Part shown: one piece after another, positions 1-64,000 of the stretch | Numbering within the stretch: the first letter of the stretch is position 1 | Layout: the number at the start of each line of letters is the position of its first letter | Assembly (NCBI GenBank): GCA_036785375.1 | Contig: JAWMAR010000203.1 | Span: forward strand, 3,534,001 to 3,598,000 | Reading direction: 5' to 3' | From: Leucoraja ocellata | Lineage: Eukaryota | DNA length: 64,000 bases | The notes under the pieces: model-generated | The model's database searches: none | Told to the model about the DNA's origin: nothing | The model's input: the letters and a program-made list of their open reading frames with translations, nothing else | Position numbers and translations under genes: made by a program

Positions 1-231
1 CCGCTAGAAGAGCCAGGTAGGAGGTCACATCCAAACCTAGTTTAACCTTCCAATGAGCCCAGGCTCTTAACCCCGTCAAAGGGATATGGTCCTATTCACC
101 AATGCGGCCCCCACCCGCCCATGTGCCGTGTGCATCTGAGCAGGATATGCAGTTCTCACCCCTTTTGAGACGCTAGAGGCTTTTTCTTCCCCAATGGAAC
201 CGCTGCCCAGGCAGCCAAACCTGGAATCTGG

Positions 232-1870
232 AATAGTTCCTGAGGATTGGAGGGTAGCTAATGTAACCCCACTTTTAAAAAGGGAGGGAGAGAGAAAACG
301 GGGAATTACAGACCAGTTAGTCTAGCATTTTCCCCACTATCGATGTTAGATTCAGTTATTAAAGATGGGATAGCAGCACATTTGGAAAGTGGTGAAATCA
401 TTGGACAAAGTCAGCATGGATTTATGAAAGGTCAATCATGTCTGAAAAATCTTATAGGATTTTTCGAGGATGTAACTAGTAGAGTGGATAAGGGAGAACC
501 AGTGGATGTGTTACAGCATCCCCCTTCCCATCAGAACTGCCCCCTCCATCGACTCCTTTAAGTCAAGACTAAAAACTTATATATACTCCCAAGCCTTTCC
601 TGAAGCCCACTGAGCGAGGGCTATATGTATATATGTATGTAGTTTGTTTGTTTATTCTTACAACAAATGTAAAGCACTTTGACCAACGAGAGTTGTTTTT
701 TTAATGTGCTATATAAATAAAAGTGACTTGACGACTTATATCTGGACTTTCAGAAGGCTTTTGACAAGGTCCCACGTAACAAATTAGTATGCAAACGTAA
801 AGCACACGGTATTGGGGGTTCAGTATTGATGTGGATAGAGAACTGGCTGGCAAACAGGAAGCAAAGAGTAGGAGTAAACGGGTCCTTCTCAGAATGGCAG
901 GCAGTGACTAGTGGGGTACCGCAAGGCTTAGTGCTGGGACCCCAGCTATTTACAATATATATTAATGATTTGGACGAAGAATTGAATGCAACATCTCCAA
1001 GTTTGCAGATGACACGAAGCTGGGGGGCAGTGTTAGCTGTGAGGAGGATGCTAGGAGGCTGCAAGGTGACTTGGATAGGTTGGGTTAGTGGGCAAATGCA
1101 TGGCAGATGCAGGATAATGTGGATTAATGTGAGGTTATCCACTTCAGTAGCAAGAACATGAAAGTAGACTATTATCTGAATGGTGGCCGATTAGGAAAAG
1201 AGGAGCTGCAACGAGACCTGGGTGTCATGGTACACCAGTCATTGAAAGTAGGCATGCAGGTACAGCAGGCAGTGAAGAAAGCGAATGGTATGTTAGCATT
1301 CATAGCAAAAGGATTTGAGTATAGGAGCAGGGAGGTTCTACTGGAGTATTGTGTAGTTTTAGTCTCCTAATATGCAAAAATACATTCTTGCCATAGAGGG
1401 AGTACAGAGAAGGTTCACCAGACTGTTTCCTGGAATGGTAGGACTTTCACATGAAGAAAGACTGGATAGATTCAGTTTGTACTCGCTAGAATATAGAAGA
1501 TTGAGGGGGGATCTAATAGAAACTTACAAAATTATTAAGGGGGTTGGACAGGCTAGATGCAGGAAGATTGTTCCCGATGTTGGGGAAGTCCAGAACAAGA
1601 GGTCACAGTATAAGGATAAGGGGGAAATATTTTAGGACCGAGATGAGAAAAACATTTTTCACACAGAGAGTGGTGAATCTCTGGAATTCTCTGCCACAGA
1701 AGGTAGTTGAGGCCAGTTTATTGGCTATATTTAAGAGGGAGTTAGATGTGGCCCTTGTGGCTAAAGGGATCAGGGGGTATGGAGAGAAGGAAGGTACAGG
1801 ATACTGAGTTGGATGATCAGCCATGATCATATTGAATGGCCGTGCAGGCTCGTTTCTGCACCTATTTTCT
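232..1870 (+). mobile_element. CR1 LINE, 5'-truncated RT plus 3' UTR, interrupted by an L2-like 3' fragment at about 515-735
   Basis: QHGFMKG, LDFQKAFDKV, GVPQG..LGP, frameshifted FADD region and (tttctatg)n tail. The insert splits the VDV/YLDF motif. Confidence 0.9.
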
Positions 1871-2099
1871 ATGTTTCTATGTTTTTATGTACGGGAAGGG
1901 TCACGTAAGTCTTTTAAAAGATGGGGGACGGGGGGGGAGAAGGGGTGAGCAGGGGGAGACGGCGTGGGGAGAAGGAGTGGTAACAACTTTTAAGAAGCCA
2001 GTGATACACGGCTGTGAAGCTCGGCAGACATTAACATTGGTTATCCTTGTTATCCTTGGTTCTGAAAACTAATGTTTGCGGTTTTTTTCCCAGTGAGCT

Positions 2100-2690
2100 A
2101 ATGAAATTCACCGGTCAGCACCGGCGACAACCTACGAGAACCTATGAGAACCTACGACCACCTGGCGACCCACTACCACTACACCTACGCCACGAGAATT
2201 CTCGCTACTCGGCATGAAGACTTCATATAACCATATAACAATTACAGCACGGAAACAGGCCATCTCGGCCCTACAAGTCCGTGCCGAACAATTATTTTCC
2301 CTTAGTCCCACCTGCCTGCACTCATACCATAACCCTCCATTCCCTTCTCATCCATATGCCTATCCAATTTATTTTTAAATGATACCAACGAACCTGCCGA
2401 CACCACTTCAACTGGAAGCTCATTCCACACCGCTACCACTCTGAGTAAAGAAGTTCCCCCTCATGTTACCCCTAAACATCTGTCCCATAATTCTGAAGTC
2501 ATTCTGGTCAATATGTTGAAAAATTAGCGGTGACCTGAATGAAGCCACGACTACCTCTGACAATGCGGGAACTCCTCACCTCCATGAAGGCGACTCACCG
2601 GCAACCACCCGCGAACATGTGGCAACCATGTGGCGACCACATAGTCTCCTGTAGTCGCCTAAAAAGTCGCCTAAGTGGAACAGGCCCATT
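2100..2690. mobile_element. Partial Harbinger-like MITE with a nested CR1 3' end (about 2226-2500, minus)
   Basis: Right end aagtggaacaggccc matches the GGCCTGTCCCACTT TIR family. The insert starts with the (ataaccat)n CR1 tail. Confidence 0.55.
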
Positions 2691-2950
2691 AGCGTCCTGT
2701 TCTCCTGCCTGATATAGTGGCCGTTGCCAAATACAAGTCCCACACTCATGATACATATGACATCTCCCTCGGTAATGCCGCAGCTCATCAAGTTGCCAAA
2801 GAAGCAACAGTCTCTAGACAGACGCTTGTGCAGCTTCTCAGCCAGCAGATGTCCAGCTCCCTCACACGGTGGTAGAGGCCCAGGGGACAGTAGAGGAGAG
2901 GGAAAGACAGCACTGGTTACACATAGGCTGCAGCAGGGATGCGAGTAAGA

Positions 2951-5108
2951 TTTAGAAACATAGAAACATAGAAAATAGGTGCAGGAGGAGGTCATTCGGC
3001 CCCTCGAGCCTGCATCACCATTTATTGTGATCATGACTGATCGTCCCCAATCAAAAACCCGTGCCAGCCTTCTCCCCATATGCCTTGACTCCACTAGCCC
3101 CTAGAGTATCTAACTCTCTCTTAAATCCATCCAGTGATTTGGCCTGCACTGCCCTCAGTGGCAGGGAATTCCACAAATTCACAACTCTCTGGGCGAAAAA
3201 GTTTTTTCTCACCTCAGTCTTAAATGGCCTCCCCTTTATTCAAAGACTGAGGCCCCTGGTTCTGGACTTCCCCAACATTGGGAACATTTGTCCTACATCT
3301 AGCTTGTCCAGTCCTTTAATAATTGTATATGTCTCTATAAGATAGCCCCTCATCCTTCTAAACTAGTGAATACAAGCCTAGTCTTTTCAATCTTTCCTCA
3401 TATGGCAGTCCCGCCATCCCAGGGATCAATCTCGTGAACCTACGCCGCACTGCCTCAATCACAAGGATGTCCTTCCTCAAATTAGGAGACCAAAACTGCA
3501 CACAATACTCCAGATGTTGTCTTACCAGAGCCCAATACAACTGCAGAAGAACCTCTTTACTCCTATACTGAAATCCTCTTGTTATGAAGGCCAACATTCC
3601 ATTAGCTTTCTTCACTGCCTGCTGTATCTGCACGCCAACTTTCAGTGACCGCTGTACAAGGGCATCTAGGTCTCGCTGTACCTCCCCCTTACCTAACCCC
3701 ATTGAGATAATAATCTGCCCCCTTGTTTTTGCCCGCCAAAGTGGATAACCTCACATTTATCTATATTATACTGCATCTGCATCTGTCCACTCACTCAACC
3801 TGACCAGGTCACCCTGCAACCTCCTAACATCCTCTTCACATCCTCATCCTCTTTCTTGAAAAGTGGGATAACATTAGCTATCCTCCAATCCACAGGAACT
3901 GATCCTGAATCTATTGAACATTGGAAAATGATCACCAATGCGTCCACTATTTCTAGAGCCACCTCCCTGAGGACCCTGTGGTGCAGTCCATCAGGCCCCG
4001 GGGATTTTTCATCATTCAGTCCCATTAGCCTACCCAATACTATTTCTCTCCTAATAAAAATTTATTTCAGTTCCTCGACCCCCTTAGATCCTTTGTCCTC
4101 CACTACATCTGGGAGATTGTTTGTGTCTTCCTTAGTGAAGACAGATCCGAAGTACCTGTTCAACTCTTCTGCCATTTCCTTGTTCCCCATAATAATTTCA
4201 CCCGTGTCTGCCTTCAAGGGACCCACATTTGACTTTGCTACTCTTTTTCCCTTAACATATCTAAAGAAGCATTTACTGTCCATCTTTATATTCCTGGCCA
4301 GCTTCCCCTCGTACTTCATCTTTTCAGCCCGTATTGCCCGTTTTGTTTCCTTCTGTTATCCTATGAAAGTTTCCCAAGCCTCTGGTTTCCAGCTACTCTT
4401 TGCTGTGTTATACATCTTTTCTTTGAGTTTTATTCTATCCCTAACATCTCATCTCAGCCACGGTTGCCTCCTACTCCCCTTAGAATCTTTCTTCCTTTTT
4501 GGAATGAAATGATCCTGCGTCTTCCGGATTATGCCCAGGAATTCCTGCCATTGCTGTTCCACCGTCATTCCTGCTAGGATCCCTTTCCAGTATACCTTGG
4601 CCAGCTCCCCTCTCATGCCTTCATAGTCCCCTTTGTTCAGCTGCATCACTGACATTTCCAATTTAACCTTCTCCTTCTCAAATTGCAGATTAAAACTAGT
4701 CATGTTATGATCATTACTTCCAAGCGGTTTCGTAACCTTGAGTTCTCTTATCAAATTTGATTCATTGGACAACACTAAATCCAGAATTGCCTTTTCTCTG
4801 GTCGGCTCCATTACAAGCTGCTCTAAGAATCCATCTCGGAGGCACTCTACAAACTCTTTTTCTTGGGGTCCTGAACCAACCTGATTTTCCCAGTCTACCT
4901 GCATATTGAAATCCCCCATCACCACATTGGCATTACCTTTGTTACATGCCAGTTTTAACTCCTGCTGCAACTTACACCCCACATCTGGGCTACTAATTGG
5001 GGGTCTGCAGATAACACCAATTAGTGTCTTCTTGCCTTTGCAATTCCTCAACTCAATCCACAGTGACTCTACCTCGTCAGTCCCTATGCCTTCCTTCGCA
5101 AGGGACTA
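2951..5108 (-). mobile_element. CR1 LINE, internally deleted (endonuclease and RT remnants)
   Basis: Minus-strand ORFs with MGDFN, AILDLVL, SNDHN (APE), KSPGPDG, LEYCVQFWSP. (catagaaa)n tail at 2951. Confidence 0.9.
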
Positions 5109-5109
5109 G

Positions 5110-5640
5110 CGTCACCCCGATGGGAGAGTGGTTTGTCCCAGGGGTTTTCTCCATGCCCTTTGCCAGGTTAACACATAGGCAAGGATGTAGGAAAAGAGGG
5201 GATGATACATGATATATCCAGACAATATTTCACACCCGGAGTAGCGGCAATGGCATAAAGGATAACAGCCTCTTGCAGCATCTGTAGGCAGTACAATAGA
5301 GGGAAAACAACTGCAATATTTGACCATTTATCTTTACCCGGTGGGCCGTTCACAAATTTGCAGATCGATTTTGTACACATGCCCACTAGTGGAAGATTAA
5401 AATACCTATTAGTTATTGTGGACTTATTCTCTAAATGTGTTGAGGCCTTCCCCACCAGAAAGGATTATACTAGAAGTGCCTAATGAAGGATGTAATTCCC
5501 AGATTTTACAGGACGGATAGTTAAAGCCTAAGTGTTAGGATTTGACTGGAACCTACACATCCCATATCAGCCCCAATCCTCTGGGTTAGTGGAGGGAACT
5601 AATGGAATTGTGAAAAATAAGATGTCGGAGGCAAGGATTT
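5110..5640 (+). mobile_element. Endogenous retrovirus integrase fragment
   Basis: Hand translation: LTH..CSIC (zinc finger), PFTNLQIDFVHMP..KYLLVIVDLFSKCVEAFP..HIPYQPQSSGLVEGTNG. Contains stops and deletions. Confidence 0.8.
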
Positions 5641-5644
5641 GGAA

Positions 5645-5852
5645 ATAAGGCAATGAAGGCAAGACATTGAGGGTGAGGCACTGAAGGCAAGGCAATGAAT
5701 TTAAGTCAAGGCAGGGCAAGGTATTGAATGCAAGGCATGTTAAGGCATTGAAGGCAAGGCAAGTTAAGGCATTGACGGTAAGGCATAGAAGGAAAGGCAT
5801 TGAGGGCAAAGCATTGAAAGCAAGGCATTGAAAGCATTGAGGGAAAGGCATT
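5645..5852 (+). repeat. Degenerate purine-rich tandem repeat (gaaggcaaggcatt)n
   Basis: Repeated aggcaaggcatt / aggcattga units are visible. Confidence 0.8.
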
Positions 5853-5854
5853 TT

Positions 5855-7190
5855 TATTATGGAGAAGGACGAGGATTGAGGAGCTTGGGGCAATGAATGT
5901 CTTGAGAGCAGTCAGTATTACGGTCGAAGAGGTTCTGAATGTCCTGACGTATATGAAGGTAGATAATTCTCCCGGGTCTGATCAGATATGAGGACATTGT
6001 GGGAAGCTGGAGAGGAGATTGCGGAAGCCCCAGCTGAATATTACGAGTCGTCTTTAAATACAGGAGATGTGCCGGAAGACTAGAGGGTGGCAAATTATGT
6101 GCCTCTATTGAAGAAGGGCTGTAGGGAAAAGGCTAGGAAATATAGGCCAGTGAGCTTAACATCCATAGTTGAAAAGTTACTAGAGAGTATTCTGCGGGGC
6201 AAGATATACATGTATTTAGATGGAAAAGGGCTGATTAGGGAGTTTCAAAATGGTTTTGTTCATGGTAGTTTGTGCTTCACGAATCTGAGTTTTTGAAGAT
6301 GTTACCTAATAGGTTGATGAGGGCAGAGCTATAGATGTAGTAATTATGGGCTTCTGCAAAGCATTCAACAAGGTTCCGCATGGTAGGCTGCTCTGGAAGG
6401 TCAGATCACATGGGATCAGTGAGAGATACCTGAATGGAATGAGGGTGATGGTGGAAGGTTGCTTCTCAGAATGGAGGCCTGTGAGTAGTGGTGTGCCTCA
6501 GGGTTCATTGTGGCCCCATTACGTTTTGTCATCTATATCAATGATTTGGATGAGAACATACATGGAAAGTTTAGCAAGTATGCAGATGATATAAAAGTGG
6601 GTGGTTTTGCAGATAATGAAGATGCTAATTCGAATAGCACTGTACTTTAATTGGCATACATGACAATAAAAGACATTTGAAAACCTTTGGTGCTTCCTGG
6701 TGTGGGTGGGATGGAAACTAGTGCCATGGAGAGCTCGGCCTGTGGGATGTGGAACTCAGGAAGATGGTCAATGTCCTTGAGGACCACATCTGCAGGAAGT
6801 GCGTCCAGATGCAGTTCCTTAAAGACGGCGTTAGGGAACTGGGGCTGTGGCTGGATGACCTCAGGCTCATCCAGGAGAGTGGGCAAGTCATAGATAGTAG
6901 CTCTCAAGAAGTGGTCGCAGGCAGCTAAAGTACAGACAGAGAATAGATTGGTGACCACATGGAAAGAGAGTAGGAAAAGAGTTCAGGAATTCCCTGCGGC
7001 CATTCCCCTGCCAAACAGGTAACATTTTGGACATGGGGTGAGGTGGGTTACCATTCAGGAGAGAGCAGCAGCATCCATGTCTGTGGCACTAGCCCTGGAT
7101 CTGAGGCACAGCGGGGTAAGGTGAAGTCAGGCAGAGCAATAATGAGAAGGCACTCTATAGATAGGGGGACAGACAGGAGATTCTGTGGCA
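5855..7190 (+). mobile_element. Old CR1 fragments (RT part 5855-6625; ORF1-like part 6690-7190)
   Basis: PLLKKG..YRPVSLTSIV, KAFNKVPHGRL, GVPQGS. The second part has a CxxC-like ORF1 remnant. Confidence 0.75.
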
Positions 7191-7719
7191 GCCCGGGGTG
7201 CAGTGCTGCCGAAGCTCACTGGAGCGCTGCTCCGGCATCTCTGTAAAACAAAAGCCAAAATAAACAGCAGGGAACTTAACTATAGGGAAATTTAACAGAG
7301 TCCGCATATAAAGGGAATTTTATGGAAGCAAAGGTTGGGGTAGATAAGATAATAATTTACGTAAAGATCTTTAACTTCTTGTATATCTAAAAACTCAGCA
7401 GGATTTGAATAGATTTACTTACCATGTCATACCCGACGTGTCAGGATATTTTGAGTATCGACACCTACACTTCCTGTCCAAACATTTCTCCGACAAAAAC
7501 GGTACGAGGCAGGTTGCCAACCTACCGCTTTTGATTCTAATATTCTGCAATATCTGTGGCTTTATCAAAAGTTCATTAGACGTTCCTTTTTCATATTTGA
7601 TTACTTGGTAAGATGGTTCAAATTTAGGTGACTAAAATGCAAAAGAACATTTGCTTTATTTCAGTAAATTCTGTTATAACTGCAGCTTAGCAACACTGCT
7701 CTGACTCAGTCGCATTAGT

Positions 7720-7943
7720 AAAGGGCCTGACCCACTTGCACATCACGCAGATGGCGCGTGATGATTTTGTACATCACAAAATCCTGCAACGCTGCGCGTC
7801 ACTGCCTATGTCATCGTGCACCATGCGCGCGTAATGCGCACCATGCGCTCATCACGTGCATGTCACGATGCGCGCATCGTGCTTCGGGACGCGTAAATGA
7901 TGTTGCGTAAATTACGCGCAAATGACGGCCAAGTGGGCCCTTA
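7720..7943. mobile_element. Harbinger-like MITE
   Basis: Ends aagggcctgacccacttg and caagtgggccctt, CpG-rich interior, same family as 30951-31704. Confidence 0.65.
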
Positions 7944-8021
7944 GGCTACATTTGTGGTAGTCCGTGCCACTCCGTAGATCACTCTCTAATACTAGAGTTA
8001 ATTTTTCTCACTAACAATCCT

Positions 8022-8294
8022 ATGGCTTCTACACAAACAACATTAACTTCTTTCTTTCGTAAACAAGCTGAGGAGTGCAACAAGAATAATGTAAAAGAGA
8101 CTGATAATAGTAAAAGTGACAAAAGCTGTGTTTCACCTGCTTCTAGTTCAAACTTTCTAACCTGGTACAAATGTAGTTCTGAACATAATAATGTTTCAAA
8201 ATCAGGCTTGTATTCCTGTTCAGATGTTTGCACTGAAGAAATGAGAAAGAAAAAGAAAGAAACTTATCCCTGGTTATCCCCCAGCAAAACCTGA
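8022..8294 (+). pseudogene. Possible N-terminal remnant of a hAT-type transposase
   Basis: MASTQTTLTSFF...YPWL resembles the N-termini of hAT/ZNF862-like transposases. No catalytic domain follows. Confidence 0.3.
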
Positions 8295-8719
8295 AACTGA
8301 AACTTATCCACAAGCAAAACCTGAAATGACACCCGTTTGACAGCTCCGGCACCTAAAAAAATAGCACTGCAATACTGATCCTCTCCACATCCTCTTTAAA
8401 CCTTTCATTATTCTGTATGTTTCAATGATGCCCTCCCCACCCCTCATCCTGTAGAGGGAACCACAAATGTGGAGAAAGCAAGTGGGAAAGCAAGTGGGTT
8501 TTAAACTGGAGGGAAGGGGAGGGTGAAGTGATCAAAGTTTGTTGAAAGGGGAAAGGCCAACTAGTAAATCACTAATTACTAAAAAATGAAGATACAAGAA
8601 ACTGAAACTTACAACTAAAATGAAACCACAAAAATGTTCAAACTGTGCACAAATGCCACGATGGAGTGTCAAGTAGATGTGAACATATTCACAAGTGTGA
8701 TCTACTTTCATTAAAAATC

Positions 8720-9455
8720 TAGTTTAGTTTAGAGATACAATGCGGAAACAGGCCCTTCAGCCCACTGTCCATGCCGGCCACTGATCCCCTTACACTATCC
8801 TACACACCCGGGTCAATTTACAATTACTTGCCGAAGCCAATTAACCTACCATTCTTTGGAACGAGGGAGGAGACCAGAGCACCCAGAGAAAACCAACACC
8901 TTCATGGGGAGAAAATTCAAAATCCGTACAGAGCCACCGTAGTCAGGATTGAATCTGTGAGGCAACATCTCTACTGCTGCACCACCGTGCTGTCCCTATT
9001 TAGAAATATATTTATTTAGTTTAGATTGAACGAGTACAGACACTGAAGGGAATTCATTCCTATTGTTGAGACAACAAAGCCATTCTCACAATCTCCATTA
9101 CTATTTCTTTGTTGGGGTCTGAGGAACTGTATCAGATGAAATGTATCCATGAAGGTGAACATGGTGGTGCAGCAGAAGAGTTGTTGCCTCACTGCGCCAT
9201 AGACTGGGGATTGATCCTGACTACGGGTGCTGTCTATGTGGTGTTTGCACCTTTTCCCTGTGACAGTGTGGGTTTCCTCCTGGTGCTCCGGTTTCCTCCC
9301 ACATCCCAAAGACGTGCAGGTTTGTAGATTAATTGGCTTTGGTAAATTGTCTCTAGTTTGTAGGACAGAATGGGTAATCGCTGATCAGCGTGGAATCGGT
9401 TGGCTGAGGGTTTGTTGAAACGCTGTACCTCTAAACTACACTAAACTAAACTAAG
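8720..9455. mobile_element. Two tRNA-derived HE1-like SINEs in opposite orientation
   Basis: A/B-box head (ggtggtgcagc..gggattgatcctgac), gggtttcctcc..ccggtttcctcccaca core and (ctaaa)n tail. Confidence 0.7.
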
Positions 9456-9609
9456 CAAGAGGATAACTCTTTTTAAAACTACTATGTGTCTTGCTTAAGG
9501 GAATCATGGGAACGTCTTCTGTCCATTCCCTCCACAGATGATGCCGGACCCATTGAGTTCTTCCAACACTTTGTGTTTTGTTCAAGTTTCCAACATCTGC
9601 AATTATTTG

Positions 9610-12125
9610 TCAGAGTCATACAGTGTGGAAGCAGGTTCTTCAGACCAACTTGTTCACACCAACCAACATGTCCCATCTATACTAATCCCACCTACCTGCA
9701 TTTGGCTCATTATCCCTCTATACACCTGTCCTATCCATGTACCTGTCCAAATGCTTCTTAAATGTTGTAATACTACCAGCCTCAGCAGTTTGTTCCATAC
9801 ACCCATCAATCTCTTTGTGAAAACGTTCCTATTAAATCGTTCCCCTCTCACCTTAAACCTATGTCCTTTGGTTCTTGATTCCCCTGCTCTGGGTAAGAGA
9901 CACTGTGCATCTCTCTGATCTATTCCTCTCATGATTTTATACACCTCTATAAGAACAACCCTTGTCCTCCTGTGCTCTCAGGAATAAAGTCCTAGCCTGC
10001 TCACCCACCCCTCGAGTCCTGGCAACATCCTCTTAAATGGTCTATGCACCTTGTATCGCTCTTAAATGTGAATGTACGTACTTATAGCAGATTGTTTGAG
10101 GATATCGGTGGACTTATACACATAATGAACATCAAAATGATGCTCCATTATTTTCAAGTTCTATACTTAGCGACTGGTTTGATATGACAGGGTGTCTACA
10201 AGTGTATCCATCAGTGTTATCACATTAACATGGGAACAATTTGCATAAACTCTTGCTTTGGATTTGTACTACATTACATTAATTGTGAGAAAACGTATGA
10301 AGTTTGGAATTTATTTTATATTTGTTCATTAAAAAAATATTACCCAGGAAATTGCAATACATCTGGTAAATTATGTGGAATTACTGCATTGTATTAGGCT
10401 CACAAGCATTTGGTTTAAGAATTGCTAGTAGCAAATACAGCAGTGAACAAGGACCAAAGGCATGATGTGTGACTGTGTACAAGACATTGGTGAGGCCACA
10501 TGTGGAGTATTGGGATACTCCGGCACTTTGTGTTCTTTTGATTGTAGGAAGAATCGGTGGGCCCTGAATCCTTCCTGGCGATACGAAGAATGGAGGTACA
10601 AAGACACTGGGCACCTGTGGTGAAGATGAAATGATGGGGGTCTAGGAATTAGACCATATGATGAGTGTTTAACGGCACTGAGCTTGTACTCACTGGAATT
10701 TATTGAAACTTACCAAATAGTGAAAGGCTTGGATAGAGTGGATGTGGAGAGGATGTTTCTAGTACTGGGAGAGTCCAGGACTAGAGGTCATAGCCTAGAA
10801 TTATAGGATGTTCCTTTAGGAAGGAGATGAGGAGGAATTTCTTTAGTCAGAGGGTGATAAATCTGTGGAATTCTTTGCCACGTGCAGCTGTGGAGGCCAA
10901 GTCAATGGATATTTTTAAGGAGAGATGGATAGATTCTTGATTAGTATGGTTATGGGGAGAAGGCAAGAGAATGAGGTTAGGAGGGAGAGATAGATCAGCC
11001 ATGATTGAATGCTGGAGCAGGCTTGATGGACCAAATGACCTAATTCTGCTCCTATCACATGACCTTCTGAGAAGTGAGAAGCTATTGAAGAGTCAAAGAT
11101 CTTTGTGAGGAATCTCTGATGTAGTTCGGAAGGAACTGAATGGCGGAGGGGGGGACAAAATATAATAGAGGTGCGTCTGGTGGGACGGAGCAGGTAGAAC
11201 AAAGGAGTCTGCCAGGGCAGTCCAGGTTTGTGGATTTTGGGAATGGAGTCAGTGGAGGTCGGGCTTGAACTCTGGCCACTGGAGCCATGGGCATCCTTGA
11301 ACACTTTCTGTTTCTGATTCCTCTTCAGTGCGTCAGTGCAACAAAAGTAAAATAAATTACTCTGCAAAGATCATGCCACAGGAGAGAGTTGGTAGGAACA
11401 AGCAGTCAATGAATTCAATGATCTTTTATTTTCACATGTAACTTGGTGCAGTGAAATACTTTGTTATTGCATACAATACACAAAGCACACAAAGAGTCGC
11501 CACGTTCCTGATGCTAACAGTTACAAAAGTACTCATTGGAGTCATGTTGGTCTCTCATTGTTCTCGCCATTCCCCTGCCACTATGTCCCTCTAGGTTCTC
11601 TTGGCGGCCCCCATCCTCGCTAAGTCCTTCCTTCATCCCCCACAACCCCTGCTGGGTCCCTCCTTGTTCTCGGCACCCCACACCCTCCCCCGCTGGGTAC
11701 CTCAATGTTCTCGGTCCCCCCTCCACCCTTGCTGGGTCCTTCTTTGTTCCGTCATGGCCCAAATATGCTTGAACAGACAGAAACACAAATACAATCAGTG
11801 ATCAAGCAGTAATGTTTATTTCGCCAGGCAGGTATGATAAAAATATCTTCACAGTATGTTGATAACAGACTATACAGAGAAGTTCCACACAAAGTGATGA
11901 ATCTCTGGAACTCTCTGCCACAGAAGGTAGTTGAGGCCAGTTCAATGGCTATATTTAAGAGGGAGTTAGATGTGGCCCTTGTGGCTAAAGGGATCAGGGG
12001 GTATGGAGAGAAGGCAGGTACAGGATACTGAGTTGGATGATCAGCCATGATCATATTGAATGGCGGTGCAGGCTCGAAGGGTCGAATGGCCTACTCCTGC
12101 ACCTAATTTCTATGTTTATGTTTCT
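9610..12125. mobile_element. Cluster of CR1 3' fragments (9610-10050 minus; 10430-11065 plus; 11893-12125 plus)
   Basis: YKIMRGID..SRTKGHRFKV and VNLWNSLPQKVVEA C-terminal motifs, with CR1 3' UTRs. Confidence 0.8.
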
Positions 12126-12199
12126 AAAGGTTTTTGGTGGGGGGGGGGTTTGGTTTCTTGGTCCTCCAAAATATTCCAAATGGAATTTAAACTGGAGGT

Positions 12200-12600
12200 G
12201 GTTCCCCAACTCCCCCCTCCCCCACAACTCTCTCCCCCTCCCCTCTCTCCTCCCCTCCCGCACCCCTCTCTCCTCCCCCTCTCCCTCTCCTCCCACCCCC
12301 AACCCTCTCTCCCCCCCACCCCCTTCCCTCTCTACCCCAATCCCTTCCCTCTCTCCCTCAGCCCCCTACTCCTCTGTCCCTCTTCCACCACTCCCCCTAC
12401 CCCTCCCTCCCTACCCACTCTTCCACTTCTCTCCCCCCTCCCCCTCCCACTATCTCCCCACTCTCTCCCCTCCCCTCCCTCCACTCTTCCCCCTCCCTCA
12501 TCCCCTCCCTCCCCCATCCCTCCCCCCTCCTCTCTCCCCCATCCCTCTCTCCTCCCGTACCCCACCCCTCTCTCCTCCCCCTCTCTCTCTCCCTCTCCCT
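12200..12600 (+). repeat. C/T-rich low-complexity tract
   Basis: About 400 bp of (ctcccc)-like sequence, which produces spurious Pro/Gly-rich ORFs. Confidence 0.9.
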
Positions 12601-13439
12601 GCCTGCAGACATACACTATAATAATAAATAACAAAACATACAATAAACATAAATTAAACATCCACCACAGTGAGTTCACCAAGCACCTCCTCACTGTGAT
12701 GGAGGCAAAAATCTTAGTCTCTGTCTCTTCCCTCCTTGTTCCCCCTCTGCGCTGAGGCGATCGATCCAGGAACAATTACTTCAGTACATGTATATATACC
12801 CCTTTATTCGACGATTCAGCAATACGTTATCTATAGTTAGTACAGTCTCTTGCTTCTTAAGATTGACAGATCCTTAAGATTGACCGAATGAGAAGATTGA
12901 CAGCAGATTGACAGGGTCTTCTGACAGAGGATATTTTGGCCGAACAAGCTTTTAGTTTTTTCTACTTATGACGCACATCATAATCTTAGTCTGAATTCTC
13001 TCTCAATGTTTACATTGTAGAGGAGACATTCGTGAAACTTTGTGCTAGCTTTGTTAATGTACTGAAAGGCAAAGGTTAGTGCATTTCGCTGGCCTTGCAA
13101 TTTAATAGAAGCTTGTCTTAGTTTCAGCAGACTCCATTTTGTATCTTTAAATCATTATTAACTTCCAGTTTTCCACGGCCTGACCACCTCTCCGTGGCTC
13201 ATCTGTTGAGGGGTTTGTTCTGAGAATTTCCACTTGGTTTCCTTCTTATGTTGTGCAGTTATGCCTTCATGTTTCTGTCAGATGCAGTTGATCCCAGGAC
13301 TCTCCCTAAATTTCCTGTGCCTTTACTCCCTTCCCCCAGTGTGCACCCCTTTCTCCCACTAGCCCGCTCCCACCTTTCCTGTCACCATCCACCTATATCC
13401 CTCCCTGCGGCTTTACATTCCACTTCTCCACTTAGATTA

Positions 13440-15035
13440 GAGTCATAGAGTTGTATAGTGTGGAAACAGGCCCTTGGGCCTAACCTGCTCACACCCACCA
13501 ACATGTCCCATCTACACTAGTCCCACATGCCTGCATTTGGCCCATATCCCTCAAAACCTATCCTATCCATGTACCTGTCCAAATATTTTTTAAACATTGT
13601 TATAGTACCTGCTTCAATATATTCTTCCAGCAGCTTGTTCCATATAACCATATAACAATTACAGCACGGAAACAGGCCATCTCGGCCCTACAAGTCCGTG
13701 CCGAACAACTTTTTTCCCTTAGTCCCACCTGCCTGCACTCATACCATAACCCTCCATTCCCTTCTCATCCATATGCCTATCCAATTTATTTTTAAATGAA
13801 ACCAACGAACCTGCTGACACCACTTCCACTGGAAGCTCATTCCACACCGCTACCACTCTCTGAGTAAAGAAGTTCCCCCTCATGTTACCCCTAAACTTCT
13901 GTCCCTTAATTCTGAAGTCATGTCCATATGAATGATATTTTATCGTCACATGTACAGTGAAATATTTTGTGTTGCATACAACCCGGTAAAATCATACAGC
14001 AGACCTCACCTAGGCAGTACACAAAGAGTTGTAACATTTCTGGTGCCGACAAAGTTACGAAAAGTTAATCAAATGATACCCACCCATATGTGTGAAAAAA
14101 GTTGTCCCTCAGGTTCCTATCAAAGTTTCCCATCTCTTTCCCTCACTGTAAACTGACTCCACCCATCTGTCAGTCAACCCCCCCCCCCACCTGTATCCAC
14201 CTATCACTGGCCAGGCTTTCTCCCGTCCCTCACCTAATTTTCAACCACCCACCCCCCCCCCCCCCCCTCCCGCCTCCACGGCAATCAGTCTGAAGAAGGG
14301 TCGCGACCTGAGACGTCACCTATCCATATTGTCGAGAGATGCTCTCTGATCCGCTGAGTTACTCAGCATAAAGCCATAATACATAGGAGCAGAATTAGGC
14401 CATTCACACCATTGAATCTGCTCTGCAATTCAATAAAGACTGATCTATTTTTCATTCTCAACCACATTTTCCTGCCTTCTCCCCGTAACCTTTGATGCCC
14501 TTACTAATCAAGAACCTGTCATTCTTTGCTTTAAAAAATACTCAGTGACTACGCCTCCACAGCCATCTGTGGCAATTCCACAGATTCACCACCCTCTGAT
14601 TGAAGAAATTTCCCCTCATCTCCTTTCTATCCATCCAGCATCTGCTGATCCTTGTGCCTGCAATCATTCTTCAAACACTTTCTATTCATAATTCCAATTC
14701 AACAGATCTGTGTAAAAAAACTCAAGACATTTCTTTGTGAAGATTGTGACACAAGGGAGAGCCACAGGGAACAGGGTATCGAGGGCAATTAGTCATAGTC
14801 ATACTGCCTGGAAACAGGCCCTTTGACCCAACTTGCCCACACCGACCAACGTGTCCCATCTATACTAATCGCAACTGCCTGCGTTTGGCCCATATCCCAC
14901 TAAACCTGTCGTATCCGGGTATCAGTCTAAAGGTTTCTTAAATGTTGGGATAGAACTTGCCTCAACAACCACCTCCAGCAGCTTGCTCCATGCACCCACC
15001 ACCCTTTGTGTAAAAAGGATACACCTCAGGTTCCT
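13440..15035. mobile_element. Nested CR1 3' ends and Penelope-derived short repeats
   Basis: Repeated ggaaacaggccc..acactagtcccac CR1 tails, and a ctgaagaagggtc..gatgct..gctgagttactc unit at about 14290-14370. Confidence 0.7.
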
Positions 15036-15037
15036 AT

Positions 15038-15262
15038 AGGGGGGTTGCACGTAAGGTCACTGGGTCATAGGGCTTGACGCACGGAGCTGGAGGATTGAAA
15101 ATATTGTGAATTATTGCGTTTGCTCAATGCATTTCATCAACAGTAAGGCATTATTTGTGTTTTTTCTTGATTCCTTTGGTATCTAAAAAGTCTCAGAAGT
15201 GATAAACCTGGCTGCAAATATTGCTTCAGAGGTGTTTTCTTTTTGTATGTAAAAACCTTCCT
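15038..15262 (+). mobile_element. Truncated copy of the AGGG-terminus MITE family
   Basis: at|agggggggttgcacgtaaggtcactgggtcatagg is nearly identical to the start of 19075-19974. Confidence 0.8.
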
Positions 15263-15269
15263 GTGCGCC

Positions 15270-16410
15270 GTGTAGATGGCTGCACTGACGAGAGCTTCGA
15301 GTCATCTCAGCAAACTTGCATGTATTTATTTTTTATTACTTGTTCTTTTTGTACATACTGTTCTTTCACGCATTCAGTATGATCGACAATCACTTTTGGA
15401 GATAAGAAAGGCAGCCAACGGGGACTATAAGCTGGTTATTGATATCACGGATGACAGCCTCCCCTGAGTGCTTTGCTTACCTGCACGGCAGTGGGGGAGG
15501 AACGCTAAGAGAGGGAAGCGTGTCGGCGTTCTGTGCAGAAGTCGGTGAAGAAACAACAAACCTCCTCTGCCCAGCATCCTGCTAGCTCATGTGCAATCCC
15601 TGGATAATAAACTGGACGAGTTGCGCGCACGGATCGAACACCATCGGGACATTAAGAAATGCTGTGTTCTGGTGTTCACAGAGACGTGGCTGGAGACCAG
15701 CGTACCCGACTGTGCCGTAACTCCGGAGAGTTTTTCCGTCTACCGACAAGACAGAAGGAAGGAATCAGGCAAGTTGAAAGGAGGGGGGAGTATGCTTTAT
15801 GGTTAACTCTTTGTGGGCCACAGATGTCTGCGTTTTCACTACTCACTGCTCCCCGGTTCTGGAGCTGTTGACCATTAAAGCTAGACTGTTCTCCCTCCCG
15901 AGCGGGTTCAGCTCAGTCCTCCTTACAGTTGTTTACATCCCCCCACACGCTGATAAAACCCTAGCCCTGGACCAACTGTATAGGACTGTAAATGAGCTGG
16001 AGAACTCCCACCCTGAGTCTGCGGTCATTGTTCTGGGAGACTTCAACGGAGCCAACATGAAGAAGGTTCTCCCAAAATATTGCCAACATATCATTTTTCC
16101 CATCAGGGGAGAGCAGACCTTAGACCATTGTTACACCCCATTCAGAGCGATACATCCCCCGCCCGGCTTTTGGGAAGCCAGACCACTGTTCCACCCTACT
16201 GCTGCCTGCATACAGGCAGAAACTAAAACAGAAGAAACAGTTTCCAGGGACATTTACAAATGGAACAATGTGGCTGATGAGGTCTTGCAGGACTGCTTTG
16301 ACAAAACTGACTGGCAGATGTTTGAGGATGCAGCAGAAGGCAGCATCAACGATTACACAGTTTGTCACAGGCTACATAAGTAAGTGCATCGATGATGTTG
16401 TTCCAAGAGC
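15270..16410 (+). mobile_element. Rex1/Babar-type LINE 5' part (APE endonuclease), frameshifted
   Basis: LPSILLAHVQSLDNKLDEL, CVLVFTETWL, SGKLKGGG, VYIPP, LGDFN, TLDHCY. Confidence 0.85.
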
Positions 16411-16934
16411 CACCATCTGTTTTTTCTGCCGATATGGGGTTCAAATTCATCGCAACCGCAACGTTCCAATCGATCGCGTTCTACAAAACCCCTCGCAAGA
16501 TGATTTAAATGCCCATTAATTTACGGGAATTAAACATTAAATTCCTTCCATTTGGCCTATAAATTCATGACAATGACATTTAAAAATCACGTTACATTGT
16601 GAATTCTTGTGTGAATGTTATTTGGACACTTAGACTATTTAAAAAGTTAACCTTTTCTTAAGAAATGGATAGATGTTTAGATCTAATAATTAAATTTAGA
16701 TGAAACTGATAAATATGAATTTCTTGTACTTGTATACCTCGTTTGGAAAAAGTCTGTCTGAAACAGAGAAATGGCTGAGTTCACATTTCTCTTTGTCGGA
16801 TGCACAAGGTTATTCATTTGGTGCTGTTAAGTTAAAAGTGAAGGCTCTCGTTAACTTTGATAACTTTAAAAATACTCACCAATCACAAGGAACTTGGAGC
16901 ATTTATGAAAATTTGTGATGAAACTTTTAAACTT

Positions 16935-17385
16935 TCAGAAGATACAAGACACAATTTATTTGTCATTTGGACCCCTTGAGGTCCAAACGAAATGACGTTT
17001 CTGCAGCCATACATTACAAACAAATAGACCCAAGACACAACATATTTTACATAAACATCCATCACATTGCTGTGATGGAAGGCCAAAAAAACTTATCTCT
17101 TCACTGCACTCTCTCCCCCCCCCCCCCCCCCCCCCGATGTCAGAGTGAAAGTCAAAGCCCCCGGCTGGCGATGGCGATTGTCCCGCGGCCATTAAAGCCA
17201 CGCCGGGTGATGGAAGGTCGCACACCGGGTTCTTGATGTTAGAGCCCCCGGCGTGCGCTCGCAGAGTCCCGCAGCCATTCCAAGCCGCGCGGGGTGGTGC
17301 TGTAAGGCCCCGCTCCAGGAGCTCTTCGACCCCGCAACTCGGGCAGGAGAAGTCGCCGTTGCGGGAGCCATGAAAAGCGGTCCCC
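16935..17385 (-). mobile_element. GC-rich short non-LTR element; a second copy in opposite orientation lies at about 59960-60440
   Basis: The two copies share about 400 bp of clear similarity, including the caaatgacaaataaa tail. Confidence 0.75.
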
Positions 17386-19074
17386 AACCAAGGAAACAGA
17401 AATTGAAGAAAATACTAAATTTTCTGTCTGAATTCAGGGCTGCTCTTACAATAAAGTATCACACAAAGATCAGTGAACTTAGGGCACAGTTGAAAACTCC
17501 CAAATGTGTAGTTAATCAAGCCTTAAAGAGAAAGCAATACCAAATAGATTTAACGGACAGAAAGATTCAGGCACTCAAAACCAAATTACGTGGGAAAACG
17601 TTTGCACGAGAGCTTGCTGAAACCAAGGCAGAGCTTTTGAGATTTAAAAAAGCACACAGACAATTGCTGATGTTTCATGACAGTAAGAAAAAGAGGAAAA
17701 CTGTTTCAATTCACCAGTACAGAAAAGTTCATGAAAATTTAAAGGACATGGAAGAGGATGTGAGACGCCTCGAATTTGACAATCTTGTCCACAAAGAAAC
17801 AATCAAAACTCTGCAGGCTGCCAGTATTGTCAAGTCAAAGGTGGACCAGAAAACTTACTCCTCAACAACAAGCATGCATGTGTTTGACTGTATTGTAAAC
17901 AAAACTCCCACAGCAAACATTTCAATCATAATAAGCCAGTTCTACAAGCGGAGTGGACTTAATCTGGATCATGTTCCTCGACGCAGTGCAGTTGAAGTTA
18001 TGGCCCGAGAATTGGGAGCTATTGCTGAGTTGCAAACAGCAGAGATGCTCCTTGCAACAAAGGGTTTGACTGTGGGTTTTGATGCAACCACCCAGGAAGA
18101 GACCCACATTAACAGTGTACACTTCACCACCACAGACAAATGTCTCTCTGCAGCAGTCGATGAATTGGCTGGTGGAACTGCTGAGGACTATGCACAACAT
18201 ATTTGCGAAACAGTTGACAATTTGTGTAAAACTTACACTCATTTCAATGAGCAAGCAGATTTTCAAGATACCAGGCAAAAGATAATCGCTAACATTTCAA
18301 ACACAATGAGTGACAGGTGTGCAGCTAATCATGCTGCTATTAGGATTGTGAGTAGCGAGTGGGGTAAATCTTTGAATGAGCTCTACTGCCACTTGCATTG
18401 TCTTGATTCCATTGCAACATCAGTTCGCTCAGCCCTCAAAATGCAGAGACAATCCGGAGGAAAATTCTTGTTTGGGTAAGACTGTCTAGCAGTAAATGCC
18501 ATACTGAAGATGAGCAAACTTCGGTACAAGAATGGAAAAGGGGACCCAAAAGGATTTGTCGCATTTTTGGATGACAGGAACATCACCCGAGTTGTCCTCC
18601 CACGATACCTTGGCAACAGATTGTACATACTGTTTCATATTAGTGGCAAGCTCATAGAATATTATGATGACTTTGTTGCCCTGCTGAATAGCAGAACATT
18701 CTGTGGGGGGTTGAAAAGCGCCATCCTCCATGACTTCACCCAGGCTGATGCAAAAGTAGAACTTCAGATATTAGACTTACTTGGCAAATATCTGACTGGG
18801 CCTTGGATGAAGCACTTCTACACTTCAAGCCAGAATCAGATCAATCATGTTGATGGCATCAAAGTGGTCAAAGGGGTGATTGCTACTCTAAAGGAAGCCA
18901 CAGATAATCCAGCCAACTTGATATTAGCAAGGGAAGATTTCTTTGGTGAGGAGGTACATCTTGATGCCACATTGACAAAACTTTGGGAGCTACCAGTACA
19001 TCCACAGTTCAGTTCAAAGATGAGGAGCTGTCTTCAAGCTGTCATCACTATGTTGGAGAGGTAGTATAGTAAAT

Positions 19075-19974
19075 AGGGGGGTTGCACGTAAGGTCACTGG
19101 GTCATAGGACTTGACGTATGGAGCCGCTCAATCCATCTGGAGGACATCCGTCACTTCCAGTATATGATATTAATGCAAGAAACGCGTACATTCCTACCTG
19201 TTAAAAAACGCCAAAATGTTTGATTTTTGCGCTGTAAAAAATTGTGGAAGTCGGGGTAAGTGTGAGAGACATGTACCCAACTTCAGAATGCCAGAAGTGA
19301 AGCGAAATTAAGGTAAAGGGAAGCGAGAGCTGAAGGGATAACAGTAGCTAAAGTGCTTGGCGAACATTGGATGTGCAGATATCGGAATTGAAAATATTGG
19401 GAATTATCATGTTTGCTCACTGCATTTCATCAAGTAAGGCATTATTTGTGTTTTTTCTTGATTCCATCGGCATCTAAAAAGTCTCAGAAGTGATAAATCT
19501 GGCTGTAAATTTTTCTTCAGATGCGTTTTCATTTTGTATGTAAAACCCCACTTGATAACCATGGGCGATTTAAAAAATTTACAGACAGATTTATCACTTC
19601 TGAAACTTTTTAGATGCCAAAGGAATCAAGAAAAAACACTAATAATGACTTACTGTTGATGACGTGCAGTGAGCAAACGGCCAATGTTCGCTAAGCACTC
19701 TGACTGTTGTTGTCCCTTCAGCTCTCGCTTCTATCTACTGTCATTTCTCTTCACTTCTGGAATCCTGAAGTAGGCTAAATGTCTCTCACGCTTATCCCGA
19801 TTTCCATAATTATTTACAGCGCAAAAATTGACAATTGCGGCGGGTTTTAATGGGCCCTCTACCCTGGAAACAATGGTAAGTGCCTACCTGCAGTTCATTG
19901 CGTGTAATCCATTTGGAGTAGCGTAGCAACAGCACGGGTCATGGGTCATGACCCGATTGCCGTGAAACCTCCCT
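19075..19974. mobile_element. MITE A, AGGG..CCCT termini, AT target duplication (ISL2EU/Harbinger-related by TSD)
   Basis: Imperfect TIR aggggggttgcacg / cgtgaaacctccct, internal inverted repeats, flanked by AT on both sides. Confidence 0.8.
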
Positions 19975-19976
19975 AT

Positions 19977-20714
19977 AGGGTGATTTCACCAAAGGTCAAA
20001 TGAGCGTAGATCCCCCCTCACGTGACCGAAAATTTTAACTGGAGGACATCTCTCAGTTTGGTACATGTAAGTGAATGGGGAAACACGCACTTTCCCACCC
20101 GTTAAAAACATGGAAAACGGCCGATTTTGGAGCTGAAATTTTCTGTGCTAGTCGGGGTGACCGTGAAGCACAGCGACCTAAATTTTCAGGCAAAAAAAAA
20201 GATAGAAAGTGAGGTCATTACAAGAGGGAACTGAAGGTAGAAAGCGGCGGAAGTGAACAGCTGACAATTGCCGTGGTGATTTTAAGATCCAAAATATCGG
20301 GAATTATCGCGTTTGCTCGCTGAATTTCATCAAAAGTAAGGCATTATTAACTTACTTTTGATGAAATTCAGCGAGCAAACGCGATAATTCCCGATATTTT
20401 GGATCTTAAAATCACCACGGCAATTGTCAGCTGTTCACTTCCGCCGTTTTCTACCTTCAGTTCCCTCTTGTAATTACCTCACTTTCTATCTTTTTTTTTG
20501 CCTGAAAATTTAGGTCGCTGTGCTTCACGGTCACCCCGACTAGCACAGAAAATTTCAGCTCCAAAATCGGCCGTTTTCCATGTTTTTAACGGGTGGGAAA
20601 GTGCGTGTTTCCCCATTCACTTACATGTACCAAACTGAGAGATGTCCTCCAGTTAAAATTTTCGGTCACGTGAGGGGGGATCTACGCTCATTTGACCTTT
20701 GGTGAAATCACCCT
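19977..20714. mobile_element. MITE B, near-perfect 738-bp palindrome
   Basis: Arms 19977-20340 and 20351-20714 around a 10-nt loop gcattattaa. Two mismatches found by eye. Flanked by AT. Confidence 0.95.
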
Positions 20715-21349
20715 ATACTTTGTACTTGATGTAACTGAGAAACTGAAGGAGGAGACTGCATCAGCAAGATCACACAAAATTGATGCGGAAGAGATAATGG
20801 GCATGATTAGCTCATCAAAACAGAAATCTCCCAATGCCACCATGTGTTATTTGTCTGTAGGATGCGGGCCTGCAAGAATAGAACAGTCAATTCCCTTAAT
20901 AATCACGAGGAGCATCATAGGGAGGAGGTGCTCTGTAAGGCAGTGACATGGGGGAGAGTGCAGAGGAACAGATGGAATAAAAAGCAGAAGCAATTGAGAG
21001 CAGAAATCATCAAGCGACGGAAAAGCAAGGAGCATGCTCGGGACACGAAAGAGAGGAAAAAGCGAGGAAAAAAATTGAAAGAGACTGATTTAAACAGCAT
21101 TCACAAAGATTATCCGAATGTGGACTACTCCAAATGTGATGATCTACAGGACATTCTTAATGGGAAAGTTGTGGGCAGAAAGGCATGTCATGCGTGGTTT
21201 GAAGAGCAAAAACTTGTAGTTTACAATGCCAAAATTTAAAAGTTGAGGAAAAACAAGGTGTACAGTTGCCTACTGGTTGTAATCTGAGGAATATGATGAT
21301 GCTACTGATTTTGATATGCCAATGTACCAGCTAGCAACTGATCTTCATC

Positions 21350-21850
21350 ATTTGGACTACGCAGTTGCAGCATGGGACCCATACACAAATAAAAACATTT
21401 CTTCCATCGAACGTGTCCAAAGACAGGCAGCTCGATTTGTTACTAACACCTATGAGAGAGAAGCGAGTGTCACCAAACTTCTGAATTCTCTGGGGTGGAA
21501 CCCTCTCCAAGACAGACGTGAAGCTCACTGTTTGACCTGTTTTTACGAAATGTTAAATGGTCAGCTCGACATAGACTACAAGACCTACACAAAACCAAAC
21601 CAATTAGGGGCAGACGAGGGCATGCGATCCAATTTGTGATCCCAGCTACAAAGACAAATGTATACAACAATTTGTTCTTCCCCCGCACAATTAAAGCATG
21701 GAATAATCTCCACCCAACTATAGTTACCCAACCAGATGCAACTAAATTTAAAGTAGCTCTTTCTTCCCAATAACCCTTTCTGGCTTAAGCCCTCCCTTCA
21801 CCACCTCCAGTTTAAATTCCATTTGGAATATTTTGGAGGACCAAGAAACG
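21350..21850 (+). mobile_element. 3' end of a divergent CR1/L2-group LINE
   Basis: LDYAVAAWDPY..IERVQRQAARFV..LGWNPLQDRR..FFPRTIKAWN. Its tail also occurs reversed at about 12150-12200. Confidence 0.8.
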
Positions 21851-22281
21851 ATAAAGAAGGTTTTCGGCCCGAAACGTCGCCTATTTCCTTCTCTCCATAG
21901 ATGCTGCTGCACCCGCTGAGTTTCTCCAGCATTTTGTGTACCAACGATAAAGACTTGGTCTTTTGCTAGAAATTGTAAATTATTTACCTATCTATAACTG
22001 ACACAGCATATAATACAATAATATTAAAGTTATGATCTTGAGAATATCACATTTTTGATTTTTCAAAACAGTCTGGGTGTTTATTACTATTTCTGTTACA
22101 ACGGTCAATTTTGTAATTAGCTACAATTAGGTAACTAACTAATTATATGCTTGAATTTCAGGTCATCCAAGTAAGAATGTTTCATATTTGTTTCCGAATG
22201 CTTCAATCTATAATAACTTTTAAGAAAGTTATGGGCTTTTGACTGTCCTCGATCACAGCTTTTGAGTTAATTCAATGGAAA

Positions 22282-22923
22282 AGCAATATAGAAACATAGA
22301 AAATAGGTGCAGAAGTAGGCCATTCGGCCCTTCGAGCCTGCACCGCCATTCAATATGATCATGGCTGATCATCCAACTCAGTATCCTGTACCTGCCTTCT
22401 CTCCATACCCCCTGACCCCTTTAGCCACATCTAACTCCCTCTTAAATATAGCCAATGAACTGGCCTCAACTACCTTCTGCGGGAGAGAATTCCAGAGATT
22501 CCAGGACAAGGGGTCACAGCTTAAGGATAAGGGGGAAATCCTTTAAAACCGAGATGAGAAGAACTTTTTTCACACAGAGAGTGGTGAATCTCTGGAACTC
22601 TCTGCTGCAGAGGGTAGTCTAGGCCAGTTCATTGGCTATATTTAACAGGGAGTTAGATGTGGCCCTTGTGGCTAAGGGGATCAGAGGGTATGGAGAGAAG
22701 GCAGGTACGGGATACTGAGTTGGATGATCAGCCATGATCATATTGAATGGCGGTGCAGGCTCGAAGGGCCGAATGGCCTACTCCTGCATCTAATTTCTAT
22801 GTTTCTATTCACCACTGTTTTTCTCATCTCGGTCCTAAAAGATTTCCCCTTTATCCTTAAACTGTGACCCCTTGTTCTGGACTTCCCCAACATCGGGGAC
22901 AATCTTCCTGCATCTAGCAATAT
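22282..22923. mobile_element. CR1 3' end (minus) with a second CR1 3' end (plus) nested inside
   Basis: Outer TSD agcaatat at 22282-22289 and 22916-22923. The inner copy spans about 22501-22810. Confidence 0.8.
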
Positions 22924-23919
22924 GGAACAAGATGCTAATTTCTGAGTATGAAAATAGCCATAACATTTTAAATACTGAAGATATGAAAGTGAATTAGGTG
23001 TCAATTTACTTATTTTTATGGTTTATCTGATGGGATAAATTGCAGACTTAATTTTTAAGTCTCATAATGTTGTAACATTGCTGAACTACGTCATATAACC
23101 ATATAACAATTACAGCACGGAAACAGGCCATCTCGACCCTTCTAGTCCGAGCCGAACACATAATCTCGCCTAGTCCCATATACCTGCGCTCAGACCATAA
23201 CCCTCCATTCCCTTCCCATCCATATAACTATCCAATTTATTTTTAAATGATAAAAACGAACCTGCCTCCACCACCTTCACTGGAACCTCATTCCACACAG
23301 CTACCACTCTCTGAGTAAAGATATGTCCTTTTATCAACACCTTACATTTCACTGTATTACATCAACCATTCTTCAGCCCAACTGCCAAACGATCAAGATT
23401 CTGCTGATCCAGATTGTACCACACACACAGCGAAAAATTTTCCTAAGTTTCGTTTGTGGGGAAACACCACTAAGTTTCGTTTCTGACTTTCTGTTTCCAT
23501 TTCACGACTTTGGCCAAAGTCACTGTAACCTAACCCATTGCAACACCGAAAATCAACTGAGACATTGACATTAACGCATGTGATTCATGACAAACTTTTT
23601 GATAAATTCCACTAACTTACCAGCCTCACATATTTGAATATTCAAGTCATTGTGTTTTAAGTTTCAGATCCGCATTGACTGCACCAAATCCGGATACGTT
23701 TCATGCAGAGTGCAGTGCAATTGGAACTGGCCAGTGCTTATCTTGTAGACATTAGTGTATTAAAAATAAAGCAACATTTATCAATATGTATCCCTCAGTA
23801 TACAATTTTGATTATTCTGGCCAATCAACTCAAAATTTAATAAACGAATAATCTAAAAAGTATAACATCAACATAAATATTTTACAAATGAAAAATATTA
23901 TTAAAATGATATAAACACT

Positions 23920-24215
23920 GCGACAGAAGGAGGTTCCCTGTGGACTGGACGGGACGGTCCACAAAGGCTGGATTGGATTGAAGGTTGTGAAGGGGAGGGG
24001 GAGTACCGGCACCGCAGGCGCAGTGGTGGGTGAGCACGCCCTGGTGCCGGGTGAGCGCAGGCGCAGTAGCGGTACTGGTAAACGCCGGCGCGATGCCAAC
24101 TGCGCGCAGGCGCAATCTGCAGCAGGAGGAGAACGTTTTGTAACCTGTCGATCTCTCCTCTGCCTCGCAACTAGTGACGCAGCCGGCAATCTGGCATCGG
24201 ATTGGGCCGGACCTG
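23920..24215. promoter_or_regulatory. CpG-rich promoter-like island with repeated NRF1-type GCGCAGGCGCA motifs
   Basis: cgcaggcgca occurs three times (about 24013, 24056, 24105), with two GATTGG boxes, inside AT-rich flanks. Confidence 0.5.
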
Positions 24216-25314
24216 ATTATGTATCAATTTTAACTTCCTCATCTCAACGTGGAGCCAGAGTGAAAAGGTTTAGGGCACATTTGTCGATGCTGGGGCTGAC
24301 TTTTCATAAATGTACGTATTCCGTATCAATGTTTTGTAATTATAATTCCAGTTGTAAATGTATATTTGTTATATCTGTTATGTTAATATTGCATGTCTGT
24401 CTACTAAGTGTATTTGATCATTGTAGCACAGTAATTAAGTATAGGCAAGGCGTTGAGGGATATTAGGCCTAAATAAACACCGTGGATGCTGGAAACCTAA
24501 AATATCAGCAGAAAATGTTGGAAACTCAGTAGGTCGGGCAGCATAACACGGGGCCAAAATTTTATGTTGAAGACCCCGCTGCCACCAGAAATTTAATTGC
24601 CTTTGTTTCCATTTATTGCTGAGTTGCATCAAGCATTATTTATCTTTTGTAAGAGTTTTTAAACCTTTGTTTTAGGTGGTGGAAGGAATTATTCATGATT
24701 CAAGAGAGTTTATTGTTATTCCCAGATAGAAAAATGAAATTCTTGCTTTGCACAACAGAATATAGAAGGCAGGAATACAGAACAGATCAGTGTGTCCATA
24801 TACCATTATATAAATATATACATGCATGAATAAATAAAACAGATAATGGGCTATTAATGTTCAAAGTTTTGTTTGAGTTGAGTTCAATAGCCTGATGGTT
24901 GTGGTGAAAAAGCTGTTTCTGAACCTGGATGTTGCAGTCTTCAGGCTCCTGTACCTTTACCTGAAGGTAGCAGGGAGATGAGTGTTTGGCCAGGATGGTG
25001 TGGGTCCTTGATGATGCTGCCAGCCTTCTTGAGGCAGCGACTGCGATAAATCCCTTCGATGGTAGGGAAGTCAGAACTGCTGAAGAAGGCTTTCGACCCG
25101 AAATGCCACATACTCCTTTTCTCAACAGAAGCTGAGTTACTCCAGCACTTTGTGTCTATCTTTGATATTTATGAGTAGTTGTCTTGACCAACAGCATGGC
25201 TCTCACTTAACTTTTTTTTCTCTAATGCCAGCCGGGCAACCTAGGCAGCTTTTTAGGTTGCCAAATGACAGTTTAGGTAGTCATTTAAGACGGCTTGCAT
25301 GCATGTGCGATAAT

Positions 25315-25514
25315 NNNNNNNNNNNNNNNNNNNNNNNNNNNNNNNNNNNNNNNNNNNNNNNNNNNNNNNNNNNNNNNNNNNNNNNNNNNNNNNNNNNNNN
25401 NNNNNNNNNNNNNNNNNNNNNNNNNNNNNNNNNNNNNNNNNNNNNNNNNNNNNNNNNNNNNNNNNNNNNNNNNNNNNNNNNNNNNNNNNNNNNNNNNNNN
25501 NNNNNNNNNNNNNN
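25315..25514. other. Assembly gap (200 N)
   Basis: Run of N. Confidence 1.
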
Positions 25515-27400
25515 GAGCGACCCTATAGCCAGTGGCCCTGAAATTGTGGCCTTGTTAGATCAGTTTGGAACTTTTTCTGGCTATAAACTAAACCTCCAAA
25601 AAAGCGAATGCTTTCCTATCAACCTAGCCCTACAGATCCAACAGGAATCCCTGCCTTTTCCCATATCTCAAGAAGGTTTTGTATATCTAGGAATACACAT
25701 TACCCGCTCTTTCACATCCCTGTTTGCAGCTAACTATACGCCTCAAGTTAGCCAAATGAAGGCTGACTTTGAGAGATGCCGTAGTCTGCCACTCACTATG
25801 GCTGGGAGAGTACAGTCGGTGAAGATGACTGTACCTCCCAGATTTCTTTACTTGTTCCAATGTTTGCCGGATTTCCTATCCAAGTCATTTTTAACTCAGT
25901 TAACCAATCTATAACCCCCTTTGTATGGGGTAACATTTTCCAAGGGTCAATATGTACAATCTCCAAAGAGGCCGTGAAGTAGGGGGACTGGGTCTTCCTA
26001 GCTTTATTCATTATTACTGGGCATCCAATATCCAAAAGATATTATTCTGGCTCCACCGACCAGATACAGACTGGTGTCTGCTTGAGTCAGTCTTGTTACT
26101 CCTCGTCTCTCCCAGCTTTAGTATATTCCTCCCTGCCATTGAAACCCTCTCGATTTACATCCAACCCTGTCATACTATCCACCATCAAAATGTTTTAACC
26201 ATTTTTGTTGCCATTATAAATTTACCTCAGCTTCAGTTCTGGGTCCCATTCACAGAAACCATTTATTCCCCCCCCCCCCCCCCCCCCCTCTACACTTGAC
26301 TCAACCTTTAGACAGTGGGGCTTGAATGGTCTTATGTGCATTAAGGATTTATACACTAACAACACATTTGATAGTTTTGATAACCTACACAAAAAAACAT
26401 GGCCTCGCACATAATCATTTCTTTAATTATCTTCAGGTCCGTCACTTTGCCATGAAAAATGTTCCTTCTTTTCCTGATCTCCCTCCTGTCACAGTGTTGG
26501 ATAAACTTACTCTTACCTTTGCAAATAAAGGACTGATCTCTGCAGTATATTCTCAACTGATGTCTTTAGGAGATCAAAACCTGAACAAAGTTAAAGCTAG
26601 CTGGGAGAACGACCTTGGTATAGATCTGTCTGAGGAATGCTGGACAGAAGCGCTGAAAGAGTCCATTCCTCATCATCATGTGCTAGATTGGGGCTCATAC
26701 AATTTAAAGTTTTACACAGGGTTCAGTTAAGCAAAGCCAGGCTTGCTGACATATCTAGGGACAGACGCTGGCTGTGAAAGGTGCTCCTTCTCGCCAGCCA
26801 ATCTAGCTCATGCATTCTGGTCTTGCCCCAAACTTGGTAACTACTGGGCAGTGGTTTTTAAAACCATCAGTGAAGTTCTTGGGATGAGAGTGAGACCTTG
26901 CCCGCTTGTAGATTTAAACACAACCCAGTCTGATATCATTATATTTACATCATTTTTGGCCCGTTGGAGAATCTTGCTGGTCTGGAAATGTACCACTCCT
27001 CCATCTGCTGCTGCTTGGCTGGAAGACGTGATTTTTTTTTAAGGCTAGAAAAGATTAAATTCACATTGAGGGGGTCTGTGAAAAAGTTTTATTTGAAATG
27101 GGAACCCTTTTTTATCATACTTTGAGGGTCTAAAGAAACTACCTATTGACTGAGGGCATTTGACAGTGTGGGTGCCACCCTTATTCTGTTTTGTTACTTT
27201 ATTATTGTTAAAATGGTCATTTGTATTTGTGATATATTTGTATTGTGAAAACATTAGCTGCTTAGGGATGGTGGGTTAGGGTTATTTTTATTTTTATTTT
27301 TTATTATTATTTATACTAAAAAAAATGGACGGAAATGTAATAACATACGTCAGATTACTGTAATTTTTGTTTCCTCCAATAAAAATAAATTTTAAAAAAA
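25515..27400 (+). mobile_element. L1-clade LINE, 3' part of ORF2, decayed
   Basis: SGYKLNLQKSE, YLGIHI, PRFLYLFQ, GGLGLP, CERC..HAFWSC, then aataaa and an A tail. Confidence 0.9.
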
Positions 27401-27749
27401 TCACACAATTATATTCATCATATTATTTTTATATAATATAATTATACTTCATTATATATGATTACAGTCATATTTGCAAGTCATATATATATATATATAT
27501 ATATTACACAGAAATAGGCTGCCCATTGTGTAATATGAGCATTGGCCACTAGATGGCGAGTATTTTCCCGATCTCATTTTCTAATTAGTTTAATTAATTA
27601 ATGTGCAACTTTTGGCAATGACGAGTTATGTCATCCTTCTCAATTATATTTCATCTCAATCTGTGGAAACTTTCATGTAGTTTGGTGACTTGGGTCACGA
27701 AAACCGATTTCTAGACACATTTTGATGCTCGGCCCACAGCCTAAGAGGG

Positions 27750-28197
27750 TCTCGGGTTTGATCTGGTTTCTGTTTCTTATTGTTTTTTAGTATTAGAGTG
27801 CGCATTCTTGTTTTATTTTGGTGTCTTGCATCTCCTCTTGTTTCAGGTCCCATTTCCTGTCAGGTCGTTTACCCTCATGTGATTATTGGCCCCGCCCTGA
27901 TGTGTTTCACCTGTGTCTCGCTAACCCCAGCTAGTCTGTATTTAAGCCCTTTGTGTTTTAGTTCTCATTGCCAGTTCGTTGTGAATGCTACTTGGTATCA
28001 CCTCGTTCCAGCTCTAGAAATCTTGTGACCGTGACCATTGCCTGTTTTTCAACCTCTGTTTTTTGCCTGCTCCTAGATTGTACCGTTCCCTCTGTTTTGC
28101 TTATCTGTGTACCGACTTGGACCGATTAAACTCTGAAGACTGATCTGCCCTGTGTCTGAGCCTGCATTTGTGTCCTCCTCCTTGTTCAGTTCTGATA
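27750..28197 (+). mobile_element. Probable Gypsy-type solo LTR
   Basis: Order cacctg, tatttaag (TATA), attaaa (polyA), ctgcatttg, as in fish Gypsy LTRs. Termini are degraded. Confidence 0.45.
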
Positions 28198-28535
28198 GGA
28201 GGGTGAAGAAGAGGACGAGCAAAGATACTAGAGGGCCTTTCTCTCTCTTCCTCCCCTCTCTCTGCCTGAGAGTTGGCAGCCCTGCTAGTGTTTTAGGTCC
28301 AAAGAGGATAGAAATAAAATACTTTAAATGGTCTACATAGAAGTTTTAAATAAGCTCTTCTACATTGAAGGTAAATTGATATATTAGTGGTAAAATGCAT
28401 CTTCAATATACAGGTCTCTCCCCACAACTGAACAATTGCACTTAAATGATATATCATCCATTCTGCAGATATGTAGATATAACTACATTTTTTTCCTTCA
28501 TAGTTAATCCTATATGAGATTTTCTGTAATTTCAG

Positions 28536-28715
28536 ATGTCGACAGCGGGTCCAGAATACTCGTCGACAAGATCTCCTCCACCAAACTATGGTGTACTTGT
28601 CAACCACCTGCCGTCTTTGTTCTGAACACTGAACTTGACTAGTTTTCCAGCAGCCAGACCAATAACAGGCTAAATTGCAATGCAGTTCCAACGCTATTTG
28701 ACATCCCGAACACAC
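28536..28715 (+). pseudogene. THAP zinc-finger domain remnant (DNA transposon-derived)
   Basis: After the acceptor ttttctgtaatttcag: CRQRVQNTRRQDL..CRLCSEH, a frameshift, then NRLNCNAVPTLFDIPN. One internal stop. Confidence 0.75.
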
Positions 28716-29249
28716 CAAAACATCTTTCTTCCCAATGCAGGTTACTCAAGAGGAAGAATGAGAACCTCCTGTTACCCGCACAAAATTGTGCAAATGACGT
28801 TTTATTTATTGTTGTATATAAGTTGGAAATTTTGTTCTTTGGGGTATGAAAGGGGTGGGGCTATCATTGTCTGAAATATGTTAAATTTTACATCACTTTC
28901 AAAACACTGCAACCCCCTGTATATGTCATGCACAAAATGATGTGAATTATGTAAATATTACCATAAATGACGGAAATAAAAAGTGTTTTCCTTGTTTATA
29001 AAAGTTTAGTTTAGAGTTATTTGAAATTGTGGGGGTTGGTGCAATATATGGCTGACCCACAAATGTGTCGTTATGAGACATTCACATTTAAAAAATCCAT
29101 GTCTCAAAAAAAAGCAAGATCTCCATATTATTTGACCAATTTATCGACTGAATTTAAATATGTAGGTATGTATGCACTACATTGTGTCACGCTAATATAG
29201 AATGAAAGAATGGAAAAATATTTCGACATTGTGTTCATGGATGTTTTAT

Positions 29250-29474
29250 NNNNNNNNNNNNNNNNNNNNNNNNNNNNNNNNNNNNNNNNNNNNNNNNNNN
29301 NNNNNNNNNNNNNNNNNNNNNNNNNNNNNNNNNNNNNNNNNNNNNNNNNNNNNNNNNNNNNNNNNNNNNNNNNNNNNNNNNNNNNNNNNNNNNNNNNNNN
29401 NNNNNNNNNNNNNNNNNNNNNNNNNNNNNNNNNNNNNNNNNNNNNNNNNNNNNNNNNNNNNNNNNNNNNNNNNN
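29250..29474. other. Assembly gap (225 N)
   Basis: Run of N. Confidence 1.
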
Positions 29475-30076
29475 AGAAAAAGGTTGCTAAACAAATTAGA
29501 TGAAATCTGAAAAAAAAGAAACTAGAGAAATATGTTGTCACTATTATATAGCATATTTATAAAACTACTCTCACAACGCCACGTGTTAGGCGTACGCCGT
29601 CAAGACGCTGCGTTAGACATCAAGACGCTGCGTACGCCCGTTGAGACGCTGCGTATGCCCTAAATGCGCCTGCGGGCCGACAGGCCGTTGTCGCGCGGGG
29701 TGTTCGGACAGTGAAATATTTTTCAAGCAACCACGTTTGACGCATGCAATCACATGCTGGTGGGACAGGCCCTGAACTTGCCTCTCACACACAGGCACAC
29801 ACAAACACACATTCATATAAATATATATATGAGTTTAATTTAATGTTGTGCACAGGCCTCCCGTGTGGCAGGGACCCAACGGGTTACACCCAGTCTACTG
29901 TCTCCCTAAAGTTCAGGCCCATGAGTCCTGCCAACATCCTGATAAATCTTTGCATTCTTTCCTGCTTAACGTATCCCTTCCTTCTGCAAGGTGATCAAAA
30001 CTGAGTAGACAGTAGTAGTTTACATAACTGAGTAGATCCACAGTAGTGGAGTTTCGAGATGCAGCGTGGAAACTAA

Positions 30077-30437
30077 CCCCCTGTCCCACTTAGGAGACCT
30101 AAACAGCAACCACGGGTGAACTTGCCTGCTACCCAAAAAAAATCAAGGTCGAGGTGACCTGCAACCTCCTACCACCTCTCACGCAAAACCTCCCTCGACT
30201 ATGAAGCTTCAACTAGACCTGTGACAAAAAAATTATCGATTTTTATAACGGCAAATTATTTTTAGTCGAGGCCCGTTTTAAACATGATGAAAAAATAGCA
30301 GCAACCTAGATGAAGCCTCGACCACATGGAAACCACTGTTGACCATTAGGGAGAGCGACCAAAACCTCATGGAAACCTTGGGTGGCGGGCAAGGTCACCA
30401 GAGGTTGCTGTTTAGGTCTCCTAAGTGGGACAGGAGC
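30077..30437. mobile_element. Harbinger-like MITE
   Basis: About 30-bp TIR cctgtcccacttaggagacctaaacagcaacc / ggttgctgtttaggtctcctaagtgggacagg. Confidence 0.85.
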
Positions 30438-30950
30438 TTTACGCTTCTGCCTCATCGACTCGCTACACACAGGTCAATTTACAGAGTTTAGCTTATTGTC
30501 ACGAGTCCCGAGTTATAGTGAAAAGCTTTTGTTCTGTGCTAACCAGTCAACGGAAAGACTACACATGATTACAATTGAGATATTTACATTGTACAGTTAC
30601 ATGATGAAGGGAATAACGTTTAGTACAAGATAAAGCCAGTAAAGTCCGATCAAACATAGTCTGAGGTCCAGTAAAGTCCAATCAAACCCACATGTCATTG
30701 GGATGTGGAAGGAAACAGGAACACACGTGAGAAAACCCATGTGGTCACAGGGAGAACGCACAAACTCCACACCGTCAGCTCCCGAGGTCAGGATCAAACT
30801 CGGGTCTCTGTGGCTGTGAGGGAGCAGCTATACCAGCTAAGCCATTGTGCTGAACTCGATGGGCCGAATGGCCTGTTTGCATGCTCATGTTCTAAGTGAA
30901 TTCCACGGGTTGCAGCCTGCAGGACCCGGTCGCAGTGTAGATTGAACAGT

Positions 30951-31704
30951 AAAGGCCATGTCCCACTTGGCCGTCATTTGCACCTCATTTACGCATCATA
31001 TGTAAAATAGGTTGACGCGTTGTGATGCACGGGTAGCGTGTGGGTAGCGCGGGACGGGCGCATGGAGAGGCATGAAGGAGTGTGGAGTTGTGAGAGGCAT
31101 CTCGCGTGCCACCTGCATGACGTATCGCGTACGCACGCTGCGTCCCGATGTCTCACGTGTATTGCGTGGTGACGCATGGTTACGTCAGTCGGCCACAATG
31201 AGAAAATAATTACGCCATAAACATCAATGCTTTCAGAATAATACTTTCAGAGTAACACCTTAATAAGCATTTTTGAACCATCCTTAGTTCAGGATGTTTC
31301 AAAAGTTAACATCAAGGTAAGGATTGCAGATTTTATATCCTAAAAGAACACTAGTAACCAAATTCGTTTTTTAAATAACCACCAACAATTTTACTAACAC
31401 CATTAAAACAAATTGCAAACTAATTCTGAAGCTGAGTTCAAACCCTCAAACTACAATAATGGAAAACAAATAATGGTTTGTTGGGAGTATTTCAGAAAGT
31501 TTAAAAGTAAATGAATTTTTCCAGCAAATAATAATTTTATCAATGTTTCACTTAACAAATGATGTCAATACGCTGACTAATTCTACTTGCAGAGCAGATA
31601 AAATATTTGAAGATGCATAATGACGGGTGATGACGCGCGCGACCGTCACGCGTCAGTCACTACCGGTCTGTCGCATAAATGACGGCCAAGTGGGACAGGC
31701 CCTT
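30951..31704. mobile_element. Harbinger-like MITE about 400 bp upstream of the receptor ATG
   Basis: TIR tgtcccacttggccgtcattt / aaatgacggccaagtgggaca. A right end of the same family lies at about 29580-29772. Confidence 0.85.
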
Positions 31705-31959
31705 AAAGAAACGAGACTTACTGCATGTCCGTGTAAGTGCCGTAGAAGAGATGCGTGTCGGGCCGAATGAATGAAGGCACAAAGTGCTGGAGTAACTCAG
31801 CGCTCAGGCAGCAAGTCTGGAGAATGTGGAGAGGTGATGTTTCGGGTTGGTTCCTATTCATGTTCTCTGCAGATGCTGCCTGATCCGCTGAGTTACTCCA
31901 GCACTTTGTGCCTCTTTTCTTGTAAACCAGCATCTTCAGTTCCTCGTTTCCACAAATGT

Positions 31960-32102
31960 ACGAAGAGTTGTTTCACTGAACTACCGTCCAATCTGCGGTC
32001 GATCTGACGCACAGCAGCGCAGAAAAACTCGCAGCGGTTGTGAATTCTGCAGAATGACCAGCGGCTCCGTGTGATCCGTGTCTCGGCACTTCCTTCACCA
32101 AA
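31960..32102 (+). promoter_or_regulatory. Putative proximal promoter of the VJ-C1 gene
   Basis: Short non-repeat, CpG-containing stretch before the ATG with CCAAT (31988), RUNX-type TGCGGT (31994), CRE/AP1-like TGACGCA (32005) and ETS-type CACTTCCT (32087). No clear TATA box. Confidence 0.45.
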
Positions 32103-32151
32103 ATGTCATCGTTTACACAATTCATCTCCACACTCTGCCTCTTTCTCCCAG
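32103..32151 (+). CDS. Exon 1, signal peptide MSSFTQFISTLCLFLP(G)
   Basis: ATG in caaaATG context, hydrophobic core, consensus donor CAG|gtaagt, phase 1 (split leader typical of IgSF genes). Confidence 0.85.
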
Positions 32152-35100
32152 GTAAGTCATTCATGTTCACCCTTGCCAACCTGCTCACGTTGTCTTCCTA
32201 TAACTTGTTTCTTTCTATGGCTTTTGCACTAAAGGTTGTTTTTTTGCCGTATTTTAGAAACTTCTTGTGTAATTTATGTTCAATTTGTTTTTGAATATGT
32301 GTTTGTTTCAGTGTAGGTGCATGTGATGCTGTTGCAAGCAAGATTTTAATTTAGACACAAAAGCAGAAATTGAACATGTAGTTTAAATAAGAATAAAGGG
32401 GAGACCATTTAAGACTGATGTGAGAAACAGCTTTTTCACCCAGAGAGTTGTGAATTTGTGGAATGGTTCCGAACCGAAACGTCACCCGTCATTTTTCTCC
32501 AGAGATGCTGCCTGACCCGCTGAGTTACTCCTGTACCTTGTGACACAAGGAACAGTAGATGCTGGAAATGCAGTTAATGTAAGTTTACATGAGGACATTA
32601 ACGCATAAATGTAAGAGACACAAGAAGTGCAGATGCTGGAATCTTGAACAAAACACAGTACTGGAGTAACTCAGCGGGTCAGGCAGCATCTCTGGAGAAC
32701 ATGGACAGGTCACGTTTCGCGTCGCCACCTTTCTTCGCATATGTTCTCCAGAGATGCTACTAGCGTCTCTAGCACTTTGTGTCTGTCTTCGATATAGATC
32801 AGCATCTGCAGTTCCTTCCAACACAAGTGGTTACAGGTGAGAGAGGGGGGGGGGGGGGGGGGGGTTAATTGGGCCTGGACCTCACTGTCCTTGTGCCCAT
32901 GATAGTAAACTCGAGTTACTCGGAAGGCGTCGTTAACTATGTTCACTTTCCGTGCCAGGGTCCGCTGTCGGTGTGAGGGTGAACCAGTCTCCTGCTGCTC
33001 TGACACTTCTCCGAGGGCAGACAGCTACGTTCACCTGCTCCCTGCTACCTGGAGAGGGGGAGGTAGTTTCAATGAGGCAATACTGGTTTCGGACGAAAGA
33101 CAACCCGGAGCTCTGGGACAACAAGACCGAGAGTTTTCTGAAGACAGGCGACCGACTGTTCGTGTCTGTGGGCTCGCTGGTCATTCGGGAGGTGACTGTG
33201 CACGATGCAGATACTTACCATTGTGTGGTACTGAATGAAGATATCTGGAAAAAGTTTACAGGAAACGGAACCACATTACATATCCAAGGTAATTAATATA
33301 ATAATAAACAGGAACAGGCCCTTCAGCCCGCAATGTTCGTGCGGCCCATGAGGCCAAGTTAAACAAACATGTGTCTATCCAAAAGTCTCTTAAACTCTAC
33401 GATCGAATCTGCCTCCACAGCCACCCCGAGATCTGATGCGATGGAGTTGGTGAATCACACGAACCCCAAGTTCCCTAAACCGAAACGCCGCCTGTCCATT
33501 CTCTCCATAGATGCGGCCTTAACCGCTGAGTTCCTCCAGCATTTTGTGTTTTGCTTAAGACTGCAGCGCCTGCAGTTCCATGTCTCTACTTCCATTTCAT
33601 TCCTGCATTTCATCTCTCTCTATTAATGCTCATTTTCTGGCACAAACCAGCCCAGTCTGACAAAAGGTCCCGAACTTAAACGTCATATATCCATGATTTC
33701 CAGAGATGCTGCCTGGCCCGCTGAGTTACTCCAGCGCTTTGAGCCTTTCTTTGGTAAAAATAAAACTCGCATCTACAGTTCCTCCTGTCTCCCTAATGAT
33801 ACAAAATAGATAATGAAAACAACATCAACCTCGGTCGTAGTGTTTATATCCCCCAACAGTTCTAGTGCTGGCATTTAATTCTCCTGATTTCCTTACAAGG
33901 AGGGAGTGTGGAAACAAAAGCATCTTTGTTTCTCTCAGTTTTCTCTAGATTCCCTCTTGACATGACCGGCTGAAGTCGTCAAGTTGGGAAAAGGGGAAGT
34001 ACAACGGGATCTGGGGGTCCTTGTTCATCAGTCTATGAAAGTAAGCATGCGGGTACAGCAGGCAATGAAGAAATCGAATGGCATGTTGGCCTTTATAACA
34101 CGAGGAATCGAATATAGGAGCAAAAGGGTATTTCTGCAGTTGTACAGAGTCCTAGTGAGACCACACATGGAGTATTGTGTGCAGTTTTGGTCCCCTAATT
34201 TGAGGAAGGACATTCTTGCTATTGAGGGAGTGCATCGTAGGTTTACAAGGTTAATTCCCGGGATGGCGGGACTGTCATATGCTGAGAGAATGGAGCAGCT
34301 GGGCTTGTACACTCTGGAGTTTAGAAGGATGAGAGGGTATCTTATTGAAACATATAAGATTATTAAGGGCTTGGGCACGCTAAAGGCAGGAAACATGTTC
34401 CCGATGTTGTGGGAGTCCAGAACCAGGGGCCACAGTTTAAGAATAAGGAGTAAGCCATTTAGAACGGAGACGCGGAAACACTTTTTTCTCACAGAGTGTG
34501 GTGAGTCTGTGGAATTCTCTGCCTCAGAGGGCGGTGGAGGCAGGTTCTCTGGAAGCTTTCAAGAGAGAGCTATGTAAAGCTCTTAAAAATAACGGAGTCA
34601 GGGGATATGGGGAGAAGGCAGGAACGGGGTACTGATTGGGGATGATCAGCCATGATCACAATGAATGGCAGTGCTGGCTCGAAGGGCCAAATGGCCTACT
34701 CCTGCATCTGTTGTCTATTGTCTATTGATTCTTGTCTTTGTCAAGTTCGGTTTAACATTTGCTTCCGGGCTCCAGGGGAGTATAATAATGCCCCTGAAAC
34801 AATTCCCGGCTGCGATAACCAAATGTGCGGCAGATGCATCATGTATATGTGTGAAAATGAACACAACTAAATATAAGCGATAGAATCAAGGAGGGCAGCA
34901 GTGAGAGAGGGCAGACTCAAAGTGATGGAGTAACAGCGGGTCAGGCAGCATCTCTGGACATCATGGATAGGTGACGTTTAGGGTCAGGAACCTTCGTCAG
35001 CCTGGGTTGGTTTGCGCCTCAACGTGCACATTAATAGAGAGAGATAAAATGCAGGAAGGGAAATAAATAGAAGTGGAGACGGGGAACTGCAGGCGCTGGA

Positions 35101-38100
35101 GTCTTAAGCAAAACACAAAGTAACGGGGAACTCGGCGGATAAGGCAGCATTCGTGGAGGTTTGGTGTTGGGGAACTTGGGACGTGTGTGAGGTCCCCAGC
35201 CCACTGTATCAGCGGACAGTGGGAATGGTCGCACACATCCCTAACGCTTCATTGAAGGGAGGCAGCTACAATGCAAACGTGTGGCCGCTCTCCCATCGCC
35301 CACGGGCTGGCGAGAGGGAGCCCGACCCGACCAGACTCTGCTAAATAATTCTGGCAACGTGAATCCATCTTCTGGCCAATCTGGGCCCGGACAGTACAGG
35401 ATGTAAAAGAAAAGAAAGAAAATGCTGGAGCTACTCATCGGGTCGGTCCGTGTGTGTGTGGGGGAGAATTTACCGATTCACATTGAAGGCTTCCAGTCGA
35501 AACCCTGATCCTGAGACACAAGGAACCGGAGGGGCTGGTTAAAACAAAGACGCAAAGTGCTGGAGGAACTCATCGGGTCAGGCAGCATCTCTGGAGAACA
35601 TGGACCGTCATTCTCTTCCCACGAATCAGGCTTGTACGGCTGAATATTTATATGGTACACAAAAAAATGCTGGAGAAACTCAGCGGGTGCAGACAGGGTT
35701 TCGGCGCGAAACGTCGCCTATTTCCTTCGCTCCATAGATGCTGCTGCACCCGCTGAGTTTCTCCAGCTTTTTTTTTGTGTACCTTCGATCTTCCAGCATC
35801 TGCAGTTCCTTCTTGAATATTTATATGTTCTGTTTTAGATGTCCATCATCGGCTTGGATTTAGTTTACCGTCTACATATTCACTTCCATTTCATGCATCA
35901 AAATACACAAAGTGCTGGAGGAACTCGGTGGGTCCGGCAGCATCTGAATGGACAGGCGACGATTCAGACCGAAGAAGGGTCCCGACCCGAAACACCGCCT
36001 GTCCATTCCCCCCGCAGATGTACCTGGCTCGATGAGTTCCTCCAGCACTTTGTGTTGGACAATGGACAATAGGTGCAGGAGTGGGCCATTTGGCCCTTCG
36101 AGCTAGCACCGCCATTCACTGTGATCATGGCTGATCATCCACAATTAGTATCCCGTTCCTGCCTTCTCCCCATATCCATGGACTCCGCTATCTTTAAGAG
36201 CTCTATAACTCTTGAACGCATCCAGAGAATTGGCCTCCACTGCCGAGGCAGAGAATTCCACAGATCCGCAACTCTCTAGTTGAAATGTTTTTCCTCATCT
36301 CCATTCTAAATGGCTTTCTTAAAAAAAAAATTCCAGCATCTCCAGTTCCTTGTGTCTCCAATTCCATTTCATTCGCTTCCTGTATTTTTCTTTCTTATTG
36401 TGCATTTTGAGACACAGACTGAAGAGATGTAGTCTGTAGATGTAACCCGACCCGAAACATCACATATCATCCATGAAGAGTTACTCCAGCACGTTGTGTC
36501 TCGTCAGCTATCCATGTTCTCCAGAGATGCCGACTGACCCTCTGAGTTACTCCAGTACTTGTGCCTTTCTTTGGTATAAACCAGCGTTTGCAGCTCCTCT
36601 TTATTCCGCTAATAATCCATTGAATAACTTGGTTGCTCCTTAAGCAGGTGCACGGCGTGCCGTGTTATCATAGTTGCTCCATGCATGACTGAGAGCGACA
36701 GGAAGATTCACAGCGTGTTATTTTCCTACTTTACGCAGCGAAGCCTGACATCTCCCTGACCCTGGATCCCGGGATAGAAGGCGCAGAGACGCGGAGCCTG
36801 ACTTGTGTGGCCTCCGGATTCTTCCCGAGGGAGCTGAACATGTCCTGGGCTGTCGTGGGCCAGTTGTCCTATGAAACAGAAGCGGGGCCGCTGAGGGAGA
36901 ATGAGGATGGAAGCTTCAACGTGAGCTCCCGGCTGCGGCTCACCGGCCCTCGGCTAGAGGCGGGCATGGTCGTCACCTGCCTGGTTCAGCACCTCACGGG
37001 GAAGGGCTCGGTGAGCGAACGTTTCCCTCCCATCCCGAGTAAGTGGCTTGAATGAACGTGGCAGCCAGCGTCCTCCAGTTACTGAAGATACACAGAGTGC
37101 TGGAGTAACTCAGCGGCTCAGTTACTGCCGAGTTACTCCAACATTTTGTGTCTATCTGCGCTGTAAACTAGCATCTGCAGTTCCTTCCTACACATGTCCA
37201 AGGTTGCAAGGTTTAATAGTACATGTGTACACATTTGTTAAACGTAGCCACAATGAACTGCAGATTCTTGATTACAAAAAATACACAAAGTGTTGAAGTA
37301 ACTCAGCAGCGTCTAGTAGCATCTCTGGAGAACGTTGAACGTAATTCATAAACCTGATCAAAAGTTTATGAGATCACTCAATGTGTACAATATCAACTGC
37401 AAATATGGATTTAGACTTTCAGACTTTAGAGATACGCGGGAAAAGGCATTTCGGCCGATCAGCGATCACCTCATACACTGGCTAGACAAACACACGCTGG
37501 AGGAACTCAGCAGGTGAGGCAGCATCTATGTAGAGAAGGATATGCGACGTTTCGGGTCGAGACCTTTCTTCTTAAACACATCATACATTAACACTATCCT
37601 GCGCATTGGGGACAATTTACAATTTTACCGAAGCCAATTAACATACAAACTCGTACGTCTTTGGAGTGTGGGAGGAACCCGGAGAACCCGGAAAAAAATC
37701 CACGCAGGTCACGGGAAGAACGTACAGACTCCGCACATCCAACACCCGTAGTCAGGATTGAACCCGCGTCTACTGCGCTGTAAGGCAGCAACTCAAGTAC
37801 AGTTCATCTGTGCATCGATATATATATATATACATATTTGAGTTGCTGCCTTATATATTATATAATTATTATATGTATATATACATCGATGATATCAGCT
37901 CAAGATATGTATATATATATGTGTGTATATGTGTATATATATATCTATATATATATATACACACACACATTTATATATATATCTTTCTTCATTATTATTT
38001 GAACCATTTACCGTTACAATACGGCGTAAGTGCTTTATCATATAAATATATTATATACATCTTGACCAGATAAAGCACTTACGCCGTATTTAAACTGTAA

Positions 38101-41100
38101 ATGTCTCAAATAGTAATGAAAGTTGAAGAAAGATGTATAAAAATGATACTCGAGAAACTGCAGATGCTGGAACCTTGAGCTGGAGGAACTCAGCATCTGT
38201 GGAGGGAATGGACATGAGTCGTTTCGAGTCGGGACCCTTAGCTCACAATGCTGCCTGACCCACTGAGTTCCACCAGCACTTTGTGTTTTGTTCAAGATTC
38301 CAGCATCTGCGGTTCCTTATGTCTGCAAATTTCATATTGTTTAATTAATTTAATTTATTCTGCGTTCATCGACGCACAGATGTGATCTCGACATAAAGGG
38401 TTTAGGTAAATATATAAACTATAAACAAACGCAGCGGGTCAAGCAGCATCTGTGGAGGGGATGAACAGACGACGTTTCAGACTGACGAAGGTTCCCGATC
38501 CAAACATCGTCTGTCCTTTCCCTCCACAGATGCTGCCTGACCCGCTGAGTACCTCCAACACATTGTGTTTTGCTCAAGATTCCAGCATCTGCAGTTCCTT
38601 GTATCTCCATAAACTATACACAATACTTAATTATTACCACTTCAATTTCACTCCCGGTGCCCCACCGGTTATAGTGCTGCTGTTAAATCAACTTGGTTTC
38701 CTTACAAGGACAGTGGAATATGGTGGAACGGTGGGAAAATTGCTGGAGTAACTCAGCGGGTCAGGCAGCATCTCTGGAGAACATGGATAGATGATGTTTC
38801 TGGGTCAGGACCCTTCTTCAGACTGAATATTATATATGTATACGACTCGTATGAAGGCAGCGTTGTGATGTTGCTGGAGTTTCTAATGATACAAAGACAG
38901 ATAGAAACATTGATTGTGAATAGAATATATGAACAATAAAATAGATGTGAAGTCTAGCATAATGTGGGGGGGAAAAGGCAAAATTGTATATTTTGATGAG
39001 AAAACAAACACGTTTTGCTGTATCTCAGTCCATGTAACAATAAACTAAACTAAATTAAAACAAAAAAGTTATAAATATTGACACAGGTTTTGACCTGAAT
39101 CGTTGAATCTGATTTTCTCTTCACAAATGCCGCATGATCTTATGAGCTTTTAAAGTTTTTATTGAGGGTGGTGTGAGCTGGATCATGCTGCCAGGGGTGG
39201 TGGGGGAGGCAGATGTGATTTGTGGTGTTAGAGGTTAGAGGTTTTGATAGGCACATGGATTTGCAGGGAATGGAGGGATATGGATGATATGCAAACAGAG
39301 ATTAGTTTAACTTGGCATCATGTTCTTCATGGACATTGTGGGCTGAAGGACCTGTTCCTGTATTGGTATATGTTCTACTTTAGAGTAGTTTACTTGTTTT
39401 CATTGGTCTATCTGGTATAAACCAGCATCAGCATTTCTTTCCTACATTCTCTATCTATCTATCTGTCTGAAAAAGGGTTGCGACCCGAAACGTCACCTAC
39501 AGTATTTCTTTTCTTTAGAGATGCTGACTGAACCGCTGAGTTACTACAGCAATTTGTGTCTATCTTCCACTATTGCCACTTTTCCCCCAGGAATATCACC
39601 CTGGAAAAGATTCCCCTGCAACTACAAGAGATGCAACACCTGTCCCTATACCATCTCCCTCGACTCCGTCCCGGGATCCTGGTAGTCCTTTCAGGTTAGG
39701 CAGAGATTCACTTGCATCTCCTCCAACCTCACCTACTGTATCCGTTGTTCAAGATGTGGACTCTTATATATCGGCGAGACCAAATGTAGACTGGGCCATC
39801 ATTTCGCTGAACACCTTCTCTCAGTCCGCCTGGCCCTACCTGATCTCCCAGTTGCTAAACACATTTAATTCTCCTTCTCATTCCCGCCCTAACCTTTCTG
39901 TTCTAGGCCTCCTCCATTATCAAAGTGAGGTTAAATGAAAATTGGAGGAATGGCCCTATTTATTCTCGGTGACGGAAACATTTCAACTGGGTGAGACGTT
40001 TTGCACATGGGTTAAGCTTTTATACACTAACCCAACAGCTAGCATAATGACAAATCAAATGTTATCAACAAAATTATATTTATCTAAAGGTTTCAGACAA
40101 GGATGCCCGTTATCTCCATTATTATTCGCCCTTGCTATTGAACCACTAGCAGAAAGTGTTCGAGCACATCCAGTAATATATGGGTATAATACTAAAAATA
40201 CAGTTAATAAACTCTCTCTATATGCAGACGATGTATTACTATATATTACAAATCCAGAAACCAGCATTCCAAACTTGTTAAATCTTATAACTCAATTTGG
40301 TTTATTTTCGGGATATAGAATTAATTGGAATAAAAGTGAGATTATGCCAAGTTATACATATTGCAACAATCACCTTTCAGAATAGTAAAGGAAAAATGTA
40401 AATACCTAGGAATTTATGTGACCATGAATGATACTTCTTTATTTAAATCAAATTTCATGCCTTTACTTAATAAATTGCATAAGAATATTCAATATTGGAA
40501 AACACTTCTCATTTCAATGCTCGGTTCAATTAACGCTATAAATATAATTTTCCTTCCGCAATTGCTATACCTTTTTCAATCAATTCCTATATATCTCCCA
40601 AAATATTTCTTTTAAAAAGTTGACTCTATAGTGACAAATTTTATTTGGAATCATAAGAACCATAGAATAAGCAAAAAACACTTATGCAAATCCAAGGCCA
40701 AAGGAGGATTGGTTTTACCAAATGTTTTATTTTACTTTTGGGCAGTCAATGTAAAAAATATGAATTTTTGGTTGGAAGATATGGATCAACAACCAGACTG
40801 GTTAAAGATGGAAAAGGAAGACTGTTTGCCTTTTGAAATTGGTCTGATTCTGTTAGCTCCCACAAAATTGAATTAAAAAATCTATAGTGAAAACCCTATA
40901 ATATATAGTGGTATTCGAATTTGGAAATAACTAAAAAAGACATTAAAATTGGATAATTTATCACTTTCTCTCCCCATTGCAAATAATCCCTCATTTAAAC
41001 CCTCAGTGTTGGATAAAGGGTTTGTACAATGGAAAAATCATGGAATTAAAAAGATGGGACATCTTTATAGAAATTGTATTTTGCTCTTGTTTCAGGAGTT

Positions 41101-44100
41101 ACAACAGAATTACGGATTACATTCAAATAAATCTTTTAGATATTTACAACTTAAAGATTATGTTAAATCACATACACGAGAATACAGAACCAGAGAGCCA
41201 GAGATTCTAGATGAATGTTTGAATAAACACCCTAACACAGTCAAATTAATATCTCACATTTATAATACTTTTATAGACAGTGAGAATCTGTCGACGGAAT
41301 TATACAGACCAGCATGGGAAAAGGAATTAGCTCAACCTATACCGAAAGATATTTGGGACGAAAGCCTACAACATATACACCAATGTTCGTTAAATGCCAT
41401 ACATTCTTTAATACAATTTAAAGCACTACATAGACTGCATTATTCTAAAACAAATTTAAATAGAATGTTTCCTAATATCTCTCCTATCTGTGATAAATGT
41501 CAATCCCACGTGGCTAATTCAACCCATGCTTTTGTAATCTGTAGTAAAATTAAAAATTACTGGATGGATATTTTTAAAATAATCTCTGTAGTTGTCAATA
41601 CCCAAATCGATCCCGGTCCTAAATTAATAATATTGGGCATATCAGAACAATACCTAAACCTCAGAATAAACCAAAGAGATTTCCTTGATTACAGTATAAT
41701 AATTGGGAAAAAATTGATATTAAAATTTTGGAAAAACCCAACAACCCCCACAATCAAGATGTGGATTATGGAGATGTCAGAGACCTTACATTTGGAAAAA
41801 ATTAGATTTGTCTTAATTGACAAACCAGAATTATTCACTAGAATATGGTCTCCATTTATAGATTATTTGAAGGGGTAGATGCGGAGTGCTAGTGCGGAGG
41901 CCGGACTGAAGCGTGAACCCAGGACTAGATGAATAGTTATGTTCTCTGGCCCCAAGTTGTATTATTAATAGTTTATCCTATTTTTCTAATTTCCTTCTTT
42001 CTTTCTTTATTTTCCCATCTATAAATATAAATAAATAATTAGAGGCAATGTTAACATGTAACCGATAAAGGAGGATCCCAGCTACTTTGGTAACTGGCTC
42101 CCTGGAAACCTGGATATTTAATATGTAACCGTTAAACAAAGTCTGTACTGGTTTGGATTATGATATGCAGATGCCTCTAATAAAAATGTATTTAAAAAAA
42201 AAAGGAAATTGGAGGAACAACATCTCATATTTCGCTTGGGCAGCTTACAACCCAGGGGTATGAATATTGATTTCTCTAACTCCAAGTAACCCTTGAAGTT
42301 AGAGAAACCCTCTCTCTCTCCATCCCTCCCCATCCAAGTCACAACAGCTTTTTGTTCTCACCTAGCTACAGCTAACAATGACCTGTTTCCTTTATCATCA
42401 ATACTGTTTTGCATATCTTTCATTCAGTTGTTCTATATCTCTCGACATCATTGTCGATATCTTTTGTTTCCCTTCCCCTTGACTTTCAGTCTGAAGAAGT
42501 GTCTCGACCCAAAACATCACCCATTCCTTCTCTCCACAGATGCTCCCAGTCCCACTGAGTTACTGCAGCATTTTGTGTCTATCTTCGATTTGAACCAGCA
42601 TCTGCAGTTCCTTCCTATGAAATTCTGCTCATCTCTCTATCATCTATTTTTTCCCCTGTTCTCACGATCGGTCCTTGACCTGTTTCTTTAACTTTGTTTC
42701 TCTTTCCACATTTGCTGCCTGGTCTGCTGCATAGTTCCAGCATTTTCTTTCTTTTCTTTAACTTTTTTTTAAAAGCTTCTCATTGTAAATTGGTTACAAT
42801 GTAGTGCTTTATTATTATATGGCAGAATTACAAGTCACAGTTTATGCTCTGTGATTTGGGAGATCTTGGTTTCATAGTAAATGATTTACTGAAGCCAGTA
42901 GGCAGATATAGCAAATCAATGTGAAAGCTGTATAGTGGAAATGTCAAGGACTAGAGGACATAGCTTCAAGGTGAGAGAGGCAAAGTTTAAAGGAGATGTA
43001 CGGGACAAGTTGTTTTACACAGAGGGTGGTGAGTGCCTGGAACATGTTGCTAGTAGTGGTGGTGGAGGCTGATATGATAGTGGCATTTAAGAGGTGTTTA
43101 GAAAGGCATACGGATATGCAGGGAATGGAGGGATATGATTCACGTGCAGGCAGAGAAGATTGGTTTAACTTGGCTCCATGTTCGTCACAGACATTGCAGG
43201 CTGAAGGGCCTGTACTATGTTCTAAACTCTATGAGGTTGGCAGATTCTGTACACAACACATTCCAAGACAGACCATTACATAAAGGATTCACAGTTGATT
43301 TTGCATAATGATTTCTTCTTGTTGTTTGGTTTATAAGGGGCAAAGTTTAACGAAGATGTGCAGGGGGTGAGTTTTTGTACACAGGGTGGTGGGTTCCTGG
43401 AATGCACTGCCAGGGGTGGTAGTGGAGGCAGATATGATAGCGGTGTTTAAGAGGCTTTTAGGAAGCAGTTATGCAGCTGATTTTGCAAAGAACCCTAGTG
43501 GTTTGTGAAATGTTTCACTTCTCATAAACAGATCGGTAATTAACAATACTTATCGAGTCCACACCCAAGGTTAGAAGTTGTTCAGCCACAGACATACATT
43601 GATGTCTGTCTTGCGCTTGTTGTGCTTCCTGTGCGTGATGGTGGGAGATTGGTGGAAACAGGGCCGTGACGTGAACGCTCTTTCCTTGACCCCATTTACA
43701 ACACGTTATCTTGCGGTCATTTACAGTACAAGGAACCAATCTTTACCCCAGTAACAGTAAATTTAGTGAATAGTAAGAATGTTAATCTATGAATAGAATA
43801 ATGTAGGTTTTCTCCTATGAAAGGCCTGACTTATTTCTTTAAGGATAGATATTTGTAGAACTAGAATATTAAGCCAAATAACCAAACGGACGCAACGCCG
43901 AAAAGCCAAATAACCGAACATGATGTCGCCGGGGGGCAGGACTTGTCAGTGATTGGTCCAGACCCCCGTGTCCATTACATCACTGGCCGGTGGAGACGGG
44001 AGGGTGGGGGTCATTTTCCCACACCGGGGCTGGAGGGTCACTGGGCATTGTGAACCCGAGCACCAAGGTGTAAGGGGGCGAAGGAGCGCATCCCTCAGGG

Positions 44101-47100
44101 CAGCCCCCACCCTCCCCCCCAGGGTCGGCAGCACACACATACATGGGGCCGGGTGGAGCAGAGTTGGGGACAGTCTGGTCCCTCCGCCCACCCAGATTCA
44201 CTGACCGCAATGCACCACCACCAGACCCCGACACCCACACCGTGGTGATTCACCCTCCCCGAACCCTGGACCCGACCCACACACGGGGTAATTCACACCA
44301 CCGACACCCACACCGGGTGATTCACCCCCACCCCCACTCCCGGCCATGGGGACAGACGGCCTGGGGCGCTGGCAGTCAAAGTAAATCGCTTTTAAAACAT
44401 GGTGGGGGGGCCACAAATTCCGTGGCGGGCCAATGACAAGTGTGCATGACAATGAACAATTTTATCTCCTCCCACACCTCCCCTATTGACAACAATAAGC
44501 ACGTTTTAATTATTTATACACAGTAATACCGCCTGGTTGCCTGCGTAACGCACACACACCGGGTTGACTGCAATCATTGAAACAGGGCAGACCACGTGAA
44601 AGTTGCAATCTTCCAACCCATGCGTAACGCACAAAACACTAGATAATCTTATTTTTTCAGTTTATTTGCATTTCATGTGTTTTTTTGAACTTTGCGCATT
44701 TAACAGTGTCATTTTCACAGCGGTGTCGAGTGCATCGTACTTTTTCCCCCCGCAGATGATACATTACTCTCACAACACATAACTTACCTCTATTACCCCT
44801 GTACATAAAAACAAAATGACAATGCCCCTTCAAGGTCTACTAATCCACCCATAGCTTCAGTTGCAGGTACAGCTGAAGGGATTTGGCGCTCGGAACAATG
44901 ACTGCATTAGAAGATCATCTGAGCATCTTGAAATCAATCTCATGAGCACGAGTGAAAGATAGCCGAGCGATGCGGTATCGATCTGCCCACATCACACACA
45001 GTGGAAAAGAATGAAATGGAAATTGCAAATTATTCACCCTCATGAGATTGATTTCAAGATGCTCAGATGAACTTCTAATGCGCTCATTTATGTAGAGGGG
45101 TAATAGAGGTGAGGTATGTGATTCGAGAGTAATGTATCATCTGCGGGGGGGGGAAGAAAAGTACGATGTACTCAACACCGCTGTGAAAATGGCTGTTAAA
45201 TGCGCAAAGTTCATAAACACAAATGAACTGCAAATAAACTGAAAATAATCTGGTGTTTTGTGCGTGGGAGCTTGTTGTGTGCATTACGCAGGCAACCAGA
45301 TGGTATTACTGTGTTTAAACAATAAATAAAATGTGCTTCTTGTTGTCAAGGGAAAGGGGGAGGGGGGTAGTGGGAGGAGATAAAATTGGTCGGTGTGGGT
45401 GGGGTGGTGGGGGGTGAATCACCCTGGTCTGGGGGTCGAGGTCTGGTGGCGGGGCATCGTGGTCAGTGACTCTGGGTGGGCAGAGGGACCAGACTGTCCC
45501 CAACTCTGCTGCAGCTGACGGGCCGGGGATGTTGCCAAGTTTTTCTCCCCGTGTGTCCGCGGTCCCGTTTCACCCGGGCCCGTGTGTGCGTGCGCTGCCG
45601 ACCCACAGCCTGTCACAATGTGGCCGCACGGGGCAGACGAGACGGTGGGCGGCCGTGGCCGGACAGCACTGACCCGGGGGGGGGGGGGGGGGGGAGTTGG
45701 GTCTGTCTCGAGGGATGCGCTCCTTCGGCTGCTTACACTTTGGTGCTCGTGTTCCAAACGCCCAGTCACCCCCTTGCTCCGGGCGATCTTATGTGAGGAA
45801 AATGACCCCCACTCTCCCGTCTCCCCCAGCCAGTGATGTGATGGACGCGGGGGTCTGGACCAATCGCTGACAAGTCCCGCCCATTATTTTTCACTGTTGA
45901 GTCCGTTCAGTGAGTTGGCTTTTCAGCAATGCGCCCTTTCGGTTATTTGGTTTTTAGTGTCCCGCCGTTTTGGTTATTCGGCTTTTCGGCGTTGCGTCCG
46001 TTCGATTAGTTGGCTTTTCGGCGTTGCGTCCATTTGGTTATTTGGCTTTTCGGCATCGTTTCCGTTGGGTGGGAAAGTGTGATAACATAGAATTGGTTTG
46101 AGCAGGTGAGCGATGGCCAGTGTGGACTCGGTGGGCAGAAGCACCAGGTTCCATTCTGTTTCTTTAAACAAAATGAAACTAAACTAAATACATGTTTAAT
46201 GTTGTATGTAACAGTGCATTTATATTAACGTAACATGCATTAGTCATGATTATATTTGCTATTCATTGGAGCATTGTTTTGATTCACATTTCAATTGTGA
46301 TTTTCAAGGATCCTCCGAGTATTATTTCATTCTACTGAGTCTGATCCTAATAGTACCAATATGCGTCTGGATTGTGTATAATTACCACAGTAAATTGAAG
46401 AAAGGAAAAGGTAATGTATACATTGTACATCTTATTTTGTAATTTAACTAACAACTGAGCATATAAAAGTGAATATTGTATTTAGTTCCCGGTGAGAGTA
46501 AAATAATTTAAACAAAATGAAGGTGACACAGTGTTGCAGTTTGTAGAGCTGTTGCCTCACAGCGGGTTCAATCCTGACTGGGCGCTGACCATGTGGAGTT
46601 TGCACGTTCTCCCTGTGACCTCATGGGTTTTTTCAGAATGCTCCGGTTTCCTCTCATGTTTGGGTTTATAGGTTAATTGGCCTCTGTAAATTGCCCCTAG
46701 TGTGTAGGGAGTGGATGAGAAAGTGGGATAACATAAAACTAGCGTGATCGATGGGCGGCATAGACTCGGAGGGCTGAATGGCCTGTTTCTGTCCTGTACC
46801 TCTGAAGTACACTAAATCTTCATGATATTTTTATAGAATCATCTGTCCATGACGCAACTGTTGATATTCAAAGCATGAGAAAACAAAAAAACTCAGTAAA
46901 TGAGGTGAGTAATTTAGTTTGATATTTACCCTTATGTTGCATGCACGATGTTCTAATGTACACTGAGGTATTGTCAGCTTATATGAACAAATTCATCAGC
47001 ACTATTGGATGTAATGGACTAAGAACACAAGCCATTCTGCGGCACGTTGGCACAGTGGTAGAGTTGCTGCCTTGCAGCACCAGAGACCCAGGTTTGATCC

Positions 47101-50100
47101 TGACTACTGTTGCTGTCGGTACGGAGTTTGTATGTTTTCCCTGTGACCTTGTGGATATTCACCGGGTTCTGGCTGCTCATTCTCCAAAGGCGTACAGGTT
47201 AATTGGCTTCTGTAAAAATGATCGCTTGTGTGTAGGATAGTGCTAGCGCAGGTGTTATTTGCTGGTCGGCGCAGACTCGGTGGGCCGGAGGACCTGTTTC
47301 TCTAATACATCAGCAGTTCCTTGTGTCAGCAAACCCGAATGGTCACTTTGTACTTTTCCGATTGAGAGAATTTTTCAATGCATTTAACTTGGTTGCCGTT
47401 TGCTTCCATCGGCTGGAACTAAACTGCTAACAAAGTGAGTTCCATATTCCAAAGCACACTTCCTCTTCAAGGAGGCCTTGTGATCAACTGCATACCAGTC
47501 ATTGGACATTGCTGTGTAATGAGTTTTGTTGTTAATAACCAGTTGAAGATATTGCTGTGAATTTGCGTTGGATTTCATTCTTTTCAACTAAATCGCCTAT
47601 GCGTAAAACGACCTCAAGTGCCTGGTTTACTCAATATAGTGAATGCAGGGTCTTTTCCACGATAGGGAGGTCTGGCTGCGTTATTCAAGCACTTTGTCTT
47701 TTTTTATAAGCCACCATCTGCAGTTCCTTGCGTATTTATTAAAGTGCGGTTCTGTTACTTTTTTATTCTTCTACTCTGTGAAGACTTTAAGCTTGGAGTA
47801 TAATTCCAGGGTCTCATTGTCCTCAATGTTATCTCTCACTTCTTCAAGTGTATATCCTAGCGTTGATGAAATGATATATCTTGACCAAGTCTGATTAGAC
47901 TTTAGAGATACAGCGTGGAAACAGGACATTTGGCCCACCGAGTCCGCACCGACCAGCAATCACCTCTTACACTAACGATATCCTACACACTGGGGACATT
48001 TTACACATTTACCAAAGCCAATTAACCTACAAACCTGTATGTCTTTGGAGTGTGGGAGGAAACTGGAGCATCTGGAGATCCCACGCGATCAAGGGGAGAA
48101 CATATAAACTTTGTACAGACAGCACGTGTAGTCAGTCGGGATTAAAACCAGGTCTCTGCCGCTGTGAGGCAGCAACTCTACCGCTGTGCCAATGTGCCCC
48201 CTAATCATGCAGAGTTTTGCACATGACATTAGTTGCACTCCTCAGACTGACTTTCACCTCTGTATCATTTTATACACACAAAACCTGATAGCGCGCGACA
48301 AACAAAACAGCTGTTAATCTTGTCCTTTTAGAGTTGGTCAGATACAGGTCACAATGGCAGATTATAGCAGGCACAGATATTCCCTACACACTGGGGGCAA
48401 TTTACAGAAGACCACAAACCCGCACGTCTTTGTGACATGGGGGGAAATTAGAGCATGGATGAATTAATTAACTCTGCCCGATATCTTTCCCTGGACTCCC
48501 CGTACTGAATGTGCAGCAGCTGAAAGTGATGGGTTTTCTCCTTAAACAGCTCAGTGAGTGGTTGCATGAGTTTTTGCAGTTGGAGGTCACTTCAGTAAAA
48601 TATGAATTGCCAGCGCAAAGTTCTCTGATTCTAGCAATATTCCACCGTCATACCACACTGTCCCCTGCCAACAACAATCCCATCAATACCAACCTGCCTG
48701 AGATCATTTGTTGCCGGCCCTGATTTGTCCCAGTCTTTGCTTACTTCCAGTTCCTCCCCGCTACTACCCCTCTCCCCTCCCCCAGTCTGAAGAAGGGTCC
48801 CGACCCAAAACGTCACCTATTCACCACACAGACATGTGGCTCATTGACTTTCTCCAGCCAGGGTGTGTTTTTGATGATTACACAGAAAAGCTGGAGAAAC
48901 TCAGCGGGTGCAGCAGCATCTATGGAGCGATGGAAATAGGCAACGTTTTGGGCCGAAACCCTTCTTCAGACTGATCGGGGGTGGGGGTGGGTGGGGACAA
49001 GAAAGGGAAAAGGAGGAGTAGCCAGAAGGTGTTTTTGATGTTATTGGTTGACTTTTGGAGGCAGCGCCTCCTGCAGATCCCTTCGATGTTGGGGTGGTCT
49101 GTTCCTGCGATGGACTAGGCAGTGCCCACCTCTCTTTGTAACCTGCTTCATTCCTGGGAGATGTTGACAATGATATCAGTGAAACAGATATTGCCCACAA
49201 GTGTCACATGCCCATCGATCACATGGACACACACATCCACACTTTAGCTTTTGCCTATTTGGTGTTTACTAATCAAATTCGTTACTGATCTTCACATGAC
49301 TTTTCAACATAAATCAGGAACAGAGTATTTATACCTCATTAGGTTCAGCGAAAAATAAAATGACCATAAGATCATCAGACATAGTAGCAGAATTAGGTCA
49401 TTCAGCCCATCGAGTCTGCTCCGATATTCACTCATGGCTGATCTAATTTTCCCTCTCAACCAATTATCCTGCATTCTCCCCGTAATCTTTGACACCCGTA
49501 CTAATCAAGAATCTATCATTCTCCCCATTAAAGATACCCAATGTCTTGGCCCCCACCACTGTCTGTGCTAATGAATTCCACAGATTCACCACCATCTGGC
49601 AAAATAAATCCTCTCATCTCCATTCTATTGTTATCCTCAATTTTCTAAAGTTCTAAAACTCCCCCTCTTCGCCAATTCTAAAATGAACAATAAAATGTTT
49701 ATAACAATAAGGTGGAATGTATGCAGAGAAGGTTTACAATGATGTTGCCAGGACCTGAGGGCCTGAGCTGTAGGGAGAGGTTGGGTGGGCTAAGACACTA
49801 TTCCTGGAGCACAGGAGCATAAGTGGCGATATTATAGATGTGTATAAAATGATGATGGGAATAGATGAGTCTTTTACCCAGAGAAGGGAATCTATATATT
49901 ACTAAAAGTCTGATCTGGACCGCTTTTGGCTCGCTGTGCTGTGATTTCTGAGAGACCGCCATCACCTACGGCCCTCATTTTTGGCCACCTCGCTCAGAGC
50001 CCCCGTCCGCCTTCTGGGACCGGAGGATTTTTCCCATCGATGAAATATCAGACAGATATTAATGTTTTTAAATAATTTGCCATTCTCTCTCCTGCCTCTG

Positions 50101-52420
50101 CTGGATGGAGGGTTGTTTGGGGGGGGGGGGGGGGGTGGGTTGAAGTCAAAAGGCACTGCCTGCAAATGGTTGCTTGTCTAAACTTGACAACTTCCTGTTT
50201 GCACTATATTGATTTTAGATAAAACGCGACCACTTACGGCTGTGATTTTGAAATGGTATGAAACTGCATTTGAATATGGTGTCGTTGCACCCTGCATGAA
50301 ATGGTATGAAACTACATTTGAAATTGGTGACCTTGCACCCTGCTTGAAGTGGTAGGAAACTGAACCTGTATTTGGTGGCCTTGCACCCTGCTTGATGGGC
50401 AAATTAATGGAAATGATACTTAGACATAATATATATAAGCATCTGGATAAACAGGGTCTGATTAGGAACAGTCAACATGGATTTGTGCCTGGAAGGTCAT
50501 GTTTGACTAATCTTCTTGAATTTTTTGAAGAGGTTACTAGGGAAATTGACGAGGGTAAAGCAGTGGATGTTGTCTATATGGACTTTAGTAAGGCCTTTGA
50601 CAAGGTTCCTCATGCAAGGTTGGTTAAGAAGGTTAAACTGTTGGGTATAAATGCAGGAATAGCAAGATGGATTCAACAGTGTCTGAATGGGAGAAGCCAG
50701 AGGGTAATGGTGGATGGCTGTTTGTCGGGTTGGAGGCAGGTGACTAGTGGGGTGCCTCAGGGATCTGTGTTGGGTCCTTTGTTGTTTGTCATGTACATCA
50801 ATGATCTGGATGAAGGGGTGGTAAATTGGATTAGTAAGTATGCAGATGATACCAAGATAGGGGGTGTTGTGGATAATGAAGAGGATTTCCAAAGTCTACA
50901 GAGTGATTTAGGCCATTTGGAAAAATGGGCTGAAAGATGGCAGATGGAGTTTAATGCGGATAAATGTGAGCTGCTACACCTTGGCAGGACAAATCAAAAT
51001 AGGACGTACATGGTAAATGGTAGGGAATTGAAGAATACAGTTGAACAGAGGGATCTGGGAATAACCGTGCATAGTTCCTTGAAGGTGGAATCTCATATAG
51101 ATAGGGTGGTAAAGAAAGCTTTTGGTATGCTAGCCTTTATAAATCAGAGCATTGAATATAGAAGCTGGGATGTAATGTTAAAAATGCACAAGGCATTGGT
51201 GAGACCAAATCTGGAGTATGGTGCCCAATTATAGGAAGGATGTCAACAAAATAGAGAGAGTACAGAGGAGATTTACTAGAATGTTGCCTGGGTTTCAACA
51301 ACTAAGTTACAGAGGTAGGTTGAATAAGTTAGGTCTTTATTCTCTGGAGCGCAGAAGGTTAAGGGGGGACTTGATAGAGGTCTTTAAAATGATGAGAGGG
51401 ATAGACAGAGTTGATGTGGACAAGCTTTTCCCTTTGAGAATAGGGAAGATTCAAACAAGAGGACATGACTTCAGAATTAAGGGACAGAAGTTTAAGGGTA
51501 ACATGAGGGGGAACTTCTTTACTCAGAGAGTGGTAGTGGTGTGGAATGAGCTTCCAGTGGAAGTGGTGGCGGCAGGTTCATTGGTATCATTTAAAAATAA
51601 ATTGGATAGGCATATGGATGAGAAGAGAATGGAGGGTTATGGTATGAGTGCAGGCAGGTGGGACTAAGGGAAAAAAAGTTGTTTGGCACGGACTTGTAGG
51701 GCCGAGATGGCCTGTTTCCCTGCTGTAATTGTTATATGGTTATATGGTTTGAAGTGGTATGAAACTGCACTTGAATTGTGTTGCCTTGCACCCTGCTCGA
51801 AGAGGTATTAAACTGCACTTGAATTTGGTGGCCTTGCACTCTGCTTGAAATGGAATTTCAAGGAATAGCCACTTAGTCTAGTTGAGAAATAGAAGGCATA
51901 TGTTTAATGTGAGAGGGAAAAACCTGAGGGGCAACTTTATCAATCAGAGGGTGGTGGGTATATGGAACGAGCCACCTGTGGAGGTAGTTGAGGCAGGGAA
52001 TATAACACCATTTAAAATATATTTGGACAGGTGCGTGGACGGGAGCGTGGACGGGAGCGTGGACGGGTGCATGGACGGGTGCATGGACAGGAAAGGTTTA
52101 CAGGGACGAGAGCCAACCACGGGCAAATGGGACAAGCTTAGATGGGGCATCTTAGTTGGCGTAGACCAGTTGGGCCGATGGGTCTGTTTCCATGCTGTAT
52201 AACTCTATGATATGAATATAACACAACTATTTACAAGTGAGCCTTATTGTTACTTGTTATTTTTCTGTTACAGGATAATGTTTCAATAAACAATGAAAAT
52301 CTGCATTATGCGCCTGTTTATTTCAACAAGCGACAGCGAAGACAGGAATTGAGGTGGACCGAGCAATCCCAAGAAACAGAATATGCCATCTTAAAGGTCA
52401 AAGATAACAATAATTTATGA
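32103..52420 (+). CDS. Six-exon non-rearranging VJ-C1 Ig-superfamily inhibitory receptor (NKp30/SIRP/PRARP-VJC1-like), 331 aa; join(32103..32151,32959..33288,36739..37038,46309..46410,46837..46904,52274..52420)
   Basis: All five introns are GT-AG with matching phases (1,1,1,1,0). The spliced CDS is 996 nt, open from ATG to TGA. Domain order is leader, V, C1, TM, cytoplasmic with ITIM and ITSM. Confidence 0.88.
32959..33288 (+). CDS. Exon 2, germline-joined VJ-type Ig V domain
   Basis: Acceptor ttcactttccgtgccag. Translation VRVNQSP..FTC..YWFR..SLVIREV..DADTYHC..FTGNGTTLHIQ has the B-strand Cys, C-strand Trp, DxxxYxC and a J-like GxG motif. Donor AAG|gtaatt. Confidence 0.95.
33984..34725 (+). 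mobile_element. CR1 3' fragment in intron 2
   Basis: QRDLGVLV..MEYCVQFWSP..SRTRGHSL with a (tctattg)n tail. Confidence 0.9.
36739..37038 (+). CDS. Exon 3, C1-set Ig constant domain
   Basis: Acceptor ttttcctactttacgcag. Translation KPDISL..LTCVASGFFPRELNMSW..NEDGSFNVSSRL..VTCLVQH has the C1 signatures CxxxGFxP, W, NxDGSF and CxVxH. Donor gtaagt, phase 1. Confidence 0.95.
37815..38060. repeat. (TA)n-rich microsatellite / AT-rich tract
   Basis: Interrupted (TA)n and (CA)n runs. Confidence 0.85.
39570..42620 (+). mobile_element. Penelope-like element (GIY-YIG endonuclease end plus terminal repeat), split by an L1
   Basis: FTCISSNLTYCIRCSRCGLLYIGETKCRLGHHFAEHL. It resumes after the L1 as LEEQHLIFRLGSLQPRGMNIDF. 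Confidence 0.85.
39951..42205 (+). mobile_element. L1-clade LINE, 5'-truncated
   Basis: RQGCPLSPLLF, LYADD, SGYRINWNKSE, CDKC..H..C, polyA tail. 12-bp TSD aaattggaggaa at 39939-39950 and 42206-42217. Confidence 0.93.
43871..46070. mobile_element. About 2.2-kb imperfect foldback (palindromic) DNA element in intron 3
   Basis: Arms match as reverse complements from the terminal (aagccaaataaccgaa)n arrays, through tggtccagaccccc, to the centre near 44900-45085. Confidence 0.85.
46309..46410 (+). CDS. Exon 4, transmembrane segment
   Basis: Acceptor gattttcaag. Translation SSEYYFILLSLILIVPICVWIVYNYHSKLKKGK is a 20-aa hydrophobic stretch followed by a basic stop-transfer. Donor AAG|gtaatg, phase 1-1. 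Confidence 0.85.
46525..48200. mobile_element. Three HE1-like SINEs (46525-46810 plus; 47040-47300 plus; 47895-48200 minus)
   Basis: tRNA-like head, ttctccctgtgacc core and CR1-like tail. Confidence 0.75.
46837..46904 (+). CDS. Exon 5, cytoplasmic linker
   Basis: Acceptor atatttttatag, translation (E)SSVHDATVDIQSMRKQKNSVNE, donor GAG|gtgagt. It supplies the phase 1 to 0 switch needed to reach exon 6. Confidence 0.8.
48784..48815 (+). ncRNA. Minimal hammerhead ribozyme-like motif in a Penelope-derived repeat (representative of many copies)
   Basis: gt-CTGAAGA-a-gggtc-cc-gaccc-(g>a)AAAcgtc-ac. Other copies keep GAAA, so the family consensus has an intact core. Confidence 0.65.
49891..51881 (+). 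mobile_element. Non-autonomous Helitron with an internal minisatellite of about 48 bp
   Basis: 5' A|TCTATATATTACTAAAA and 3' CTAG|T with no TSD. The flanks rejoin as a CR1 fragment (gggaa|ttgagaaatagaagg). Confidence 0.8.
50396..51748 (+). mobile_element. Young CR1 LINE (RT plus 3' UTR) nested in the Helitron
   Basis: 280-aa ORF with QHGF, DFSKAFD, GVPQGS and YADD, (ttatatgg)n tail, ttga duplicated at both ends. Confidence 0.95.
52274..52420 (+). CDS. Exon 6, cytoplasmic tail with ITIM and ITSM
   Basis: Strong acceptor ttttttctgttacag. Translation DNVSINNENLHYAPVYFNKRQRRQELRWTEQSQETEYAILKVKDNNNL*. AATAAA at 52440-52445. Confidence 0.88.
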   Translation, partial: DNVSINNENLHYAPVYFNKRQRRQELRWTEQSQETEYAILKVKDNNNL

Positions 52421-53250
52421 AGAGCCCATAACCCAGAGTAATAAATTGTCCCTCTTCAACGAGACCACAAACTGATAATTATCATAAAACCACACACTCT
52501 TCTCGCAAACAATATACGTAGAATATAAGAAACAGAAACTAAAGGCTGTAGCACAGCTTGTGAAATTTAATTCTCTATTCAATTACTTTCCTTGAGCTCA
52601 AAACCAATTGATCTGACTCGACCTTGATCGCCTTCTCAGAGTTCCAAATGTTTAGCATTATTATTGCCGTGTGTAGTGAGGTACAGTGAAAAGCTTTGTT
52701 TTGCATGCTATCCAATCAAATCAGATATTACTATACATACACCAGTAAATACAATTAAGTCAAGTACAAGAGGTAGAGCAAAGGGGAAGATACAGAGTGC
52801 AGAATATAGTTCTCAGCATTGTAGCACATCAGTCCAATGTCCGCAATGGGGTAGAGGTGAATCGGACAGTACCCTAGCTTATGAAAGGACCGTTCGGAAG
52901 CCTGATAACGGAGGGGAAGAAGCTGTTCCTGAATCTGTTGGTGTGCATTTTCAAGCTTCTGTACCTTCTGCCTGGGGAGCAGGGAGAAAAAGGAATGCCG
53001 GGGTGGGGCAAGTCTTTGATTATGCTGGCTGCCAAACCGATGAGCCGCACATCTCTACTTTCAGAAGAAGGGTTCCGACCCAAAACATCACCTTTTTGTT
53101 GTTCCAGAGACCCGCTGAGTTACTCCAGCACTTTGTATCTATCTAGAGCAGGGTCACACTGAAGATGGGTCTTGCCCTAAAACATCACCCGTCCATGTCC
53201 TCCAGAGATGTCGCTTTGATAATATCAGGCATTTTGTGTGCCTGACAAAA

Positions 53251-54128
53251 TGGAGGATTTCTGCTTCTGTAAAAACTGCTTGTCTTCTTTTGCAAAGTCT
53301 GTAAAGACTATGAGGATCATGGCTCCAGAGAGTCTGTTGCCTGGGAAGGGGTTGGATAGAGGTTGATGTCCAGGTGGCCTTTAATTGGTAATACATATGA
53401 GATTTTGCAGAAGGGGCTAGGTCCTGTTGCAAATGCATGCTTGGGATTGGTTGGGGAAATAATGGGTTACAAGAATGTTGCAGAGTCTTCCCGCCGCTAA
53501 TTATGATTGGTCCAGGAGAGGGGCCTTACCCAAGATGTTTACTTTACCTGGGAGAATGTTTCTTTACCTAACAGAATTGTTTTCCACTAAGTGCTTTGTA
53601 TTGAAACTATGTTCAAGAAGGAACTGCAGATGCTGGAAAATCGAAGGTAGTCAAAATTGCTGGAGAAACTCAGCGGGTGCGGCAGCATCTATGGAGCAAA
53701 GGAAATAGGCAAGGTTTCGGCCCGAAACGTTGCCTATTTCCTTCGCACCATAGATACTGCCACAACGCTGAGTTTCTCCAGCAATTTTGTCTACCTTGCA
53801 TTGAAACTATGTTATGTGATATTTTATGTGATTGGGTTAGGGAACTGTCATTCAATGTATTTTGTAACCCTTATCGATAATTGGCTTGTCATGGTTGCCC
53901 CCCCCTCCCCTTCGTGCCAAGAGCCTATAAAGGTATAAAAGAGGGGAGAGCATATTGGGGTGTGCTGATCTTCTGTGGTTTGTTCTATTTGCGCAAGGCT
54001 GTTGGGCGTGAAAAGTAGAGACAAGGATCGGACCCATGGTATTGGATTAGGGATTGTATTGGTATTGTGCAATAAATTTCCAGTGCTCATTTTCGGTGTT
54101 TGACTAAGGGGGGTAAGTTTTGGAACCA
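53251..54128 (+). mobile_element. Probable retroviral solo LTR with a Penelope-derived insert (about 53611-53795)
   Basis: TG..CA ends, TATAAAA near 53933, AATAAA at 54071. attgaaactatgtt is duplicated around the insert. No clean TSD. Confidence 0.5.
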
Positions 54129-54493
54129 GAATTACAGCTTGACTCTTTCTCAGTCTGAAGGAGTGTCCTGACCCGAAACATTGTCTGTCCTTCTCCAGAG
54201 ATGCTGCCCGACTTGCTGAGTTACTCCAACATTATTAGTCCGACAGATTATTGATACTTTAAATTCTTAACATGCATGTTAAATGAATTAATTGGAACTT
54301 TACATTCTTCATTCTGTTGTATTTTTAAATTACAGTCCATTAAAGTCATAGAGTGGAAATAGGCCATTTGGCCCATCTTGTACATTCCGATCAACTTGAC
54401 ATATTGGGCTAGTCCCATAAGCCTGCAATTGGCCCAGAGGCTTCCACACCCTCCCAATCCAATTAATAAATATATTTTAGATTTTAAAATATT

Positions 54494-54830
54494 CATTACA
54501 GTCCCCCCCCTTTGATTAAGAAGGACCAAGGAAAAGATCAGAAGGACGAGATGGCCATTCATCGCTTGTGCCTGGTCCTCCACTGAAGAAGATCTTTGGC
54601 CATCATTAACCTCAGCCCCATCTTGCCAGATACACTCAGTTATTGACCGTCTATGACCCTCTGGACGAGTGAATTCGAATGATTCAAGATTACCTGGGCA
54701 ACTCTGCATTTTCACAGGTTATGTAAAATCAAACTGGAGGAACATATTCCACTTGGGAAGCTGACAACCCAACAGTATGGGTTTGCAGTCTCTCCCTGCG
54801 GGGGAATGCGACCTTTTTGTCGTATTCCCC
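54494..54830 (-). mobile_element. ERV env 3' end plus polypurine tract
   Basis: The minus strand reads aaagggggggac|tgtaa (PPT then LTR start), preceded by a decayed hydrophobic TM-like frame. Confidence 0.45.
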
Positions 54831-54859
54831 TTCTCTGCCTCTGTCTGCGCTGAGGCCTA

Positions 54860-55634
54860 ATGGAGCTGACGACATCGAGGCTCCGGAGGCAGAGCACCGT
54901 CAGGACTCGCTCTGAGCTCGCTCCCGTGAGGGTGGTCCGGCTCAGGGCTGGAAGAGGTTGGGATGCTCCCGTGAGGGCGGCCAGCCCGAGGGTGGAACGA
55001 GGCTCCCGTCGGAGCGGCCGAGCTCAGGAAGGTGCGGCGCTGGCAGCCCGAGGGAGGTTCGGCGCCCAAGTCGGGGCGGCCCGGTCCGGGGGGAGAAGCG
55101 ACGCCCAAGTCGGGGCGGCCCGGTCCGGGGGGAGAAGCGACGCCCATGTCGGGGCGGCCCGGTCCGGGGAAGAAGCGACGCCCAAGTCGGGGCGGCCCGG
55201 TCCGGGGGAGGTTCGGCACCCATGTCGGGGCGGCCCAGCCCGAGGCTGAAGACGGCACAGTACTCACGTGAGGGTGGCTGGGACGGTTTTCTGGCAGCGA
55301 TGGCCTGAGTCCGGGGTTCGGCCGCGGGCCAGCAGCTGCTTCTGCAGAACTGGTGGGCGGCAGCTTCAACCACCCCGGGCCGCGGTGTTTGAGCCGCGGG
55401 ACTGTTCTTAACATCGCCCGGGAGGGGGGGGGGGGGGGTATCGCCCCAGCGCAGAGGGAGAAAAGGAGGGAAGAGACTGCGACCTAAGACTTTTGCCTCC
55501 ATCACAGTGAGGAGATGCTGGGTGGACTCACTGTGGTGGATGTTAATGTGTGTTTATTGTTGTTTTATTGTATGGTATTGTATGTATGACTGCTGCAATT
55601 TCGTTCAGACTTCGGTCTGAATGACAATAAAAGG

Positions 55635-55673
<39 letters not shown>
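54860..55673 (+). mobile_element. GC-rich non-autonomous retroelement with a 39-bp tandem repeat (55062-55237) and an (ctat)n tail
   Basis: Unit cgcccaagtcggggcggcccggtccggggggagaagcga, about 4.5 copies. 3' end is tgaatgacaataaa plus a microsatellite. Confidence 0.7.
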
Positions 55674-56184
55674 GTATGAACTTTGAATCCTCCAATTGTA
55701 AGTTATAAAGTCCTTCCCCAGCACCGCCCCCCCCCTTCATTTTCCTGTGCCCTTCCCTTTCCACCTTTTACTCGTTTACCCCTTTCCCCCCCGTCCCAAC
55801 GAGCACCCATTTCTCCCATTACACCCCTATCGGTTTCCATCTACCCACCCATCATCCTTCCACCCTCAACCTGGGCTTCACATTTCACTCCTTTGTTCTC
55901 CATACCTGACACTCTTTTGTCTCCTTTCAATGTCTAAAGTCTAAAGGTCTTAAAGTCTAAATTCCACTCCCCCCCCCCCCCCCACCCCACCTCTCTTTTC
56001 CATCTTTCTCTCCCATCCCCACTACCCCCCCCCCCTCCCAACTACAACTAATCTGAAGAAGGGTCTTGATCCATGCGCTGCCTGTCCTGCTGAGTTCCTC
56101 CAGCACATTGTGTTTTGTTCCAGGTTCAATCATCTTGCAGACCACAGTTACTTGTGTCACAGTTGATTTTTAAAAAAAATTATT

Positions 56185-57038
56185 CTTTATTTATTTATTT
56201 ATTTATTTATTTATTTTAAATTTTATTTTTATTAGAAGTACAGTAAATTACATTAATACATCGCATATATCTTATTACATTTGTTGTACCACTTCATTTT
56301 TCGAGCTTTAAAAAAAGTAGAAATAAAAGAAGTAAGGAAAGTGAGCAAGAATCGTGAAGGTGCAGGAAAACCCCTTAGGGAAGAAGTTAGAGAAGGATGT
56401 AAAGAAAGGAAATAGACCCTAGAAAGAAAAGGAAAAAAAAGGAAAAACAATCGCTCTATTGTAACACAAAACTCCGCAAAAAAGGATATACCAACCGTGT
56501 TTTTTTTTAATTTATTTTATACCCCGCGTTACCAGATCCTGGTACCATTTATATTTTAAATTACTATTGCACCTTATGCTTGTAATAGTTCCGTAAATGC
56601 AGACCACGTCTTTTGGAAGTGATCTGCTTTGCCTGATAGGAGGAGTCTCATCTCTTCCAAGTGTAGTGTTTCAAACATGTTTGAAATCCACATTTTTATT
56701 AGACATACTCTAATTCAATATAAAACATTACATAGATTATATTATTCAAAAACTAAAATAAATAAACTTTTCCCCAATGTCTCACCCATTTGTGATAAAT
56801 GTCAGTCACAAGAAGCTACCATAGCGCACTCTTTTGTTTTCTGTATAAAAATCCAAAAGTTCTGGAACAAAATATTTGAAATCTTCACAAAATTATTTAA
56901 AATAAAATTTGTACCAAAAGCAGAATGGATCATTTTTGGAATATCGGAAGGTAACCCCGAATTAAACGTGTTTCAAAAGAACTTACTTAATTACGGGCTA
57001 ATAATGGGAAAAAAGCTTATACTCAAATTTTGGAAAAA
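56185..57038 (-). mobile_element. L1 3' end with an inverted 5' segment
   Basis: 56701-57038 reads HTLIQYK..KFWKN on plus. 56700 leftward reads IKMWISNMFETLHLEE..*, 3' UTR and an A-rich tail on minus. Confidence 0.85.
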
Positions 57039-57295
57039 TCTTTCTTTTTTTAATGGAGTTTTCCTGTCAGAGTGGTTGATGCAGGGAATTAGATTGTGGG
57101 GATAATTTTCGCTTTTACCTGACACCGGAGAAAACTGGAGCAAAACTGCAGATGATACTAAGACCCGGACACTTATTATTTTTTATTCAAATCGTTTGCA
57201 ATGTCGCTCTTCAAGGGAGATGCTAAATGCATTTCGTTGTCTCTGTACTGTACACTGACAATGACAATTAAAATTGAATCTGAATCTGAATCTGA

Positions 57296-58200
57296 AGATA
57301 GGTGGGGTTACGGGTAATGAAGTAGTTTCAAAGTCTACAGAGAGATTTATGCCAGTTGGAAGAGTGGGCTGAAAGATGGCAGATGGAGTTTAATGCTGAT
57401 AAGTGTGAGGTGCTACATCTCGGCATGACAAATCAAAATAGGACGTACATGGTAAATGTTAGGGAATTGAAGAATGTAGGTGAACAGAGGGATCTGGGAA
57501 TAACTGTGCACAGTTCCCTGAAAGTGGAATCTCATGTAGATAGGGTGGTAAAGAAAGTTTTTGGTGTGCTGGCCTTTATAAATCAGAGCATTGAGTGTAG
57601 AAGTTGGGATGTAATGTTAAAATTGTACAAGGCATTGGTGAGGCCAATTCTGAGTATGGTGTACAATTTTGGTCGCCTAATTATAGGAAGGATGTCAACA
57701 AAATAGAGAGAGTACAGAGGAGATTTACTAGAATGTTGCCTGGGTTTCAGCAACTAAGTTACAGAGAAAGGTTGAACAAGTTAGGGCTTTATTCTTTGGA
57801 ACGCAGAAGGTTAAGGGGGGACTTGATAGAGGTTTTTAAAATGATGAGAGGGATAGACAGAGTTGACGTGGAAAAGCTTTTCCCACTGAGAGTAGGGAAG
57901 ATTCAAACAAGGGGACATGACATGAGAATTAAGGGACTGAAGTTTAGGGGTAACATGAGGGGGAACTTCTTTACTCAGAGAGTGGTAGCTGTGTGGAATG
58001 AGCTTCCAGTGAAGGTGGTGGAGGCAGGTTCGTTTTTATCATTTAAAAATAAATTGGATAGTTATATGGATGGGAAGGGAATGGAGGGTTATGGTCTGAG
58101 CGCAGGTATATGGGACTAGGGGAGATTATGTGTTCGGCACGGACTAGAAGGGTCGAGATGGCCTGTTTCCGTGCTGTAATTGTTATATGGTTATATGGTT
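57296..58200 (+). mobile_element. Young CR1 3' fragment
   Basis: Near-identical to the 50396-51748 family, with a (ttatatgg)n tail. Confidence 0.93.
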
Positions 58201-59404
58201 AATAGATCGTGGCATCTAACACGGCAATACTTTGTTCTGTTTACCACTGTATCTCTAGTTGGTCACATCTGAGGTCAGATCAATTCCAGACCACTGCTTC
58301 AAAACATGCACAAGCCATTACAATAAATTACACAGAAGCAAACATGGTGATATTTACTCATATTTTGCAATCACTCTCTGCTCCCACCACATCCTGCCCA
58401 TGAACATCTCCACCCAGCTTAGTTCACTTTAGTTTAGTTTATTGTCACGTGTACCGAGGTACAGTTAAAAGCATTTGTTGTTGTGTGCTAACTAGTCAGT
58501 AGAATGACAATACATGATTCCAATCAAGCCTTCCACAGGGTAAAGGGAATGACATGTAGTGCAAGATTTGGGCGGCACGGTGGCACAGCTGTAGAGTTGC
58601 CGCCTTACAATGCCAGAGACACGGGTTCGATCCTGACTACGGGTTCTATCTGTACGGTGTTTGTATGTTCTCCGTGTGACTGCAAGGGTTTTCTAAGGGC
58701 GTTCCAGTTTCCTCCCACATTCCAAAGACGTGCAGTCTGGTGGTTAATTGGCTTCTGGAAATTGGCCCGAAAGAATTGGATAGAACTCGTATACTTTTGT
58801 TGACTGGCGCAGATTCGGTGGTTGAAGGGCCTGTTTCCACGCTGTTGCTCCAAACTAATCTAAAGTCCTGTGAAGTCCAATTAAGGAGAGTCTGACAGTT
58901 TCCAATGTGGTAGATCAGGACCACTCTCCAATTGGTGATAGGATGGGTCAGTTGCCTGCTAACAGCTGGAAAGAAACTGTCCCTGAATTTGGAGGCTTGC
59001 GTTTTCAAGCTTCTGTACTTCTTACCTGACGGAAGAGGGTTGAATCCACTTTAAATGCAATTTTGAAGGATCCCTACCTGTTGTCAAGCAATCTTGTTGT
59101 ATATTTGGAGATAGCTGTATTGTTATGTCTACAGTAAATCATAAAGTGCTTGAGTAACTCAGCGGGTTAGGAAGCAACTGTGGGAGACATAAATGCTGGA
59201 GAAACTCAGCGAGTGCGGCAGCATCTACGGAGCGAAGGAAATGGGCAACGTTTCGGGCCAAAACCATTCTTCAGGCTGTACGAAGAAGAGTTTTGGCCCG
59301 AAATGTTGCCTATTTCCTTCGCTCTGTAGATGCTGCCGCACCCGCTGAGTTTTGCCAGCATTTTTGTCTACCTTCTCTTTTCTAGCTTCTGCAGTTCCTT
59401 CTTG

Positions 59405-59855
59405 AACAAGCTAGAAAAGAGAGGTGGGAGTAGGACAAAGCCTGGTAAGTGATAGGTGGACACAAGTGATGGTGGGCGAGGTTGATTAGCAAATAGGTTG
59501 AATAAAAGATAAAGGCTGGATGAAAAAGAGACAAAAGGATGTCAGATACGGAGAGAAGAGGAGGAGTGAAATATACAGTCAGAGGGAGTGATGTGGGTGG
59601 AAGAGGCGAGTGTGCGGGGGGGGAGATAGGAAGAGATTGTGGAAAGATAAGTGTGCACTAGGGTGGAGAGAACAGGAAAAGGAGAGAGGAGGAAAGTATT
59701 TAATAAAATTGGAGATTCAATTTTCATATGGTTCAGTCCAAAGATGGGTCCCGACACGAAACATTGCCTATCCATGTACTCGAGATGCTGCCTGACCCGC
59801 TGACTTACTCCAGCACTTTCTAGGTTGTAAGTTACCCAAGCGGAATATGAGGTGC
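59405..59855 (-). mobile_element. Penelope-like 3' remnant with associated short repeats
   Basis: ggttgtaagttacccaagcggaatatgaggtgctgtacctccagttt is the reverse complement of the LEEQHLIFRLG region seen at 42210. Confidence 0.6.
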
Positions 59856-62800
59856 TGTACCTCCAGTTTAGTGTGTTGCTAATTAATGGGCCTCTAGCAT
59901 TCCCACTGTTTGATGTTGACACCATCTTCATGTGTAATTGTGCTGCTACCGGAGAGTCGGAGGCTCTCTACAGGTCTGTGGACGGCGGCGCCGGGAGCCC
60001 ACGGCTCCTTGGAAGGAGACCGCTTCTCAGGGCTCCTGCAACGGCGACTTCTCCCGCCCGAGTTGCGGGGTTGAAGAGCTCCTGGAGCGGGGCCTGACAC
60101 CACTGCCCCGCGCGGCTGGAATGGCCGCGGACTCTGCGAGCGCACACCGGGGGCTCCAACATCAAGACCCGGTGTGCGACCTCGCACCACCCGGCGTGGC
60201 TTTAATGGCCGCGGGACAATCGCCATCGCCAGCCGGGGGCTATGACTCTGACTCTGACATCGGGGGGGGGAGAGTGCAGTGGAGAGATAAGTTTATTTGG
60301 CCTTCCATCACAGCTATGTGATGGATGTTTATGTTAAATGTAATTATTGTTGTGTCTGGGGTCTATTTGTATGTAATGTATGGCTGCAGAAACGGCATTT
60401 CGTTTGGACCTCCAGGGGTCCAAATGACAATTAAATTGACTCTCTGACTCTCTCTCTGACTCTCTCTAATTGTTGAACTACATCTATTAGGCCAAGTAAC
60501 TGGAGAGTCTGAATTAGGTCAACATCAACAATTTGTTTGTATTGGTCAGGTGACCATCTTAATTAGGTCAACATGGACTCTGCTGTTTCTCTTAATTGTG
60601 TCAGACCTTGATGCATCAACATCTAAAAGTCTTCATGACTATTATTGTTTCCTTTGATCATATCAAAAGGATGGGTAAAGTGTGCTAGAAACATGATGCA
60701 AAAACACTCTGTTATCAACCTGCACATAATCCATACTTGTCCATTCCCTGTGTATCCATGTGCCTGTCTAAACATTTCTTCAACGCCATTATTGTATCTG
60801 CCTTTGCAGTGTGTTCCAGGTGCTCACTACCCTCTGTGTAAAAAAAAACACGTCTGCACATCTCCTTTAAACATTGGCCTCTCACCTTAAAGCTTTGCCC
60901 TCTAGTATTTGATTTTTCCAATCTATGCTTCTCATAACTTTATTAATTTTAACCTAAATATCAATAACAGAACACAGATCAGTACAGCACGAGAACAGGC
61001 CCTTCAGCCCACAATGTCTGTGCAGAACATGATGCCAAGGTAAACTAATCTCCTTAGCCTACATGTAATCCATATCCCTTCTCTTGCTGCATGTCCATGT
61101 GCCTATGTAAATACCGGTATTCCCATTAATTGTATCTTAAATGCCACTATTGCACCTGCCTCCACCACCACCCCTGGCAGCATGTTCCGCGCACCCATTA
61201 CCCTCTGCATAAAACAAAACCCAGCCCCGCATATCTCCCTTAAACTTTTGTCAGAGGTTCAGTAAAAATCTTACTATATATCAGCACGTTCGTGCTTCAG
61301 TTCAAGAGTGTAAGAATATTGCACTGAGTCGCCATGTTTCTGGCGCCATCCTGTATCGTTCAAGATCACCGTTTAGCCAAGTTAATTATTGTCACACGTA
61401 CACATACAGTAAAAAGCTTTCCTTGCATGCTAACCAGTCAGCGGAAAATCTATGCATGATTATAGCTGTGAAAAGCTATATCAAGCCATCCACAGTGCAC
61501 AGATACAGGATAAAGGCTATAATGTTTAGTGCAAGATAAAGTCCAGTAAAGTCAGTTTAAAGATGGTCCAAGGGTCTCCAATGAGGTTGATGGTACCACA
61601 GGACTACTCTCTAGTTAGTGAGAGGACGGTTCAGTCACCTGATAACAGCTGGGACGAAACAGAAACTGTGAATTGTCAAAAATGTTAGTGCCTTAACTTG
61701 GCCATAAAAGCCTGTTGTCATTTGTCCCCTCACATTAAAACTATAGCCTTTCTAGTCTTTTATATTTCTACTCTGAGACAAGATTCTGACTGTCTACCCC
61801 ATCTCTGCCTCTCAGACCATCATCTACTTCTATCAGGTTTCCCCTCAGCCTCTGGTGGTCCAGAAAAAACAATCCAAATTTGTCCAATTATAGTTTTATG
61901 CATCTCTAATCTTGGAAGGGTTCTTCTGCTCTGTTGAAAACCTGAGGTTGGCATTTTGGGCCTTGATAGTGCCTATCCATCATGATTCAGAATGCAGGTT
62001 TGAACATGAACTGTAAGTCACCTACGGAACAGCAGATTCAACAGAATAAGTGACATTACAGGGTTAATTATCTGAGCTCCCACCAAAGCTACATTGACAA
62101 CTACACAGTGTTTAATTTGTGTGGCACAGTGGCACAGCTGGTAGAACGACTGCCTCACAGCCCCATGGACCAGGGTTCAATCCTGACTTCAGGTGCTGTC
62201 TGTGTTGAGTTTGTACATTCTCTATGTGACCATGGATTTCCTCTGAGTGCTCCGGTTACCTCCCACATCCTAAAGCCGTGCAGGTTTGTAGGTTACTTTG
62301 CCTCTGTAAATTGCTCCCTAGTGTGTAGTGAATGGGGAAAGTGGTATAACTAGGCCATTCGGCCCATCAAGTTTGCTCCGCCATTTGATCATGCCCGATC
62401 TAGTTTTCCCTCGACCCCATTCTCCAGCCTTCTCCCAATAACCGTTGATTCAAGAACCTGTCATTCTCTGCTTTAAAAATACCCGTAACAAAGACCTGTT
62501 TAAGAAGGAACTGCAGATGCTGGAAAATCAAAGGTAGACAAAAATGCTGGAGAATCTCAGCAGGTGAGGCAGCATCTAGGAGCAAAGGAAATTGGCAATG
62601 TTTTGGGCCTGAAAAAGGGTCTCGACCCGAAACGTTGCCTATTTCCTTTGCTCCATAGATGCTGCCTCACCCGCTGAGTGTCTCCAGCATTTTTGTCTTC
62701 CCATAACAGGACCTAATGTGAATGGGTGATCGATGGTCGGCGTGGACTCGATGGGCCGAAAGGCCTATTTCCACGCTGTACCTTTCAATAAATCAATCAA

Positions 62801-62864
62801 TCAATTTTAAAGTCAGTCATAAAAAGTGTTTGTGCTATGTTTGCAAGATGATCAGCCATGATCA

Positions 62865-63850
62865 CAATAATAATAATAATAATAATAAATTTTATTTATT
62901 GGGTGCCTTTCAGACATCTCAAGGCCACCTTACATAGATTAACAGGAATATAAACATATAATCAGAGTAAAATAAATAATAAAGACATCACAGAGACACA
63001 AACTAAAAACAGAATTCAGTCCAAAAACAGAAAATCAAAAACACAATGTGAAGAGAGAGCAGCGGCAGCCAAAGCGCACCAGCGTCCACTCTCCCTTCAC
63101 GGCAGCCATCTTGGACACAGACTAACAGGATTACGTACAGACAAAAAAATCATCCCCCCACAATGGATACCACTGTGGGGGAAGACACAATGTCCAGTCC
63201 CCAACCCCAAGTTCACCCAAAGTCAGGCCTATTGAGGCCACCACAGTTGCCTCCACGGAGGCCCGATGTTCCTGGCCTTTCTCACCGGGTGGTCTTGTCC
63301 CGGCGTCGGGAGAATCCTCTCAGCGGCTGGGCCACCTGGAACGGCCGCTTTCTAGCTGGGGACCGCGGCTTCCGAAGTCGACAAGGCTGCGCCGGTTTGG
63401 AGCTCCCAGGCTCCCGATGTTGAAATCGGCGCCGCCCGCTCCGCTCCGCAGACCCGCAGCCCGGAGGTGTTGAACTCGGCGGTCTCAGCTCACCGGAACT
63501 CCAGCGCATCGCTCCAGCGCGGCAACCCAGGCAAGGCATCGCCCGCTCCGCTCCGCAATAGCGCTCCAGCGCTGTGCTGCCACCGAGGCCGAGGTGCTGG
63601 GCAGTCCCCACCAGTAAACGGCGCTCCAAGCCCGCTGGTAGGCCACGAGGACGGGTCGACGGGCAGCCCGGAGTAAAAGCTGCCTCACCGACCAGGTAGG
63701 GACCTAGAAATAAAATTGCCCCCTACCCCTCACATTAACAAGTCCATTTCCCCAAACGGACGAGACAGGACTAACTAAAAACTTTTTTTAAAAAGGCGAG
63801 TTTAACGGACGGCAGCTGGTTAGCAGCCGTTCTTGCAAGATGGCTCCTCC
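62865..63850 (-). mobile_element. GC-rich non-autonomous LINE-derived element with a (taa)n tail, inserted in a CR1 3' UTR
   Basis: The flanks gatcagccatgatcacaat and acaatgaatggcggtgc rejoin as a CR1 tail with acaat duplicated. Confidence 0.65.
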
Positions 63851-64000
63851 TCGAACAATGAATGGCGGTGCTGGCTCGAAGGGCCGAATGGTCTCCTGCA
63901 CCTATTTTCTATGTTTCCATGTTTCTGTGCCAAACAAGCTAAAAATGGACCTCTGCATATTGCTATACTGCTGAAGACATCGCCTATCCATGTCTTCCAG

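What the first reader, a model, noticed from the sequence alone, without database searches (positions are those of the whole stretch)
32103..52420. Hidden, intact, non-rearranging VJ-C1 receptor with an inhibitory tail
Seen: six phase-compatible exons splice to a 331-aa ORF (leader, VJ, C1, TM, ITIM/ITSM) with no lesions, inside heavily decayed repeats. Known: C1-set domains are largely restricted to Ig, TCR, MHC, beta2m, tapasin, SIRP and a few B7-type molecules. A single-exon VJ plus C1 is the architecture proposed for the pre-RAG antigen-receptor ancestor (NKp30, PRARP/VJC1-type genes). Inference: this is a cartilaginous-fish inhibitory receptor built on an antigen-receptor-like ectodomain, possibly an undescribed family member. 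Orthology cannot be settled from this window.
Basis: partly seen in the sequence, partly recalled or inferred. Interest (0 to 1): 0.93.

Follow-up and report, generated by a model that had tools for sequence, protein, structure and literature searches.

The report
SIRP-like VJ-C1 inhibitory receptor gene
This is an intact gene for an immune "brake" receptor whose outer part looks like one chain of an antibody or T-cell receptor; the same gene is computer-predicted but unstudied in many sharks and rays, so it is real and of evolutionary interest but not unique to this genome.

Summary
The six exons are real: 49+330+300+102+68+147 nt, AG/GT at every splice site, 331 codons plus TGA. Pfam calls V-set and C1-set, and the C1 exon meets three published C1-set sequence criteria.

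A 612-nt contig from a small run of a sister organism joins the V exon to the C1 exon at the predicted sites. The other four junctions rest only on collinear homology.

The gene is not unique. Nineteen predicted proteins from 11 named sharks and rays share the architecture under inconsistent automatic names: SIRP-beta-1-like, SHPS-1-like, Ig-kappa-like, TCR-beta-like. Three are activating-type partners with Arg in the membrane span.

Sharks carry four tail tyrosine motifs, arranged as in SIRPα. Rays lost two. Here a small deletion ends the protein just after the second motif, so "no lesions" is slightly too strong.

Deep orthology (SIRP, PRARP or an own lineage) stays open. Trees do not nest the family in amniote SIRPs, and PDB scores tie SIRPα, UrIg2 and Ig light chain.

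Unchecked first-stage notes list more VJ-C1 receptor clusters elsewhere in this genome, one about 62 kb upstream. No joined-model search was run.

The parts
32103..32151 (+). Exon 1: start codon and most of the signal peptide (split leader). It ends in phase 1 with donor GTAAGT.
   Evidence: sequence read; in-frame stop 16 codons upstream with no earlier ATG; 8 of 16 residues identical to the Mobula leaders. Not covered by the spliced contig.
32959..33288 (+). Exon 2: end of the leader plus a complete V domain with a germline-joined J-like strand.
   Evidence: V-set 7.8e-9. E 1.9e-35 and 68% identity to Pristis XP_051870357; covered by the spliced contig of run X4 from 32986.
33255..33287 (+). 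J-like motif (F-x-G-x-G-T-x-L-x-I) inside the V exon.
   Evidence: no RSS heptamer or nonamer consensus in 32000-38000 except one heptamer at 36117, deep in intron 2.
36739..37038 (+). Exon 3: one C1-set constant domain.
   Evidence: C1-set 2.7e-13. One search read against the criteria: FFP motif, 13 residues between Cys and Trp, L-V-Q-H after the second Cys; joined to exon 2 in X4 record 25.
46309..46410 (+). Exon 4: stalk, uncharged membrane span and basic stop-transfer residues. It is 102 nt and phase 1 to phase 1, so skipping it would keep the frame.
   Evidence: 19 of 31 residues identical to Pristis. TM-less isoforms are predicted in Heptranchias and Heterodontus.
46837..46904 (+). Exon 5: 68-nt cytoplasmic exon.
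   Evidence: best of 11 candidates of this length, donor GAG|GTGAGT; 13 of 21 identical to Pristis and 14 of 22 to Heterodontus, in the right order.
52274..52420 (+). Exon 6: cytoplasmic tail and the TGA stop.
   Evidence: 28 to 30 of 46-47 residues identical to the inhibitory orthologues.
52301..52318 (+). ITIM (L-H-Y-A-P-V).
   Evidence: Conserved as L-[HQ]-Y-A-x-V in all 8 chondrichthyan tails shown.
52376..52393 (+). ITSM-like motif (T-E-Y-A-I-L), 25 residues after the ITIM tyrosine.
   Evidence: Conserved as x-E-Y-A-x-L in 7 of the 8 chondrichthyan tails; Pristis has T-V-Y-A-A-L.
52421..52518 (+). Out-of-frame remnants of the ancestral distal tail after the stop, and an AATAAA at 52440.
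   Evidence: Y-E-E-P in frame +1, and a 24-residue match to the Hypanus tail in frame +2; tblastn E 8.6e-4 at 52447-52518.

Best explanation
The locus is an intact six-exon gene for a type I membrane receptor. It has a split leader, one exon with V and a J-like strand already joined, one C1-set domain, an uncharged membrane span, and a cytoplasmic tail with an ITIM and an ITSM-like motif.

It is the representative, in this (probably batoid) genome, of a family found in sharks and rays. That family has inhibitory members like this one and activating-type members with near-identical ectodomains, a short tail and an arginine in the membrane span.

Shown here: the exon structure, the domain types, collinear orthologues, and V-to-C1 splicing in a sister organism.

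Inferred: the V domain binds a cell-surface or pathogen ligand through its CDR-like loops. Src-family kinases then phosphorylate the two tail tyrosines, and tandem-SH2 phosphatases (SHP-1/SHP-2 type) dock and damp activation, as in SIRPα or PD-1. The activating partners would signal through a DAP12/FcRγ-type adaptor.

The nearest named relatives are the SIRPs. Whether the family is a true SIRP lineage, the cartilaginous-fish PRARP, or a lineage of its own is not settled.
For: Exons, splice sites and phases.

Domains. The C1 criteria quoted from PMC2785349 are met in the sequence.

Splicing: X4 record 25 (612 nt) lies on 32986-33234 and then on 36737-37036. X4 has depth 0 in unique intron bins (32000-32199, 35200-35399), whereas the DNA runs X1-X3 cover them.

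Family size:
- 74 proteins at E<=1e-3, of which ranks 1, 2, 3 and 5 are family members (E 1.9e-35 to 7.1e-17).
- 19 proteins from 11 named species.
- all six exons are collinear with them, and 44 of 51 family-invariant columns are kept.

Placement within the family: the window's C1 sits in a starred batoid clade (100/99, 10 rows).

Activating-type partners: (P0076, P0086, P0087).

SIRP as nearest named kin:
- a bird SHPS-1 (96 bits) is the only natural non-family hit of 18.
- Atlas nearest clusters are SIRPα, at 0.97/0.96 for the catshark orthologue and 0.95 for a frog relative.
- four tail tyrosine motifs spaced as in bird and turtle SIRPα.
Against: Only 1 of 5 junctions has read support. That support comes from another organism, in a run whose kind is not on record.

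No listed holder of the V exon is recorded as RNA.

The tail is cut short relative to all orthologues. Seven of 51 family-invariant positions are changed. Six of the 8 exonic differences listed between the assembly and runs X1-X4 change the amino acid. This could mean relaxed constraint.

Ligand, cell type and signalling are all inferred from motifs.

The SIRP affinity is weak:
- The V exon alone finds no SIRP among its best 60 PDB matches.
- The family profile scores IgA1/λ 119.3, UrIg2 119.0 and SIRPα 115.8 bits.
- The family C1 model scores human CH3 (46.9 bits) as high as SIRP domains (29-48 bits).
- The trees keep the family outside the amniote SIRP V, d2 and d3 clades.
Confidence: 0.8

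Rival explanations
1. It is a true orthologue or co-orthologue of tetrapod SIRPα that kept only one of the two C1 domains. This would move the origin of the SIRP family, and perhaps of a CD47-type 'self' checkpoint, back to the base of jawed vertebrates.
For: -: a bird SHPS-1 is the only natural non-family hit of the family profile.
- the nearest Atlas clusters are SIRPα.
- SIRPα 2wng is the second-best PDB chain for the catshark orthologue (83.2 bits), aligned over V plus the first C1 in one stretch.
- the shark tails carry four tyrosine motifs with SIRPα-like spacing (28/19/19 against 25/22/26 residues).
- paired activating forms exist, as with SIRPβ.
- NCBI's pipeline names 10 of the 19 proteins SIRP-beta-1-like or SHPS-1-like.
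Against: -: neither the V nor the C1 nests within or beside the amniote SIRP clades. The family C1 groups with a frog V-V-C1 protein instead (92/91).
- SIRP V domains score only 13-31 bits against the family V model, below frog and teleost uncharacterised V domains (37-48 bits).
- a tie with UrIg2 and Ig chains.
- no cartilaginous-fish protein among the 120 listed hits of a bird SIRP, though this is a word-limited search.
- ITIM tails converge easily.
- A 2026 survey dates the SIRP family to Tetrapoda (PMC13262535, passages seen).
Confidence: 0.3
2. [quoted passage not shown] 2019). As I recall that paper, PRARPs are non-rearranging VJ genes with a C1 domain outside birds and an ITIM-bearing tail, reported from bony fish to birds.
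For: The architecture matches what I recall of that paper: a single-exon VJ, one C1, a membrane span and an ITIM.

PMC10751288 lists PRARP among VJ genes. PMC11599192 lists it among VJ-domain IgSF members with SIRP and NKp30.

A frog protein (P0038: V-V-C1, membrane span, L-H-Y-A-T-I and T-E-Y-A-A-V motifs) aligns with the catshark orthologue over 341 residues at 28% identity, and its C1 groups with the family (92/91). So the family has a tetrapod relative that is not a classical SIRP.
Against: No PRARP sequence could be obtained, and the paper is not held. Nothing was compared directly.

The frog protein is unnamed in its source. It too sits nearest the SIRPα clusters in the Atlas.
Confidence: 0.2
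3. The copy in this genome is decaying, i.e. an expressed or unexpressed pseudogene in the making, even though the family is functional elsewhere.
For: -: two frame changes in the distal tail region, with the stop right after the second motif.
- 7 of 51 invariant columns changed, including loss of the N-glycosylation site next to the first V cysteine.
- 6 of 8 listed exonic differences are non-synonymous.
- longer end branch than the median (0.52 and 0.38 against 0.22 and 0.12).
Against: - There is no stop or frameshift in 993 coding bases spread over 20 kb, and all ten splice dinucleotides are intact.
- Both cysteine pairs and the core tryptophans are kept.
- The lost tail part carries no tyrosine motif in other rays anyway.
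- The sister organism's spliced contig differs by a multiple of three (about 6 nt) in the J-proximal part and has depth 40.
- No other skate-like species is in the set, so a long branch is expected.
Confidence: 0.1
4. It is a short, membrane-bound member of the UrIg/UrIg2 family of non-rearranging shark antibody-like genes.
For:: UrIg2 (9dmx) is the top PDB chain for the C1 exon (E 1.1e-19, summed over three domains of 22.6, 17.8 and 29.5 bits).

the family profile gives 59.0 bits over UrIg2 V-C1 in one stretch.

UrIg2 has a membrane form (PMC12227049 section 7).
Against: - UrIg has three C domains and is secreted. UrIg2 has nine to eleven C domains in sharks, and its first C domain is lost in batoids. 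This family has one C domain, or two by recent duplication.
- UrIg2 is not among the best 60 PDB matches of the V exon.
- Per-domain C1 scores equal those of IgG CH3.
- No ITIM is mentioned for UrIg2 in that paper (0 occurrences).
Confidence: 0.05

Closest known systems
SIRPα / SIRPβ (signal-regulatory proteins, SHPS-1)
   Same: - N-terminal V domain with a J-like G-x-G-T strand, followed directly by C1-set domain(s).
- A paired inhibitory and activating arrangement with a basic residue in the activating membrane span.
- Tyrosine motifs of ITIM type in the tail, four in the shark orthologues with similar spacing.
- Nearest named clusters and the only natural remote hit.
   Different: - One C1 domain instead of two.
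- V and C1 are not nested in the amniote SIRP clades.
- The basic residue is Arg here; that SIRPβ uses Lys is my recollection.
- The window's tail keeps only two motifs.
- Ligand unknown, synteny untested.
PRARP (Fu et al. 2019, J Immunol 202:1992; paper not held, content recalled)
   Same: A non-rearranging single-exon VJ, a V-C1 layout, a membrane span and an ITIM-bearing tail. PRARP is discussed as a relic of the antigen-receptor precursor (mentions seen).
   Different: As I recall it, PRARP was reported from bony fish to birds and not from cartilaginous fish.
UrIg and UrIg2 (Flajnik et al. 2023, 2025; PMC12227049 sections 4 and 7 read)
   Same: An elasmobranch non-rearranging VJ exon with a split leader, followed by C1-type domains. 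C1 similarity is at the same level as to Ig.
   Different: UrIg is secreted, has three C domains and forms a disulfide-linked dimer made in liver. UrIg2 has many C domains. Neither is described with an ITIM tail or with paired activating forms. The V domains are not close.
NKp30 (NCR3)
   Same: A non-rearranging VJ domain receptor known in sharks; named as the other MHC-linked VJ gene in PMC12227049.
   Different: That NKp30 has a V domain only and signals through a charged membrane residue, with no C1 domain and no ITIM, is my recollection.
PD-1 tail (ITIM plus ITSM)
   Same: An ITIM followed 25 residues later by a T-E-Y-A motif.
   Different: PD-1 has a single V domain, no C1 and no J-like strand of this type. 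The +3 residue of the second motif here is Leu, not the Val/Ile of the textbook ITSM (recalled consensus).

Membership tests
IgSF C1-set domain | (F/Y)(F/Y/H)P at the start of the BC loop; exactly 13 residues between the strand-B Cys and the strand-C Trp; x-V-x-H after the strand-F Cys (criteria quoted from PMC2785349). | tested here: met
   Exon 3 reads C-[13 residues including F-F-P]-W and C-L-V-Q-H. Pfam C1-set 2.7e-13 against C2-set_2 5.8e-4.
Non-rearranging VJ gene | V and a J-like G-x-G-T-x-L strand encoded in one exon, with no recombination signal sequence. | tested here: met
   A single 330-nt exon ends in the J-like motif. No heptamer or nonamer consensus lies in or next to it.
ITIM-bearing inhibitory receptor | An uncharged membrane span and at least one (I/V/L/S)-x-Y-x-x-(L/V/I) motif in the tail (consensus recalled). 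| tested here: met
   L-H-Y-A-P-V at 52301-52318. T-E-Y-A-I-L at 52376-52393 is ITSM-like, with Leu at +3. The membrane span has no charged residue. Phosphatase recruitment was not tested.
SIRP family | V domain followed by two C1-set domains. | tested here: not met
   One C1 exon here and in 9 of the 11 species. The two C1 domains in Hypanus and Mobula birostris are recent duplicates of each other.
SIRP family | V and C1 domains group with SIRP domains in trees. | tested here: not met
   SIRP V (100/97), d2 (100/99) and d3 (88/81) form clades that exclude the family. Sampling is thin: amniote SIRPs only, with human Ig domains as the only outgroup.
SIRP family | Inhibitory member with four tail tyrosines, and an activating partner with a basic membrane residue. 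| tested here: inconclusive
   Four motifs in 4 of 4 shark tails and two in the window's tail. Activating-type partners occur in Pristis, Mobula hypostoma and Hemitrygon, but none in this window. Such features also arise by convergence.
SIRP family | Conserved gene neighbourhood, and CD47 as ligand. | not testable with these tools
I recognised no other gene in the window. Ligand binding needs an experiment.
PRARP | Sequence orthology to chicken PRARP1/2 and their fish, amphibian and reptile orthologues. | not testable with these tools
   The paper is not held and no PRARP sequence is available. The architecture (VJ, C1, membrane span, ITIM) agrees with what I recall.
UrIg / UrIg2 | VJ followed by three or more C1-type domains; secreted (UrIg) or with a long C-domain array (UrIg2). 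| tested here: not met
   One C1 exon between the V and TM exons, and no further C1-like stretch in the window. Definitions taken from PMC12227049.
Rearranging antigen receptor (Ig/TCR) | Separate V and J segments flanked by RSS. | tested here: not met

The most novel reading that the evidence does not exclude
The elasmobranch family, together with the frog V-V-C1 relative, is a third, membrane-bound lineage of non-rearranging VJ-C1 genes. It would be as old as jawed vertebrates and roughly equidistant from SIRP, UrIg/UrIg2 and Ig/TCR chains. It would preserve the signalling, paired (inhibitory/activating) form that a pre-RAG antigen-receptor ancestor may have had. Its map position in an MHC or antigen-receptor paralogon would then bear directly on where antigen receptors arose.
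Probability: 0.25. Interest if true: 0.75.

Novelty: new member of a known kind. Interest (0 to 1): 0.45.

Why it matters
C1-set domains are confined to antigen receptors, MHC molecules and a few associates. Single-exon VJ genes are sought as relics of the gene that the RAG transposon split (PMC12227049, PMC2785349).

This family is a VJ-C1 receptor conserved across sharks and rays, with inhibitory and activating partners, that no paper I could search describes. Automatic pipelines name it four different ways. It gives comparative immunologists another anchor beside UrIg, UrIg2, NKp30, SIRP and PRARP.

If it proves to be SIRP-lineage, it moves the SIRP origin from tetrapods (PMC13262535) to the base of jawed vertebrates. 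If it proves to be PRARP, it completes that family's range.

For this window alone the result is modest: a correct gene model of a family already predicted elsewhere.

Tried and rejected
I recognised no other gene in the window.

Atlas. The window's V exon could not be read by the Atlas. Stored homologues were used instead.

Reads. The single sequencing-run run used the V exon and returned no run recorded as RNA. The single read-laying run covered 31600-37599 only, so exons 4 to 6 have no read evidence.

PRARP. The term occurs with an immunological meaning in only 2 held papers. Fu et al. 2019, the UrIg 2023 paper and Ohta et al. 2019 are not held.

Searches for a description of this family found none:
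- 'SIRP/C1-set/cartilaginous fish/shark'.
- 'signal regulatory protein/elasmobranch/paired receptor/SIRP' (no listed paper holds 'elasmobranch').
- 'nonrearranging/C1 domain/shark/ITIM'.
- 'SIRP/chondrichthy'.
Subscription journals and supplementary files were not visible and may hold such a description.

UrIg2 membership was considered and rejected on domain number and V dissimilarity.

A paralogue or an alternative activating TM exon inside the window was sought and not found.

The trees cannot settle deep orthology. The only outgroup was the human Ig domains of an engineered antibody (P0091).

Rows left out of the trees:
- 7 of the 20 family proteins: the isoforms or partial models P0001, P0002, P0083, P0084, P0085, P0088 and P0089. 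In addition P0074, whose V domain is partial, is in the C1 tree only.
- 113 of the 120 listed SIRPs.

Alignment A1 used 10 of the 19 named family proteins.

The earlier-findings search by sequence was blank.

Full report
What is there.

Reading the + strand and scanning for open AG...GT intervals gives six exons: 32103-32151, 32959-33288, 36739-37038, 46309-46410, 46837-46904 and 52274-52420. Their lengths are 49, 330, 300, 102, 68 and 147 nt. All five acceptors are AG and all five donors are GT. Exons 2 to 5 start in phase 1 and exon 6 in phase 0. The total is 996 nt, i.e. 331 codons plus TGA.

All searches were exon by exon or used database proteins.

The fifth exon is the least obvious. Among 443 frame-compatible intervals between exons 4 and 6, 11 have the required 68 nt. 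The interval 46837-46904 has the best splice context (donor GAG|GTGAGT) and is the one that matches the orthologues.

Upstream of the ATG there is an in-frame stop 16 codons away and no earlier ATG. The introns hold reverse-transcriptase fragments. Intron 3 holds a roughly 2.2-kb palindrome.

Domains.

Pfam gives V-set for exon 2 (7.8e-9) and C1-set for exon 3 (2.7e-13, against 5.8e-4 for CD80-like C2-set). Nothing passes a cut-off for exons 4 and 6.

Exon 3 meets the three sequence hallmarks of C1-set domains given by Hatherley et al. 2009 (PMC2785349, passages seen):
- an F-F-P motif;
- exactly 13 residues between the first Cys and the Trp;
- L-V-Q-H after the second Cys.

Exon 2 ends in F-x-G-x-G-T-x-L-x-I. 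This is a J-like strand with one extra residue after the Phe. No RSS heptamer or nonamer consensus lies in or beside the exon.

Exon 4 encodes an uncharged hydrophobic span followed by basic residues. Exon 6 carries L-H-Y-A-P-V and, 25 residues later, T-E-Y-A-I-L. The second motif has the Thr of an ITSM but Leu at +3, so I call it ITSM-like (consensus recalled).

Expression.

It listed 6 runs, of which 4 hold part of it and none is recorded as RNA.

Laid on 31600-37599, runs X1-X3 of organism A behave as DNA. Their contigs cross exon-intron borders (for example 32873-33134 and 33105-33362) and cover unique intron bins.

Run X4 is from organism B and is 83 million letters in size. It has depth 0 in the unique intron bins 32000-32199 and 35200-35399. 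It holds one 612-nt contig (record 25, depth 40) that lies on 32986-33234 and continues on 36737-37036. Ten and 11 letters differ in the two pieces. About 58 letters lie between them, where the window has 52-54. That is the diverged J-proximal end of exon 2 with a length difference of about 6 nt, a multiple of three.

The two bases before exon 3 are AG, as are the last two of exon 2, so the joint falls at the predicted sites. I read this as a spliced transcript of a close relative. That X4 is RNA is my inference from this pattern.

Exon 1 and exons 4 to 6 have no read evidence.

Relatives.

The V exon searched against 1.84 billion representatives gave 74 proteins at E<=1e-3. Ranks 1, 2, 3 and 5 (E 1.9e-35 to 7.1e-17, 68-49% identity) are 290-436-residue proteins with the same layout.

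With cluster look-ups and two further searches the family comes to 19 predicted proteins from 11 named species.
- Rays: Pristis pectinata, Hypanus sabinus, Mobula birostris, Mobula hypostoma, Hemitrygon akajei and Narcine bancroftii.
- Sharks: Scyliorhinus canicula, Heptranchias perlo, Stegostoma tigrinum, Hemiscyllium ocellatum and Heterodontus francisci.
- In addition, one MetaClust protein of unnamed origin (P0074).

Their automatic names disagree: signal-regulatory protein beta-1-like, tyrosine-protein phosphatase non-receptor type substrate 1-like, immunoglobulin kappa light chain-like, T cell receptor beta chain-like, Ig heavy chain Mem5-like, and uncharacterized.

No protein flagged as encoded by this window appeared among the 16 and 18 hits. 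The locus may therefore lack a gene model in this genome, though that is not proof.

Each of the six exons aligns with the orthologues in the right order. Identity to Pristis is 73/107 for V, 58/95 for C1, 19/31 for TM, 13/21 for exon 5 and 28/47 for exon 6. The window keeps 44 of the 51 columns that are invariant in the family alignment.

In the C1 tree the window falls in a starred clade of ray sequences (100/99, 10 rows), so the genome is probably a batoid not among the 11 species. The window itself holds no second copy of any exon.

A paired family.

Three relatives (Pristis P0076, Mobula hypostoma P0086, Hemitrygon P0087) have the same V-C1 but a different membrane span containing an arginine, and a tail of a few residues. 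In Pristis the C1 is identical to that of the inhibitory gene. This is the pattern of paired activating and inhibitory receptors.

No such alternative exon lies in this window.

Two species have predicted isoforms without the TM exon (P0082, P0083). Here, too, exon 4 is 102 nt and symmetric in phase, so skipping it would stay in frame. That is an inference.

The tail.

The four shark proteins shown carry four tyrosine motifs: L-H-Y-A-x-V, T-E-Y-A-x-L, V-x-Y-S-x-V (R-D-Y-S-V-A in Hemiscyllium) and T-x-Y-[AV]-S-L. The spacing is 28, 19 and 19 residues. Bird and turtle SIRPα have four at 25, 22 and 26.

The rays have lost the third and fourth tyrosines. In the window the reading frame ends right after the second motif. 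Where the orthologues have two more codons, the window has a single base, which brings TGA into frame. The following Y-E-E-P and the C-P-S-S...N-Y-H-K-T-T stretch can still be read in the +1 and +2 frames (tblastn E 8.6e-4).

So the protein is about 16-37 residues shorter than its ray orthologues, but it has lost nothing that they still use as a tyrosine motif. An AATAAA lies 20 nt past the stop.

What family is it?

Evidence for SIRP as the nearest named kin:
- The family profile found, beyond the 16 family clusters, only a tinamou SHPS-1 (96 bits, E 9.2e-22) and an engineered antibody. These were 18 hits among the 8000 candidates scored.
- The Atlas puts the catshark orthologue nearest two SIRPα clusters (0.97 and 0.96) and does the same for a frog relative (0.95).
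- SIRPα 2wng is the second-best PDB chain for the catshark protein (83.2 bits, V plus first C1 in one stretch).
- The tail and the pairing resemble SIRPα and SIRPβ.

Evidence against a simple SIRP assignment:
- The V exon's best 60 PDB matches are antibody light chains, scFvs, shark VNARs, contactins and one DSCAM, with no SIRP.
- The C1 exon scores UrIg2, IgG/IgA constant domains and SIRPα/γ alike.
- The family profile gives IgA1/λ 119.3, UrIg2 119.0 and SIRPα 115.8 bits.
- A family C1 model scores human CH3 at 46.9 bits and SIRP d2/d3 at 29-48 bits. A family V model scores SIRP V at 13-31 bits, below uncharacterised frog and teleost V domains at 37-48 bits.
- In the trees, SIRP V (100/97), d2 (100/99) and d3 (88/81) are clades that exclude the family. 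The family C1 groups with the C1 of a frog V-V-C1-TM protein (P0038) at 92/91, on a long branch. That frog protein aligns with the catshark protein over 341 residues, including both tail motifs (28% identity).
- A bird SIRP query listed 120 of 166 hits, all from birds, a turtle or a lemur.
- A 2026 survey places the first appearance of the SIRP family at Tetrapoda (PMC13262535, passage seen).

The obvious other candidate is PRARP. The held literature names it only in passing. As I recall Fu et al. 2019, it has exactly this VJ-C1-TM-ITIM layout in non-avian species.

UrIg and UrIg2 (PMC12227049, sections 4 and 7 read) differ in domain number, in secretion, and in having no reported ITIM (0 occurrences).

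How it most likely works.

Shown: a type I membrane protein gene with an antigen-receptor-like V-C1 ectodomain, an uncharged span and two conserved tail tyrosine motifs. It is conserved across elasmobranchs, with activating-type partners in relatives.

Inferred:
- ligand recognition by the V domain's loops;
- tyrosine phosphorylation on engagement;
- docking of SHP-type tandem-SH2 phosphatases on the two motifs 25 residues apart;
- dampening of activating signals, with the Arg-bearing partners signalling through a DAP12/FcRγ-type adaptor.

Six of the 8 exonic differences listed between the assembly and the runs change the amino acid, and two of them restore the residue common in the family (172 further differences were not shown). 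This fits either diversifying selection, as in other paired receptors, or relaxed constraint. I cannot tell which.

Context from the scan.

Unchecked first-stage notes report several clusters of non-rearranging VJ-C1 paired receptors on other pieces of this genome. They also report one leader-VJ-C1-TM gene of 294 aa about 61.6 kb before this window's start. I could not read those stretches. If they hold, this gene belongs to a larger multigene family in this genome.

Verdict.

The gene is a new member of a known kind (VJ-C1 receptors with ITIM tails) and belongs to a family already predicted, but as far as I could search not described, in sharks and rays. Its wider interest depends on two things not testable here: its map position and its relation to SIRP and PRARP.

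Supplementary files were not consulted.

Noticed in passing
about 61.6 kb before the window's start (outside the window): A first-stage note (s1-884632) reports another leader-VJ-C1-TM-tail gene of 294 aa on the same piece. It could be a paralogue or the activating partner of this gene.
   Followed up: no
window 43871-46048: A large palindrome in intron 3. Ten inverted-repeat pairs (42-113 nt, 79-94% complementary) tile two arms of about 1.1 kb around a centre near 44990. It looks like a foldback element.
   Followed up: partly
window 33017-33253 and 36774-36813: Eight listed differences between the assembly and runs X1-X4 fall in the V and C1 exons, and 6 change the amino acid. F>S at 33160 and S>A at 36813 restore the residue usual in the family.
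   Followed up: partly
window 17253-19064: Two adjacent long ORFs on the + strand (408 and 184 aa) have no Pfam family above cut-off, only a sub-threshold NPP-6 helical match. They may be one interrupted gene of a mobile element.
   Followed up: partly
window 32846-32866: A run of about 21 G in intron 1, just upstream of the V exon.
   Followed up: no
window 25315-25514 and 29250-29474: Two runs of N (200 and 225 letters).
   Followed up: no
P0038 (Leptobrachium leishanense, UniRef A0A8C5P6H9): A frog protein with two V domains, one C1, a membrane span and the same L-H-Y-A / T-E-Y-A tail motifs. It is a possible tetrapod counterpart of the elasmobranch family.
   Followed up: partly
P0031 (Chiloscyllium plagiosum XP_043533794) and P0039 (Heterodontus francisci XP_067879862): Other shark proteins built of tandem VJ-like domains without a C1. 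They are named SIRP-beta-1-like and PTGFRN-like, and are distinct from this family in the V tree.
   Followed up: partly

Follow-up and report, generated by a model that had tools for sequence, protein, structure and literature searches.

J-like strands in innate receptors, and paired receptors, are already known as principles. PRARP, attributed to Fu et al. 2019, reportedly combines a single-exon VJ domain with a C1 domain, a transmembrane segment (TM) and an ITIM/ITSM-type tail. According to an excerpt of PMC10751288, it is a VJ gene of the MHC. Likewise, excerpted text of PMC12227049 describes UrIg and UrIg2 as non-rearranging genes with a split leader, a single VJ exon and C1 domains (3 in UrIg, 9-11 in UrIg2), which form disulfide-linked dimers and are located in the MHC or the Ig/TCR complex. 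Among the paired receptors, SIRP comprises a variable, ligand-binding V domain with a J-like strand followed by C1 domains, and occurs in an ITIM form and in a short-tailed form with a charged TM (PMC12975943, in part). KLRC, KLRI and PIR likewise comprise an ITIM form and an ITIM-less form with a TM arginine, the ligand-binding exons being more alike than the signalling exons (PMC3210942, in part). Finally, NKp30 is described as a single IgV domain with a TM arginine, no signalling by its tail and a location in MHC class III (PMC6514059, in part).

Here, we analysed a window of 64,000 nucleotides of Leucoraja ocellata DNA (the whole stretch presented above), in which the original prediction had read a J-like segment fused in the germline to the V exon of an NKp30-like gene. 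Judged from its sequence, this VJ exon quite probably belongs to an intact skate gene for a membrane-bound V-C1 receptor whose tail bears two tyrosine motifs. The gene has likely never undergone rearrangement, and its product is likely the inhibitory partner within a family of paired receptors. The V-C1 paired-receptor family of sharks and rays has apparently been undescribed so far; our literature search yielded no account of it, and several relevant papers and supplements beyond its scope may describe it.

The VJ-C1-TM layout with ITIM/ITSM motifs is the one reported for PRARP. However, PRARP lies in the MHC (PMC10751288, in part), whereas the skate gene lies in a VTCN1-MAN1A block. The split leader, the single VJ exon, the C1 domain and the lack of rearrangement are shared with UrIg and UrIg2 (PMC12227049, in part), from which the skate gene differs by its one C1 domain, the lack of a spare ectodomain cysteine, the ITIM tail and the paired forms. 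By sequence, the family would work like the SIRP paired receptors, with which it has the V domain with a J-like strand, C1, the ITIM form and the charged short-tail form in common (PMC12975943, in part); SIRP has two C1 domains but the skate gene one, and the chromosomal blocks differ. As in KLRC, KLRI and PIR (PMC3210942, in part), an ITIM form is accompanied by an ITIM-less form with a TM arginine, and the ligand-binding exons are more alike than the signalling exons. The fold families differ, however, and in the shark and ray family the Arg form apparently arose twice, in skates and in other rays.

Results

Gene structure and protein

The gene consists of six canonical exons (leader, VJ, C1, a neutral TM exon and two tail exons), which were resolved by tblastn with the sawfish orthologue as probe in combination with splice-site ends (Table 1). 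The spliced open reading frame is intact and encodes 331 aa. The leader exon was found in the five other genomic copies of the gene as well (5/5). Another candidate for the TM exon, a hydrophobic stretch near 43590, was ruled out by an in-phase stop; the TM exon given in Table 1 matches the orthologues. The cysteines of the mature ectodomain are the four domain cysteines only, with no spare C-terminal cysteine for chain pairing. As originally claimed, the gene encodes an ITIM tail: the last coding exon contains LHYAPV and TEYAIL, which by motif consensus we take to be an ITIM and an ITSM/ITIM-like motif, respectively. An AATAAA is present at 52440. The remainder of the window consists mostly of LINE and SINE fragments, and two long ORFs (422 and 194 aa) at 17211-19064 are probably transposon-derived.

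Table 1. Features of the skate receptor gene; positions refer to the window.
Feature	Position	Strand	Evidence and remarks
Leader exon, ATG, 16 codons + 1 base; signal peptide ends in next exon	32103..32151	+	GT donor, phase 1, in frame with V exon
VJ exon, V-set domain (C'-C'' region short) ending in J-like G strand	32959..33288	+	Pfam V-set E 7.8e-9; AG/GT ends; model pLDDT 76.5
F strand, CDR3-like FG loop, J-like G strand; among copies, variability is highest in the loop	33204..33288	+	
C1-set domain exon	36739..37038	+	Pfam C1-set E 2.9e-13; 61% to sawfish orthologue
TM exon, uncharged in window copy	46309..46410	+	Leu-to-Arg in 4/6 copies
First cytoplasmic exon	46837..46904	+	tblastn with sawfish orthologue; AG/GT ends
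Last coding exon, holds stop codon	52274..52420	+	
ITIM LHYAPV	52301..52318	+	Tyr codon is a stop in 4/6 copies
ITSM/ITIM-like TEYAIL	52376..52393	+	
Remnant of longer shark tail (third and fourth tyrosine region), out of frame, last codons into 3' UTR	52395..52515	+	tblastn, tails of 4 orthologues as queries; E about 1e-4 to 5e-5

The VJ exon is joined in the germline

An open frame on the + strand from 32937 to 33296 spans the VJ exon. DADTYHC starts at 33204 and FTGNGT at 33255, and a GT donor directly follows the exon end. The peptide quoted in the original prediction lies within this single frame, in agreement with an uninterrupted V exon that itself carries the GxG bulge, V and the J-like G strand both being encoded between 32959 and 33288.

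The proposed absence of a heptamer/nonamer around the CDR3-equivalent was borne out by a scan for recombination signal sequences (RSS), which gave values at or below chance. In the 64-kb window, no RSS with 12- or 23-spacers and at most 3 mismatches was found (chance expectation 0.77 and 0.88), and of the RSS-like sites lying no more than 150 bp from the exon end, the best carried 5-6 mismatches in each of the six copies (median 7 and 5th percentile 5 after shuffling). TCR-type V control exons of the same skate genome scored 0-3 mismatches in 19/19 cases, whereas germline-joined IgL exons of this genome lacked an RSS in 5/5 cases (7-8 mismatches). The absence of an RSS alone therefore cannot tell a never-rearranged from a germline-joined gene. 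The controls were a large TCR-alpha/delta-type V array with 23-spacer RSS on C471 and germline-joined IgL clusters with FGKGT (L144, L148, L157, L165 and L173; C384, C531 and C4817); germline-joined Ig clusters, noted before as a feature of sharks, thus occur in this genome too.

A protein search of the genome gave 8 matches among 36 candidates scored, six of which are full-length copies at 91-100%. All six are joined, and a split V-RSS/RSS-J copy was not found among the best-scoring candidates. Moreover, J-plus-intron DNA was found solely within the six copy exons (6/6 candidates of a genome search). Contigs from three sequencing runs of one study, one of which may be the source sample, spanned the joined V-J junction, with the short loop in one and the long loop in two (one sample); no RNA run was listed among those containing the gene.

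Orthologues in sharks and rays

Protein searches revealed orthologues with the same layout in 11 shark and ray species, with a V identity of 48-68%; the largest search gave 17 hits among 7994 candidates, one of them a frog protein already present in the query alignment. These orthologues bear the automatic names SIRP-beta-1-like, SHPS1-like, Ig-kappa-like or TCR-beta-like. The C1 domain is kept in all of them, and four myliobatiform proteins (stingray and manta orthologues) have a V-C1-C1 layout. Among 14 full-length orthologues, ten contain the tyrosine motifs; in the remaining four the tail is short and the TM bears an Arg (3) or a His (1). The loop comprises 12-14 residues. Of the 16 non-skate orthologue rows, 12 show a Cys-to-Gly distance of 14, a single row one of 13 and the other three one of 12, and loop residues are held in common. 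Because this spacing and these residues are shared, the VJ exon is best read as an old fixed exon and not as a collection of junctions formed independently. That loop and architecture are kept in 11 species supports well the view that the gene was never rearranged. Since a canonical FGxG occurs in 5/16 of the non-skate orthologue rows, FTGNG in place of F/WGxG, cited originally in favour of a never-rearranged gene, is not diagnostic.

In a V tree of 41 rows, built without human NKp30, SIRP, PRARP and UrIg rows and without P0019 and P0041, the shark and ray family formed one clade (99/99). The family did not fall inside the 4 IgL rows (100/98) or the 6 TCR rows, and deeper branching was weakly supported. 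Thus, the V-domain phylogeny that had been proposed as a check places the family outside the sampled IgL and TCR rows, but an AU test did not reject family and IgL as one clade (p-AU 0.148).

ITIM-type and Arg-type copies

Two of the six genomic copies are of the ITIM type (the window gene and the copy on contig C203 at 3.965 Mb), and four are of the Arg type (C203 at 3.45 and 4.116 Mb, C1820 and C2713). In all four Arg-type copies, a TM Leu close to the outer end is replaced by Arg, and the codon of the ITIM tyrosine is a stop; as this stop sits in the last coding exon, the Arg-type transcript should escape decay. In the last exon of this type (L021-L024), an Asn-to-Tyr exchange immediately ahead of the stop gives rise to a YENL terminus, a possible SH2 docking site (Grb2-type YxN).

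V and C1 are 91-98% alike between the genomic copies, and their exons do not sort by ITIM or Arg type. A tree of the TM and tail exons sorts by type (99/99), with the Arg type nesting with the skate ITIM type (100/99). Between the two types, the introns diverge by about 10-13% directly beside the TM and tail exons as compared to mostly 2-6% around V and C1, a pattern also reported for the mammalian paired receptors KLRC and PIR (PMC3210942, in part). The TM and tail of the Arg type carry 11 non-synonymous (stop included) and 2 synonymous changes in 68 codons, and these fit relaxed constraint as well as selection.

In the sawfish, the ITIM form and the Arg form are 99% identical in V and 100% in C1. 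The Arg forms of sawfish, a stingray and a devil ray are built on another TM exon, which was not found in the skate genome by a search with a short query and no positive control. Because the Arg forms of other rays use a different TM exon, the activating type would likely have arisen twice, with independent origins in skates and in other rays.

Copy number and variation

On C203, the four copies are arranged in mirror symmetry around a 200-N gap at 3,768,102; the two arms differ by 2.3% over 195 kb, and single-copy marker genes are doubled too. Hence, the assembly probably carries both haplotypes, with inflated copy numbers. Genes also recur as mirror or tandem pairs within contigs at about 2.30, 3.35 and 3.77 Mb of C203 and on C451, C213 and C28. 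Since mirrored copies may be alleles, the six copies may represent three loci only (range 3 to 6); in that case, the FG-loop differences between the two ITIM copies would be an allelic polymorphism of the SIRP-alpha kind.

Variable residues occupy 6/12 FG-loop columns versus 10/82 framework columns (Fisher p 0.005), and the loop bears a two-residue indel. However, positive selection on V is not supported, because synonymous change in the FG loop is high as well (pS 0.14, pN 0.15) and dN/dS over the whole V is about 1.

The chromosomal block and a B7-H4-like neighbour

A B7-family V-C gene adjoins the receptor cluster; its best PDB match is B7-H4, its orthologues are named VTCN1, and it is 81-89% identical to skate proteins. 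The two genes are also linked in the sawfish, where the VTCN1 orthologue and the receptor genes lie on one chromosome (120,465,868 bases). Three copies of the B7-H4/VTCN1-like gene were seen on C203 at 3.271-3.275, 3.418-3.422 and 4.155-4.157 Mb (L106, L120/L121 and L087). The V domain of this gene lacks the F-strand Cys, and a TM segment is absent in the six homologues found. Six of nine differences between its copies fall in residues 95-108, an interval picked after seeing the data.

The VTCN1-like neighbour led us to predict a block corresponding to human 1p13-p12, and MAN1A-type, TENT5 and Utp12/WDR3-type genes were then found on C203. The VTCN1-MAN1A-TENT5-WDR3 block matches this human region, and by elimination we take the MAN1A-type gene to be MAN1A2. 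IFT57, a gene of the CD47/HHLA2 region, is located on another contig. When 148 of the 1041 de-duplicated candidate ORFs in about 0.95 Mb around the gene were scanned with Pfam, almost only transposon proteins and no host neighbour were identified.

A predicted complex of the receptor V and the B7-H4-like V scored 0.69 (three runs) versus 0.00 for the best of three controls, which were unrelated proteins and not chosen Ig domains; the mark applied is reached by 51/78 solved and 2/108 mismatched pairs. The contacts agree to at least 88% between runs, and the pLDDT of the partner is at least 88. The predicted pose employs the faces used by PD-1 and PD-L1, and PD-L1 is among the PDB matches of the partner. 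Given this pose, this match and the choice of controls, the score may reflect a memory of PD-1/PD-L1. Across 20 rows, six of the ten positions through which the receptor makes contact hardly vary in kind, and variable sites are not significantly enriched in the predicted interface (p 0.08-0.11). The conserved V face could equally be a V-V dimer surface.

Other single-exon VJ genes

Several further genes of this kind were observed. On C175 (1.140-1.142 and 1.200-1.202 Mb; L167, L016, L017 and L140), a second VJ and C1 family with an EIPPP loop comprises two genes with divergent V and near-identical C1, at 25% V identity to the family of the window gene. L007 and L008 (C436 and C228) are single-exon VJ genes with an EIP loop and a GNGT strand, which we take to be CD28H/TMIGD2-like; they are about 97% alike and probably alleles. 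Arrays of closely spaced single-exon VJ domains ending in YNGHGT (L174-L187; C2394, C3751, C4569, C742 and C5487) are related to the shark two-V Arg-TM protein P0033 and are possibly NKp30-like genes. The frog proteins P0040, P0010 and P0019 contain tandem VJ domains, one of them together with C1, TM and an ITIM/ITSM-like tail; they are possible distant relatives, with no supported grouping.

Discussion

The pairing of an inhibitory with an activating form depends on how the Arg-type copies are read. It is rather unlikely that the window gene is a real inhibitory receptor while the Arg/stop copies are decaying duplicates instead of activating partners. Amino-acid change lies nearly entirely on the Arg branch (0.14 versus about 0), as after a loss of constraint, and in the Arg copy on C1820 the frame of C1 is broken by a single inserted base within a C run, which may be an assembly error. 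Nevertheless, the Arg at the outer TM end and the stop exactly on the ITIM tyrosine are common to 4/4 copies, V and C1 are open in three of the four, Arg-TM forms of the same family exist in three other rays and, as a weaker point, 204 coding bases are free of indels versus about 12-15 gaps per 1.1 kb in the flanking introns. We thus favour the reading that the near-identical tail-less copies likely act as activating receptors. Whether the family consists of true elasmobranch SIRP orthologues with CD47 as ligand is a separate question. The names 'SIRP beta-1-like' and 'SHPS1-like', the V+C1(+C1) layout with inhibitory and charged-TM forms and the first place of SIRP-alpha clusters in the Atlas (0.97) point in this direction, as does the PDB family profile, which ranks UrIg2 at the top, followed by SIRP-alpha and SIRP-gamma, with scores that sum over domains. 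Yet the V identity to SIRP-beta is 22%, the charge is an Arg at the outer TM end and not the DAP12-type Lys used by the charged SIRP form, and the block matches human 1p13-p12. Moreover, SEP-domain genes, which we take as the marker of the mammalian SIRP region on account of its neighbour NSFL1C, lie on C14, C904 and C667 and not on C203 of this fragmented assembly. One survey dates the SIRP family to Tetrapoda (PMC13262535, in part), and we regard SIRP orthology as distinctly unlikely.

It appears very unlikely that the family goes back to an old Ig light or TCR chain joined in the germline (V-J-C1), which would have gained its TM and ITIM tail before the split of sharks and rays. The V domain lies outside the sampled IgL and TCR rows, its C'-C'' region is short, unlike that of an IgL or TCR V, and the gene is off the IgL and TCR contigs; the protein has no inter-chain C-terminal cysteine, and its neutral TM and ITIM tail are neither secreted nor of the TCR type. 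The VJ exon itself is common to many non-rearranging families. In favour of such a descent are the light-chain-like layout of split leader, VJ and C1, the IgL V and VNAR among the best single-sequence PDB matches, the AU result, the FGxG rows and the germline-joined IgL of this genome and of sharks (PMC12227049, in part). The original assignment to NKp30 (NCR3), that is, an elasmobranch member of this family in inhibitory form, is extremely improbable. WFR, IREVxxHDA and TGNGT are indeed present in the skate gene and resemble human NKp30, which has a VJ domain in a single exon ending in TGNGT as well. In addition, the TM-Arg logic of NKp30 is that of the Arg-type sister copies, NKp30 is among the Foldseek matches (3noi, rank 19, 27% identity), and a B7-family gene adjoins the cluster, the NKp30 ligand being a B7-family protein. 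However, the motifs are mostly skate-specific and poorly kept in the 16 non-skate orthologue rows (WFR 2, TGNG 2, H of HDA 0, FGxG 5), and similar GxGT strands occur in several other single-exon VJ genes of the same genome. With the V model, Foldseek scored NKp30 no better than VNAR, TCR, IgL or SIRP-beta, and NKp30 and SIRP were absent from the top 60 of 214 and the top 60 of 559 PDB sequence matches, which are dominated by antibodies. NKp30 as described lacks C1 and ITIM and lies in MHC class III (PMC6514059, in part); the skate gene differs on each, with V and C1, two tyrosine motifs, an uncharged TM (Arg in sister copies only) and a block that, judged by its VTCN1-like, MAN1A-type, TENT5 and WDR3-type neighbours, is not MHC class III. 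Taken together, the original prediction is supported as to a non-rearranging gene with J fused in the germline and fails as to NKp30 membership, and it overlooked the C1 exon, the copies of the activating type and the adjoining B7-H4-like gene.

In the paired-receptor model favoured here, a ligand would engage the front face and the FG loop of the V domain. Src-family kinases would phosphorylate LHYAPV and TEYAIL, and the phosphorylated tail would recruit SHP-1/2 and dampen the leukocyte. The Arg-type copies, with the same V-C1, would signal via an ITAM adaptor of the FcR-gamma/CD3-zeta type, and exchange between copies may keep the ectodomains alike and the signalling halves apart. As to the ligand, to our knowledge the receptor of B7-H4 in mammals is still unsettled. 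A more speculative and unlikely extension is that the family represents the ancestral B7-H4 (VTCN1) receptor, forming with its neighbour a linked polymorphic checkpoint pair in which both partners vary at the F-G strands, and for which skates re-invented an activating partner out of the inhibitory gene through a single TM exchange and a single stop. In PMC9952779, we found no text on B7-H4. If the B7-H4-like neighbour is the ligand, the family would open a direct route to this orphan checkpoint ligand.

The search for relatives of the gene that was split by the RAG transposon is directed at single-exon VJ-C1 genes (PMC12227049, in part). To these, the skate family would add a membrane-bound, signalling, two-domain VJ-C1 kind that extends across sharks and rays and has been masked by wrong automatic names (SIRP-, Ig-kappa- and TCR-beta-like). 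Moreover, the skate copies would show how an activating-type receptor emerged from an inhibitory one by steps that can still be read, separately from the Arg-TM exon of other rays.

Follow-up and report, generated by a model that had tools for sequence, protein, structure and literature searches.

A likely inhibitory VJ-C1 receptor of Leucoraja ocellata and its arginine-bearing sister copies, candidates for a KIR-like switch in cartilaginous fish

A stretch of 64,000 nucleotides from Leucoraja ocellata (contig JAWMAR010000203.1, positions 3,534,001 to 3,598,000 of the forward strand; hereafter the window) encodes an ITIM followed by an ITSM-like motif. A first-pass annotation read their order and spacing as those of human PD-1. 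Which receptor carries this pair, and is it a relative of PD-1? A PD-1 mimic alone would be ordinary, as such ITIM pairs are common. The pair instead probably lies in an inhibitory VJ-C1 receptor belonging to a paired family, whose sister copies, with an Arg in the transmembrane (TM) segment and no ITIM, are predicted from sequence to be activating. The main finding is likely a KIR-like switch from inhibition to activation, together with homogenisation of the ectodomain, in a VJ-C1 family that has been little described in cartilaginous fish. The VJ-C1 build is central to ideas on the origins of antigen receptors and of SIRPs.

Gene model and tail motifs of the window copy

The predicted gene has six exons with GT-AG introns throughout (phases 1, 1, 1, 1 and 0) and an open frame of 331 amino acids. 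Its features, numbered from the first letter of the window, are as follows:

32103..32151, + strand: exon 1, predicted leader, with ATG at 32103 and a phase-1 donor; this leader exon is common to all six copies in the assembly
32959..33288, + strand: exon 2, V-set domain with a joined J-like end, FTGNGTTLHI (Pfam V-set, 1.1e-8)
36739..37038, + strand: exon 3, C1-set domain (Pfam C1-set, 4.6e-13), with 13 residues from the B-strand Cys to the C-strand Trp
46309..46410, + strand: exon 4, TM exon, with an uncharged helix at about 46320-46379
46332..46334, + strand: codon within exon 4, Leu in the window copy and Arg in four sister copies
46837..46904, + strand: exon 5, cytoplasmic spacer with a phase-0 donor, matching the sawfish orthologue
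52274..52420, + strand: coding part of exon 6, cytoplasmic tail to the TGA, aligned to orthologue tails with one 3-residue gap
52301..52318, + strand: ITIM LHYAPV, Tyr codon 52307-52309, Ala at pY+1; the four Arg-type copies have TAG in place of this Tyr codon
52376..52393, + strand: second motif TEYAIL (TxYxxL, ITSM-like, not a strict ITSM), Tyr codon 52382-52384
52416..52518, + strand: out-of-frame remnant of a longer ancestral tail behind the stop, from the tail comparison
52440, + strand: candidate poly(A) signal AATAAA

In the predicted model, exon 6 follows a good acceptor at 52273/52274 and is in phase with the upstream exons. The V exon was modelled with a pLDDT of 84.8, and no RSS-like heptamer or nonamer lies within about 110 bases of either of its ends. 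The 13-residue gap from Cys to Trp in exon 3 is a hallmark of C1 domains (PMC2785349). The TM segment is uncharged, as annotated: the best hydrophobic 19-mers (residues 231-250) contain no charged residue, and a Glu stands directly N-terminal of them. The window gene is thus likely to encode a non-rearranging VJ-C1 receptor with an uncharged TM segment and a two-tyrosine tail, as predicted from these features. The predicted splicing also agrees with database models of relatives. Two runs presumed to be RNA showed no joint, among those listed, across exons 4-5-6 and did not cover the TM exon bin, and no RNA data set was listed as containing the V exon; these results have no bearing on expression.

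Both motifs are present at 52301-52393 (+); their Tyr codons begin at 52307 and 52382, a distance of 25 residues. The pairing of an ITIM with an ITSM-type motif holds up, but the second member is no strict ITSM: the consensus is TxYxx(V/I) (PMC12151841), TEYAIL has Leu at +3, and a search with the strict pattern found no ITIM-ITSM pair. With the second pattern widened to TxYxx(V/I/L), no other pair occurs in any of the six frames of the window, and in a test with 100,000 shuffled tails 49 yield one (with a spacing of 25 in 6 of these). On these two grounds, the pair is judged to be more than chance.

Orthologues, the PD-1 resemblance and predicted inhibition

Relatives were gathered by searches with the V exon and a catshark protein. 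The count of orthologues covers ten elasmobranch species, each with one full-tail record taken from database gene models; isoform or partial records (P0001, P0004, P0083, P0084, P0085, P0086 and P0087) and the Arg-type records P0003 and P0088 were set aside. Conservation of the two tyrosines, which the annotation had proposed as a check, is complete among these ten species. Ala at pY+1 of the first motif and Leu at +3 of the second are likewise found in 10/10, while 9/10 match the ITIM consensus at the first motif and 7/10 have Thr at -2 of the second. Shark members contain further distal Tyr motifs beyond the two, remains of which lie out of frame after the stop in the window. The frog protein P0040 can be aligned with the family through V, C1, TM and both motifs (28% identity, spacing 27), and through it the family may reach tetrapods. 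Stingray members P0076 and P0079 have a V-C1-C1 arrangement. Family records from sharks and rays bear automatic names such as 'SIRP beta-1-like' and 'SHPS-1-like'. The literature searched, mostly main texts of non-subscription papers, held no description of an elasmobranch VJ-C1 family, although the supplements of PMC12151841 and PMC11599192 may list relatives.

The resemblance to PD-1 does not survive this comparison. The spacing of 25 occurs in the window only, whereas it is 28 in all ten orthologues; because the window lineage has lost three codons, its PD-1-like spacing is a coincidence. The succession of an ITIM and a TEYA motif does recall PD-1, and four shark relatives (P0005, P0080, P0081 and P0086) have an N-x-S immediately ahead of the F-strand Asp, as PD-1 does, but the V domain of the window lacks such an N116-type site. 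Shark PD-1 also has Ala at pY+1 of its ITIM, so this residue does not separate the family from it. QETEYAIL had been likened to EQTEYATI of PD-1; LHYAPVY and TEYAILK nevertheless fail the consensus given for the PD-1 tail, (I/V)(D/E)YG(E/V)L(D/E)F and (T/V)EYATIx(F/Y), from which cartilaginous-fish PD-1 departs as well (PMC12151841). According to the same source, PD-1 consists of a single IgV domain and a Ser/Thr stalk with no C domain, and the PD-1 genes of catshark and thorny skate are already assigned elsewhere, tied to other markers (PMC12151841). Here, the C1 exon at 36739-37038 takes the place of the stalk, one of the grounds on which PD-1 identity was rejected. The neighbours found in a heuristic screen of about 1 Mb are WARS2, B7-like genes, CBLB and an ALCAM-like gene; the PD-1 markers PCYT1A, DYNLT2B, NGEF, SNED1, BOK and related ones are not among them. 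A fold search with the V exon gave a top Z of 13.4 (VNAR), with PD-1 at 11.8 (rmsd 2.1, 95 aligned) and BTLA at 11.5, scores tied with those of many unrelated Ig domains, which indicates a generic V-set fold and is uninformative; SIRP was absent among the 50 matches listed. The PD-1 reading is largely refuted, and it is scarcely credible that the gene is PD-1 or a derivative whose spacing was selected for SHP-2.

The annotated checkpoint-like function fares better once separated from PD-1, as the conserved tyrosine pair and the uncharged TM segment point to a receptor that is likely inhibitory via tandem-SH2 phosphatases. Ala at pY+1 promotes SHP-1 binding (PMC8631942), and its presence in the ITIM predicts SHP-1 recruitment. 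In the proposed mechanism, ligand binding by the V domain would cluster the receptor and a kinase would phosphorylate both tail tyrosines. The SH2 domains of SHP-1 (favoured by the pY+1 Ala) and/or SHP-2 would then dock, and activating pathways would be dephosphorylated.

Sister copies of two types

The assembly contains six copies of the gene, four on contig C203, one on C1820 and one on C2713. Copies B (the window) and C have the uncharged TM segment, with Leu, and both motifs. In copies A, D, E and F, a CTA-to-CGA change replaces this Leu with Arg close to the outer helix end; these four also have in common a Cys-to-Trp change within the helix, TAG instead of the ITIM Tyr codon, and a Tyr that is new (INYENL). 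Open frames with GT donors are retained in A (294 amino acids), D (294) and F (296), while E, one of the four Arg-type copies, has a 1-base insertion in C1 that reflects either genuine damage or a fault in the assembly. Contigs of two public runs (X1 and X4), which bear different organism labels, likewise contain the Arg and Trp codons; X1 may derive from the source sample. INYENL fits both the broad ITIM pattern and a YxN pattern, so the Arg-type copies may not be purely activating.

The six copies therefore display what characterises paired receptors, namely near-identical ectodomains with opposite signalling ends, an ITIM tail on one and a basic TM residue with a short tail on the other. 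A TM exon of the zeta/FcR-gamma adaptor family, complete with its Asp, is present in the assembly and, by likeness, is probably FcR-gamma. Activating KIRs were born when the TM segment gained a basic residue and the membrane-proximal ITIM was interrupted by a stop (PMC2213150), and an Arg at the N-terminal end of the TM segment selects FcR-gamma (PMC1440944).

The copies are differently related along their length. The counts cover informative sites aligned in all six copies, type-split sites being those that separate B and C from A, D, E and F. Gene-wide, 253/330 informative sites from the TM region on are type-split, compared with 18/283 upstream. By region, the split involves 38/43 sites in TM, 6/7 in exon 5 and 15/18 in exon 6, and none of the 33 around the V exon or the 21 around the C1 exon. 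The change falls within intron 3:

42000..46000, no strand: approximate boundary in intron 3, with 4/238 type-specific sites before 42 kb and 253/330 from 46 kb on

Upstream of this boundary the copies are mixed, and downstream they sort into the ITIM type and the Arg type, whose 3' halves differ by about 8-13% mismatches. Informative sites are linked, and the very small Fisher P overstates the contrast, but the boundary in intron 3 is still plain. The V exons of the copies differ by 3-10 amino-acid-changing and 2-4 silent substitutions, several of the differences lying in the FG loop. In SIGLEC5/14, partial conversion of the 5' end has been described (PMC4042635), and the split seen here matches that pattern in the comparison of copies.

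Arg-type relatives are found in other species as well. Sawfish P0003 and stingray P0088 are short-tailed and have Arg in a different TM segment, which suggests a separate origin of their Arg type; the ectodomain of P0003 is almost identical to that of the inhibitory P0002. Their Arg-TM segment was not found in the assembly with these queries, nor in 1.26 Mb comprising the window and further DNA, in which a control TM query matched all six copies.

Could the Arg copies simply be decaying duplicates of a stand-alone inhibitory gene, in which a stop and a TM change happen to coincide? Pseudogenes are usually marked by a premature stop, copy E is frameshifted, and the four Arg-type sequences have one origin, so that the changes occurred once. 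The 3' halves have nonetheless diverged by about 8-13% while three of the four Arg copies keep open frames and splice donors. Moreover, the stop falls exactly on the ITIM Tyr, the Arg sits near the outer helix end, and short-tailed Arg-TM partners recur in sawfish and stingray. Conversion without selection could have kept the ectodomain exons open, but not TM and exon 5. Decay is on balance unlikely. It is more improbable still that exon 6 is rarely used and that the product, ending after exon 5 or skipping the TM exon, is a non-signalling or soluble decoy. Database isoforms do exist without the last exon (P0001 and P0004, from sawfish and stingray) or without the TM exon (P0083 and P0084). 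Against this, sharks and rays have retained exon 6 and both tyrosines despite drift in the linker that separates the tyrosines, and the acceptor and phase of exon 6 are intact in all six copies.

Under the preferred reading of a paired family, the Arg type would have derived from the inhibitory gene by the Leu-to-Arg change in TM and the stop at the ITIM Tyr. Lying close to the outer helix end, its Arg would be partnered by the Asp of an FcR-gamma or CD3-zeta dimer. Ligand binding by the two types would stay similar through repeated conversion, or unequal crossover, of the 5' half, such that a microbe or self ligand engaging the brake would also trigger the activating partner. We infer that the window gene inhibits, that the Arg type activates and that both recognise similar ligands. 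Mammalian KIR and Ly49 are documented cases in which activating receptors have repeatedly arisen from inhibitory ones; if the reading is true, the same two mutations and 5' homogenisation would extend this rule to cartilaginous fish, the oldest group with adaptive immunity, and provide a two-gene test system for the switch. The sister-copy result is stronger than the motif pair itself and lies beyond the interval to which the first-pass annotation drew attention.

Locus and known receptor systems

The cluster has mirror symmetry about a point near 3.77 Mb that coincides exactly with a 200-N gap, and a second mirror is bounded by 200-N gaps. Copies B/C and A/D may be haplotypes, and the diploid minimum may be a single ITIM locus with two Arg loci. 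An allelic relationship between the two types is unlikely, given the 8-13% difference in their 3' halves and their tandem position on each arm. A WARS2 (mitochondrial TrpRS) exon lies at 3.22 Mb of C203 (8e-22) and a CBLB exon (CBL-B C-terminal) at 4.259 Mb (3e-4). Beyond CBLB there is a weak match (E 0.055) to a gene that is presumably ALCAM-like, to judge by its TM segment. In humans, WARS2 and CBLB reside at 1p12 and 3q13. The heuristic neighbour screen covered about 1 Mb of the 4.4 Mb contig, with 20/788 candidate exons scanned against Pfam, and no MHC gene was seen in that 1 Mb.

A B7/butyrophilin-like V-C gene is located near the receptors (best PDB match B7-H4, 1.8e-10; a C exon was also found). 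It has five close copies, all in the cluster or on C1820, of which four share the direction of a receptor copy and precede it by 20-57 kb; directly upstream of the window copy no such gene was found. As a ligand of the receptors, this neighbour is a lead only. A wider scenario, which we consider rather unlikely, is that this family is old and antigen-receptor-like, that activating partners arose from it at least twice in rays and skates (with a separate Arg-TM segment in sawfish and stingray, and by point mutation here), that the upstream B7-like gene is the ligand, and that the WARS2-CBLB locus harbours a linked receptor-ligand cassette with KIR-like turnover in the most ancient group of jawed vertebrates.

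Among known systems, SIRP resembles the family in its V-set and C1-set ectodomain, the ITIM tail of its inhibitory form and its paired forms. SIRPs are defined by a V-set domain followed by one or more C1-set domains (PMC2785349). SIRP-alpha is the best non-antibody match of the family profile after UrIg2 (1.4e-33), which largely reflects the shared V-C1 build, and in the Atlas feature search SIRP clusters rank first. Unlike SIRP, however, the gene has a single C1 domain and is flanked by WARS2 and CBLB, its activating form uses an outer Arg, and catshark P0005 is only 23% identical to a turtle SIRP-like protein. SIRP-beta relies on a central Lys that pairs with DAP12. CD47 binding is a further mark of SIRP; a search for the CD47 family gave no match, even among its controls. 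NSFL1C is a neighbour of SIRP; no SEP-domain (NSFL1C-type) exon was found on this contig, such exons being present on other contigs. In the ectodomain tree, the turtle SIRP-like row forms a long branch of unsure placement, and the deep branches are unsettled.

PRARP (putative remnant of an antigen receptor precursor) shares with the family a joined VJ exon without RSS, a C1 domain and two tyrosine motifs. PRARP is reportedly V-C1 with two ITIM/ITSM-like motifs, and it is not known to have paired Arg-type forms. PRARP is listed among joined-VJ genes (PMC11599192) and placed in the MHC (PMC10751288), in contrast to the MHC-free 1 Mb screened here, although PRARP was compared by description only, none of the records returned by the protein searches bearing its name. 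Frog P0040 may be the link. The family would work like SIRP, is built like PRARP and may belong to either.

Activating KIR and Ly49 are alike in having acquired a basic residue in TM and a stop that cuts the proximal ITIM, but their ectodomains are unrelated and they use Lys for DAP12 rather than an outer Arg of the FcR-gamma type. Siglec-5/14 likewise combine homogenised 5' ligand-binding exons with distinct signalling ends; they are, however, sialic-acid-binding V-C2 receptors rather than VJ-C1, and a different adaptor is predicted here. PD-1 and BTLA share the tandem ITIM and ITSM-like tail, and BTLA also the Ala at pY+1 of the ITIM (PMC8631942); each consists of just one Ig domain and lacks a C1, whereas the present family has an ancestral spacing of 28 and a second motif ending in Leu. 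A single-exon VJ is also found in UrIg/UrIg2 and in shark NKp30. NKp30 lacks a C1 domain. UrIg2 has nine C1 domains and is sited in an antigen-receptor complex (PMC12227049), in contrast to the window gene, yet it is the top PDB match both for the C1 exon and for the family profile.

Tyrosine sites and domain layout of the receptor family

In the window receptor, a second tyrosine, four residues past the ITIM tyrosine, forms a YxN site (YFN, 52319-52327), of which the tyrosine, but not the asparagine, is common to two stingray relatives. In the Arg-type copies, with a transmembrane arginine and a stop at the ITIM codon, the distal part of the ancestral tail can still be read in a single frame 3' of the stop and an insertion. 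These remains include a third ITIM-like motif, lost through a frameshift in the ITIM-type copies.

Ancestral distal tail, Arg-type copies
L136:2712-2828
L139:6314-6430
L147:2603-2719

In stingray and manta records (P0076, P0079) the C1 domain is duplicated, the V-C1-C1 layout of SIRP-alpha arrived at inside this family.

Genomic surroundings

Interleaved with the receptor copies in the assembly are five close copies of a B7/butyrophilin-like V-C gene. In its V domain the F-strand Cys is missing, and an additional Cys pair follows the B strand.

B7/butyrophilin-like V-C copies
L050:7852-8190, plus strand
L057:8630-8968, minus strand
L036:4831-5169, minus strand
Window contig (C203), 3,986,562
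Contig C1820, 95,025

Nested mirror duplications span 3.25-4.25 Mb of the window's contig, their centres or ends coinciding with 200-N gaps, and possibly represent haplotype duplication within the scaffold. The window's other ORFs are for the most part long and transposon-like, or are fragments of LINE reverse transcriptase, among many:

17211-19064
262-2000, 33966-34577, 39939-41878, 50356-51667

Other immune-type exons

A further joined-VJ V exon occurs in two near-identical copies (L007 and L008, contigs C436 and C228). It shares 29% identity with the receptor V and is similar to CD28H/NKp30-type domains. On contig C175, a CD3-zeta-like transmembrane exon (L033:1490-1610, minus strand) reads with a 1-base frameshift, reflecting either a pseudogene or an assembly indel.
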